Below, one piece after another: positions 1 through 64,000 of a stretch of 64,000 nt of DNA (within the stretch, counting starts at the first letter, position 1; each line of letters starts with the position of its first letter). Source of the stretch: Diplonema japonicum (lineage: Eukaryota; Protista; Euglenozoa: Diplonemea). The notes under the pieces were generated by a model. The model worked only from the letters and a program-made list of their open reading frames with translations, ran no database searches and was not told the DNA's origin. The translations under genes and the position numbers were made by a program. The DNA lies in contig OZ025693.1 of NCBI GenBank assembly GCA_964019335.1, positions 477,486-541,485 of the forward strand. Direction: 5' to 3'.

Positions 1-647
1 GAGGGCAGCAGTTGATTAGCGATGCTCTGGATGTGTCCTGGTGTGGTGCTCTCGATGACCTTCTGCAGGTCCAGACACCCCGACTTCACCCTTGCCGCGT
101 TCTTCAAGGAACCGTATTTCTTAACAAGCTCAGATGTGGTGACCTCGGCAGGCGTGAGCACAGGCGGGCTGTCCACGTCGTGCTGCGCCATCAGCTGCTT
201 CTCAACGTTCTCGACGAGAGCCCTTGCCTTGTTCTTGTAGGTCTGGTTGATGATCTTCACGTGGTCCAGCTGACGCTTCAAGACGCTCACCTCGCTTCTG
301 AGGCTGCCTAGCTCGCTGACCCTTGGGAAGGGGTCGCTGTTCTGCCTCACGAGGGGCTTCTCGTCTCCGTCGCACTGGAAATGGACCTGCCCGCTCTGCA
401 CACCGCTGTGCTCTGCCTGGCTCTTCACCTCCATCTGCGACAGCGGTTCACCTGCCAGCAGAAGGCGGCTTCCTTCAGGCACCTGGTCGAAACGGAGGTC
501 ATCGTCATCATCATCGTCATCGTCGAAGCTATGCATAGGCAGCAGCGCTTCCTTCGGGAAAGGAAGCCATGTGCTGTCTACAGCATCAAACCCCAAGTCG
601 GACCTGATCATCTCTTCGATCTCAAGGATCTTAGCGTCGCCTTCCAT
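1..647 (-). CDS. Pumilio/PUF-family RNA-binding protein, 5' part (continues off the left edge of the window)
   Basis: Absent from the ORF track because it has no stop in the window. Manual translation from ATG 647: MEGDAKILEIEEMIRSD...DDDDDDDD...coiled-coil-like segment...GSLKNAARVKSGCLDLQKVIESTTPGHIQSIANQLLP. The last segment resembles a PUF repeat (G.l..la.d..GC..lQk.le...p.....i...l). GC3-rich codons; ACAG sites lie upstream of the ATG. Confidence 0.7.
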   Translation of the reverse strand, partial: MEGDAKILEIEEMIRSDLGFDAVDSTWLPFPKEALLPMHSFDDDDDDDDDLRFDQVPEGSRLLLAGEPLSQMEVKSQAEHSGVQSGQVHFQCDGDEKPLVRQNSDPFPRVSELGSLRSEVSVLKRQLDHVKIINQTYKNKARALVENVEKQLMAQHDVDSPPVLTPAEVTTSELVKKYGSLKNAARVKSGCLDLQKVIESTTPGHIQSIANQLLP

Positions 648-1016
648 TTTGATATGTCTGTCCTTGTATTCTGTGGTACTGGTGAAGGGAGCAGGATAAT
701 ACAAAACAAACAAACAAGCAAACAAACAGTAGCATGGTTTTTTTTTTGGGGGGGGAGAACAAGAGTTGTTAAAGGGTTTCTTCAAAAAAAGCACGAAGAA
801 TAAAAGAGAAACTTGATAATTTATGTACAAGACAAAGGAAGCTAGTGTCGGTGGCGCCCCTGTACAACTTGATTACAGGGGGCGCCAGATGAATGAGATG
901 CAACTTCAGGTACTGAGATTCTGAGCTTTGGTAATACGTTCTTCTGCCTTTGATCGATTGTTAAATAGATTCTGAGCTTGTGCTGCCTTGTTTAAAAAAA
1001 AGGTTTATCCCTCAAG

Positions 1017-1176
1017 AATCTTTTTTGTTTGATATTCTACGGGTGAATTTGACATAGGGATAGCTAAAACCTAGCAAAAGAAAAAAGGTAAAATCACCCT
1101 TAAATCGATCCCCTAGAAATAGGGGTCCGAACCATGGTTTCCTAATCAAAAAATTTTTTTACTTCACCCTTTGTCA
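1017..1176 (+). repeat. ~155-bp dispersed direct repeat, copy 1 (copy 2 at ~6801-6971)
   Basis: Both loci share gggtgaa.ttgacatagg..tagctaaaaccta...aaatcacccttaaa...tcgatccc...atggtttcc...acttcaccctttgtca. Confidence 0.85.
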
Positions 1177-1243
1177 TTTGCTTCATGCTGCTTGCCAATT
1201 TATCTGTTGCATACAACAACAGTGTTGTTATGAGAAATTTACT

Positions 1244-1294
1244 GCGGGAAACGCGGGAAACGTGGGAAATGCGGGAAACGCGGGAAATGCGGGA
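1244..1294 (+). repeat. 9-bp tandem repeat (GCGGGAAAC), ~6 copies
   Basis: gcgggaaac gcgggaaac gtgggaaat gcgggaaac gcgggaaat gcggga; the variant bases are C>T at CpG. Confidence 0.9.
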
Positions 1295-1454
1295 TAAAAA
1301 AAAATTTTTTTTTTGGGACCACCCACCCACATAGCAGCCTCAAAATGGACTTTTTTCACTTTTTTTGGCAAAAAAAGATGTCTTTGAAGGGAACCTGCAG
1401 TATGTGACAGGATCGCCTAACGACAATCAACTCATCTAGTGTTTGATCCCTTCT

Positions 1455-1527
1455 GTCGTGGTAGTGCCTTAGGCCCGTCGTGGTAGTGCCTTAGGCCCGC
1501 CGTGGTAGTGCCTTAGGCCCGTCGTAG
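1455..1527 (+). repeat. 22-bp tandem repeat, 3 copies plus a partial
   Basis: gtcgtggtagtgccttaggccc at 1455, 1477 and 1499 (one C variant), partial at 1521. Confidence 0.95.
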
Positions 1528-2253
1528 TATCTCATCAGCAGCTTGGGCGTGAAACCGACTAGCGAGTTGTTGAGGATGCAATGAGTTCGCAGTTGCTCCT
1601 CTAGGATCGGGTGGGTTGCCTTTGGGGACGCGAAGACTGGACGAGTGGAGTATCCAATGATGGAATGGCTGTGGAGCCCCAGGGTACGCAGTGAGTGTAC
1701 TGACTTCTTAGTTCTGCTGGAATCAGGTGTTCCCACTTCCTGTTCTGTGTGCCCTGTCCAGGCAGTGTTGGTCAGTCCCGTCCCGTCCCCTAAAACGGAA
1801 TACGGGCCTGGACGGGACTCACGGGACGGGACTCACGGGACTCTCTATTTTTGATAGTTTTGCAACTTTTTTTTTTTTTTTTTTTTTTTTCCCTTTGGAA
1901 AAAAAAAAAAAAAATGGGGAAAAAAAAAAGAGAAAAAAATCCTTGATTTTTTTTGACATACATGATGTGTTTACTTTTTTTTTTTTCCCCTTCTTTTTTT
2001 CTTGTCTTCTCACATTTTTTCACACACCTAAGCCAAGCTGTTGTTTCTGCTTTCCACATCAAATGTTGTATTTGGATGTAATAGAAAAGGGGGGAAATAA
2101 TAAATAATATGTATAAGAGGAGGGTGTGTATGTTTATACAACCTGTGTAAACAGATCGGTTCCTTGCTTTCAGCGCCGTGCCCCTGATGTGTGCGATGTA
2201 CAGCTCAACCCCTGCATCGCACTGCCTGTTTGTTGCACATATTTTCATGTTAT

Positions 2254-2719
2254 CCCCCCCCCCACCTGAAAATAATATATAGGAGATAAATATATGAGTT
2301 AAAGGAGGCTGGTGTTGGCAGCACCCTGCACAAGAACTGTCTACTTGATTACAGGGGGCGCACCGCAGCCGAGTTGTAGCTTCTTCTGCGTTCTGCATCG
2401 TTTCCTTAATCACCGTGGCCGGGATGTAGCTTCTTCTGCGTTCCACATCATGCCCTTAATCACTGCAGCCAGGTTGTAACTTCTTGCATTCCGTGTCATT
2501 TCCTTAACCACCACAGCCGGGTTGTAGCTTCTTCTGCATTCTGCATCGTGTCCTTAATCACCACAACCGAGTTGTAGCTTTTTGTGTTCCGTGTCATTTC
2601 CTTAATCACGATGGCCGGATGGCTGGGTTGTAGCTTCTTCTGCGTTCTGTGTCGTGTCCTTAATGTGTGTGGTGTTCAGCTCAACCCCAGCCAGGGTGTC
2701 CTGGGTAACCAAGATTCTG
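2254..2719 (-). repeat. Left arm of a ~465-bp inverted repeat, containing a ~50-bp minisatellite (~6 units)
   Basis: Reverse complement matches 5578-6042 apart from 7 substitutions and a G-run length difference. Internal unit is approximately gtgattaagga(c/a)a.ga.gc.gaa.gcagaagaagctacaacccggctg. Confidence 0.95.
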
Positions 2720-3175
2720 TGCTCATGTGGTTTGCTCAGTGATGACTGATGAGGAGGTCAACAGTGAACAACACATCCGATGTTTTTCTTATATTTTCAT
2801 GTTATCCCCACCACCTGAAAAAGAAGATAAAAGTTTTTTTTTTTTTTTTTTTTTTTTCCTACCAACAGTCAGCACCCCCATGCACACTGAAATTTTATTT
2901 TTTTTCTTTTTTTTTTTTTTTTGTATATTGTGCACCAGGAGGTGCACATTGTGACACCTGCTTTTCCCTGTGCAGCATAGTGGTACATGTTATAAAACAC
3001 GTGCCGTGTTGTGCACCCTGTGTTGCATACATCATGTAGAACATCAGGTATGCGAAATATGGTGTAAAATATGTCACAACACACCACATGGTGTGGTCGA
3101 AAATTTGCGGTGTTGGGGTGGTTTGTGGGCCAGACCCTCAGACCACCAGTCTGGCCAACACTGCCCATCCCTTTT

Positions 3176-3220
<45 letters not shown>

Positions 3221-3286
3221 ATTGTACTTTTCTTGCAAAGGCCTCTTTTTAATATTTTTTTCAAAGCAGGTCTCCAAACCCCCTGA

Positions 3287-3334
<48 letters not shown>

Positions 3335-3776
3335 TAGCCACAACAAGGTAGTATGAGCCTTGCCTCACATCCCACCGAAACCTAGGACCTCTTATTTTGA
3401 ACTTTTGAAACCAAAAGTACCAAAAAAATGCAAGCCCCAGCCTAAATTTGGGTCTTTGTGACACAAAAAACACAAAGAATTTTTTTGGTCCCAAGAGTCC
3501 CCTGAGTCCCCTCCAGACCCCTGAAAATTTCAGGGGACTCCTGTCCTGTCCCTTGGAGTCCCCTGAGTCCCTCAAGGGTCTGGACCAACACTGCCCATGC
3601 TTGTGATACCAAATGAGGGGTTTTGGTTCTAATAGGTTTCCCGGTTGGAATGGTCTTTTCCAGAAGTGTAGATTATCATATCTGACCTGCTTCTCAGCAT
3701 GCAGGCTCTTGAGTTTCCCCACAATTTCCACAAACATCAGGTGTAGTTCTTGACACTTGTCAGGCTTATGTCCATA

Positions 3777-4050
3777 TCAGAGGTAATAATACTGTGTAGA
3801 TGGGTGCAGCTTGGCCAGCTGACATGGTCTTGCACCAGCCGAATGTGGTCTGCAGTCAGCATACACTGGGCATTGCCAGATCATATACTGTAGTAGGGAG
3901 CTGGTCCTGTTCCCAATGTTATATGGTGTGCCACACCCCAGGCATTTCGTATGTGAGCTGTTCATGTCACTGTAAGCTCTGGGGTGTAGGGGAAGTATTG
4001 TGCCCACAATGGCACAAAGTATCCTCCTTGCTTTCTGTCATCACCTTGTT
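3777..4050 (-). mobile_element. Degenerate non-LTR retrotransposon C-terminal zinc-finger fragment
   Basis: Translation RRILCAIVGTILPLH...KCLGCG...LQYMIWQCPVYADCR resembles the CxxC...HxxWxCPxY..R motif of LINE ORF2 C-termini. Upstream TGA TGA can be explained as decayed CGA codons. Confidence 0.5.
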
Positions 4051-5577
4051 GTGGCAGTGTTGTTACAGGAAAAAACCCAGGGGGTGGGGGGGTGGGGGAG
4101 CTGGGGGGGTGAGGGGGCAAAAAAAATTTTTTTTTCTAGGGACCCTCACACATTTAGCACCCTCAAAACAGACTTTTTTGGAAATTTTTGGCCAAAAAAA
4201 AAAATTTTTTTTTCCCAGCCCCAAACTTGGGGTCACTTTGGCCATTTTTGACCCCAAAATTTTTTTTCTGGAAAAAGCCAGAAATCATGAAATTTATATT
4301 AAAAACACCTTAAAAACCCATTTCTGCAAACCAAAAAGTTCAGAAAGGTGTTTAGGTGGAATACACATCTCTAAACTATATTCTGAAGTAAAAAGTAAGT
4401 AAAAATCCGAAAATCTCAGGGGGGCAACTCATCCTCATGACAACACTGGGCAAAAAATATTTTTTTTTTGAACACCCAATTTTGTCCCAAAAAGGAATTC
4501 TGAACAGCCAATGGAAAGTTTTGACCCCACTTAGACTGAAAATTTTTCTTCAAAAATCACTTTAGGAATTTTCCTTAGAATCTAAATGGCCACCTGAAAA
4601 TCACAAAATCAAGCTTCATTTTAGAATGGTATTTTTGGAATTTTGGCCTAATTTTGGGTGATGATAAGCAAAATTCCTTGAAGTAGGTTTCCCAGCTGTG
4701 GTTACCTAATCAATTTTTTTTTTCCTTCAAGGAATCAACTTTCTTCCAAAAATTTAAGATTCATATCATTCTAGCACCTTGTAACTCACTTTTCAGGAAA
4801 CACACATTTTCACACATTTGAATTTATTCTTTAGTTTTTTCTGAACCTATTTAATTTTTAAACCTAATAAAGAAAGAGTAAATCCTCCTATTCAAAACTT
4901 TTTAGTCCTAGTGTTGCCAAAATGGGTTGAAAATTAAAGTACCCAGCTGTGGTTACTTAATCAAAAAAGAATTTAATAGCCCATTTAACCTGTGTATTCA
5001 AACCTTTTACCCTTACTTGTTGGTTTTTTTTGTGGAATTTATTTCATTCTTTTGGTTCCTTGCCCAGTGATAGCAGTTGGTCTTTCCTCTTGGCTGCAAT
5101 CTCCTTCACCTCCAGTGCCTTGCCAACAATAACAGTGTCAGTGGTGGCACCTTCTTCACCTCAATCCTGGGACCTTTCAACCCCAATATTGCCCCATTCC
5201 ACCCAAGGTAGGCTATCAGGTAGTCTTTTCTGACAGATTTGCTGGTGCTATTGGGGTGTCTTGTTGGGTTAGGTTATTTTTTAAAACAACCTGCCAATAA
5301 AGTACAGTAAAAACAGGGGGGGTGTAAATACAAAGAATGAGAAGGGTAAGTCATAAGGAGAGAAAACCAACAGATAGACCATTACTAGGCCTGAGAAAGG
5401 TACCCTTATGGAAAAAAATCAATTTTTCTGAGGTAAAAAACCACTTTTCAGGGTTTTTGACCACTTGTTCATGTGAAAAAAAAATTTTCCAGACTGGCTT
5501 TTAACTCATATATATATCATTCCAAGTTCCAACTTTCAGTTGGCAGAAGGGAATGGAACAACCCAATCCTGCACAAG

Positions 5578-6042
5578 CAGAATCTTGGTTACCCAGGACA
5601 CCCTGGCTGGGGTTGAGCTGAACACCACACACATTAAGGACACGACACAGAATGCAGAAGAAGCTACAACCCAGCCATCCGGCCATCGTGATTAAGGAAA
5701 TGACACGGAACACAAAAAGCTACAACTCGGTTGTGGTGATTAAGGACACGATGCAGAATGCAGAAGAAGCTACAACCCGGCTGTGGTGGTTAAGGAAATG
5801 ACACGGAATGCAAGAAGTTACAACCTGGCTGCAGTGATTAAGGGCATGATGTGGAACGCAGAAGAAGCTACATCCCAGCCACAGTGATTAAGGAAACAAT
5901 GCAGAATGCAGAAGAAGCTACAACTCGGCTGCAGTGTGCCCCCTGTAATCAAGTAGACAGTTCTTGTGCAGGGTGCTGCCAACACCAGCCTCCTTTAACT
6001 CATATATTTATCTCCTATATATTATTTTCAGGTGGGGGGGGG
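5578..6042 (+). repeat. Right arm of the ~465-bp inverted repeat
   Basis: Matches 2254-2719 in reverse complement; the spurious ORFs 1790..2446(-) and 5851..6315(+) start with near-identical peptides. Confidence 0.95.
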
Positions 6043-6344
6043 AATCAGCTGTGGTGTACCCCCTGTAATGGTATGAAGAAGAAGAAAAAGAAAAAAGAAG
6101 AAGAAAAAAAAAAAAAATCATTGTCCAAAAATTTGAAAAAAAAGTGTTTGCAGGTGTGTCAAAAATTGCAGAAAATTTTTGAGTCCAGTCAGTCCAGCCA
6201 ATCCGGTCAGTCTGGTCAGTCTGGTAAAATGGGTACACCAGACCAGACTGGATTCACCCATCACTGCTATATCACCACAACACTGACAGCACAATATTCC
6301 ATGTTGTGTCCTTAATGTGTGCAGTGTGCAGCTCAACACCAGAG

Positions 6345-6620
6345 CATCTGCAATACATTCCTCCACTACCAAAAGTTGTACAAGAAGATGAATCCCTCTA
6401 GCAGGGCATCTGGTAAGTGGGTGAGTTTGCAGAGCCTGGGAGCCATTGATCCCAGTGCATTCCTGTTTCTCCTTCTTACTCAGCACTCTCCACAGGTCTT
6501 CTAGCATGATCACAGAGTTGAACATAGGGTGGTGGGTGATCTGTGACCCAAAAGTTTCCTCAAAAGAATCAAAACTCGGCTCAGGGAGGTCTTTGTATTT
6601 GTGGAAGATGTGGAACACCC
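6345..6620 (-). mobile_element. Degenerate non-LTR retrotransposon fragment (region just upstream of the RT core, 'domain 0')
   Basis: IMLEDLWRVLSKKEKQECTGING, then a frameshift, then LTHLPDALLEGFIFLYNFW*. Restoring CpGs gives ITLEDLRRVL...CTGIDG, matching the LINE pattern IT.EE....L.......pG.DG.....L..LP...L..L..LfN. Confidence 0.55.
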
Positions 6621-7299
6621 TCAAAATAGAGATTTTTTATTTTTTTGGAAAAAAAATTTTTATTCCCTCTGGTAGAGCCCTTACCAAGGCTGATTTTACT
6701 GTTTTTTTACCCAAATCCCCCTTAATAAATTGGCCAAAAACTATGAAAAATAGGTAGATTTGACCTTTTTAACCCAATTCTGCAGTGTAAAAAATCCAGA
6801 AAATCTTTTTTGTGACATTCTATGGGTGAAATTGACATAGGAGTAGCTAAAACCTAAAACCTAGAAAAAAAAAGGGGGGTAAAAATCACCCTTAAAAGAA
6901 GTCGATCCCTAGGGGTCCTAGCTATGGTTTCCAAATCGAATTTTTTTTTTTTTTTACTTCACCCTTTGTCACCTACCCAACCCCTTCATCTTTTTTTGGA
7001 GATGGTGTATTTTGACTGTTTTTAGCCATCTGAGGCCATTCCAGACCTTAAAAGTGGGAATAAGTGATTTACTTCCCTTAAAATGCCACACCACAACAAC
7101 TCGGCTGAGGCCCTGTAATCAGGTGGGCAGTACTTGTGCAGGGTGCCACCAACACTGGGAAAAAAGCTGCCAGCACTGGCCTCCTTTATCTCCGATATAT
7201 TATTTTCAGGTGGTGGGAATAACAAAAAAAAAATATAAGAAGTATATCAGATGTGTTGTTTGCTGTTGACCTCCACATCTGTCATCACCAGTATGTGCA

Positions 7300-8100
7300 C
7301 CAGCGTTGGGCCAGACTGGTCTGGAACCTGGTAGAAAAAACGACCGGTCTGAGGGGTCTGGCCAGTCCACCCCACAAACCACCCAAACACCGCGAATTTT
7401 CGAGGTGGTGTGTTGTGACATATTTTACACCATGTATGGCATACCTGATGTTGCACACAATGTATGCAACACAGGGTGCACAACACGGCACGTGTTTTAT
7501 AACATGTACCACTATGCTGCACAGGGAAAAGCGGGCATCACAACGTGCACCCTCTGGCGCACAATAATAATGATAAAAAAAACCTCTAAAAATTATTTTC
7601 AGGTGGTGGGGATAACATGGAAATAAGAAGTACATCAGATGTGTTGTTCGCTGTTGATCTCCTTGTCAGTCATCGCCTGTAGTGCCCAAGTGGGAGAACA
7701 TAACGCAGATACTCAGGGTAATGAACTGGCAGCATGGGGTTGAGCTGTACACCACACACATTAAGGACACAACACGGAACGCAGAAGAAGCTACAACCCG
7801 GCCGCAGTGATTAAGGAAATGATGCAGAATGCAAGAAGCTACAACCCGGCTGTGGTGATTAAGGACACGACACGGAATGCAGAAGAAGCAACAACTCGGC
7901 TGCGGTGATTAAGGACGTGACGCAGAACGCAGAAGAAGTTACAACCCGGCTATGGTGATTAAGGAAATGACACGGAATGCAGAAGAAGCTACAACCCGGC
8001 TGTGGTGCACCCCCTGTAATCAAGTAGACAGTTCGTGTGCAGAGCGCCACCAACACCAGCCTCCTTTAACTCTTATAGGTGGTGGGGATAACATGGAAAT
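7300..8100 (+). mobile_element. Modular non-autonomous repeat element; more diverged inverted relative of ~2230-3165, with partial copies at ~7080-7295 and ~8080-8830
   Basis: Same module order as the reverse complement of 2230-3165: tgttgtgacatattttacacc...cacagggaaaagc, then caggtggtggggataacatg...gatgtgttgttc.ctgttga, then the 50-bp array, then ccccctgtaatcaagtagacag. No coding capacity. Confidence 0.7.
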
Positions 8101-9194
8101 ATAAGAAGTACATCAGATGTGTTGTTCGCTGTTGACCTCCTCGTCAGTCATCACCAGTAGTGCCCAAGTGGGAGAACATAATGCAGATGCTCAGGGTGAT
8201 GAATTGGCAGCAAACTGCATGAGCGCAGAATGTTGGTTACCCCAGATTGCTCCGGCTGGGGTTAAGCTGCACACTGCACACATTAAGGACACAATGCAGA
8301 ACACAGAAGAAGCTACAACTTGGCTGTAGTCCCCCCCTGTATGAAGTAAACAGTTCTTGTGTGGGCTGCAGTGCCCCCCCCTGTATGAAGTAAACAGTTC
8401 TTGTGTGGGTGCCACCAACACGACAAACAGGCATTTTCCTCCATCCACTTGGCTGGTCATCACCTGTAGCACCCTGAGTGGAAGAACAAATTGCAGATGC
8501 TCAGGGTGAGTAAACTACTTAGGGCACCAGCAGTTCCGCCAAGTTCCGGTTCCGCCGTTCTGCCAAGTTCCGACTTTTCAGTTTGGCGGAAGGGAACGGA
8601 ACGACCCACCCCTGCCCAGAGCACTGGCTAGGGTTGAGCTGCACACTGCATGCATTAAGGACACAACGTGGAACGCAAACGCGGCCGAGGTGCACCCTGT
8701 CACTGGTCTCCTTTACCTCTTTTATTATTGGGTGGTGGGGATAACACAGAAATATGGAAATATAAAGAAGTACATCAGATGTGTTGTTCGCTGTTGACCT
8801 CCACGTGAGGAGGTCTCATCGCCAGTGAGAATGTCCCCTTGGGCACTCCTGAACTCGTCTGAATCAGTACTGCTCATATTCACTTTTGTGCTTGCATTAA
8901 TCTAGGGGCCAAGTGATTTCGGCGCGAAAAGAATCGCGGAACTATGTTATTCTGTGCAAGGGCATGGGTGTATGGTGGACTTAAAATGCCTGCAAAAAAT
9001 TTAATTTTTTGATTGCTAGATATCTAGTGTATCGTCCTTTGATCATTTGTTGACATTCTTTTCCCGGACGGACTCATATGCTTATCCCTCTTGATGATCA
9101 TCCAGGCTTGAATCTGTTCATCCCCTCTTATTCGTATTTTCATCATGTTTGTTCTATTATGTTTCAACCTACTACCTTCCACAGGTCCAACACA

Positions 9195-12059
9195 ATGAGT
9201 TCAAGAGGCAGGGGGCGTGGGATCAACGTCGAGATGCTGGCAAAGTTAGGAGTTAAAACAAATCCTTCTAAACCTAGTGGGAGAGGGACAGCAAGTGCTG
9301 CTATGCCACCTGCAACAAAGATACCTTCTGCTGCAATACGCTCACAGTCTCAGGGGCACAAGCTCGTGAAGGAATTTGCACAGAAGTTACATGACTCTGA
9401 TGAAAACACGGTGACACTGCATCGAATGCCTCAAGAGCACCTGGGCACACAATTCGGTGATGATCTTCGTCTGGAGCAACTGTCAGTGGGGGACAGTCCT
9501 GCAAACAGGGCGGGGCTTGGCAGGTTCATCAACAGACGCTTGACGCACATCAACGATGTAGCTGTGTCTTCGCCTTCCGACGTTCTGGTCGCTGCCCAGA
9601 ATGCGGCTACTATGGCACTTAGATTCGAGGCTCAAAGATCAGCATCGCGCACAGACTCGAACTCTAGGGGTCCCAGCCCTGCACTTACACCCGCAACAAT
9701 TGCAGCTGCACTAAAGGTGAATCAAGCACCTAAAACAATAGAACTTGTTCACGACGATAAGGTTGCAAAGGTCAGGCTGTCGAGCGACCCTGCGACCGAC
9801 ATCCAAAAACAAGTAGAAGCCTTCAATATTGAAAACCCTTTCCACGTGGTAGATGAGTTCGGAAGAGAGGTTAAGCCAACTGAGCTGCATAACGGGCGGC
9901 AGTACACACTTAAAGTCACCACACCCCCAACTGAGAATCTGCTGCCTCTCCCCGACCCCGACTCCGCTTCCCCTGGGTCACCCGGCTCAAGGAGGAGCCG
10001 TCTAAGCGAAATGCTTGAAAAGATTTCCCCCCTTGAAGAGGAGCAGGTTCCCACACCAGGTTCGCCTGAGACGGAACCGGTGCAGCAGCCGACCGAGCCT
10101 GCTATTATGACAGATCCTATTATGACAGATCCTTTAATGTCCGAACCAAACACGCCGAAAGCAAAGCCGATCAAAAAAGAAGTCGAATCGGACGAGGAGA
10201 AGCCTAGAGCAGAGGTACCGGAGATACCTGCAGATGCAAGCGACCAAGGGTCATCTCGAGGGCATGTCATGCCCTCTGGCGATGCTGACGATGCTGAGGA
10301 TGCTGACACCCCCAGAGTCATGGCTGCATCTGCAGCAGGACCCCTTGTACATTACCCAGACAGCCCCCATTCGGTTCCTGAGGATCAATTTAGTGCTTCG
10401 TTGAAAAGCAACAAGCAAGACCCCATTGCTATCAGCAATGAGGGTAGTGAAGAACATTTAAAGAACAGTCTTTTGCACAGCGACCCTGGTGATGGCGCAG
10501 GCCATGATTACGTGCAGGAGCGCAGCACCTCAGCCGGTGCTAGCAGTCCTGAGCATGCTCAAGCCGTGCAGTTTAGTGATGTCTCGGGTTCCGAAGAAGA
10601 GCCACTGCCAACAAGTGCGCCGGTGATGAGAAGAAAGAAGGTCGTGCCTACCAAGCAAGTGCCTACAGTGTTGGAGCCCGAACCCGAACCCTTGCGTATC
10701 GTTCCCACAAAGCGCCCGTCAACACCAGTGATGAGCGACACAGAGCTGTGGAAAGAGTTCAACACAAGACTCTCGCAGAAGGGCTTGATTTGTGACGGGC
10801 TTACTACAGACGAACAGAGGGCTCTTTGTGAAGTGAACCTCGGCTTCTCAGAACAAGAAGCATCAAGACTGCTGCTTCTCATCCACGACATGAACGGCAA
10901 GACCGCGCAGGAGCCTGCGGGCATTGTCTCCCCTTCCTCCTTGTCTATAGCGTTTGGTGAAGTGAATGGCAGGCGCGACCTAGTGGATCCTAGCACCGCA
11001 CTTTATGCACAAGTGGAGTCTGTTGTGAACTCATCGCTCATCTGCAGCAGTGACTCGAGCGTGCAAGTGTTCAGAGTGAGGCAGCTCATTCCGGGTGCGC
11101 GTATATGCGGGCAGTACAATGCCGCAAAGCAGTCTTTGAGACCGGAACTACGACAAAAAAAAGTTCTCTATTATGCAGGCCCGCAGATGCCCACGCTGAC
11201 GGAGATTACCAACGAAGCATTGTTTGGTGAGTTGCGGCGGAATGGATGTCTTGTCTTCTCCACGGAGGCATGCATCCCGCACTCTTCATCATCATCGACG
11301 ACGAAAATGAAGCTGCTGCTCTGCGAACTGGTGATGGGAAACATTGGCACTCCATCGCAGCCCACGCATGTAGGTAAGACAGGTCCCATTGCTGATTTCA
11401 ATGGTGCAAGGAAACTGCTTTTGCAAGAACAGAGGAAAGCCGTCACCGAAGGCATGTCCCCACCCGACACGCTCGCCATCGACTACCCATACTTGTCAGA
11501 AGCGTCGGAAGAGGGGCAGGTTGCTACGCAGTACGTTACTACAGATGCCGCAAGGGTCCTCCCTCGATTTGTCGTCTATCTCGAGGTGAAGTCCACAAGG
11601 GCAGGGGTGCACAGGGATGTGAGACCATCTATGGGCAAACAGGTACGAGGCGTTTCGAAGACCAAGAAGCATAACCAACTTTATGTCGAGAAGAGGCTGC
11701 AAGAAGCACTTACAATGAAACACTACTATCAACAAGAAAAGGAAAGCAAAACAGATGTGAAGGGAGAGACAACGGAATTGATACTGCGAGAGTTCCGTGA
11801 CCTTCAAGCAAAACTTAATAAAAAGAGAGATGAGCTGCTGGCAGCAGTTGACGACGTCACGTCCTCTGCGCAGGTGTGCAGAAGGGAGAATATTGACATG
11901 TTGGATGGCTATATCAACAGCTTGCAGGTGCTGAAGGCATCGCCTAGTTCGCGACCACCCACTGCTCCGCGGCTACATGAAACACCTTCACGCATAACCC
12001 TCGACACCGCACCTTTGGCTTCTGCTATCACCCAGCTCACCATCCAGCAGCAGCCTTAG
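9195..12059 (+). CDS. 954-aa protein with disordered N-terminal half, PARP/ADP-ribosyltransferase-like domain (probably inactive) and C-terminal coiled coil
   Basis: Start taken as MSSRGRGRG at 9195, 10 nt after ccacag; the upstream in-frame ATG (9078) lies in a T-rich tract. ART-fold landmarks: vdpst.lY..V...v, KKVLYYAG, CLVFS, KLLLCELVMG, PDTL, QYVTTDAARVLPRFVV. Confidence 0.8.
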   Translation: MSSRGRGRGINVEMLAKLGVKTNPSKPSGRGTASAAMPPATKIPSAAIRSQSQGHKLVKEFAQKLHDSDENTVTLHRMPQEHLGTQFGDDLRLEQLSVGDSPANRAGLGRFINRRLTHINDVAVSSPSDVLVAAQNAATMALRFEAQRSASRTDSNSRGPSPALTPATIAAALKVNQAPKTIELVHDDKVAKVRLSSDPATDIQKQVEAFNIENPFHVVDEFGREVKPTELHNGRQYTLKVTTPPTENLLPLPDPDSASPGSPGSRRSRLSEMLEKISPLEEEQVPTPGSPETEPVQQPTEPAIMTDPIMTDPLMSEPNTPKAKPIKKEVESDEEKPRAEVPEIPADASDQGSSRGHVMPSGDADDAEDADTPRVMAASAAGPLVHYPDSPHSVPEDQFSASLKSNKQDPIAISNEGSEEHLKNSLLHSDPGDGAGHDYVQERSTSAGASSPEHAQAVQFSDVSGSEEEPLPTSAPVMRRKKVVPTKQVPTVLEPEPEPLRIVPTKRPSTPVMSDTELWKEFNTRLSQKGLICDGLTTDEQRALCEVNLGFSEQEASRLLLLIHDMNGKTAQEPAGIVSPSSLSIAFGEVNGRRDLVDPSTALYAQVESVVNSSLICSSDSSVQVFRVRQLIPGARICGQYNAAKQSLRPELRQKKVLYYAGPQMPTLTEITNEALFGELRRNGCLVFSTEACIPHSSSSSTTKMKLLLCELVMGNIGTPSQPTHVGKTGPIADFNGARKLLLQEQRKAVTEGMSPPDTLAIDYPYLSEASEEGQVATQYVTTDAARVLPRFVVYLEVKSTRAGVHRDVRPSMGKQVRGVSKTKKHNQLYVEKRLQEALTMKHYYQQEKESKTDVKGETTELILREFRDLQAKLNKKRDELLAAVDDVTSSAQVCRRENIDMLDGYINSLQVLKASPSSRPPTAPRLHETPSRITLDTAPLASAITQLTIQQQP

Positions 12060-12170
12060 CGCCGCGAACTGGCCTCGTTAGATAGAACATTAGAACCTTA
12101 CTTGTATATTAGTCATCGTATTTATATATTCGTGCCCAACATAGTCATCACAGGTACAGTACGCTGAAAT

Positions 12171-13262
12171 ATGTGGAACTATGAAGTCGATGTGCCCCTA
12201 GAAGTGGGTGTCAAGTCACGGGTCCCACACCCACCTTCTCACCATGAAAGCTACAGACCACACTCTGCTCTATTCTTAAGGGACTACGGCGCAAGTATGG
12301 CAGACGACATGCCCAGACGCCCACTCTCCGCCTGCGATACTATCCCGAACACATTTCCTTATAATTTGCCAGCATACCCACCTTCGAAGACTGACGGGCA
12401 GCAGGCGAAGAAGCAGAATGAAATACGAGATTTGCGAACAGCAAGGAGAACAACTGACTTTATCGTTCCCCTGAACACCGAGTCTCTGGCCTCAATTAGA
12501 GCATCTGCTTACCGGAAACAAGAGGGGAAATTAGTTACGAGACAGGCAGCCCGCAAGGCGTGGGACAATGACCTGTTGCACCAAATGAAAGTGCTCAGCA
12601 TGGGCACAAAATACTTCGTCAACAGAGCAGATCATCGCAAAAAGAACCAGCAGGAGCAAAAGATGTTGCAGCTTCGAACTAGTCAACAACATGCAGCGAA
12701 ACTGATTCAAAAAGTGTGGAGGGCGAAGAAGAGTAAGAAAGAGCTGTTCAGGCGGGCATTGTTGAGGGACGCAGGGCTCTTAAGCCTTCAAGATCAGGAG
12801 AGGCTTTCGAGAACGATCATCACTTCCGATGAGCAAGAGGGACATGCCGACCTCAAAGAACACTCGAAAATAAAACGGAGTCTGACCCTCAATGAGCTGC
12901 GTTCCATTGTACAGGACTATAGGTCGCGCCTTATTAAAATGACAGAAGGGGAGGGCGGGGCGTATAATGCTGATCAGCTGATAGCATGGGTCCTCAACGA
13001 AGGCCACCGCTTTGAGAGTGGCATTATTACGGCCTTAGGAAAAGGAACAAAACTGACTCTAGAACCTAGGGAATTCGAAGAGGAGCGGAACCCGACACCA
13101 AAGGCACATATGGCGTCTGTTACACAGGGCTCAAGGGAGCTTGCACGCCTTCAAGCAGAGAGGCAAGGTGCGAAACAGCGTGAGAAAGACGCTTCTGAAC
13201 GGGTGCAAGCACTTGAGCTGTTGCTGGCACGAATTCAGTCAGCAGGATCATGTCACTTATAA
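12171..13262 (+). CDS. 363-aa hypothetical protein with an IQ calmodulin-binding motif and coiled coils
   Basis: Long ORF; AAKLIQKVWRAKKSKKE fits IQxxWR; acag acceptor-like sites at ~12150-12159. Confidence 0.8.
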   Translation: MWNYEVDVPLEVGVKSRVPHPPSHHESYRPHSALFLRDYGASMADDMPRRPLSACDTIPNTFPYNLPAYPPSKTDGQQAKKQNEIRDLRTARRTTDFIVPLNTESLASIRASAYRKQEGKLVTRQAARKAWDNDLLHQMKVLSMGTKYFVNRADHRKKNQQEQKMLQLRTSQQHAAKLIQKVWRAKKSKKELFRRALLRDAGLLSLQDQERLSRTIITSDEQEGHADLKEHSKIKRSLTLNELRSIVQDYRSRLIKMTEGEGGAYNADQLIAWVLNEGHRFESGIITALGKGTKLTLEPREFEEERNPTPKAHMASVTQGSRELARLQAERQGAKQREKDASERVQALELLLARIQSAGSCHL

Positions 13263-13373
13263 CGCCTTTACAGGCGTTCTCATGTAGGACACACCCCCTC
13301 CCTCTCCCTCCCTTTACTTGTAGATCTTTCATATCAGCATTGTGTCGCCGGAACATTCAACAGAATTTTTAAC

Positions 13374-15290
13374 ATGACCGACAAAGAGGCAGTCTCGAAG
13401 GCAGAGGACGTGCAGAAGAGGAGTTTCACAAAGTGGGTGAACGTCCAATTGAAGAAGGGTGACCATGATGAAGAAGTCACTGACCTTGCCGAAGATCTCA
13501 AGACGGGGATTGTACTCTTGAAAGTGCTTGCCAGTACTACAGGCCAGAATCTCCCGCCTTATAACAAAGTGTGCAAGAGCGAGATCCAGAGAGTCAGCAA
13601 TCAGAGCATCGTCATCGACTTCTTTCAGAGTGCGAAGATCAAACTTATTGGGATCGGCCCGCAGGACCTGGCTGATGGTAACATGAGGGCTATGCTTGCG
13701 GCTATGTGGGCCATCATTTACGCTCAGCAGATCGGTGCCATCAAGGGTGAAGCCAGCGGGAAGGCAGGGCTGCTGTTGTGGGTGAAGCGTGCTGTGGGGT
13801 CTTACGATTTGCAGGTCACGGACTTCAAGAAGTCGTGGTCGTCAGGCCTTGTGCTCACCGCACTTATTCACAAATACAAGCCAAACGCCCTCTCATTCAC
13901 TGAGGCTGCTGACCTCAGCCCCGGAGAACGGGTGCAGAAGTGTATCGACGTGGCGCAGAAGGACCTCGGAATTGAACCCCTCATCGACGCTTCGGATATG
14001 GAGCACGCCATCGATGAGAAGGCCATTATGACTTACATCAGTGAGTTCTTTGCCCTCTTCAGCAAGGTGCAGGACAAGGAGGTGGCACAGAGGCGTGTTG
14101 TGAAGTTCTTCGAGACGCAGAGGACCATCGAGAACTTCCAGGTCGACTACGAGACGAAGACGTCTGATGTGCTGGAGTTTATTCTTGAAGCGAAGTCCCA
14201 GATGGAAGGCGAACCAGAAGGGTTGGTGGAGTCCAGGAAGTTCTTGGACAAAGTGAATGAATTCAGATCAGGGCCCTTGGCTGAGAAAAGGGTTGTGAAG
14301 GAGAGCCTTGAAGGAATCCTCTCCAATCTGCAGACCACACTGTCTTGCCACCAAAGGGCAAGCTACACCCCTAGTGATGACCAGACGCTTGACAATGTCG
14401 AAACACAGTGGAGCGCTTTGGAAGAGGCGGCCAACAAGCACCTCTCAAAGACACGTGACGCCTACGTCAAGGCTAAACAAGACGTGACTGCCAAGTACTT
14501 GGAAGTGACGCAGGAAGGCAACACACAGATCGGTGAGCTTGCTTCAAGCTTGAGATCGCTGACCGGTGACGACCCCGCCAAACTTCTAAAGAAGGCAAAA
14601 GAGTTCAAGAAAACCGCTGAACCACTCTTAGAGATTGTGGAAAAGGCGGCAAAGCTGGGCGAAGAGTTGCAGCAGGCTAATGTGAACGTAGACGATATTG
14701 CAGGGCTTGAGGTGCGGGCAGACGACCTGGAGAGGGCGTTCGCTGACCTCACGAAGAATATCAATAAGAAATGTACATTCTTGGAGAACCAGGTTGAATC
14801 TAAAAAGGGTTCGACTGTCAGTGCAGACAAGCTTGCGGAGATCAAGGAAACCTTCGACCACTTCGACTCCAACAACAGCGGCACGCTGACAGGCGAGGAC
14901 TTCGACAATGCATTGAAGGGACTGGGCAGAAACCTGTCTGACATCGAGACAACAAAACTCTTCAAGTATGCCTAACACTATGCAGACACATTTCTCAGGA
15001 GCTCCATCAGCGGGTCGAGCATGACTTTTGATGAGTTCGTTGCTGTCATGACGAAGATGGAGGCGGACGCTGACACTCCTGAGGAGATCTTGTCTTCTAT
15101 TGCTTCCCTGCAGGTATGCCAACACACAGCATAAACTACTTTACAGGGCGAAGGGGAGGGCGGGCTCACCAAAGAAGCCCTCGTTGCATCTCTCGGAGAA
15201 GAGACCGCAGCCTACTTCATCAACAAGCTCCCTGAGAAGGATGGGAAGTACGATTTCGCATCGTACTTGCAAAAAGTCTACAAGAAGTGA
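13374..15290 (+). CDS. Short alpha-actinin-like protein, 616 aa (CH-CH, short spectrin-like rod, EF-hands); exons 13374-14965, 14999-15113, 15147-15290
   Basis: QKRSFTKWVN / DLKTGIVL / IGIGPQDLADGN / LLLWVK / DFKKSWSSGL / DEKAIMTYISEF give a tandem CH actin-binding domain. FDHFDSNNSGTL is an EF-hand. Two 33-nt GTATGCC...AG introns (14966-14998, 15114-15146) remove in-frame TAA stops and restore MTFDEFVAVM...DTPEEILSSI...YDFASYL. Confidence 0.93.
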
Positions 15291-15719
15291 ACGGTCATAC
15301 GACTCTAGCCACCTACCGCATGATGCTAACAATATTTCTTTTAGTGTTTTGATTCTGTTAAAATAGACACCTTGGTCCACCTGCTGTTCCTCATGATAGA
15401 TACCATATCTCAGCTCTCACATAGCTGCAGATGATGATGTGGCTTCGTAGATTGTAGACTGCCAGTCAGGACTTGCACCCTAGTCTCCCTTTGTTTTCCC
15501 CCGCTTCCCCGTTCCTGCATGGTGAGATGGATCTATCTGTGGACAGCTTCGGATGCCACCAACCAACGTCATGTCAAGAAGCGGAATCCCCGTGATTGAT
15601 TTGCTGACAAACTCAGCTGCAGGACAACATCTTCTTCGTCTTCCACAGCTATGGGGCACGTTGTGTGGCTCTACGTAGCACGTTTAGACTTTATGGGAAG
15701 CCGCTCAACAAGGTTTATG

Positions 15720-15843
15720 GTTTTATCTTCATTCTTTTTTTCTTATTCCTTTTTCTTATATTTCTGCTTCCTCAATTCTTTGCCCTCCTCACCTTTGTTA
15801 TCCTTGACACGGCCACATCACCTTACAGGCGCTGATGGCGTAG
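15720..15843 (+). promoter_or_regulatory. Polypyrimidine tract plus candidate (trans-)splice acceptor AGs upstream of the giant gene start
   Basis: ~75-nt pyrimidine-rich tract followed by ccttacAG (15828) and tAG (15843); ATG at 15845. Confidence 0.55.
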
Positions 15844-15844
15844 G

Positions 15845-17682
15845 ATGAGCAACTGGCGAGACGGCGCTGTTTCCAAGTTGGCCTCTCTGAGACAGCCAAG
15901 AAGAACGTTCAATAGGAATTATGCAGCGGACAATGTGGGTGACACACGTAGGCCACGTAACCAAGCACATCAACTTGTTGATACTACAATCAACAGCTTG
16001 GAGGAAATTATGCATGCCCAGAGCGAAGACATCGACGGTCTTCGATCTCGTGTAAGCAGCACAGCTGCTAGCGCTGCATTTCAATTGGATTCTGATTCAT
16101 ATCTTTTAGATGCTGCCGCCTCGCAGCTTGAACGTGCATCGCATCACACAACTGTTTTGCAGAACTTCTACACCCAGCAAACCACTAAATCCTTTTCCAC
16201 AGAAGGCACCCAAACTCGATTTCCTCATTTATCAACTGCTACCCAAACAGAATGCAAACTTCATTCAGCAGCAGTTCAAACATCGACTAAACGACTGACC
16301 CTTTCTGCATCCGATTTATTTACCTCAATTAGCACTTCTACATCAGAGTCGAAGACTACATCTAACATTGCATCAGTTCAGACAACTAACATCTCATCTT
16401 CTTCATTAAGCTGCGTACATTACGTCCCATTTTCGCTACACCCATCTGATGTCATCAATGAATCTCCTCATGATGAGCTTCACACTCTTCGCTCAATAGT
16501 TAAAGACCTCCAGTCTAGTATCTCTGAGTCACTCAGTCTTCAATCAGTTTTGCAGACCTCTCTTGGTACACAATCCTACAATCGTCTTCGTCATTTAGTT
16601 TCACCCCTTGCTCCTACACATGCATCTCCACTCCGTCTTTCACGTACTCAACGGGACACATTCTTTGCTTCTCCACAACAGACTCCACTTCCTTCTAATA
16701 CAAGTAACACTCCTGTACCTCTTCTTCCTCGGGAACAAGAACAGGACCCCCCGAAAACGGGCCCCGAGAACTTCGTGCGGGAGATCGTGGAGGAGCTGGT
16801 GGACAAGGTGGCGCCCGCCCCGAACCTGGACGCACTGCTGCGCGAAAACGCAGAGCTCAGCGAGAAGCTGCAGGCGCTCCGCGGACGCGCCGCAGAGGAG
16901 GTCCTGCTATCGACGGCGGAGACCGTGCGCGTTGGGAGAAGGGATCCAAAACAACAACTAACCGCGTCCTCGCAGGAGCTGCAGTCCCTTGTGGACGAGG
17001 AGGTGCGCGCAGCCGAGGGGGAGCGAGCGCAAACCTGCGGTGTCGAGGTTGAGTACCTCCCTACGCCCGGGGAGCAGCGCGCGGTGGAGCTCGAGGGGAT
17101 GGCCTGGGAGGACCTGAAGGCCGCGGTCGTGGAAGCGGAGGCGAAGTGCGTGGTCTTGGAGAGCAACCTTAACCGTCTTCCTTTTGCGGCGCCTCTTCTT
17201 CCTCGGGAACAAGAACAGGACCCCCCGAAAACGGGCCCCGAGAACTTCGTGCGGGAGATCGTGGAGGAGCTGGTGGACAAGGTGGCGCCCGCCCCGAACC
17301 TGGACGCACTGCTGCGCGAAAACGCAGAGCTCAGCGAGAAGCTGCAGGCGCTCCGCGGACGCGCCGCAGAGGAGGTCCTGCTATCGACGGCGGAGACCGT
17401 GCGCGTTGGGAGAAGGGATCCAAAACAACAACTAACCGCGTCCTCGCAGGAGCTGCAGTCCCTTGTGGACGAGGAGGTGCGCGCAGCCGAGGGGGAGCGA
17501 GCGCAAACCTGCGGTGTCGAGGTTGAGTACCTCCCTACGCCCGGGGAGCAGCGCGCGGTGGAGCTCGAGGGGATGGCCTGGGAGGACCTGAAGGCCGCGG
17601 TCGTGGAAGCGGAGGCGAAGTGCGTGGTCTTGGAGAGCAACCTTAACCGTCTTCCTTTTGCGGCGCCTCTTCTTCCTCGGGA
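15845..17682 (+). CDS. N-terminal fragment of the giant repeat protein, truncated by the assembly gap
   Basis: 291 unique codons followed by two full 158-aa repeats with the same sequence as the minus-strand array at 50.2-64 kb. The frame is open into the N-run; translation after the gap is not credible. Confidence 0.85.
16718..17682 (+). repeat. 474-bp coding tandem repeat, 2 copies plus 17 bp
   Basis: cctcttcttcctcgggaa recurs at 16718 and 17192, and up to the gap from 17666. Confidence 0.97.
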
Positions 17683-17882
17683 NNNNNNNNNNNNNNNNNN
17701 NNNNNNNNNNNNNNNNNNNNNNNNNNNNNNNNNNNNNNNNNNNNNNNNNNNNNNNNNNNNNNNNNNNNNNNNNNNNNNNNNNNNNNNNNNNNNNNNNNNN
17801 NNNNNNNNNNNNNNNNNNNNNNNNNNNNNNNNNNNNNNNNNNNNNNNNNNNNNNNNNNNNNNNNNNNNNNNNNNNNNNNNNN
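17683..17882. other. Scaffold gap of exactly 200 N
   Basis: Counted directly; a round fixed size indicates an unsized scaffolding join. Confidence 0.98.
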
Positions 17883-17929
17883 AGAGGCGCAGGCACGCAG
17901 AACACGAACGACCAATAAAGTACAGAAAC

Positions 17930-18580
17930 TGTAGCTTTAGAATCGTTGGTGGCCGTTTCCTTGTATCCCGCTCGGGAGGAGGATGTCCGCTGGCTTTGCA
18001 CTTTTTTCCCAACTTTAAAAAACCAAGAGGTTGCTTTATTTCTCGTGCGGGTTTGCGGGTTTGCGGGTTGAGGAAGGGGGGGTGGGGGCCCAGGGGCCAC
18101 GGGAAGGGGGATTTTTTCTGGGGGGAAAAAGTTTTTTTTCCCCGTTTCGACTTCGGGTGGTTCAACTTTTTCCCCCTTTTCAAACCGAAATGGCCTGCAT
18201 ACCACCGTGGGTTTTCCACTTTGGGGAAAATTTTTATGAGGGGTTTTTTGGTGATCATAGAGGGGTTAGACGAAATGTTATCAAAATTTCTGTACTTGGA
18301 AAAAAAAATTTTTTTTTCCACTCTGCCCATGCCCCTTAAGGGAAATTTTTGTACTTATAAAATATTTTTCTTTCCTAGAAAAAGATTTTTGTACTTAGAA
18401 AAGGAAATTCTTTTTCTTCCTTCTTTTTTTTTTTTTTTCCCCAATTTTAAAAAACCAAGTGATTGCTTTATTTCTCGTGCGGGTTTGTGTAGCTTTAGAA
18501 TCGTTGGTGGCTAACAAAATCTTTTTTAAAAAGAGAATGAAAAATAAAAAAGGGGGGTGCTCATTTCTCGTGCGGGTTGC
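17930..18580 (+). repeat. Non-coding element with internal direct repeats
   Basis: tgtagctttagaatcgttggtggc at ~17930 and ~18488; tttctcgtgcgggtt at ~18039, ~18471 and ~18565; aaaaaaccaag...ttgctttatt twice. Confidence 0.7.
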
Positions 18581-19053
18581 TCAAAATGGCGACTTCCAAG
18601 GATAGCCCCCTATAACCCCTTTGGGACATAGGGCGGGTCACTTAGCGAATATGGAGCGTGAATGAAAAGACTAGTTCCTTCTTATCTTAACACGGTTATT
18701 GATTGCTTGTACTCATTTGCCAACCATTTTATCAAAATACTAGTTTTCATTTGTGAGTATTGTTGTGTTCCCTCTCAATGTTGCTGTTTCTTTTATGTTA
18801 GACAAATAGATAAATCCCAATAGATCCCAATAGATCCCAATAGATAAATCCCAATAACGTCGGATCAGCTACCTTGGAACGCCCACATATTTCCGCTATT
18901 CTATTCCAATTCCAGGAGATGCACTTTTCTGCAAGCTAGTTTAGATCACGTTAATACTTCAAGGAATGTCTGACATTTGCTAAAGTAAGATGTGCATAAA
19001 GGGGTCTCTGTGAGGGCATGTGTCAACCCACATGTACTTCGTGACATGGACTG

Positions 19054-19087
<34 letters not shown>

Positions 19088-19211
19088 ATGAACAAGAAAA
19101 ACAATTTTTTGAAAGACAACGTACACGGTAACCAAATAACTTTTTTCCACCGTCGCCTTCAACTTGCAACTTTTTTTCCACCATCCACAGTAACCTGCAA
19201 CTTTTTATCGG

Positions 19212-19448
19212 GAGTGAGTGAGTGAGTGAGTGAGTGAGTGAGTGAGTGAGTGAGTGAGTGAGTGAGTGAGTGAGTGAGTGAGTGAGTGAGTGAGTGAGTG
19301 AGTGAGTGAGTGAGTGAGTGAGTGAGTGAGTGAGTGAGTGAGTGAGTGAGTGAGTGAGTGAGTGAGTGAGTGAGTGAGTGAGTGTGGGAGGGAGGGAGGG
19401 AGGGAGGGAGGGAGGGAGGGAGAAGGGGGGGGGGGGGGGGGGGGGGGA
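19212..19448 (+). repeat. (GAGT)n microsatellite (~43 units) followed by (GGGA)n and a G run
   Basis: Directly visible in the sequence. Confidence 0.97.
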
Positions 19449-19880
19449 TGGGAAAAGGGGGGAGAAACGCAGTGTCTATACTTGTAGCACCGCCTGTGAC
19501 AACGAGCCTCCAGATGAACGGTTCTCATCTTCGCCTCCACATGGACCACGCAAGCCCAAGTTCCTGAAGATCTTCACCCTTGTTCCTGTCCAGGACCTCT
19601 CCCTCCCAAACCAGTTTGAACTTGTACCAACAGCTCCCCACCAAATCGATCCCTTATTTAACATCAGAGGCGAAGTACTGAGGTTTCAGATTGCCGCCCG
19701 ACATGTTTGTTGACCTGGTTGGGAGTTGTGCTGAAAACAAAGGAGGAAAACAAGAACTGTAATATCAGCTAATTTTAGTCCGACAAGTGACACCATACAA
19801 CAAAAAGGAAAAAAAAAAAAAAAAAGAAAAAAAAGCTGACGATAATTCCGAACAAAATTATTTCTTTATGAATGGTATCA

Positions 19881-21538
19881 CTACTCTCGTTCCTTCGTGG
19901 TTATCATGGTCAGCACCTTGCCCTCGAACCTGTTGTGGTGTTGCTATTGCTGGAAAGCATACCCATTGCTCCTGTCGATGCCGTCCCACATGTACCCAGC
20001 TCTGATGCCAAAACGGTTTGCGGGTGAGATGCCATCGTAAAACTGTGGTGTGTAATGGTGTGTTGTGCACTGTGTACCTTTTGTCGTGTGGCTGCGCTCT
20101 CCGCAAACTCCTTTTCCTTTCGACGCTTTTCTTTCTTCTCTTTTTTACTTTTCTTTTCTTTCTTGCCTTTCTTATCCTTCTTAGCTTCACCTTCGTCCCC
20201 ACCATCAAACCTGTGAGCGTGGTTGAAGTGTGGCCACATACATGTCTGTGTCCTTACGCATCATGTCCAGCAGAGGGTCGTCCATGCGGATCTCCTCTCG
20301 TTTGCGTTTCTTGTTCCGTTCTTCTTCTTCGTCACTGTCAGCTGCTGGTTCTTCTTGTTGTGCTTCCGACTGCACAATGCCACGGCCCCATTTCTGCTGT
20401 TCTTCAGTAAGCTCCTTCTTCGGGTTCTCTTTTTGTTCTTTTGGATTATAATCCAGTTCCTTTCCAGACCCCTTTGCGCGGTATCTGTAAAAAATAAATA
20501 TGAGCTCGTCCGGGAAAAAATGTCAGCAAAATGACCCTCTTGTGCAAAGAAAAGTCCATGAAACATCACTGGCTTGCCCTCGCTGGGTACCGTGTTTAAG
20601 CAGCACACGCCGCGATTCTAACTGCGATCTCTTCCAGTTCTGCAAATGCGGTATTTCTATCGGAATTGGGCTAAAATAATGGGAAATAAGTGGATTCAAC
20701 TTTACGCTCACTTATTACGTTCCAAATCACTATGGACCGCTGTGCGTTCGCAATCAGGACCCCTATTTAGAAAACCCCTTTTGTAAGCATACACAGTTGC
20801 AGCGCCCTCACCTAACATCTTCGGGTCGATGCTCATCCACTTTTTCTCTTCCGCTTCCTGTATCCTGCGGTTGTCTTCCACCTGCTGTGCTGCTGTTCGA
20901 AGGCCAGCGAACGTGCCGTCCGTCATCTTCTCCGGGGACTCCTTCCGCAGGGGGCTCTGGTCCGAATCAGAAGGGGGAGGGGGAGTGGGCGCCCCTTCAG
21001 GTTGATCACCAACACTGTGCCTGCCTGCAGACGCGTCAGCATGTTGTGGTACTTCTGCATCAGAGCCTGAGTCGTGTCTGGCACGCGTCTGCGGCACCTG
21101 TGCACGAGGCACATCAATATCAGAGTCAGAATCATGTCTGGTATTTGTCGGTGCTTGTGCACGAGGCACATCGATGTCAGAGTCAGAGTCGTGTCTGATC
21201 CGCCCAAGGGGGGCTGGGCCAGGGTCAGAATCAGAATCGTGTCTAGAAGGCTTCAGGTTCACCTGCGACCATGTTCCCCGTTTAACTTTCGAGGCAACAT
21301 GCTCCTTGTCCCCCAGAACAGCTGCTACGTCTGCACTTTTAATCGCACTCTGCATCATCTCCTCATCGGAGTCCCCAGACCGCCTCCCTGCTGCCACCGC
21401 CACGTCCCTGTCGACGATGCCCCCTAGTTTCTTGACTACCTTCTTCCTTACCTTCTTTGTCTTTTTCTCCCCGTACATGCTCTCCAGGAAAGCCTGCCGT
21501 CCTGGGTCACCACCGCCGTCATTTTTGTTGAGGGACAT
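19881..21538 (-). CDS. BUD13: Pre-mRNA splicing factor BUD13/CWC26 (RES complex), 416 aa; exons 21538-20793, 20484-20242, 20210-20078, 20042-19963, 19929-19881
   Basis: RHDSDSD repeats and [10 protein letters not shown]. Splicing four GT-AG introns (308, 31, 35, 33 nt) yields [25 protein letters not shown] and [28 protein letters not shown], the Bud13 C-terminal signature. Confidence 0.92.
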
Positions 21539-21597
21539 CCCCTGTGAAGAAGTGCAAAGAGGCTCGAACCTTTTTCTTTTTCATTCTCATTGAATAC

Positions 21598-22019
21598 TCA
21601 GAACCCCGTTTTGAAAAAGAAGCGATAGCTTACTGCGGTTGCAACGCCGCAGAGGGAGAGCCATGAGTCGCTGGAGCCGCTTGTGGCGAGGATGATGTAG
21701 GCGGCGGTGAGGATGGGAAGAGCTGAGGGAGCACGTATGCCGAGGACTGTTGAAGAAGGGAATCTTTTCGCAGCCTCCATCACACCGTTGGCGACGAGGC
21801 CGGCACTGATGGCGTGCAGACCTGACACGGGCTCTGTGGTCGTGAAGTGCGACGTCGGGACCACCGCCCCACCAACCTCGAGGTACTGGGTTGCAGTGTT
21901 TGCAGAGTTGCTTGTGGCCATCCCTGCTGTGTACAGCATCCCAGGGCAGAAGGATAAGATCCCAAGAGCGCGAACGAATCCAGCCTCACCGCTCCCGAGG
22001 TTCATTACCTGTGTGGTAT

Positions 22020-22057
<38 letters not shown>

Positions 22058-22557
22058 CTTGCTTTTTTTTTCCTCCGTATTATTTCTCCTTGCATACCAT
22101 GTTGCCACCCCAGCGAACGAGTGCCAAGTTCAACGCTAACGAGACAAAACTCGTTTCAAGCAGAGAGTGCGTGATAGTCTGTGTGTTGTCTTGAACGATC
22201 ATCTTAGCATACAGTGTACATGCGACCCTCCTTAAGATTTTCTTGGCTGAGGCTGCAATGCTTGTAGAACCACTTACGTGCACGTTGATTCGATGTGACG
22301 AAAAGCAAGTACACCATGATGAGAGTGAAGATGGTGTAGGTCACGGGGTTGAAGTACTCTGGGAACATCTCCACATCTCGCCTGAAGTCTTTCACAAACT
22401 CCAATGGGTTCGCATTACTGTTGCCGTCGTCTTGCCTGCCTCCGCCGAAATTATATCTCCGCTGGCTTTTAAGATGTATCCCCCTAAACTGTGCTGCCTT
22501 GCTCGCCAGTCCACGCAAGCCACCTTGCTTTACTGATCTATGTATGAGAAGAAGCAT
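21598..22557 (-). CDS. Rhomboid-family membrane protein, 278 aa, likely mitochondrial and catalytically inactive; exons 22557-22213, 22178-22098, 22008-21598
   Basis: Two GTATGC...ACAG introns (34 and 89 nt) fuse three ORF fragments in frame. Basic presequence-like N-terminus and hydrophobic helices; HCSLSQENLKEGRMYTTITHSLLETSFVSLALN resembles the rhomboid loop-1/TM2 region. Confidence 0.7.
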
Positions 22558-23183
22558 TTCCCCCTTCCCTTTTGTTCTCTCGCTAATTTTGTATGCTTAA
22601 AAAAGTCATTGGATTCGGGGAGATGGGGTTGTATGTAATTAAAGGGTTGATACAACAGCCTTAAAAAAAGGGAAAAACTGGAGGGGGAAAAAAACTAACT
22701 CAGCGCATCGGGAAAAAGAGTCGGCTGATTGTTTGTGCAAGCCGGGGAAAAAAAAGGAACAAAAGAAGGAGAAAGGTTCACTGAGCACGTGTGAACAATA
22801 ATAACTGTGTTTATTTAACTCTAATAGCACTGAACTAAAAGGAGAGTGCGTTTATATTTGCTACCTATCCAGGCAGATAAAAAGAAGCTCTAAGAACAGC
22901 AAAAGGCAACTATAAAAAGGGCCTAGCAGCAGCAGGTTAGACCTGACTGAAGGAGGTGGGGAAAGAAAACTATTTTTTTTTCTTGTCTTTATAAAAACAC
23001 ATTGAAAAGTTGACTATGGTGACTAAAAAAAAAAGAGAGAGAAAAGAAATCACGGCAGGCGCCGGTCGGATAACGGAAGTGTCTATAGCTTTCTAACCGC
23101 GTTCCACATAACGTTGAACTGCCTTCACGTTGTTTCGACAAGATCATCTAAAAATAAAAGGGGGGGGTCATAAGGAGGGGGGT

Positions 23184-26100
23184 CTACTTTTCATAGTTAG
23201 GTCGAAGGGATGCGACCTTCCCAATACGCTTCTTCCATGAGGCGATACGCGTCTTTGCCTCCTGGGGAGCACTTGGGAGGGATGCCTTCCTTGATATCCT
23301 TTTTAGCGTTTCGGTTTCCTCAGGTTTGAGGTACTCCAAGGAGGCAAGTGCTGCCTTGATACTTTCGTAGACTTCGTCTGCCTCTACTGCAAGGTCGCTG
23401 GGAATGAGTTGCAAGATAAGGTGTGTCTTTGTCTTGGCGGTCACGAGGTGACGCCCCACTTCATCTACAACAGTCTCCGTCAGCTCCGCGTCGACCTTCT
23501 GTTTGCTCTCCACGATCACGACATCGTCTGTCTGGCACCGCATGTCCTTTACGGGCTTCGTCTTCCCGCTTGCCTCTTCCATCAGGCCCTTCATCAGCGC
23601 GTTCAGCTCATTAGGGTCGACTGACAAATTTGCAAACGATTCGTCTGGATCCAACCCTGCCGCGATGCGCTGCTTCCTCCTCTCGATCTTTTTCTTCCTC
23701 AACAGCAGCTCTCTTGCCATCGCTTCCAGCTGCCTCACAAAAACCCCTGATACATCTGCATCCTTCTCCCGCGCATCGCTGTCCCTCCGCATTCTCAACT
23801 CCGCCACCACGTCAGTCAGTTCCTCCAGCCGCCTCTTCAGCTTTCTCACATTCTGTATCGACACCTCGTCCTCCTCGACAAGCATGTCCGCTCCCTCGAG
23901 GTGCGCGATCCTTTTCAACAACATGTCATTTTCCTCTTCCAAGTCCCGCACCCGCTCCCCTGCCTGAGCCACACTGCGGAATACCAACTCCTCTGCCTCG
24001 TCGAATGCCTTCACCATCTCTTCCAGCTCTGCTGCCTTATCTCTGTACCTGTGTTTGATATCCGTGTATTTCGTCTTCAGCATCTCCAGATCCAGCACAA
24101 CCTTCCCGCTGTCGTCCCTGAAACTCTCGTTGCTCAGTAGATCGAAGCTTCTTGCCTTCCGTTCATCCTGCGCAGGCACGTACGTCTTACCCTCGACAGG
24201 AGGCTCAGGTTCTTGCTCAGAAGATATGTCATCTTTGCTTACATCTAGTGCGCTGATGGGTTCGCTGCCTGTCATCGGTTCACCATGCTCGGCTTCATCA
24301 GCACCGCTGTGTGCCTTGTGTTCTTGATGAGCTGCCTTTGTTAACACAGAGCTTTCTTCAGGCTGTGTGGGCGTCAACTGGCTTTCGCCCACCAACATGC
24401 TTCGGAATTCATTCAGCAGTTCATTCAGACCAGTCACCTCATTTTTGTCAACAGCCCCCTGTACCTCTGTCAACTTTTCGACTAAGCTGCTGCACTTCAC
24501 GGTATCTGTTTCAACCTGCTTGCTTCGCATCATCATCTCTTCTTGCACAAAGAGTCTTACCTTTCGGTCTGCTACCTCAGTGACTTGCACGGTATCCTCG
24601 GAGGCTGTTCCACATGACAGCGATGCCTCCTTCACGAGGAGCTTGACACCTGCAACGTTGTGTTCAGTTGCTTTGACACCCTTCAAAAGCCCTACGTCAC
24701 TTTCTTGATTGCGATGCTCTACATCATATCCTTCTGTGTGCAAATCATCTCCTTGAGATTCTTCTAATGCTTGTTGCGTGCGCAATATGTCTTCAAACTC
24801 GTTCAGCAGCATCCTCAGCTCCTTCATTGCAGGTGTACTTTTCCCGTTCAATGTATCTTGCACTTCCTCCAGTTTCTCTACCAAGTAATCATATTTCGGG
24901 ATTTCTTTTTCATTTGCAATGCAAACACTTCTTTCACTCAACTGCGGAGCATTTCCTCGTACACTGCTAGATGGGGTAGCTGGAGTATTGGGGAAGGTTG
25001 CAAGGGATGCTTCCGACGTTCGCAACAAATGCCCTGCAGATGCTGCGAGACCTGCTTTAAGATTGCCAGCAGGTGTAGCACTCTCCAACCAATGCGGTGT
25101 CAACTCCACAGGTCTGGCACGCTGCAGGAGGGCATCACACCTCGACAGGAGAGGCTGCAGGTCGACTGTGTCTTGGTGTTTTGCTTCAGAATTCAGTTTT
25201 TCAAGATCTTCAATGAGACTGCTCATATTCGGCTCAAGCGGGTCGACAAGCTGCGCCGTGTGTTGCAGTGGTAATTGCAGACTGGTGAACAGCTCTTGCG
25301 ACGTTTCGTGCAGCACAGGCACCGCAGCCATCTGCACGGGCACCACAAGGAGTCGTGATACTTCGTGCAGTTCGGCACTTTGTTCCTGATGGGACCCATC
25401 GACGTGTTGTTTTGCTTCAGGTTGGGTCTTTGCGCTAGATGTGCGTGCATATGTTTCACAAAGCTGCGTCGGGTGCTTGCTCTCAAACTGCACGACGTCC
25501 TGTGCCCATGCCCCCTCGTGACCAAGAAGCTCCAACACACGTGGGTGGCAAGGTGTCTCCAAGAACTCCGAAAACTCAACGAGTACACACTCGGAGGTCC
25601 CCTTGTCCTGGTTTTGATGCTCAGAATACACTTCAGTTTCATGCAACTGCGCGTTCTCCAGCTCGATGGTTGTCGGTTTCTCAGATGTGCTGCCTGTGTT
25701 TCGAGTCTCAACTTGTGTGGCTCGTGACTCCGTGTGCAGTGGTAGCTGCTCCAACAAAGATTGATGCGTTTGAGCCAACGCAAGGACTTCTTTCCATGAA
25801 GGTGGTAGGGAATACAACTTGCTTTCGGTTTCAAAAAGAAGAGGAGCCTGTTCAATATCATGCAACTCCTTGACATCAAGACCACCAGCCTCCTTCACGG
25901 GTGACACATCCACAAACTCCTCGCGCAGCAGCACCTCCTCCTTCGCGAAGAGCTCGGTTTGTGGAGCACTTCGACAGCTGGTGTCTTGCGGAATGTCTGA
26001 TTCGGTGTAACTACAGTGCTCCGTGCCTTCCTGCTCGTACAACGCCACCTTAAACTCAGTCTCTTCTTGTGTGCTGTGGCTCTTGGTGACGGGCTTTTGT

Positions 26101-29100
26101 CCTTCAGTCTGCTTCCTCGCCACACCGCCACCCGGAGTCTCATTCTTCACTGGGGTCGCCGACACCACTTCTCTTACTTGAAGAACGGTGTCCTGTCCAA
26201 CACTCGGAGTTTGTGTTGCTACTCCTCCCGTAACGTAAAGCTCCCCTCGCAGCTCGTCAGTAGAAGGTGGAAAAGAGAACAGCTGCTGTTCAGCTTCAAA
26301 CAGAACAGGAACACAGTGTTCGACACTTTGTTCCTGATGGGACCCATCGACGTGTTGTTTTGCTTCGGGTTGGGTCTTTGCGCTAGATGTGCGTGCATAT
26401 GTTTCGAAAAGCTGCGTCGGGTGCTTGCTCTCAAACTGCACGACGTCCTGTGTCCATGCCCCCTCGTGACCAAGAAGCTCCAACACACGTGGGTGGCAAG
26501 GTGTCTCCAAGAACTCCGAAAGCTCAACGAGTACACACTCGGAGGTCCCTTTGTCCTGGTTTTGATGCCCAGGATAAATTTCAGTTTCATGCAACTGCGC
26601 GTTCAACTGCTGCTGGTTGTTCTCCCCTTTACTACTGTCACCAGATGATACTTCTGCAACTGGGGTCGCCGACACCACTTCTCTTACTTGAAGAACAGTG
26701 TCCTGTCTAACACTCGGAGTTTGTGCTACTCCTCCAGCAACGCAAAGCCCCCCTCGCAGCTCGTCAGAAGAAGGTGGAAGAGAGAACAGCTGCTGTTCAG
26801 CTTCAAACAGAACAGGAACACATTGTTCGACACTTTGTTTCTGATGGGACCCATCGACGTGTTGTTTTGCTTCGGGTTGGGTCTTTGCGCTAGATGCGTG
26901 TACATATGTTTCGAAAAGCTGTGTCGGGTGCTTGCTCTCAAACGGCACGACATCCCGTGTCCATGCCCCCTCGTGACCAAGAAGCTCCAACACACGTGGG
27001 TGGCAAGGTGTCTCCAAGAACTCCGAAAGCTCAACGAGTACACACTCGGAGGTCCCCTTGTCCTGGTTTTGATGCTCATGATACAACTCAGTTTCATGCT
27101 GCTGGTCGTTTTCCCTTTTACTACTGTCGCCATATGATATTTCTGTCAAAGGCAGTTCAGTTGTGAAGCCTCCAGGTTTTTCGGGTGTTCTGTTCATGTT
27201 TTGAGTCTTAACCTGTATAGTTCGTGTCTCCGTGTGCAGTGGTAGCTGCTCCACCAAAGATTGATGCGTTTGAGCCAACGCAAGGACCTCTTTCCATGAA
27301 GGTGGTAGGGAACACAACTGGTTTTCCGTCTCAAAAAGAAGAGGAGCATATTCGAAAACATGTAACTCCCTGTCGTACTCCTCCAGCAGGACGGTCGCGG
27401 GCCTTCTTTGCTCCTCCAAGACGGTCGCGGTCCTCGGCTCCTCCTCCTGCTCCTTCTTCTCGCCCGCGGCTGCTAGTGCTGCGAGGGTCTCGAAGCGCTC
27501 CTCCAAGACGGTCGCAGACCTTTGCGCCTCGCGTGCCGCGAGTGCCGCGTAGCCCTCCCGCAGCTTCTCCACCTCTTCCGCCTGCGGGACGACGGCCTCC
27601 GAGCTCTCCTGCAGGGTCCTTTCCTCGGGCTTCTTTGCCTTTTCTTCTGGCTCGTCGCTCGACACCGGCACCGACGGGGCGACTTCTTCTGCTGCCCTCG
27701 AGACGAAGGCTTCATGCACCTCCAGGACGACCACGACGGCCTTCTTCGCCGTTTCTCCGCTCTTTTTCGCGTCCTTCGCAGCTTCAGCCTCAGCCTCAGC
27801 CTCAGCCTCAGCCTCTGCGTCGCTCGTCGTCGTGCTCGTGCTTGTGCTCGAAGCCTCTTCCCTTTCTTCTCCCGAGGCCTTTGCCCTTGCCTCTGCCTGC
27901 TTGTCCTCCGCAGCTTCTTCCAGCCTTGCCCTCAGCTCCCTCACCTCCTCCTGCAGCTTTGCGACTTCTGCCGCGGTAAGGCCCGGCTGCGGCTGCTGTG
28001 ATGCTGATGCTGATGCTGCTGACGCGGTCAGCAACAGCTCCTCGGCCTCGACAAGCTCCAAATCCCGCGGTGTGGGTGTGTGTGTAGGCGTGGGTGTGTC
28101 CTCCCCCTGAAGCGCCGCACAGCGCTCCTCCGCTTCCCGCTGCGTTGCGAGGGCAGCGTGCTCCGCTTCGACCGCTTTTCGGAGGTTCACAGAGGCGTTC
28201 TCCACGCGCTCCTTTGCACGCTCCAAGCGAGCTCCCGCTTCGTCCTCTGTCTGCGCCTCCTCCTCGTCTTCCTCGGACGAAGCAAGGAGCACCATCGGCT
28301 CTGCCGTCGCCTGTCTTGTTGCGAGGGTCTCGGAGCGCTCCTCCAGCAGGACGGTCGCGGGCCTTCTTTGCTCCTCCAAGACGGTCGCGGTCCTCGGCTC
28401 CTCCTCCTGCTCCTTCTTCTCGCCCGCGGCTGCTAGTGCTGCGAGGGTCTCGAAGCGCTCCTCCAAGACGGTCGCAGACCTTTGCGCCTCGCGTGCCGCG
28501 AGTGCCGCGTAGCCCTCCCGCAGCTTCTCCACCTCTTCCGCCTGCGGGACGACGGCCTCCGAGCTCTCCTGCAGGGTCCTTTCCTCGGGCTTCTTTGCCT
28601 TTTCTTCTGGCTCGTCGCTCGACACCGGCACCGACGGGGCGACTTCTTCTGCTGCCCTCGAGACGAAGGCTTCATGCACCTCCAGGACGACCACGACGGC
28701 CTTCTTCGCCGTTTCTCCGCTCTTTTTCGCGTCCTTCGCAGCTTCAGCCTCAGCCTCAGCCTCAGCCTCAGCCTCAGCCTCTGCGTCGCTCGTCGTCGTG
28801 CTCGTGCTTGTGCTCGAAGCCTCTTCCCTTTCTTCTCCCGAGGCCTTTGCCCTTGCCTCTGCCTGCTTGTCCTCCGCAGCTTCTTCCAGCCTTGCCCTCA
28901 GCTCCCTCACCTCCTCCTGCAGCTTTGCGACTTCTGCCGCGGTAAGGCCCGGCTGCGGCTGCTGTGATGCTGATGCTGATGCTGCTGACGCGGTCAGCAA
29001 CAGCTCCTCGGCCTCGACAAGCTCCAAATCCCGCGGTGTGGGTGTGTGTGTAGGCGTGGGTGTGTCCTCCCCCTGAAGCGCCGCACAGCGCTCCTCCGCT

Positions 29101-32100
29101 TCCCGCTGCGTTGCGAGGGCAGCGTGCTCCGCTTCGACCGCTTTTCGGAGGTTCACAGAGGCGTTCTCCACGCGCTCCTTTGCACGCTCCAAGCGAGCTC
29201 CCGCTTCGTCCTCTGTCTGCGCCTCCTCCTCGTCTTCCTCGGACGAAGCAAGGAGCACCATCGGCTCTGCCGTCGCCTGTCTTGTTGCGAGGGTCTCGGA
29301 GCGCTCCTCCAGCAGGACGGTCGCGGGCCTTCTTTGCTCCTCCAAGACGGTCGCGGTCCTCGGCTCCTCCTCCTGCTCCTTCTTCTCGCCCGCGGCTGCT
29401 AGTGCTGCGAGGGTCTCGAAGCGCTCCTCCAAGACGGTCGCAGACCTTTGCGCCTCGCGTGCCGCGAGTGCCGCGTAGCCCTCCCGCAGCTTCTCCACCT
29501 CTTCCGCCTGCGGGACGACGGCCTCCGAGCTCTCCTGCAGGGTCCTTTCCTCGGGCTTCTTTGCCTTTTCTTCTGGCTCGTCGCTCGACACCGGCACCGA
29601 CGGGGCGACTTCTTCTGCTGCCCTCGAGACGAAGGCTTCATGCACCTCCAGGACGACCACGACGGCCTTCTTCGCCGTTTCTCCGCTCTTTTTCGCGTCC
29701 TTCGCAGCTTCAGCCTCAGCCTCAGCCTCAGCCTCAGCCTCTGCGTCGCTCGTCGTCGTGCTCGTGCTTGTGCTCGAAGCCTCTTCCCTTTCTTCTCCCG
29801 AGGCCTTTGCCCTTGCCTCTGCCTGCTTGTCCTCCGCAGCTTCTTCCAGCCTTGCCCTCAGCTCCCTCACCTCCTCCTGCAGCTTTGCGACTTCTGCCGC
29901 GGTAAGGCCCGGCTGCGGCTGCTGTGATGCTGATGCTGATGCTGCTGACGCGGTCAGCAACAGCTCCTCGGCCTCGACAAGCTCCAAATCCCGCGGTGTG
30001 GGTGTGTGTGTAGGCGTGGGTGTGTCCTCCCCCTGAAGCGCCGCACAGCGCTCCTCCGCTTCCCGCTGCGTTGCGAGGGCAGCGTGCTCCGCTTCGACCG
30101 CTTTTCGGAGGTTCACAGAGGCGTTCTCCACGCGCTCCTTTGCACGCTCCAAGCGAGCTCCCGCTTCGTCCTCTGTCTGCGCCTCCTCCTCGTCTTCCTC
30201 GGACGAAGCAAGGAGCACCATCGGCTCTGCCGTCGCCTGTCTTGTTGCGAGGGTCTCGGAGCGCTCCTCCAGCAGGACGGTCGCGGGCCTTCTTTGCTCC
30301 TCCAAGACGGTCGCGGTCCTCGGCTCCTCCTCCTGCTCCTTCTTCTCGCCCGCGGCTGCTAGTGCTGCGAGGGTCTCGAAGCGCTCCTCCAAGACGGTCG
30401 CAGACCTTTGCGCCTCGCGTGCCGCGAGTGCCGCGTAGCCCTCCCGCAGCTTCTCCACCTCTTCCGCCTGCGGGACGACGGCCTCCGAGCTCTCCTGCAG
30501 GGTCCTTTCCTCGGGCTTCTTTGCCTTTTCTTCTGGCTCGTCGCTCGACACCGGCACCGACGGGGCGACTTCTTCTGCTGCCCTCGAGACGAAGGCTTCA
30601 TGCACCTCCAGGACGACCACGACGGCCTTCTTCGCCGTTTCTCCGCTCTTTTTCGCGTCCTTCGCAGCTTCAGCCTCAGCCTCAGCCTCAGCCTCAGCCT
30701 CTGCGTCGCTCGTCGTCGTGCTCGTGCTTGTGCTCGAAGCCTCTTCCCTTTCTTCTCCCGAGGCCTTTGCCCTTGCCTCTGCCTGCTTGTCCTCCGCAGC
30801 TTCTTCCAGCCTTGCCCTCAGCTCCCTCACCTCCTCCTGCAGCTTTGCGACTTCTGCCGCGGTAAGGCCCGGCTGCGGCTGCTGTGATGCTGATGCTGAT
30901 GCTGCTGACGCGGTCAGCAACAGCTCCTCGGCCTCGACAAGCTCCAAATCCCGCGGTGTGGGTGTGTGTGTAGGCGTGGGTGTGTCCTCCCCCTGAAGCG
31001 CCGCACAGCGCTCCTCCGCTTCCCGCTGCGTTGCGAGGGCAGCGTGCTCCGCTTCGACCGCTTTTCGGAGGTTCACAGAGGCGTTCTCCACGCGCTCCTT
31101 TGCACGCTCCAAGCGAGCTCCCGCTTCGTCCTCTGTCTGCGCCTCCTCCTCGTCTTCCTCGGACGAAGCAAGGAGCACCATCGGCTCTGCCGTCGCCTGT
31201 CTTGTTGCGAGGGTCTCGGAGCGCTCCTCCAGCAGGACGGTCGCGGGCCTTCTTTGCTCCTCCAAGACGGTCGCGGTCCTCGGCTCCTCCTCCTGCTCCT
31301 TCTTCTCGCCCGCGGCTGCTAGTGCTGCGAGGGTCTCGAAGCGCTCCTCCAAGACGGTCGCAGACCTTTGCGCCTCGCGTGCCGCGAGTGCCGCGTAGCC
31401 CTCCCGCAGCTTCTCCACCTCTTCCGCCTGCGGGACGACGGCCTCCGAGCTCTCCTGCAGGGTCCTTTCCTCGGGCTTCTTTGCCTTTTCTTCTGGCTCG
31501 TCGCTCGACACCGGCACCGACGGGGCGACTTCTTCTGCTGCCCTCGAGACGAAGGCTTCATGCACCTCCAGGACGACCACGACGGCCTTCTTCGCCGTTT
31601 CTCCGCTCTTTTTCGCGTCCTTCGCAGCTTCAGCCTCAGCCTCAGCCTCAGCCTCAGCCTCAGCCTCTGCGTCGCTCGTCGTCGTGCTCGTGCTTGTGCT
31701 CGAAGCCTCTTCCCTTTCTTCTCCCGAGGCCTTTGCCCTTGCCTCTGCCTGCTTGTCCTCCGCAGCTTCTTCCAGCCTTGCCCTCAGCTCCCTCACCTCC
31801 TCCTGCAGCTTTGCGACTTCTGCCGCGGTAAGGCCCGGCTGCGGCTGCTGTGATGCTGATGCTGATGCTGCTGACGCGGTCAGCAACAGCTCCTCGGCCT
31901 CGACAAGCTCCAAATCCCGCGGTGTGGGTGTGTGTGTAGGCGTGGGTGTGTCCTCCCCCTGAAGCGCCGCACAGCGCTCCTCCGCTTCCCGCTGCGTTGC
32001 GAGGGCAGCGTGCTCCGCTTCGACCGCTTTTCGGAGGTTCACAGAGGCGTTCTCCACGCGCTCCTTTGCACGCTCCAAGCGAGCTCCCGCTTCGTCCTCT

Positions 32101-35100
32101 GTCTGCGCCTCCTCCTCGTCTTCCTCGGACGAAGCAAGGAGCACCATCGGCTCTGCCGTCGCCTGTCTTGTTGCGAGGGTCTCGGAGCGCTCCTCCAGCA
32201 GGACGGTCGCGGGCCTTCTTTGCTCCTCCAAGACGGTCGCGGTCCTCGGCTCCTCCTCCTGCTCCTTCTTCTCGCCCGCGGCTGCTAGTGCTGCGAGGGT
32301 CTCGAAGCGCTCCTCCAAGACGGTCGCAGACCTTTGCGCCTCGCGTGCCGCGAGTGCCGCGTAGCCCTCCCGCAGCTTCTCCACCTCTTCCGCCTGCGGG
32401 ACGACGGCCTCCGAGCTCTCCTGCAGGGTCCTTTCCTCGGGCTTCTTTGCCTTTTCTTCTGGCTCGTCGCTCGACACCGGCACCGACGGGGCGACTTCTT
32501 CTGCTGCCCTCGAGACGAAGGCTTCATGCACCTCCAGGACGACCACGACGGCCTTCTTCGCCGTTTCTCCGCTCTTTTTCGCGTCCTTCGCAGCTTCAGC
32601 CTCAGCCTCAGCCTCAGCCTCAGCCTCAGCCTCTGCGTCGCTCGTCGTCGTGCTCGTGCTTGTGCTCGAAGCCTCTTCCCTTTCTTCTCCCGAGGCCTTT
32701 GCCCTTGCCTCTGCCTGCTTGTCCTCCGCAGCTTCTTCCAGCCTTGCCCTCAGCTCCCTCACCTCCTCCTGCAGCTTTGCGACTTCTGCCGCGGTAAGGC
32801 CCGGCTGCGGCTGCTGTGATGCTGATGCTGATGCTGCTGACGCGGTCAGCAACAGCTCCTCGGCCTCGACAAGCTCCAAATCCCGCGGTGTGGGTGTGTG
32901 TGTAGGCGTGGGTGTGTCCTCCCCCTGAAGCGCCGCACAGCGCTCCTCCGCTTCCCGCTGCGTTGCGAGGGCAGCGTGCTCCGCTTCGACCGCTTTTCGG
33001 AGGTTCACAGAGGCGTTCTCCACGCGCTCCTTTGCACGCTCCAAGCGAGCTCCCGCTTCGTCCTCTGTCTGCGCCTCCTCCTCGTCTTCCTCGGACGAAG
33101 CAAGGAGCACCATCGGCTCTGCCGTCGCCTGTCTTGTTGCGAGGGTCTCGGAGCGCTCCTCCAGCAGGACGGTCGCGGGCCTTCTTTGCTCCTCCAAGAC
33201 GGTCGCGGTCCTCGGCTCCTCCTCCTGCTCCTTCTTCTCGCCCGCGGCTGCTAGTGCTGCGAGGGTCTCGAAGCGCTCCTCCAAGACGGTCGCAGACCTT
33301 TGCGCCTCGCGTGCCGCGAGTGCCGCGTAGCCCTCCCGCAGCTTCTCCACCTCTTCCGCCTGCGGGACGACGGCCTCCGAGCTCTCCTGCAGGGTCCTTT
33401 CCTCGGGCTTCTTTGCCTTTTCTTCTGGCTCGTCGCTCGACACCGGCACCGACGGGGCGACTTCTTCTGCTGCCCTCGAGACGAAGGCTTCATGCACCTC
33501 CAGGACGACCACGACGGCCTTCTTCGCCGTTTCTCCGCTCTTTTTCGCGTCCTTCGCAGCTTCAGCCTCAGCCTCAGCCTCAGCCTCAGCCTCTGCGTCG
33601 CTCGTCGTCGTGCTCGTGCTTGTGCTCGAAGCCTCTTCCCTTTCTTCTCCCGAGGCCTTTGCCCTTGCCTCTGCCTGCTTGTCCTCCGCAGCTTCTTCCA
33701 GCCTTGCCCTCAGCTCCCTCACCTCCTCCTGCAGCTTTGCGACTTCTGCCGCGGTAAGGCCCGGCTGCGGCTGCTGTGATGCTGATGCTGATGCTGCTGA
33801 CGCGGTCAGCAACAGCTCCTCGGCCTCGACAAGCTCCAAATCCCGCGGTGTGGGTGTGTGTGTAGGCGTGGGTGTGTCCTCCCCCTGAAGCGCCGCACAG
33901 CGCTCCTCCGCTTCCCGCTGCGTTGCGAGGGCAGCGTGCTCCGCTTCGACCGCTTTTCGGAGGTTCACAGAGGCGTTCTCCACGCGCTCCTTTGCACGCT
34001 CCAAGCGAGCTCCCGCTTCGTCCTCTGTCTGCGCCTCCTCCTCGTCTTCCTCGGACGAAGCAAGGAGCACCATCGGCTCTGCCGTCGCCTGTCTTGTTGC
34101 GAGGGTCTCGGAGCGCTCCTCCAGCAGGACGGTCGCGGGCCTTCTTTGCTCCTCCAAGACGGTCGCGGTCCTCGGCTCCTCCTCCTGCTCCTTCTTCTCG
34201 CCCGCGGCTGCTAGTGCTGCGAGGGTCTCGAAGCGCTCCTCCAAGACGGTCGCAGACCTTTGCGCCTCGCGTGCCGCGAGTGCCGCGTAGCCCTCCCGCA
34301 GCTTCTCCACCTCTTCCGCCTGCGGGACGACGGCCTCCGAGCTCTCCTGCAGGGTCCTTTCCTCGGGCTTCTTTGCCTTTTCTTCTGGCTCGTCGCTCGA
34401 CACCGGCACCGACGGGGCGACTTCTTCTGCTGCCCTCGAGACGAAGGCTTCATGCACCTCCAGGACGACCACGACGGCCTTCTTCGCCGTTTCTCCGCTC
34501 TTTTTCGCGTCCTTCGCAGCTTCAGCCTCAGCCTCAGCCTCAGCCTCAGCCTCTGCGTCGCTCGTCGTCGTGCTCGTGCTTGTGCTCGAAGCCTCTTCCC
34601 TTTCTTCTCCCGAGGCCTTTGCCCTTGCCTCTGCCTGCTTGTCCTCCGCAGCTTCTTCCAGCCTTGCCCTCAGCTCCCTCACCTCCTCCTGCAGCTTTGC
34701 GACTTCTGCCGCGGTAAGGCCCGGCTGCGGCTGCTGTGATGCTGATGCTGATGCTGCTGACGCGGTCAGCAACAGCTCCTCGGCCTCGACAAGCTCCAAA
34801 TCCCGCGGTGTGGGTGTGTGTGTAGGCGTGGGTGTGTCCTCCCCCTGAAGCGCCGCACAGCGCTCCTCCGCTTCCCGCTGCGTTGCGAGGGCAGCGTGCT
34901 CCGCTTCGACCGCTTTTCGGAGGTTCACAGAGGCGTTCTCCACGCGCTCCTTTGCACGCTCCAAGCGAGCTCCCGCTTCGTCCTCTGTCTGCGCCTCCTC
35001 CTCGTCTTCCTCGGACGAAGCAAGGAGCACCATCGGCTCTGCCGTCGCCTGTCTTGTTGCGAGGGTCTCGGAGCGCTCCTCCAGCAGGACGGTCGCGGGC

Positions 35101-38100
35101 CTTCTTTGCTCCTCCAAGACGGTCGCGGTCCTCGGCTCCTCCTCCTGCTCCTTCTTCTCGCCCGCGGCTGCTAGTGCTGCGAGGGTCTCGAAGCGCTCCT
35201 CCAAGACGGTCGCAGACCTTTGCGCCTCGCGTGCCGCGAGTGCCGCGTAGCCCTCCCGCAGCTTCTCCACCTCTTCCGCCTGCGGGACGACGGCCTCCGA
35301 GCTCTCCTGCAGGGTCCTTTCCTCGGGCTTCTTTGCCTTTTCTTCTGGCTCGTCGCTCGACACCGGCACCGACGGGGCGACTTCTTCTGCTGCCCTCGAG
35401 ACGAAGGCTTCATGCACCTCCAGGACGACCACGACGGCCTTCTTCGCCGTTTCTCCGCTCTTTTTCGCGTCCTTCGCAGCTTCAGCCTCAGCCTCAGCCT
35501 CAGCCTCAGCCTCTGCGTCGCTCGTCGTCGTGCTCGTGCTTGTGCTCGAAGCCTCTTCCCTTTCTTCTCCCGAGGCCTTTGCCCTTGCCTCTGCCTGCTT
35601 GTCCTCCGCAGCTTCTTCCAGCCTTGCCCTCAGCTCCCTCACCTCCTCCTGCAGCTTTGCGACTTCTGCCGCGGTAAGGCCCGGCTGCGGCTGCTGTGAT
35701 GCTGATGCTGATGCTGCTGACGCGGTCAGCAACAGCTCCTCGGCCTCGACAAGCTCCAAATCCCGCGGTGTGGGTGTGTGTGTAGGCGTGGGTGTGTCCT
35801 CCCCCTGAAGCGCCGCACAGCGCTCCTCCGCTTCCCGCTGCGTTGCGAGGGCAGCGTGCTCCGCTTCGACCGCTTTTCGGAGGTTCACAGAGGCGTTCTC
35901 CACGCGCTCCTTTGCACGCTCCAAGCGAGCTCCCGCTTCGTCCTCTGTCTGCGCCTCCTCCTCGTCTTCCTCGGACGAAGCAAGGAGCACCATCGGCTCT
36001 GCCGTCGCCTGTCTTGTTGCGAGGGTCTCGGAGCGCTCCTCCAGCAGGACGGTCGCGGGCCTTCTTTGCTCCTCCAAGACGGTCGCGGTCCTCGGCTCCT
36101 CCTCCTGCTCCTTCTTCTCGCCCGCGGCTGCTAGTGCTGCGAGGGTCTCGAAGCGCTCCTCCAAGACGGTCGCAGACCTTTGCGCCTCGCGTGCCGCGAG
36201 TGCCGCGTAGCCCTCCCGCAGCTTCTCCACCTCTTCCGCCTGCGGGACGACGGCCTCCGAGCTCTCCTGCAGGGTCCTTTCCTCGGGCTTCTTTGCCTTT
36301 TCTTCTGGCTCGTCGCTCGACACCGGCACCGACGGGGCGACTTCTTCTGCTGCCCTCGAGACGAAGGCTTCATGCACCTCCAGGACGACCACGACGGCCT
36401 TCTTCGCCGTTTCTCCGCTCTTTTTCGCGTCCTTCGCAGCTTCAGCCTCTGCGTCGCTCGTCGTCGTGCTCGTGCTTGTGCTCGAAGCCTCTTCCCTTTC
36501 TTCTCCCGAGGCCTTTGCCCTTGCCTCTGCCTGCTTGTCCTCCGCAGCTTCTTCCAGCCTTGCCCTCAGCTCCCTCACCTCCTCCTGCAGCTTTGCGACT
36601 TCTGCCGCGGTAAGGCCCGGCTGCGGCTGCTGTGATGCTGATGCTGATGCTGCTGACGCGGTCAGCAACAGCTCCTCGGCCTCGACAAGCTCCAAATCCC
36701 GCGGTGTGGGTGTGTGTGTAGGCGTGGGTGTGTCCTCCCCCTGAAGCGCCGCACAGCGCTCCTCCGCTTCCCGCTGCGTTGCGAGGGCAGCGTGCTCCGC
36801 TTCGACCGCTTTTCGGAGGTTCACAGAGGCGTTCTCCACGCGCTCCTTTGCACGCTCCAAGCGAGCTCCCGCTTCGTCCTCTGTCTGCGCCTCCTCCTCG
36901 TCTTCCTCGGACGAAGCAAGGAGCACCATCGGCTCTGCCGTCGCCTGTCTTGTTGCGAGGGTCTCGGAGCGCTCCTCCAGCAGGACGGTCGCGGGCCTTC
37001 TTTGCTCCTCCAAGACGGTCGCGGTCCTCGGCTCCTCCTCCTGCTCCTTCTTCTCGCCCGCGGCTGCTAGTGCTGCGAGGGTCTCGAAGCGCTCCTCCAA
37101 GACGGTCGCAGACCTTTGCGCCTCGCGTGCCGCGAGTGCCGCGTAGCCCTCCCGCAGCTTCTCCACCTCTTCCGCCTGCGGGACGACGGCCTCCGAGCTC
37201 TCCTGCAGGGTCCTTTCCTCGGGCTTCTTTGCCTTTTCTTCTGGCTCGTCGCTCGACACCGGCACCGACGGGGCGACTTCTTCTGCTGCCCTCGAGACGA
37301 AGGCTTCATGCACCTCCAGGACGACCACGACGGCCTTCTTCGCCGTTTCTCCGCTCTTTTTCGCGTCCTTCGCAGCTTCAGCCTCAGCCTCAGCCTCAGC
37401 CTCAGCCTCTGCGTCGCTCGTCGTCGTGCTCGTGCTTGTGCTCGAAGCCTCTTCCCTTTCTTCTCCCGAGGCCTTTGCCCTTGCCTCTGCCTGCTTGTCC
37501 TCCGCAGCTTCTTCCAGCCTTGCCCTCAGCTCCCTCACCTCCTCCTGCAGCTTTGCGACTTCTGCCGCGGTAAGGCCCGGCTGCGGCTGCTGTGATGCTG
37601 ATGCTGATGCTGCTGACGCGGTCAGCAACAGCTCCTCGGCCTCGACAAGCTCCAAATCCCGCGGTGTGGGTGTGTGTGTAGGCGTGGGTGTGTCCTCCCC
37701 CTGAAGCGCCGCACAGCGCTCCTCCGCTTCCCGCTGCGTTGCGAGGGCAGCGTGCTCCGCTTCGACCGCTTTTCGGAGGTTCACAGAGGCGTTCTCCACG
37801 CGCTCCTTTGCACGCTCCAAGCGAGCTCCCGCTTCGTCCTCTGTCTGCGCCTCCTCCTCGTCTTCCTCGGACGAAGCAAGGAGCACCATCGGCTCTGCCG
37901 TCGCCTGTCTTGTTGCGAGGGTCTCGGAGCGCTCCTCCAGCAGGACGGTCGCGGGCCTTCTTTGCTCCTCCAAGACGGTCGCGGTCCTCGGCTCCTCCTC
38001 CTGCTCCTTCTTCTCGCCCGCGGCTGCTAGTGCTGCGAGGGTCTCGAAGCGCTCCTCCAAGACGGTCGCAGACCTTTGCGCCTCGCGTGCCGCGAGTGCC

Positions 38101-41100
38101 GCGTAGCCCTCCCGCAGCTTCTCCACCTCTTCCGCCTGCGGGACGACGGCCTCCGAGCTCTCCTGCAGGGTCCTTTCCTCGGGCTTCTTTGCCTTTTCTT
38201 CTGGCTCGTCGCTCGACACCGGCACCGACGGGGCGACTTCTTCTGCTGCCCTCGAGACGAAGGCTTCATGCACCTCCAGGACGACCACGACGGCCTTCTT
38301 CGCCGTTTCTCCGCTCTTTTTCGCGTCCTTCGCAGCTTCAGCCTCAGCCTCAGCCTCAGCCTCAGCCTCTGCGTCGCTCGTCGTCGTGCTCGTGCTTGTG
38401 CTCGAAGCCTCTTCCCTTTCTTCTCCCGAGGCCTTTGCCCTTGCCTCTGCCTGCTTGTCCTCCGCAGCTTCTTCCAGCCTTGCCCTCAGCTCCCTCACCT
38501 CCTCCTGCAGCTTTGCGACTTCTGCCGCGGTAAGGCCCGGCTGCGGCTGCTGTGATGCTGATGCTGATGCTGCTGACGCGGTCAGCAACAGCTCCTCGGC
38601 CTCGACAAGCTCCAAATCCCGCGGTGTGGGTGTGTGTGTAGGCGTGGGTGTGTCCTCCCCCTGAAGCGCCGCACAGCGCTCCTCCGCTTCCCGCTGCGTT
38701 GCGAGGGCAGCGTGCTCCGCTTCGACCGCTTTTCGGAGGTTCACAGAGGCGTTCTCCACGCGCTCCTTTGCACGCTCCAAGCGAGCTCCCGCTTCGTCCT
38801 CTGTCTGCGCCTCCTCCTCGTCTTCCTCGGACGAAGCAAGGAGCACCATCGGCTCTGCCGTCGCCTGTCTTGTTGCGAGGGTCTCGGAGCGCTCCTCCAG
38901 CAGGACGGTCGCGGGCCTTCTTTGCTCCTCCAAGACGGTCGCGGTCCTCGGCTCCTCCTCCTGCTCCTTCTTCTCGCCCGCGGCTGCTAGTGCTGCGAGG
39001 GTCTCGAAGCGCTCCTCCAAGACGGTCGCAGACCTTTGCGCCTCGCGTGCCGCGAGTGCCGCGTAGCCCTCCCGCAGCTTCTCCACCTCTTCCGCCTGCG
39101 GGACGACGGCCTCCGAGCTCTCCTGCAGGGTCCTTTCCTCGGGCTTCTTTGCCTTTTCTTCTGGCTCGTCGCTCGACACCGGCACCGACGGGGCGACTTC
39201 TTCTGCTGCCCTCGAGACGAAGGCTTCATGCACCTCCAGGACGACCACGACGGCCTTCTTCGCCGTTTCTCCGCTCTTTTTCGCGTCCTTCGCAGCTTCA
39301 GCCTCAGCCTCAGCCTCAGCCTCAGCCTCTGCGTCGCTCGTCGTCGTGCTCGTGCTTGTGCTCGAAGCCTCTTCCCTTTCTTCTCCCGAGGCCTTTGCCC
39401 TTGCCTCTGCCTGCTTGTCCTCCGCAGCTTCTTCCAGCCTTGCCCTCAGCTCCCTCACCTCCTCCTGCAGCTTTGCGACTTCTGCCGCGGTAAGGCCCGG
39501 CTGCGGCTGCTGTGATGCTGATGCTGATGCTGCTGACGCGGTCAGCAACAGCTCCTCGGCCTCGACAAGCTCCAAATCCCGCGGTGTGGGTGTGTGTGTA
39601 GGCGTGGGTGTGTCCTCCCCCTGAAGCGCCGCACAGCGCTCCTCCGCTTCCCGCTGCGTTGCGAGGGCAGCGTGCTCCGCTTCGACCGCTTTTCGGAGGT
39701 TCACAGAGGCGTTCTCCACGCGCTCCTTTGCACGCTCCAAGCGAGCTCCCGCTTCGTCCTCTGTCTGCGCCTCCTCCTCGTCTTCCTCGGACGAAGCAAG
39801 GAGCACCATCGGCTCTGCCGTCGCCTGTCTTGTTGCGAGGGTCTCGGAGCGCTCCTCCAGCAGGACGGTCGCGGGCCTTCTTTGCTCCTCCAAGACGGTC
39901 GCGGTCCTCGGCTCCTCCTCCTGCTCCTTCTTCTCGCCCGCGGCTGCTAGTGCTGCGAGGGTCTCGAAGCGCTCCTCCAAGACGGTCGCAGACCTTTGCG
40001 CCTCGCGTGCCGCGAGTGCCGCGTAGCCCTCCCGCAGCTTCTCCACCTCTTCCGCCTGCGGGACGACGGCCTCCGAGCTCTCCTGCAGGGTCCTTTCCTC
40101 GGGCTTCTTTGCCTTTTCTTCTGGCTCGTCGCTCGACACCGGCACCGACGGGGCGACTTCTTCTGCTGCCCTCGAGACGAAGGCTTCATGCACCTCCAGG
40201 ACGACCACGACGGCCTTCTTCGCCGTTTCTCCGCTCTTTTTCGCGTCCTTCGCAGCTTCAGCCTCAGCCTCAGCCTCAGCCTCAGCCTCTGCGTCGCTCG
40301 TCGTCGTGCTCGTGCTTGTGCTCGAAGCCTCTTCCCTTTCTTCTCCCGAGGCCTTTGCCCTTGCCTCTGCCTGCTTGTCCTCCGCAGCTTCTTCCAGCCT
40401 TGCCCTCAGCTCCCTCACCTCCTCCTGCAGCTTTGCGACTTCTGCCGCGGTAAGGCCCGGCTGCGGCTGCTGTGATGCTGATGCTGATGCTGCTGACGCG
40501 GTCAGCAACAGCTCCTCGGCCTCGACAAGCTCCAAATCCCGCGGTGTGGGTGTGTGTGTAGGCGTGGGTGTGTCCTCCCCCTGAAGCGCCGCACAGCGCT
40601 CCTCCGCTTCCCGCTGCGTTGCGAGGGCAGCGTGCTCCGCTTCGACCGCTTTTCGGAGGTTCACAGAGGCGTTCTCCACGCGCTCCTTTGCACGCTCCAA
40701 GCGAGCTCCCGCTTCGTCCTCTGTCTGCGCCTCCTCCTCGTCTTCCTCGGACGAAGCAAGGAGCACCATCGGCTCTGCCGTCGCCTGTCTTGTTGCGAGG
40801 GTCTCGGAGCGCTCCTCCAGCAGGACGGTCGCGGGCCTTCTTTGCTCCTCCAAGACGGTCGCGGTCCTCGGCTCCTCCTCCTGCTCCTTCTTCTCGCCCG
40901 CGGCTGCTAGTGCTGCGAGGGTCTCGAAGCGCTCCTCCAAGACGGTCGCAGACCTTTGCGCCTCGCGTGCCGCGAGTGCCGCGTAGCCCTCCCGCAGCTT
41001 CTCCACCTCTTCCGCCTGCGGGACGACGGCCTCCGAGCTCTCCTGCAGGGTCCTTTCCTCGGGCTTCTTTGCCTTTTCTTCTGGCTCGTCGCTCGACACC

Positions 41101-44100
41101 GGCACCGACGGGGCGACTTCTTCTGCTGCCCTCGAGACGAAGGCTTCATGCACCTCCAGGACGACCACGACGGCCTTCTTCGCCGTTTCTCCGCTCTTTT
41201 TCGCGTCCTTCGCAGCTTCAGCCTCAGCCTCAGCCTCAGCCTCAGCCTCTGCGTCGCTCGTCGTCGTGCTCGTGCTTGTGCTCGAAGCCTCTTCCCTTTC
41301 TTCTCCCGAGGCCTTTGCCCTTGCCTCTGCCTGCTTGTCCTCCGCAGCTTCTTCCAGCCTTGCCCTCAGCTCCCTCACCTCCTCCTGCAGCTTTGCGACT
41401 TCTGCCGCGGTAAGGCCCGGCTGCGGCTGCTGTGATGCTGATGCTGATGCTGCTGACGCGGTCAGCAACAGCTCCTCGGCCTCGACAAGCTCCAAATCCC
41501 GCGGTGTGGGTGTGTGTGTAGGCGTGGGTGTGTCCTCCCCCTGAAGCGCCGCACAGCGCTCCTCCGCTTCCCGCTGCGTTGCGAGGGCAGCGTGCTCCGC
41601 TTCGACCGCTTTTCGGAGGTTCACAGAGGCGTTCTCCACGCGCTCCTTTGCACGCTCCAAGCGAGCTCCCGCTTCGTCCTCTGTCTGCGCCTCCTCCTCG
41701 TCTTCCTCGGACGAAGCAAGGAGCACCATCGGCTCTGCCGTCGCCTGTCTTGTTGCGAGGGTCTCGGAGCGCTCCTCCAGCAGGACGGTCGCGGGCCTTC
41801 TTTGCTCCTCCAAGACGGTCGCGGTCCTCGGCTCCTCCTCCTGCTCCTTCTTCTCGCCCGCGGCTGCTAGTGCTGCGAGGGTCTCGAAGCGCTCCTCCAA
41901 GACGGTCGCAGACCTTTGCGCCTCGCGTGCCGCGAGTGCCGCGTAGCCCTCCCGCAGCTTCTCCACCTCTTCCGCCTGCGGGACGACGGCCTCCGAGCTC
42001 TCCTGCAGGGTCCTTTCCTCGGGCTTCTTTGCCTTTTCTTCTGGCTCGTCGCTCGACACCGGCACCGACGGGGCGACTTCTTCTGCTGCCCTCGAGACGA
42101 AGGCTTCATGCACCTCCAGGACGACCACGACGGCCTTCTTCGCCGTTTCTCCGCTCTTTTTCGCGTCCTTCGCAGCTTCAGCCTCTGCGTCGCTCGTCGT
42201 CGTGCTCGTGCTTGTGCTCGAAGCCTCTTCCCTTTCTTCTCCCGAGGCCTTTGCCCTTGCCTCTGCCTGCTTGTCCTCCGCAGCTTCTTCCAGCCTTGCC
42301 CTCAGCTCCCTCACCTCCTCCTGCAGCTTTGCGACTTCTGCCGCGGTAAGGCCCGGCTGCGGCTGCTGTGATGCTGATGCTGATGCTGCTGACGCGGTCA
42401 GCAACAGCTCCTCGGCCTCGACAAGCTCCAAATCCCGCGGTGTGGGTGTGTGTGTAGGCGTGGGTGTGTCCTCCCCCTGAAGCGCCGCACAGCGCTCCTC
42501 CGCTTCCCGCTGCGTTGCGAGGGCAGCGTGCTCCGCTTCGACCGCTTTTCGGAGGTTCACAGAGGCGTTCTCCACGCGCTCCTTTGCACGCTCCAAGCGA
42601 GCTCCCGCTTCGTCCTCTGTCTGCGCCTCCTCCTCGTCTTCCTCGGACGAAGCAAGGAGCACCATCGGCTCTGCCGTCGCCTGTCTTGTTGCGAGGGTCT
42701 CGGAGCGCTCCTCCAGCAGGACGGTCGCGGGCCTTCTTTGCTCCTCCAAGACGGTCGCGGTCCTCGGCTCCTCCTCCTGCTCCTTCTTCTCGCCCGCGGC
42801 TGCTAGTGCTGCGAGGGTCTCGAAGCGCTCCTCCAAGACGGTCGCAGACCTTTGCGCCTCGCGTGCCGCGAGTGCCGCGTAGCCCTCCCGCAGCTTCTCC
42901 ACCTCTTCCGCCTGCGGGACGACGGCCTCCGAGCTCTCCTGCAGGGTCCTTTCCTCGGGCTTCTTTGCCTTTTCTTCTGGCTCGTCGCTCGACACCGGCA
43001 CCGACGGGGCGACTTCTTCTGCTGCCCTCGAGACGAAGGCTTCATGCACCTCCAGGACGACCACGACGGCCTTCTTCGCCGTTTCTCCGCTCTTTTTCGC
43101 GTCCTTCGCAGCTTCAGCCTCAGCCTCAGCCTCAGCCTCAGCCTCTGCGTCGCTCGTCGTCGTGCTCGTGCTTGTGCTCGAAGCCTCTTCCCTTTCTTCT
43201 CCCGAGGCCTTTGCCCTTGCCTCTGCCTGCTTGTCCTCCGCAGCTTCTTCCAGCCTTGCCCTCAGCTCCCTCACCTCCTCCTGCAGCTTTGCGACTTCTG
43301 CCGCGGTAAGGCCCGGCTGCGGCTGCTGTGATGCTGATGCTGATGCTGCTGACGCGGTCAGCAACAGCTCCTCGGCCTCGACAAGCTCCAAATCCCGCGG
43401 TGTGGGTGTGTGTGTAGGCGTGGGTGTGTCCTCCCCCTGAAGCGCCGCACAGCGCTCCTCCGCTTCCCGCTGCGTTGCGAGGGCAGCGTGCTCCGCTTCG
43501 ACCGCTTTTCGGAGGTTCACAGAGGCGTTCTCCACGCGCTCCTTTGCACGCTCCAAGCGAGCTCCCGCTTCGTCCTCTGTCTGCGCCTCCTCCTCGTCTT
43601 CCTCGGACGAAGCAAGGAGCACCATCGGCTCTGCCGTCGCCTGTCTTGTTGCGAGGGTCTCGGAGCGCTCCTCCAGCAGGACGGTCGCGGGCCTTCTTTG
43701 CTCCTCCAAGACGGTCGCGGTCCTCGGCTCCTCCTCCTGCTCCTTCTTCTCGCCCGCGGCTGCTAGTGCTGCGAGGGTCTCGAAGCGCTCCTCCAAGACG
43801 GTCGCAGACCTTTGCGCCTCGCGTGCCGCGAGTGCCGCGTAGCCCTCCCGCAGCTTCTCCACCTCTTCCGCCTGCGGGACGACGGCCTCCGAGCTCTCCT
43901 GCAGGGTCCTTTCCTCGGGCTTCTTTGCCTTTTCTTCTGGCTCGTCGCTCGACACCGGCACCGACGGGGCGACTTCTTCTGCTGCCCTCGAGACGAAGGC
44001 TTCATGCACCTCCAGGACGACCACGACGGCCTTCTTCGCCGTTTCTCCGCTCTTTTTCGCGTCCTTCGCAGCTTCAGCCTCAGCCTCAGCCTCAGCCTCA

Positions 44101-47100
44101 GCCTCAGCCTCTGCGTCGCTCGTCGTCGTGCTCGTGCTTGTGCTCGAAGCCTCTTCCCTTTCTTCTCCCGAGGCCTTTGCCCTTGCCTCTGCCTGCTTGT
44201 CCTCCGCAGCTTCTTCCAGCCTTGCCCTCAGCTCCCTCACCTCCTCCTGCAGCTTTGCGACTTCTGCCGCGGTAAGGCCCGGCTGCGGCTGCTGTGATGC
44301 TGATGCTGATGCTGCTGACGCGGTCAGCAACAGCTCCTCGGCCTCGACAAGCTCCAAATCCCGCGGTGTGGGTGTGTGTGTAGGCGTGGGTGTGTCCTCC
44401 CCCTGAAGCGCCGCACAGCGCTCCTCCGCTTCCCGCTGCGTTGCGAGGGCAGCGTGCTCCGCTTCGACCGCTTTTCGGAGGTTCACAGAGGCGTTCTCCA
44501 CGCGCTCCTTTGCACGCTCCAAGCGAGCTCCCGCTTCGTCCTCTGTCTGCGCCTCCTCCTCGTCTTCCTCGGACGAAGCAAGGAGCACCATCGGCTCTGC
44601 CGTCGCCTGTCTTGTTGCGAGGGTCTCGGAGCGCTCCTCCAGCAGGACGGTCGCGGGCCTTCTTTGCTCCTCCAAGACGGTCGCGGTCCTCGGCTCCTCC
44701 TCCTGCTCCTTCTTCTCGCCCGCGGCTGCTAGTGCTGCGAGGGTCTCGAAGCGCTCCTCCAAGACGGTCGCAGACCTTTGCGCCTCGCGTGCCGCGAGTG
44801 CCGCGTAGCCCTCCCGCAGCTTCTCCACCTCTTCCGCCTGCGGGACGACGGCCTCCGAGCTCTCCTGCAGGGTCCTTTCCTCGGGCTTCTTTGCCTTTTC
44901 TTCTGGCTCGTCGCTCGACACCGGCACCGACGGGGCGACTTCTTCTGCTGCCCTCGAGACGAAGGCTTCATGCACCTCCAGGACGACCACGACGGCCTTC
45001 TTCGCCGTTTCTCCGCTCTTTTTCGCGTCCTTCGCAGCTTCAGCCTCAGCCTCAGCCTCAGCCTCAGCCTCTGCGTCGCTCGTCGTCGTGCTCGTGCTTG
45101 TGCTCGAAGCCTCTTCCCTTTCTTCTCCCGAGGCCTTTGCCCTTGCCTCTGCCTGCTTGTCCTCCGCAGCTTCTTCCAGCCTTGCCCTCAGCTCCCTCAC
45201 CTCCTCCTGCAGCTTTGCGACTTCTGCCGCGGTAAGGCCCGGCTGCGGCTGCTGTGATGCTGATGCTGATGCTGCTGACGCGGTCAGCAACAGCTCCTCG
45301 GCCTCGACAAGCTCCAAATCCCGCGGTGTGGGTGTGTGTGTAGGCGTGGGTGTGTCCTCCCCCTGAAGCGCCGCACAGCGCTCCTCCGCTTCCCGCTGCG
45401 TTGCGAGGGCAGCGTGCTCCGCTTCGACCGCTTTTCGGAGGTTCACAGAGGCGTTCTCCACGCGCTCCTTTGCACGCTCCAAGCGAGCTCCCGCTTCGTC
45501 TGCTTCTTTTTGAAATAATGTTTCTGAAGAAGAAGCTAAGTTTGATGCTATATTGGAGCTAATTATATCTGTATCATCGGTAATTAAATTGTTGTTTTCG
45601 AAAAGTGCACGAGCTGACTGTGCGATCTCAACACGTAAAGACGTGCATTCTTGAGAGTAAGTGACAAGATCATCTTCTGTTTGTAATATTTGGTCGACGA
45701 GATCAGGTGATGCAAATGACGAGGCGTGCTGAAGAACAGTTTTGACGCTCTGTGCATGAGCCGAAGTTGCGTCATGGTATTGATTTAAGAGACCTGTGTC
45801 AAGGTCAAAAGGGTTGGCTAGTTTAGTTCTAATTTCGTGACAGTCGCTACGAAGCTGTTCTGATGTTTTGATAAAGTCGCACAGATCTTCAGGAATTTCA
45901 TGAGGAGAAGTGTTAATGATTTGAGTTGCAAAGGACGCAAGTTTATCCAATGCGAAACCCTGCTTTGAGGCCGCAACTTGAAGTTGCTGCTGTGCAAGAA
46001 GTAACCTGTGCTTAATAGATGCTTTAAGATTACTAATATTAGGGACTGCGAAAGTTGAGTCCAATGAAGGTGCTGGCTTGATTTCAAATGCAGCTAGCTG
46101 CTTACGTAACTTACTGCACTCTAATTCACACTTGGCGGCACGCAGTTCAGACTCAACTAGTTTCGCCTTGAGATCATCAAAACCGTCATTCGAGAGTAGA
46201 AACGAGTCGGATCCCGTGTCAGAAATATCCCCGACACGTTCTTCAAGCAAGGTTTGCAGTGTATTGTCCACATCACACGCGCAGCAGGGCGTTGCCAAAG
46301 ATTTTGTTGTGACAAGGAGCTCGACCTTCTTTGAATGACTCGAAAGGACGTCGTCAAGCAGGCCTCTCAGATCAGCCAATTCTGGAGAACGCCTTTCGCC
46401 AAGTTGCTCCTTAAAGTTACTAAGCTCTTCTGAAACATCTTGTAAACTGAGCATATGGGTGCATTTGGTGACAAGCTGCGAAGAGTATGCCGCCAAGCAA
46501 TTGGTGTCCAGAGGATGTACAACAGGCGCTATTAGATCATCGCCTGTCCTGTCTTCGCCCAAGGCCGTAACTTTGTTGCTTTCAACAGTTCCTCCCTTGC
46601 CATCGAGGGCATCAATAGTTAGTTTGTTTCTTTCACCAACCACCTGTCTGTCACCGGCAGGCTCCAAGAAACCTCTCTCATCGGTGCTGGTTTGCTTGTT
46701 GACGACAGCAGTCTGCCTGCCTTCATCAACGTTGCCAACCTTTAGCTCCCCAAGAGTTTGTTTCTCATGTACCACAGGAACAAAAGGCACCGCAAAGGAG
46801 TTGGATACCTCATGCAACTCGACAAGCATGCCATGCTGCAGGTGGGCGTCTATGTGATTCATTTCATGCAGCGGCTCATCTACCCTTCCAAATTCATCAG
46901 CTGGACTTTCTGCAATTGGTTCAGGTATGCTATGTGTCACGAATTCTGATAAAGAGTTAGCAGGTTGCAATGCCTCGGATGTAGTGAATAGCTCTTGTGA
47001 TGCCTCGTGGAATACAAGAGGAGAGCCATAGCATTCAGCTGGTTGCTTGTCAACACTTCTTTCACTCAACTGCGGAGCATTTCCTCGTACACTGCTAGAT

Positions 47101-50100
47101 GGGGTAGCTGGAGTATTGGGGAAGGTTGCAAGGGATGCTTCCGACGTTCGCAACAAATGCCCTGCAGATGCTGCGAGACCTGCTTTAAGATTGCCAGCAG
47201 GTGTAGCACTCTCCAACCAATGCGGTGTCAACTCCACAGGTCTGGCACGCTGCAGGAGGGCATCACACCTCGACAGGAGAGGCTGCAGGTCGACTGTGTC
47301 TTGGTGTTTTGCTTCAGAATTCAGTTTTTCAAGATCTTCAATGAGACTGCTCATATTCGGCTCAAGCGGGTCGACAAGCTGCGCCGTGTGTTGCAGTGGT
47401 AATTGCAGACTGGTGAACAGCTCTTGCGACGTTTCGTGCAGCACAGGCACCGCAGCCATCTGCACGGGCACCACAAGGAGTCGTGATACTTCGTGCAGTT
47501 CGGCACTTTGTTCCTGATGGGACCCATCGACGTGTTGTTTTGCTTCAGGTTGGGTCTTTGCGCTAGATGTGCGTGCATATGTTTCACAAAGCTGCGTCGG
47601 GTGCTTGCTCTCAAACTGCACGACGTCCTGTGCCCATGCCCCCTCGTGACCAAGAAGCTCCAACACACGTGGGTGGCAAGGTGTCTCCAAGAACTCCGAA
47701 AACTCAACGAGTACACACTCGGAGGTCCCCTTGTCCTGGTTTTGATGCTCAGAATACACTTCAGTTTCATGCAACTGCGCGTTCTCCAGCTCGATGGTTG
47801 TCGGTTTCTCAGATGTGCTGCCTGTGTTTCGAGTCTCAACTTGTGTGGCTCGTGACTCCGTGTGCAGTGGTAGCTGCTCCAACAAAGATTGATGCGTTTG
47901 AGCCAACGCAAGGACTTCTTTCCATGAAGGTGGTAGGGAATACAACTTGCTTTCGGTTTCAAAAAGAAGAGGAGCCTGTTCAATATCATGCAACTCCTTG
48001 ACATCAAGACCACCAGCCTCCTTCACGGGTGACACATCCACAAACTCCTCGCGCAGCAGCACCTCCTCCTTCGCGAAGAGCTCGGTTTGTGGAGCACTTC
48101 GACAGCTGGTGTCTTGCGGAATGTCTGATTCGGTGTAACTACAGTGCTCCGTGCCTTCCTGCTCGTACAACGCCACCTTAAACTCAGTCTCTTCTTGTGT
48201 GCTGTGGCTCTTGGTGACGGGCTTTTGTCCTTCAGTCTGCTTCCTCGCCACACCGCCACCCGGAGTCTCATTCTTCACTGGGGTCGCCGACACCACTTCT
48301 CTTACTTGAAGAACGGTGTCCTGTCCAACACTCGGAGTTTGTGTTGCTACTCCTCCCGTAACGTAAAGCTCCCCTCGCAGCTCGTCAGTAGAAGGTGGAA
48401 AAGAGAACAGCTGCTGTTCAGCTTCAAACAGAACAGGAACACATTGTTTGCTGTGTACTGTCAGTGCACTGTATTCATCGAGAGAGGTGCGCAGCTGTGC
48501 AATAATAGCCGATTCCATATCATTACTGTTTTCTAAAAGTTCTTGGTAGCGAGAGAGCAAGTCGCGCAGCTGTGTCACGCTGTCACCCACAGCAGAATCC
48601 TCTTGCTCAGTATGCCAGAGGATCTCGGCAGGCACATCGGGCGTCTTGTTGATATAGATCGTAGACTCTTGCACACGCAGTGTAACGTGACATGAGTAGC
48701 TTACTTCTTTTTCCCGTGGGTCAGGAGAATGGGTCATCTTCCTCAATTCTTGCAACTCCTTCACAAGAGATAGTGCCTCGTCCCATGCCTTTGGGGTTTC
48801 ATCTGTAGCTTCATTAGACGCGAGTGTGTGAGTGGCTGTAGGTCGTCCAAGAAGCCTATCAATACGCTTCTTAAGTGTTTCGACTTCCTGCTCTACAGTA
48901 GCAAGCCGTTCTACATCAGTGCTGCAAGTTTCGGTGTCGCTCAAGTTTTGAATATGGGTCAATTTCTCTTGTAATCGATCAGTCAGTCCTTCGGACTCTT
49001 GCAGTTTCTCTTCCAAAGACAAGAAGTAACCTGACTCTACACCGTTAAGCTCTGCCTCCAGTACATTGGTCCGGCCCTCTGACTCCCTTAACTTCTCCTC
49101 AAGTAGCTCGAAGTAAGAAGTCCCCGCAGCTAGCTCAGCAGTCATGTTCAGCGAGCTGTACTCGCCTTGTAGCTGGCGTGTTACAGCTTCTGATTTTCTG
49201 AGTTCATTGCCTAGCCTCGCAAGCTCTTTGCTGTCGGCATCTTCACTGTTTTCAAGAACCAAGATACTTTGTGCCAAGCAATCTGCCTCTTCAGAGAGTG
49301 AACTGATAGTATCTAAACACTCATCAATTGTGTCATGCATGCAAGTCACGTCGACAGTAGACGGGGAATCGCTATTCGCGTAATATTTCACAGGGCCCCA
49401 AGTCACGCTTTGTTGCTTTTTTTTGAGGAGATCTTTAAGTTCCTTCAGTTGGCTATTGAGCTCATTGTGTTTTGTTTCCGTATCTGCAGTAGCCTTACTC
49501 ATGGTGACTAATATTTCCCTTCTTATCGTTTCAAATCCATCTTCTCTATTCAGTTTTGTGTCCAACAAACCCCTGCGTCTCGTGAGTTCACTCGTTTCAC
49601 GCTCCACTGACCGTAGTGCTTCCAAAGTATCATACATGTTCCTTTCGAACCTTTGCACTGTAGCATTCGATTCCGGGCTAGAGTCGCTTGCCCAGCTCTC
49701 AAGTTCTTCAAGCATCACCCGATACTCTTGGTTCTTAGTATCTAAATTCAACAACTCCTTCTCAAGATGCAGATACTCTATGACTGTGTTAATATTCGTC
49801 ACAGTATCCTTGCCATTGTGTCCATCACTAGAGTTCTCATCACTATTCGGGCTCTCATACTCATCACTACTACTACCACTCTTGTGAACTTCATATAACT
49901 CACACTGCATAGTCCTTCCAACTTTCATCATTTCTTTTTTTTCAATCAAAATTGTTAACTTTTGATCTTCATCATTTATTGACTTCATAACTTGAAGATC
50001 ATTAGCACTTACTTGACTTGTTAAATTAAGGTACTTTTCATCACCATTACTTTCCTTAGTTATACCTCTTTCCATTTGTTCTTCACAATCATACCCAAGT

Positions 50101-53100
50101 GCACAACCAGTTTCTGTATCTTTCATTACCTTATCTTGCCTCGTTACCTGTTTTATATTTAAAGTTTTTTATATTGTTACTTAAACATACACTTACTCCC
50201 GCAAGGTACTGCAGCTCCTGCGAGGACGCGGTTAGTTGTTGTTTTGGATCCCTTCTCCCAACGCGCACGGTCTCCGCCGTCGATAGCAGGACCTCCTCTG
50301 CGGCGCGTCCGCGGAGCGCCTGCAGCTTCTCGCTGAGCTCTGCGTTTTCGCGCAGCAGTGCGTCCAGGTTCGGGGCGGGCGCCACCTTGTCCACCAGCTC
50401 CTCCACGATCTCCCGCACGAAGTTCTCGGGGCCCGTTTTCGGGGGGTCCTGTTCTTGTTCCCGAGGAAGAAGAGGCGCCGCAAAAGGAAGACGGTTAAGG
50501 TTGCTCTCCAAGACCACGCACTTCGCCTCCGCTTCCACGACCGCGGCCTTCAGGTCCTCCCAGGCCATCCCCTCGAGCTCCACCGCGCGCTGCTCCCCGG
50601 GCGTAGGGAGGTACTCAACCTCGACACCGCAGGTTTGCGCTCGCTCCCCCTCGGCTGCGCGCACCTCCTCGTCCACAAGGGACTGCAGCTCCTGCGAGGA
50701 CGCGGTTAGTTGTTGTTTTGGATCCCTTCTCCCAACGCGCACGGTCTCCGCCGTCGATAGCAGGACCTCCTCTGCGGCGCGTCCGCGGAGCGCCTGCAGC
50801 TTCTCGCTGAGCTCTGCGTTTTCGCGCAGCAGTGCGTCCAGGTTCGGGGCGGGCGCCACCTTGTCCACCAGCTCCTCCACGATCTCCCGCACGAAGTTCT
50901 CGGGGCCCGTTTTCGGGGGGTCCTGTTCTTGTTCCCGAGGAAGAAGAGGCGCCGCAAAAGGAAGACGGTTAAGGTTGCTCTCCAAGACCACGCACTTCGC
51001 CTCCGCTTCCACGACCGCGGCCTTCAGGTCCTCCCAGGCCATCCCCTCGAGCTCCACCGCGCGCTGCTCCCCGGGCGTAGGGAGGTACTCAACCTCGACA
51101 CCGCAGGTTTGCGCTCGCTCCCCCTCGGCTGCGCGCACCTCCTCGTCCACAAGGGACTGCAGCTCCTGCGAGGACGCGGTTAGTTGTTGTTTTGGATCCC
51201 TTCTCCCAACGCGCACGGTCTCCGCCGTCGATAGCAGGACCTCCTCTGCGGCGCGTCCGCGGAGCGCCTGCAGCTTCTCGCTGAGCTCTGCGTTTTCGCG
51301 CAGCAGTGCGTCCAGGTTCGGGGCGGGCGCCACCTTGTCCACCAGCTCCTCCACGATCTCCCGCACGAAGTTCTCGGGGCCCGTTTTCGGGGGGTCCTGT
51401 TCTTGTTCCCGAGGAAGAAGAGGCGCCGCAAAAGGAAGACGGTTAAGGTTGCTCTCCAAGACCACGCACTTCGCCTCCGCTTCCACGACCGCGGCCTTCA
51501 GGTCCTCCCAGGCCATCCCCTCGAGCTCCACCGCGCGCTGCTCCCCGGGCGTAGGGAGGTACTCAACCTCGACACCGCAGGTTTGCGCTCGCTCCCCCTC
51601 GGCTGCGCGCACCTCCTCGTCCACAAGGGACTGCAGCTCCTGCGAGGACGCGGTTAGTTGTTGTTTTGGATCCCTTCTCCCAACGCGCACGGTCTCCGCC
51701 GTCGATAGCAGGACCTCCTCTGCGGCGCGTCCGCGGAGCGCCTGCAGCTTCTCGCTGAGCTCTGCGTTTTCGCGCAGCAGTGCGTCCAGGTTCGGGGCGG
51801 GCGCCACCTTGTCCACCAGCTCCTCCACGATCTCCCGCACGAAGTTCTCGGGGCCCGTTTTCGGGGGGTCCTGTTCTTGTTCCCGAGGAAGAAGAGGCGC
51901 CGCAAAAGGAAGACGGTTAAGGTTGCTCTCCAAGACCACGCACTTCGCCTCCGCTTCCACGACCGCGGCCTTCAGGTCCTCCCAGGCCATCCCCTCGAGC
52001 TCCACCGCGCGCTGCTCCCCGGGCGTAGGGAGGTACTCAACCTCGACACCGCAGGTTTGCGCTCGCTCCCCCTCGGCTGCGCGCACCTCCTCGTCCACAA
52101 GGGACTGCAGCTCCTGCGAGGACGCGGTTAGTTGTTGTTTTGGATCCCTTCTCCCAACGCGCACGGTCTCCGCCGTCGATAGCAGGACCTCCTCTGCGGC
52201 GCGTCCGCGGAGCGCCTGCAGCTTCTCGCTGAGCTCTGCGTTTTCGCGCAGCAGTGCGTCCAGGTTCGGGGCGGGCGCCACCTTGTCCACCAGCTCCTCC
52301 ACGATCTCCCGCACGAAGTTCTCGGGGCCCGTTTTCGGGGGGTCCTGTTCTTGTTCCCGAGGAAGAAGAGGCGCCGCAAAAGGAAGACGGTTAAGGTTGC
52401 TCTCCAAGACCACGCACTTCGCCTCCGCTTCCACGACCGCGGCCTTCAGGTCCTCCCAGGCCATCCCCTCGAGCTCCACCGCGCGCTGCTCCCCGGGCGT
52501 AGGGAGGTACTCAACCTCGACACCGCAGGTTTGCGCTCGCTCCCCCTCGGCTGCGCGCACCTCCTCGTCCACAAGGGACTGCAGCTCCTGCGAGGACGCG
52601 GTTAGTTGTTGTTTTGGATCCCTTCTCCCAACGCGCACGGTCTCCGCCGTCGATAGCAGGACCTCCTCTGCGGCGCGTCCGCGGAGCGCCTGCAGCTTCT
52701 CGCTGAGCTCTGCGTTTTCGCGCAGCAGTGCGTCCAGGTTCGGGGCGGGCGCCACCTTGTCCACCAGCTCCTCCACGATCTCCCGCACGAAGTTCTCGGG
52801 GCCCGTTTTCGGGGGGTCCTGTTCTTGTTCCCGAGGAAGAAGAGGCGCCGCAAAAGGAAGACGGTTAAGGTTGCTCTCCAAGACCACGCACTTCGCCTCC
52901 GCTTCCACGACCGCGGCCTTCAGGTCCTCCCAGGCCATCCCCTCGAGCTCCACCGCGCGCTGCTCCCCGGGCGTAGGGAGGTACTCAACCTCGACACCGC
53001 AGGTTTGCGCTCGCTCCCCCTCGGCTGCGCGCACCTCCTCGTCCACAAGGGACTGCAGCTCCTGCGAGGACGCGGTTAGTTGTTGTTTTGGATCCCTTCT

Positions 53101-56100
53101 CCCAACGCGCACGGTCTCCGCCGTCGATAGCAGGACCTCCTCTGCGGCGCGTCCGCGGAGCGCCTGCAGCTTCTCGCTGAGCTCTGCGTTTTCGCGCAGC
53201 AGTGCGTCCAGGTTCGGGGCGGGCGCCACCTTGTCCACCAGCTCCTCCACGATCTCCCGCACGAAGTTCTCGGGGCCCGTTTTCGGGGGGTCCTGTTCTT
53301 GTTCCCGAGGAAGAAGAGGCGCCGCAAAAGGAAGACGGTTAAGGTTGCTCTCCAAGACCACGCACTTCGCCTCCGCTTCCACGACCGCGGCCTTCAGGTC
53401 CTCCCAGGCCATCCCCTCGAGCTCCACCGCGCGCTGCTCCCCGGGCGTAGGGAGGTACTCAACCTCGACACCGCAGGTTTGCGCTCGCTCCCCCTCGGCT
53501 GCGCGCACCTCCTCGTCCACAAGGGACTGCAGCTCCTGCGAGGACGCGGTTAGTTGTTGTTTTGGATCCCTTCTCCCAACGCGCACGGTCTCCGCCGTCG
53601 ATAGCAGGACCTCCTCTGCGGCGCGTCCGCGGAGCGCCTGCAGCTTCTCGCTGAGCTCTGCGTTTTCGCGCAGCAGTGCGTCCAGGTTCGGGGCGGGCGC
53701 CACCTTGTCCACCAGCTCCTCCACGATCTCCCGCACGAAGTTCTCGGGGCCCGTTTTCGGGGGGTCCTGTTCTTGTTCCCGAGGAAGAAGAGGCGCCGCA
53801 AAAGGAAGACGGTTAAGGTTGCTCTCCAAGACCACGCACTTCGCCTCCGCTTCCACGACCGCGGCCTTCAGGTCCTCCCAGGCCATCCCCTCGAGCTCCA
53901 CCGCGCGCTGCTCCCCGGGCGTAGGGAGGTACTCAACCTCGACACCGCAGGTTTGCGCTCGCTCCCCCTCGGCTGCGCGCACCTCCTCGTCCACAAGGGA
54001 CTGCAGCTCCTGCGAGGACGCGGTTAGTTGTTGTTTTGGATCCCTTCTCCCAACGCGCACGGTCTCCGCCGTCGATAGCAGGACCTCCTCTGCGGCGCGT
54101 CCGCGGAGCGCCTGCAGCTTCTCGCTGAGCTCTGCGTTTTCGCGCAGCAGTGCGTCCAGGTTCGGGGCGGGCGCCACCTTGTCCACCAGCTCCTCCACGA
54201 TCTCCCGCACGAAGTTCTCGGGGCCCGTTTTCGGGGGGTCCTGTTCTTGTTCCCGAGGAAGAAGAGGCGCCGCAAAAGGAAGACGGTTAAGGTTGCTCTC
54301 CAAGACCACGCACTTCGCCTCCGCTTCCACGACCGCGGCCTTCAGGTCCTCCCAGGCCATCCCCTCGAGCTCCACCGCGCGCTGCTCCCCGGGCGTAGGG
54401 AGGTACTCAACCTCGACACCGCAGGTTTGCGCTCGCTCCCCCTCGGCTGCGCGCACCTCCTCGTCCACAAGGGACTGCAGCTCCTGCGAGGACGCGGTTA
54501 GTTGTTGTTTTGGATCCCTTCTCCCAACGCGCACGGTCTCCGCCGTCGATAGCAGGACCTCCTCTGCGGCGCGTCCGCGGAGCGCCTGCAGCTTCTCGCT
54601 GAGCTCTGCGTTTTCGCGCAGCAGTGCGTCCAGGTTCGGGGCGGGCGCCACCTTGTCCACCAGCTCCTCCACGATCTCCCGCACGAAGTTCTCGGGGCCC
54701 GTTTTCGGGGGGTCCTGTTCTTGTTCCCGAGGAAGAAGAGGCGCCGCAAAAGGAAGACGGTTAAGGTTGCTCTCCAAGACCACGCACTTCGCCTCCGCTT
54801 CCACGACCGCGGCCTTCAGGTCCTCCCAGGCCATCCCCTCGAGCTCCACCGCGCGCTGCTCCCCGGGCGTAGGGAGGTACTCAACCTCGACACCGCAGGT
54901 TTGCGCTCGCTCCCCCTCGGCTGCGCGCACCTCCTCGTCCACAAGGGACTGCAGCTCCTGCGAGGACGCGGTTAGTTGTTGTTTTGGATCCCTTCTCCCA
55001 ACGCGCACGGTCTCCGCCGTCGATAGCAGGACCTCCTCTGCGGCGCGTCCGCGGAGCGCCTGCAGCTTCTCGCTGAGCTCTGCGTTTTCGCGCAGCAGTG
55101 CGTCCAGGTTCGGGGCGGGCGCCACCTTGTCCACCAGCTCCTCCACGATCTCCCGCACGAAGTTCTCGGGGCCCGTTTTCGGGGGGTCCTGTTCTTGTTC
55201 CCGAGGAAGAAGAGGCGCCGCAAAAGGAAGACGGTTAAGGTTGCTCTCCAAGACCACGCACTTCGCCTCCGCTTCCACGACCGCGGCCTTCAGGTCCTCC
55301 CAGGCCATCCCCTCGAGCTCCACCGCGCGCTGCTCCCCGGGCGTAGGGAGGTACTCAACCTCGACACCGCAGGTTTGCGCTCGCTCCCCCTCGGCTGCGC
55401 GCACCTCCTCGTCCACAAGGGACTGCAGCTCCTGCGAGGACGCGGTTAGTTGTTGTTTTGGATCCCTTCTCCCAACGCGCACGGTCTCCGCCGTCGATAG
55501 CAGGACCTCCTCTGCGGCGCGTCCGCGGAGCGCCTGCAGCTTCTCGCTGAGCTCTGCGTTTTCGCGCAGCAGTGCGTCCAGGTTCGGGGCGGGCGCCACC
55601 TTGTCCACCAGCTCCTCCACGATCTCCCGCACGAAGTTCTCGGGGCCCGTTTTCGGGGGGTCCTGTTCTTGTTCCCGAGGAAGAAGAGGCGCCGCAAAAG
55701 GAAGACGGTTAAGGTTGCTCTCCAAGACCACGCACTTCGCCTCCGCTTCCACGACCGCGGCCTTCAGGTCCTCCCAGGCCATCCCCTCGAGCTCCACCGC
55801 GCGCTGCTCCCCGGGCGTAGGGAGGTACTCAACCTCGACACCGCAGGTTTGCGCTCGCTCCCCCTCGGCTGCGCGCACCTCCTCGTCCACAAGGGACTGC
55901 AGCTCCTGCGAGGACGCGGTTAGTTGTTGTTTTGGATCCCTTCTCCCAACGCGCACGGTCTCCGCCGTCGATAGCAGGACCTCCTCTGCGGCGCGTCCGC
56001 GGAGCGCCTGCAGCTTCTCGCTGAGCTCTGCGTTTTCGCGCAGCAGTGCGTCCAGGTTCGGGGCGGGCGCCACCTTGTCCACCAGCTCCTCCACGATCTC

Positions 56101-59100
56101 CCGCACGAAGTTCTCGGGGCCCGTTTTCGGGGGGTCCTGTTCTTGTTCCCGAGGAAGAAGAGGCGCCGCAAAAGGAAGACGGTTAAGGTTGCTCTCCAAG
56201 ACCACGCACTTCGCCTCCGCTTCCACGACCGCGGCCTTCAGGTCCTCCCAGGCCATCCCCTCGAGCTCCACCGCGCGCTGCTCCCCGGGCGTAGGGAGGT
56301 ACTCAACCTCGACACCGCAGGTTTGCGCTCGCTCCCCCTCGGCTGCGCGCACCTCCTCGTCCACAAGGGACTGCAGCTCCTGCGAGGACGCGGTTAGTTG
56401 TTGTTTTGGATCCCTTCTCCCAACGCGCACGGTCTCCGCCGTCGATAGCAGGACCTCCTCTGCGGCGCGTCCGCGGAGCGCCTGCAGCTTCTCGCTGAGC
56501 TCTGCGTTTTCGCGCAGCAGTGCGTCCAGGTTCGGGGCGGGCGCCACCTTGTCCACCAGCTCCTCCACGATCTCCCGCACGAAGTTCTCGGGGCCCGTTT
56601 TCGGGGGGTCCTGTTCTTGTTCCCGAGGAAGAAGAGGCGCCGCAAAAGGAAGACGGTTAAGGTTGCTCTCCAAGACCACGCACTTCGCCTCCGCTTCCAC
56701 GACCGCGGCCTTCAGGTCCTCCCAGGCCATCCCCTCGAGCTCCACCGCGCGCTGCTCCCCGGGCGTAGGGAGGTACTCAACCTCGACACCGCAGGTTTGC
56801 GCTCGCTCCCCCTCGGCTGCGCGCACCTCCTCGTCCACAAGGGACTGCAGCTCCTGCGAGGACGCGGTTAGTTGTTGTTTTGGATCCCTTCTCCCAACGC
56901 GCACGGTCTCCGCCGTCGATAGCAGGACCTCCTCTGCGGCGCGTCCGCGGAGCGCCTGCAGCTTCTCGCTGAGCTCTGCGTTTTCGCGCAGCAGTGCGTC
57001 CAGGTTCGGGGCGGGCGCCACCTTGTCCACCAGCTCCTCCACGATCTCCCGCACGAAGTTCTCGGGGCCCGTTTTCGGGGGGTCCTGTTCTTGTTCCCGA
57101 GGAAGAAGAGGCGCCGCAAAAGGAAGACGGTTAAGGTTGCTCTCCAAGACCACGCACTTCGCCTCCGCTTCCACGACCGCGGCCTTCAGGTCCTCCCAGG
57201 CCATCCCCTCGAGCTCCACCGCGCGCTGCTCCCCGGGCGTAGGGAGGTACTCAACCTCGACACCGCAGGTTTGCGCTCGCTCCCCCTCGGCTGCGCGCAC
57301 CTCCTCGTCCACAAGGGACTGCAGCTCCTGCGAGGACGCGGTTAGTTGTTGTTTTGGATCCCTTCTCCCAACGCGCACGGTCTCCGCCGTCGATAGCAGG
57401 ACCTCCTCTGCGGCGCGTCCGCGGAGCGCCTGCAGCTTCTCGCTGAGCTCTGCGTTTTCGCGCAGCAGTGCGTCCAGGTTCGGGGCGGGCGCCACCTTGT
57501 CCACCAGCTCCTCCACGATCTCCCGCACGAAGTTCTCGGGGCCCGTTTTCGGGGGGTCCTGTTCTTGTTCCCGAGGAAGAAGAGGCGCCGCAAAAGGAAG
57601 ACGGTTAAGGTTGCTCTCCAAGACCACGCACTTCGCCTCCGCTTCCACGACCGCGGCCTTCAGGTCCTCCCAGGCCATCCCCTCGAGCTCCACCGCGCGC
57701 TGCTCCCCGGGCGTAGGGAGGTACTCAACCTCGACACCGCAGGTTTGCGCTCGCTCCCCCTCGGCTGCGCGCACCTCCTCGTCCACAAGGGACTGCAGCT
57801 CCTGCGAGGACGCGGTTAGTTGTTGTTTTGGATCCCTTCTCCCAACGCGCACGGTCTCCGCCGTCGATAGCAGGACCTCCTCTGCGGCGCGTCCGCGGAG
57901 CGCCTGCAGCTTCTCGCTGAGCTCTGCGTTTTCGCGCAGCAGTGCGTCCAGGTTCGGGGCGGGCGCCACCTTGTCCACCAGCTCCTCCACGATCTCCCGC
58001 ACGAAGTTCTCGGGGCCCGTTTTCGGGGGGTCCTGTTCTTGTTCCCGAGGAAGAAGAGGCGCCGCAAAAGGAAGACGGTTAAGGTTGCTCTCCAAGACCA
58101 CGCACTTCGCCTCCGCTTCCACGACCGCGGCCTTCAGGTCCTCCCAGGCCATCCCCTCGAGCTCCACCGCGCGCTGCTCCCCGGGCGTAGGGAGGTACTC
58201 AACCTCGACACCGCAGGTTTGCGCTCGCTCCCCCTCGGCTGCGCGCACCTCCTCGTCCACAAGGGACTGCAGCTCCTGCGAGGACGCGGTTAGTTGTTGT
58301 TTTGGATCCCTTCTCCCAACGCGCACGGTCTCCGCCGTCGATAGCAGGACCTCCTCTGCGGCGCGTCCGCGGAGCGCCTGCAGCTTCTCGCTGAGCTCTG
58401 CGTTTTCGCGCAGCAGTGCGTCCAGGTTCGGGGCGGGCGCCACCTTGTCCACCAGCTCCTCCACGATCTCCCGCACGAAGTTCTCGGGGCCCGTTTTCGG
58501 GGGGTCCTGTTCTTGTTCCCGAGGAAGAAGAGGCGCCGCAAAAGGAAGACGGTTAAGGTTGCTCTCCAAGACCACGCACTTCGCCTCCGCTTCCACGACC
58601 GCGGCCTTCAGGTCCTCCCAGGCCATCCCCTCGAGCTCCACCGCGCGCTGCTCCCCGGGCGTAGGGAGGTACTCAACCTCGACACCGCAGGTTTGCGCTC
58701 GCTCCCCCTCGGCTGCGCGCACCTCCTCGTCCACAAGGGACTGCAGCTCCTGCGAGGACGCGGTTAGTTGTTGTTTTGGATCCCTTCTCCCAACGCGCAC
58801 GGTCTCCGCCGTCGATAGCAGGACCTCCTCTGCGGCGCGTCCGCGGAGCGCCTGCAGCTTCTCGCTGAGCTCTGCGTTTTCGCGCAGCAGTGCGTCCAGG
58901 TTCGGGGCGGGCGCCACCTTGTCCACCAGCTCCTCCACGATCTCCCGCACGAAGTTCTCGGGGCCCGTTTTCGGGGGGTCCTGTTCTTGTTCCCGAGGAA
59001 GAAGAGGCGCCGCAAAAGGAAGACGGTTAAGGTTGCTCTCCAAGACCACGCACTTCGCCTCCGCTTCCACGACCGCGGCCTTCAGGTCCTCCCAGGCCAT

Positions 59101-62100
59101 CCCCTCGAGCTCCACCGCGCGCTGCTCCCCGGGCGTAGGGAGGTACTCAACCTCGACACCGCAGGTTTGCGCTCGCTCCCCCTCGGCTGCGCGCACCTCC
59201 TCGTCCACAAGGGACTGCAGCTCCTGCGAGGACGCGGTTAGTTGTTGTTTTGGATCCCTTCTCCCAACGCGCACGGTCTCCGCCGTCGATAGCAGGACCT
59301 CCTCTGCGGCGCGTCCGCGGAGCGCCTGCAGCTTCTCGCTGAGCTCTGCGTTTTCGCGCAGCAGTGCGTCCAGGTTCGGGGCGGGCGCCACCTTGTCCAC
59401 CAGCTCCTCCACGATCTCCCGCACGAAGTTCTCGGGGCCCGTTTTCGGGGGGTCCTGTTCTTGTTCCCGAGGAAGAAGAGGCGCCGCAAAAGGAAGACGG
59501 TTAAGGTTGCTCTCCAAGACCACGCACTTCGCCTCCGCTTCCACGACCGCGGCCTTCAGGTCCTCCCAGGCCATCCCCTCGAGCTCCACCGCGCGCTGCT
59601 CCCCGGGCGTAGGGAGGTACTCAACCTCGACACCGCAGGTTTGCGCTCGCTCCCCCTCGGCTGCGCGCACCTCCTCGTCCACAAGGGACTGCAGCTCCTG
59701 CGAGGACGCGGTTAGTTGTTGTTTTGGATCCCTTCTCCCAACGCGCACGGTCTCCGCCGTCGATAGCAGGACCTCCTCTGCGGCGCGTCCGCGGAGCGCC
59801 TGCAGCTTCTCGCTGAGCTCTGCGTTTTCGCGCAGCAGTGCGTCCAGGTTCGGGGCGGGCGCCACCTTGTCCACCAGCTCCTCCACGATCTCCCGCACGA
59901 AGTTCTCGGGGCCCGTTTTCGGGGGGTCCTGTTCTTGTTCCCGAGGAAGAAGAGGCGCCGCAAAAGGAAGACGGTTAAGGTTGCTCTCCAAGACCACGCA
60001 CTTCGCCTCCGCTTCCACGACCGCGGCCTTCAGGTCCTCCCAGGCCATCCCCTCGAGCTCCACCGCGCGCTGCTCCCCGGGCGTAGGGAGGTACTCAACC
60101 TCGACACCGCAGGTTTGCGCTCGCTCCCCCTCGGCTGCGCGCACCTCCTCGTCCACAAGGGACTGCAGCTCCTGCGAGGACGCGGTTAGTTGTTGTTTTG
60201 GATCCCTTCTCCCAACGCGCACGGTCTCCGCCGTCGATAGCAGGACCTCCTCTGCGGCGCGTCCGCGGAGCGCCTGCAGCTTCTCGCTGAGCTCTGCGTT
60301 TTCGCGCAGCAGTGCGTCCAGGTTCGGGGCGGGCGCCACCTTGTCCACCAGCTCCTCCACGATCTCCCGCACGAAGTTCTCGGGGCCCGTTTTCGGGGGG
60401 TCCTGTTCTTGTTCCCGAGGAAGAAGAGGCGCCGCAAAAGGAAGACGGTTAAGGTTGCTCTCCAAGACCACGCACTTCGCCTCCGCTTCCACGACCGCGG
60501 CCTTCAGGTCCTCCCAGGCCATCCCCTCGAGCTCCACCGCGCGCTGCTCCCCGGGCGTAGGGAGGTACTCAACCTCGACACCGCAGGTTTGCGCTCGCTC
60601 CCCCTCGGCTGCGCGCACCTCCTCGTCCACAAGGGACTGCAGCTCCTGCGAGGACGCGGTTAGTTGTTGTTTTGGATCCCTTCTCCCAACGCGCACGGTC
60701 TCCGCCGTCGATAGCAGGACCTCCTCTGCGGCGCGTCCGCGGAGCGCCTGCAGCTTCTCGCTGAGCTCTGCGTTTTCGCGCAGCAGTGCGTCCAGGTTCG
60801 GGGCGGGCGCCACCTTGTCCACCAGCTCCTCCACGATCTCCCGCACGAAGTTCTCGGGGCCCGTTTTCGGGGGGTCCTGTTCTTGTTCCCGAGGAAGAAG
60901 AGGCGCCGCAAAAGGAAGACGGTTAAGGTTGCTCTCCAAGACCACGCACTTCGCCTCCGCTTCCACGACCGCGGCCTTCAGGTCCTCCCAGGCCATCCCC
61001 TCGAGCTCCACCGCGCGCTGCTCCCCGGGCGTAGGGAGGTACTCAACCTCGACACCGCAGGTTTGCGCTCGCTCCCCCTCGGCTGCGCGCACCTCCTCGT
61101 CCACAAGGGACTGCAGCTCCTGCGAGGACGCGGTTAGTTGTTGTTTTGGATCCCTTCTCCCAACGCGCACGGTCTCCGCCGTCGATAGCAGGACCTCCTC
61201 TGCGGCGCGTCCGCGGAGCGCCTGCAGCTTCTCGCTGAGCTCTGCGTTTTCGCGCAGCAGTGCGTCCAGGTTCGGGGCGGGCGCCACCTTGTCCACCAGC
61301 TCCTCCACGATCTCCCGCACGAAGTTCTCGGGGCCCGTTTTCGGGGGGTCCTGTTCTTGTTCCCGAGGAAGAAGAGGCGCCGCAAAAGGAAGACGGTTAA
61401 GGTTGCTCTCCAAGACCACGCACTTCGCCTCCGCTTCCACGACCGCGGCCTTCAGGTCCTCCCAGGCCATCCCCTCGAGCTCCACCGCGCGCTGCTCCCC
61501 GGGCGTAGGGAGGTACTCAACCTCGACACCGCAGGTTTGCGCTCGCTCCCCCTCGGCTGCGCGCACCTCCTCGTCCACAAGGGACTGCAGCTCCTGCGAG
61601 GACGCGGTTAGTTGTTGTTTTGGATCCCTTCTCCCAACGCGCACGGTCTCCGCCGTCGATAGCAGGACCTCCTCTGCGGCGCGTCCGCGGAGCGCCTGCA
61701 GCTTCTCGCTGAGCTCTGCGTTTTCGCGCAGCAGTGCGTCCAGGTTCGGGGCGGGCGCCACCTTGTCCACCAGCTCCTCCACGATCTCCCGCACGAAGTT
61801 CTCGGGGCCCGTTTTCGGGGGGTCCTGTTCTTGTTCCCGAGGAAGAAGAGGCGCCGCAAAAGGAAGACGGTTAAGGTTGCTCTCCAAGACCACGCACTTC
61901 GCCTCCGCTTCCACGACCGCGGCCTTCAGGTCCTCCCAGGCCATCCCCTCGAGCTCCACCGCGCGCTGCTCCCCGGGCGTAGGGAGGTACTCAACCTCGA
62001 CACCGCAGGTTTGCGCTCGCTCCCCCTCGGCTGCGCGCACCTCCTCGTCCACAAGGGACTGCAGCTCCTGCGAGGACGCGGTTAGTTGTTGTTTTGGATC

Positions 62101-64000
62101 CCTTCTCCCAACGCGCACGGTCTCCGCCGTCGATAGCAGGACCTCCTCTGCGGCGCGTCCGCGGAGCGCCTGCAGCTTCTCGCTGAGCTCTGCGTTTTCG
62201 CGCAGCAGTGCGTCCAGGTTCGGGGCGGGCGCCACCTTGTCCACCAGCTCCTCCACGATCTCCCGCACGAAGTTCTCGGGGCCCGTTTTCGGGGGGTCCT
62301 GTTCTTGTTCCCGAGGAAGAAGAGGCGCCGCAAAAGGAAGACGGTTAAGGTTGCTCTCCAAGACCACGCACTTCGCCTCCGCTTCCACGACCGCGGCCTT
62401 CAGGTCCTCCCAGGCCATCCCCTCGAGCTCCACCGCGCGCTGCTCCCCGGGCGTAGGGAGGTACTCAACCTCGACACCGCAGGTTTGCGCTCGCTCCCCC
62501 TCGGCTGCGCGCACCTCCTCGTCCACAAGGGACTGCAGCTCCTGCGAGGACGCGGTTAGTTGTTGTTTTGGATCCCTTCTCCCAACGCGCACGGTCTCCG
62601 CCGTCGATAGCAGGACCTCCTCTGCGGCGCGTCCGCGGAGCGCCTGCAGCTTCTCGCTGAGCTCTGCGTTTTCGCGCAGCAGTGCGTCCAGGTTCGGGGC
62701 GGGCGCCACCTTGTCCACCAGCTCCTCCACGATCTCCCGCACGAAGTTCTCGGGGCCCGTTTTCGGGGGGTCCTGTTCTTGTTCCCGAGGAAGAAGAGGC
62801 GCCGCAAAAGGAAGACGGTTAAGGTTGCTCTCCAAGACCACGCACTTCGCCTCCGCTTCCACGACCGCGGCCTTCAGGTCCTCCCAGGCCATCCCCTCGA
62901 GCTCCACCGCGCGCTGCTCCCCGGGCGTAGGGAGGTACTCAACCTCGACACCGCAGGTTTGCGCTCGCTCCCCCTCGGCTGCGCGCACCTCCTCGTCCAC
63001 AAGGGACTGCAGCTCCTGCGAGGACGCGGTTAGTTGTTGTTTTGGATCCCTTCTCCCAACGCGCACGGTCTCCGCCGTCGATAGCAGGACCTCCTCTGCG
63101 GCGCGTCCGCGGAGCGCCTGCAGCTTCTCGCTGAGCTCTGCGTTTTCGCGCAGCAGTGCGTCCAGGTTCGGGGCGGGCGCCACCTTGTCCACCAGCTCCT
63201 CCACGATCTCCCGCACGAAGTTCTCGGGGCCCGTTTTCGGGGGGTCCTGTTCTTGTTCCCGAGGAAGAAGAGGCGCCGCAAAAGGAAGACGGTTAAGGTT
63301 GCTCTCCAAGACCACGCACTTCGCCTCCGCTTCCACGACCGCGGCCTTCAGGTCCTCCCAGGCCATCCCCTCGAGCTCCACCGCGCGCTGCTCCCCGGGC
63401 GTAGGGAGGTACTCAACCTCGACACCGCAGGTTTGCGCTCGCTCCCCCTCGGCTGCGCGCACCTCCTCGTCCACAAGGGACTGCAGCTCCTGCGAGGACG
63501 CGGTTAGTTGTTGTTTTGGATCCCTTCTCCCAACGCGCACGGTCTCCGCCGTCGATAGCAGGACCTCCTCTGCGGCGCGTCCGCGGAGCGCCTGCAGCTT
63601 CTCGCTGAGCTCTGCGTTTTCGCGCAGCAGTGCGTCCAGGTTCGGGGCGGGCGCCACCTTGTCCACCAGCTCCTCCACGATCTCCCGCACGAAGTTCTCG
63701 GGGCCCGTTTTCGGGGGGTCCTGTTCTTGTTCCCGAGGAAGAAGAGGCGCCGCAAAAGGAAGACGGTTAAGGTTGCTCTCCAAGACCACGCACTTCGCCT
63801 CCGCTTCCACGACCGCGGCCTTCAGGTCCTCCCAGGCCATCCCCTCGAGCTCCACCGCGCGCTGCTCCCCGGGCGTAGGGAGGTACTCAACCTCGACACC
63901 GCAGGTTTGCGCTCGCTCCCCCTCGGCTGCGCGCACCTCCTCGTCCACAAGGGACTGCAGCTCCTGCGAGGACGCGGTTAGTTGTTGTTTTGGATCCCTT
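23184..64000 (-). CDS. Giant acidic, repeat/coiled-coil protein, about 13,590 aa within the window (5'-partial); exons >64000-50191 and 50147-23184
   Basis: The 4605-aa and 8980-aa ORFs are separated by 4 nt. An AT-rich GT-AG intron joins them in frame (..QYLAGVS|VTRQDKVMKDTET..). There are no stops in 27 kb and 13.8 kb, and all indels between repeat units are multiples of 6 nt. Confidence 0.85.
24924..26315 (-). repeat. 1392-bp (464-aa) intragenic duplication, copy 2 in coding order; copy 1 at 47052-48443
   Basis: Constant offset of 22128 bp and identical shadow ORFs (for example 25223..25885 and 47351..48013). Confidence 0.95.
26316..27350 (-). repeat. Diverged partial repeats of sub-modules of the 1392-bp block
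   Basis: HQNQDKGTSECVLVE.SEFLETPCHPRVLELLGHEGAW...HVDGSHQ occurs twice more here, about 507 bp apart, with substitutions. Confidence 0.9.
27378..45500 (-). repeat. Coding tandem array B: 19 units (last one slightly incomplete) of 960 bp (variants 966 and 936 bp)
   Basis: A shadow 92-aa ORF recurs 19 times (27832 to 45088) with spacings of 960, 966 or 936. The visible differences are in the (GCCTCA)n = (AE)n tract. Confidence 0.98.
47052..48443 (-). repeat. 1392-bp intragenic duplication, copy 1 in coding order
   Basis: The peptide CVPVLFEAEQQLFSFPP...APQLSERSV occurs twice, on either side of array B. Confidence 0.95.
50148..50190 (-). other. 43-nt intron (or 49 nt using the alternative in-frame GTAAGT donor at 50196) in the giant gene
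   Basis: Minus strand gga GTAAGT GTATGTttaagtaacaatataaaaaactttaaatataaaaCAG gta acg. Both lengths are 3n+1, exactly the offset between the two ORF frames; GTATG matches most other introns in the window. Confidence 0.8.
50202..64000 (-). repeat. Coding tandem array A: at least 29 units of 474 bp (158 aa), continuing off the window
   Basis: Shadow ORFs recur every 474 bp with identical translations from 50232 to 63981. Confidence 0.98.

Follow-up and report, generated by a model that had tools for sequence, protein, structure and literature searches.

Two huge open reading frames on the minus strand of a 64,000-nucleotide stretch of Diplonema japonicum DNA (the window) are probably parts of one gene of about 14,200 codons, which would contain a 43-nt intron, encode an acidic repeat protein of 1.55 MDa and lie mostly on a contig end piece that is very probably inverted in the assembly.

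Reading frames and the proposed gene

The first frame (50131-63948, minus strand) encodes 4605 aa and the second (23184-50126, minus strand) encodes 8980 aa. As the first-pass annotation had described, the final 21 codons of the first frame (VSVCLSNNIKNFKYKTGNEAR followed by the stop) are AT-rich, and the stop at 50131-50133 lies just before the next start codon, 4 nt upstream of the ATG at 50126. Excision of 50190-50148 fuses the two frames in phase 0 (...QELQYLAGVS joined to VTRQDKVMKDTE...), and our codon count, 4603 + 8987, reproduces the earlier figure of ~13,590 aa. The encoded protein is indeed rich in E and A, and strongly acidic by composition. The joined protein was used only in a local frame check and for the mass estimate; database searches took the exons separately. 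The features of the window are:

15730..15828, plus strand: putative spliced-leader (SL) acceptor of the giant gene, a pyrimidine-rich tract followed by ACAG; SL use predicted
15845..16717, plus strand: unique N-terminal head, exon 1; 291 aa, 29% S/T
16718..17682, plus strand: first 2.04 units of repeat A, exon 1; 158 aa each, truncated by the gap
17683..17882, no strand: scaffold gap, a run of 200 N
17883..17990, minus strand: SL-bearing multi-copy element outside the gene, used as orientation evidence
23184..24923, minus strand: unique C-terminal tail and stop (23184-23186), exon 2; 579 aa
24924-26315, minus strand: module C, copy 2; 464 aa, 100% identical to copy 1 (local blastp)
26274-27386, minus strand: diverged module C (local blastp)
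27363..45491, minus strand: repeat B array, exon 2; 19 units of 312/320/322 aa
45492..50147, minus strand: central, mostly unique region, exon 2; ~1,550 aa, single copy in the genome
47052-48443, minus strand: module C, copy 1, within the centre
50148..50190, minus strand: putative phase-0 cis-intron; 43 nt, GTATGT...AAAACAG, 53% A; removal fuses the frames
50191..64000, minus strand: repeat A array and last codons ...YLAGVS, exon 1; 29.1 units

In the mechanism that we propose, this euglenozoan would combine SL trans-splicing with tiny cis-introns. The leader would be added at the pyrimidine tract and AG at ~15730-15828, and translation would start at ATG 15845 and pass through the 291-aa head into ~31 identical repeat A units of 158 aa, an array that the assembly would have split into 16718-17682 (plus strand) and 64000-50202 (minus strand) through the inversion of 17883-64000. 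The cis-spliceosome would remove the 43-nt phase-0 intron at 50190-50148 (GTATG...ACAG). Exon 2 (50147-23187) would then contribute the ~1,550-aa centre, 19 copies of the 320-aa repeat B with the duplicated 464-aa module on either side, and the 579-aa tail with two long helices. The predicted product of ~1.55 MDa would be acidic, rich in helices and linkers, and would have no signal peptide, TM segment or known domain.

The gene start and the orientation of the end piece

The first-pass annotation had the gene running open off the edge of the window. The frame does extend to position 64000, the end of contig C46, and is open up to there, but a start was found on the opposite strand behind the 200-N gap. 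Because this start sits in the window on the other strand (15845-17682), the gene would have about 14,200 codons rather than being endless.

Several observations suggest that the two parts belong together. Repeat A occurs in the genome only at 16718-17682 and 50202-64000, and the first of these segments is 100% complementary to every array unit in the second. The head and the region after the junction are found nowhere else in the genome, and in the public dataset X4 one contig connects repeat A with the head, matching 16690-16719 in reverse complement. The SL element next to the gap points the same way. It holds a 19-nt motif printed in kinetoplastid SL papers (Rfam gave no match over 1-23200) and is present in at least 44 copies, nearly all of them no more than about 11 kb from a contig end and with the SL sense facing outward; the copy at 17883-17990 points inward, 46 kb from the contig end, and would face outward at a terminus only after a flip. 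The piece 17883-64000 is thus very probably inverted in the assembly, and because of this the true gene start would lie beyond the scaffold gap on the opposite strand.

ATG 15845 is the first ATG after a stop and shares its frame with repeat A. Upstream of it, pyrimidine content peaks at 0.95 in a 20-nt window and T content at 0.80, values at the upper end of those for 34 candidate gene starts (median pyrimidine window 0.82). The head that follows is single copy in the genome and shows no signal peptide and no TM-like segment.

The repeat A array has a TRF period of 474, 29.1 copies and 99% identity; 29 units are identical save for one base in the last unit, and the depth ratio in X4 (about 549/18.6-20.2) corresponds to 27-30 units. 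Because the units are identical and the antisense strand also carries an open frame, the reading frame alone is no proof of coding. Repeat A could in principle be a non-coding satellite, or an array beside the gene that is untranslated or unexpressed, in which case only the 8980-aa frame would be real and the head at 15845 would be a separate short or truncated gene. The identity of 29 units at the DNA level and the open antisense frame would fit this reading, as would our estimate from base composition that some frame would stay open in about 1 in 10 GC-rich units of 474 bp. There is also a precedent in D. papillatum, where tandem arrays next to a gene consist of copies of its 5' end and do not appear in the mature mRNA (PMC10161547, Fig. 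2), and where tandem arrays beside genes can give over-long gene models (PMC10161547). As in those repeat-bounded genes, a long array here adjoins a gene in a euglenozoan and confuses gene models. In contrast to D. papillatum, however, the repeat A unit does not duplicate the 5' end of the downstream gene and is unrelated to the downstream sequence; the array follows a unique head that carries a start codon, and a predicted intron connects it in frame to the sequence beyond. The unit spans a whole number of codons. Its one open sense frame runs on from a 291-codon head behind a strong leader-type acceptor and, at the other end, reaches the 8980-aa frame via a predicted phase-0 intron typical of its class. 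AF2 models two units as amphipathic helices with Pro-rich linkers, at low confidence. Together these points make a non-coding satellite very unlikely.

The junction and the GTATG intron class

The 43-nt segment at the junction fits a class of tiny introns in this genome that we defined statistically rather than from transcripts. Across 223 kb scanned blind, 19 of 311 GTATG sites are frame-fusing candidates of 29-48 nt, compared with 313 of 25,888 GT sites overall (odds ratio 5.6, p about 1e-8) and 1 of 263 GTAAG sites; ACAG is the commonest end among the class candidates. A second 43-nt example lies at position 5676 of L005. In addition, two 33-nt GTATGCC...CAG segments with in-frame stops break up a neighbouring alpha-actinin-like gene right where its EF-hand match breaks off. 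Pfam gave no score on the two short alpha-actinin exons, and because they are too short these control introns have no exon-by-exon Pfam confirmation. GTATG is also the conserved 5' pentanucleotide of cis-introns in kinetoplastids, which have only two or three intron-containing genes, PAP1, DBP2B and RBP being examples (PMC11613528). Those introns share with the ones here the 5' GTATG, the GT-AG borders and their occurrence alongside SL trans-splicing; the candidates here differ in their tiny size (29-48 nt), their seemingly large number and an A- or A/C-rich interior that shows no clear pyrimidine tract. Introns of D. papillatum are mostly hundreds of bases long (PMC10161547).

The junction has the features of this class: its donor is GTATGT (50190-50185), its 43 nt fall within the 29-48 nt range and end in AG (AAAACAG), and excision restores the long frame where read-through meets a stop. 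Because some frame-fusing GT-AG pair occurs in 43% of spacer shuffles, fusion of the frames is by itself weak evidence; only 0.6% of them yield a fusing intron of 29-48 nt with a GTATG donor (chance probability 0.006). A 49-nt alternative (GTAAGT at 50196) also fuses the frames but is disfavoured because GTAAG donors are not enriched (1/263), and a 61-nt in-frame alternative, with its AG at ATAAG, is beyond the class length range. That the 43-nt segment is a cis-intron joining one gene is well supported indirectly.

We also considered that the junction is an assembly artefact, either an indel in an A6 homopolymer or a chimera that fuses an unrelated array to the gene. One A fewer in AAAAAA (~50166-50171) would fuse the frames with no intron, and the orientation at the gap would be at least one more scaffold error close by. 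Contigs from two studies nevertheless span the junction with 0 differences and no indel (X4 record 10, 48414-50220; X6 record 18, 48419-50236). The junction is not an assembly error, because two public datasets give identical DNA there; this exact match leads us to reject the homopolymer reading, which is largely refuted, and makes an artefact of either kind extremely improbable.

A different possibility is that the locus yields two mRNAs from one polycistron, the first comprising the head and repeat A and ending at the TAA at 50131-50133, the second being the 8980-aa gene starting at ATG 50126, whose spliced leader would attach at the AG at 50148 or at another AG close by. SL-type elements are present in the organism, which would imply that AG acceptors are trans-spliced genome-wide, and an AG precedes ATG 50126 by 21 nt. 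No spliced joint appears in the public sequencing runs examined, though these runs behave as DNA and none of the runs listed is recorded as RNA (X1 and X2, which we had guessed to be RNA, have no coverage of the junction). Compared with 34 starts in 20-nt windows, however, there is no pyrimidine tract before ATG 50126: the richest upstream window scores 0.60, tied for the lowest, and lies inside the coding repeat, and the intron or spacer itself scores 0.45. Upstream of 4 of 10 low-pyrimidine starts there is a GTATG. The mere 4 nt between stop and ATG would push any 3' UTR and poly(A) site of the upstream mRNA into the coding region of the downstream gene, and chance would supply a class-typical GTATG donor in the right phase in only 0.6% of shuffles. 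We therefore regard two separate mRNAs as unlikely. The first-pass claim of one gene with a tiny intron draws support from the intron class, from the lack of a pyrimidine tract, from the lack of room for a UTR and from the identical junction DNA in independent datasets, with splicing itself predicted from the DNA.

It is quite unlikely that the 43-nt intron serves as a decision point giving several megadalton products from one locus. If it did, splicing would give the 14,200-aa protein, retention of the intron would give a 4,900-aa protein of head and repeat A that stops 15 nt past the intron, and an SL added at the same AG would produce a separate 8,980-aa protein. Cis- and trans-splicing would then compete directly at one acceptor, in an organism that apparently distinguishes the two by whether the acceptor context is A-rich or U-rich.

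Protein architecture and comparison with known giants

Returning to the single-gene model, the second array consists of repeat B units of 936, 960 or 966 nt, twelve of the 960-nt units being identical; they contain (AE)n, TPTPTHTPTP and S/T linkers. In both arrays the unit length is divisible by 3. The 2x depth of X4 over module C copy 1 is consistent with two genomic copies. AF2 models of two repeat A units and of the tail have pLDDT 48-50; within the tail, helices of 78 and 71 aa reach a pLDDT of about 70 and the remainder is of low confidence.

Queries against the big databases came from outside repeats A and B: residues 1-1200 of exon 2 and the N- and C-terminal regions. With residues 1-1200 of exon 2, phmmer returned a sole match among 1.84 billion representatives, an uncharacterised repeat protein of Penaeus chinensis, which we rejected as homology: the similarity is confined to a single 45-aa motif, 40% identical, whose 18 copies inflate the match. 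Word-indexed searches with the N- and C-terminal regions gave no match. A search of transcript-derived ORFs gave neither a match nor a self-match, in a collection without this organism's proteins. Like the first-pass annotation, which recognised no domain, we found none in Pfam above cut-off, only sub-threshold or repeat-inflated coiled-coil-like matches, and known repeat folds (spectrin, Ig, FN3) gave no above-cut-off Pfam match in the repeats or the unique parts. The tail has no PDB sequence match, no database relatives and none in the ESM Atlas, where recognition was under the informative range.

The product is most likely, by analogy, a structural, cytoskeleton-associated megadalton protein of the kind known from trypanosomatids, whose high-molecular-mass cytoskeletal proteins include FAZ10, ClpGM6, FLAM3 and Ps3500 (PMC5358337). 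FAZ10 is annotated at 502 kDa and runs at about 2000 kDa on gels (PMC5358337). The layout here is FAZ10-like: a motif-less N-terminus, two arrays of near-identical repeats around a unique centre, a C-terminal region and no TM helix. Both proteins are euglenozoan, in the megadalton range, and under-represented or mis-assembled in assemblies. In contrast, no search with exon 2 residues 1-1200 or the N- and C-terminal regions detected sequence similarity to this group; the units here are 158 and 320 aa where those of FAZ10 are 35 aa; the AF2 helices here, of low confidence, are broken by linkers and do not form a continuous coiled coil; and the giant gene has a predicted cis-intron, which trypanosomatid genes almost never have. 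The earlier suggestion of a filament, ruler or elastic scaffold therefore stands as an architectural analogy: the FAZ10-like layout fits it, but no homology to any cytoskeletal protein was found.

For annotation, both a flip of the C46 end piece and a model of the 43-nt intron would be needed to keep the gene from falling into three or more models across two strands. For RNA processing, the junction may offer a clean natural test of how a tiny A-rich cis-intron is recognised where every mRNA is trans-spliced. For cell biology, a 1.55-MDa orphan with two perfectly homogenised arrays would be a good candidate for a major structural element in a little-studied euglenozoan, and its unique N- and C-terminal parts should make it easy to tag and measure.

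The junction between the two long frames

Two long ORFs lie end to end on the minus strand, just as the first-pass annotation had described them:

50131-63948, minus: upstream ORF, 4605 aa (ORF call)
23184-50126, minus: downstream ORF, 8980 aa (ORF call)

The upstream ORF is a tandem array (period 474 bp, 29.1 copies, 99% identity) whose unit, repeat A, encodes 158 aa; it reaches position 64000, which is the end of contig C46 itself and not merely the window edge. The abrupt AT-rich end claimed for this ORF is visible in its final 21 codons, and its stop (TAA, 50131-50133) lies 4 nt from the ATG at 50126. Removal of 43 nt (50190-50148, GTATGT...AAAACAG) reproduces the claimed fusion of the frames in phase 0, reading ...YLAGVS followed directly by VTRQDKVMKDTE. 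A 49-nt removal that starts with GTAAGT at position 50196 would likewise fuse the frames, as would the loss of one A from an A6 run.

It is exceedingly unlikely that the junction is an assembly artefact. Contigs from two public datasets produced by different studies (X4 record 10, 48414-50220; X6 record 18, 48419-50236) span it with zero differences and zero indels; this rules out both a homopolymer error and a chimeric join. All the sequencing runs that we compared, none of them recorded as RNA, behave as DNA, with flat depth and without a joint at 50148/50190. ORFs called on public assemblies gave zero matches, self-match included.

Intron class and the choice between cis- and trans-splicing

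Frame fusion by itself is no more than chance: when the 73-nt spacer was shuffled, 43% of 50,000 shuffles permitted some frame-fusing GT-AG. The argument therefore rests on what introns of this genome look like. With the tiny GTATG class as the target, a fusing intron appears in only 0.6% of shuffles. We scanned 223 kb blindly, covering 20 loci of other contigs and the window's left part, and recorded the shortest GT...AG whose removal takes out a stop and unites two frames, each open for at least 80 codons. Candidates of 29-48 nt occur at 19/311 GTATG sites versus 313 of all 25,888 GT sites (odds ratio 5.6; Fisher p about 1e-8); GTATG accounts for 1.2% of GT sites, and GTAAG sites gave 1/263 candidates. 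Candidate lengths cluster at 29-48 nt, the commonest 3' end is ACAG, and many interiors are rich in A or in A and C. In kinetoplastid cis-introns, GTATG is the conserved 5' pentanucleotide (PMC11613528).

Putative introns beginning with GTATG also lie in a neighbouring gene in the window:

13374-15290, plus: alpha-actinin-like gene, with matches to two CH domains, a spectrin repeat and EF-hands
14966-14998 and 15114-15146, plus: its putative 33-nt introns, both GTATGCC...CAG, each with an in-frame stop

The match to the EF-hand pair breaks off at profile position 48 of 67, precisely at the ORF end, and the exon after the break carries ...SGSSMTFDEFVAVMTK...; the short exons alone are below Pfam scoring size. 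Three consecutive plus-strand ORFs here (9078-12059, 12171-13262 and 13374-14975) are each spaced by exactly 111 nt, the first two having no Pfam domain; they may be distinct genes packed close together or the exons of one larger gene.

The two frames might instead be read as two separate mRNAs. Judged by its sequence, the organism has spliced leader (SL) elements: the reverse complement of 17913-17955 holds a 19-nt motif that several papers give as belonging to the kinetoplastid SL. For each of 34 candidate gene starts, we took the preceding 120 nt and scored the 20-nt window richest in pyrimidines (median 0.82; ATG 15845, 0.95). ATG 50126 is tied for the lowest of these at 0.60, in a window that falls inside coding repeat. 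This absence of a rich pyrimidine tract argues against a second mRNA, as does the 4-nt gap between stop and ATG, which leaves no space for a 3' UTR or poly(A) site, and we consider two mRNAs unlikely. The putative 43-nt intron scores 0.45 and is 53% A. GTATG lies just upstream of 4/10 low-pyrimidine starts, so these are probably not genuine starts and instead come after introns. What the first-pass annotation saw holds up, and the best explanation, a likely one, is one gene carrying a 43-nt intron: the putative intron fits the tiny GTATG class of this genome, and splicing at 50190-50148 is what we infer.

The probable start of the gene and the orientation of the contig end

Querying the complete genome with a single repeat A unit returned an inverted, 100% identical copy at 16718-17682, in a region with these features:

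from ATG 15845, plus: probable start of the gene, a 291-aa unique S/T-rich head and the start of repeat A, with a strong pyrimidine tract and ACAG upstream
17883-17990, minus: SL-bearing element of a multi-copy family; another, partial copy lies at about 18478-18515

Past the head, the ORF from ATG 15845 continues in frame through 2.04 units of repeat A until it meets a 200-N gap (17683-17882). Across the 62.5-Mb genome, no other place holds repeat A, the head or the post-junction region. One X4 contig carries repeat A joined to 16690-16719 in reverse complement, and X4 depth (549 versus 18.6-20.2) corresponds to 27-30 units, compared with 31.1 in the assembly.

With few exceptions, the SL-bearing elements (at least 44 scored matches, 236 candidates genome-wide) lie no farther than about 11 kb from a contig end and have their SL sense facing outward. 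The 18 copies in the first 11.1 kb of contigs are all minus-strand, contigs C3, C10, C11 and C15 have plus-strand copies at 0.5-8.1 kb from their ends, and C75 and C104 have an element at both ends; the one in C46 is 46 kb from the end, sense inward. Flipping 17883-64000 makes this element terminal and outward, joins the two halves of the repeat A array and puts the whole giant gene on the strand of its upstream neighbours. These tests of repeat A, the head and the SL-bearing element support mis-orientation of 17883-64000. The family could be a group of SL RNA genes in sub-telomeric position, or else a sub-telomeric repeat that derives from the SL. The stretch that separates the two SL-like fragments (18040-18470) is low-complexity, G-rich and T-rich (GCGGGTTT repeats, poly-G and poly-T runs), and no canonical TTAGGG telomere repeat was seen there. 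A 560-aa antisense ORF (16648-18330, minus) proved to be an artefact, an open antisense frame of repeat A that runs through the 200-N gap.

In D. papillatum, tandem arrays beside genes can give over-long gene models (PMC10161547). The equivalent reading here, a non-coding array beside a gene, is weakened on three counts: the array comes with a head and a start of its own, the length of its unit is divisible by 3, and its 3' end carries a putative in-phase intron typical of the class. We give this reading little credence.

Architecture of the predicted product

The single-gene model comprises 1838 + 13,810 + 26,961 nt, or 14,203 codons, plus the gap content; with 31 repeat A units, the computed product has about 14,176 aa and a mass of 1.55 MDa.

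Parts of the predicted product
Head: 291 aa
Repeat A: 158 aa per unit, about 31 units; the main array has 29, identical but for a single base in the final one
Central region, with the 464-aa module C inside it: about 1,550 aa
Repeat B, 27363-45491: 19 units of 312, 320 or 322 aa
Following repeat B: module C in diverged form, and next to it a second copy of module C
Tail: 579 aa

Twelve 960-nt units of repeat B are identical, and its length variants are all multiples of 6 nt within an (AE)n tract. The module C copies that flank this array (47052-48443 and 24924-26315, minus) are 100% identical. Joints going back 948 nt over module C appear in three runs, which suggests that the module is polymorphic in copy number or has a tandem variant of 948 nt. 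Both arrays (50202-64000; 27363-45491) have a GC content of about 65%, compared with about 47-50% for the gene's unique parts, and are perfectly homogenised from unit to unit, a pattern compatible with very recent expansion or GC-biased gene conversion.

The product is strongly acidic (net charge about -14 for each A unit, about -38 for each B unit) and has no TM-like segment (maximum KD19 = 1.23). In line with the first-pass claim of no recognisable enzyme, Ig or FN3 domain, zero Pfam matches reach cut-off. Low-confidence AF2 single-sequence models (pLDDT 48-50) render repeat A as helices separated by linkers and the tail as two long helices (78 + 71 aa).

We searched for relatives with separate regions of the protein. 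With exon 2 residues 1-1200 (exon 2 begins at 50147), phmmer found no accepted homologue among 1.84 billion representatives; the sole match, an uncharacterised shrimp repeat protein, was a single 45-aa motif multiplied by the shrimp's own repeats. Word-indexed searches with the N- and C-terminal regions returned nothing, and a PDB sequence search and the ESM Atlas nothing usable.

FAZ10 was annotated at 502 kDa and runs at about 2000 kDa, a gap that its authors suggest may be explained by mis-assembled repeats and/or post-translational modification (PMC5358337). The giant protein is organised like FAZ10 and other trypanosomatid megadalton cytoskeletal proteins: its ends are unique, two arrays of near-identical repeats flank a centre that is also unique, and it lacks a TM helix. 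The likeness is one of architecture only; its sequence does not place it with FAZ10. By analogy with these proteins, the product may have a structural or cytoskeletal function.
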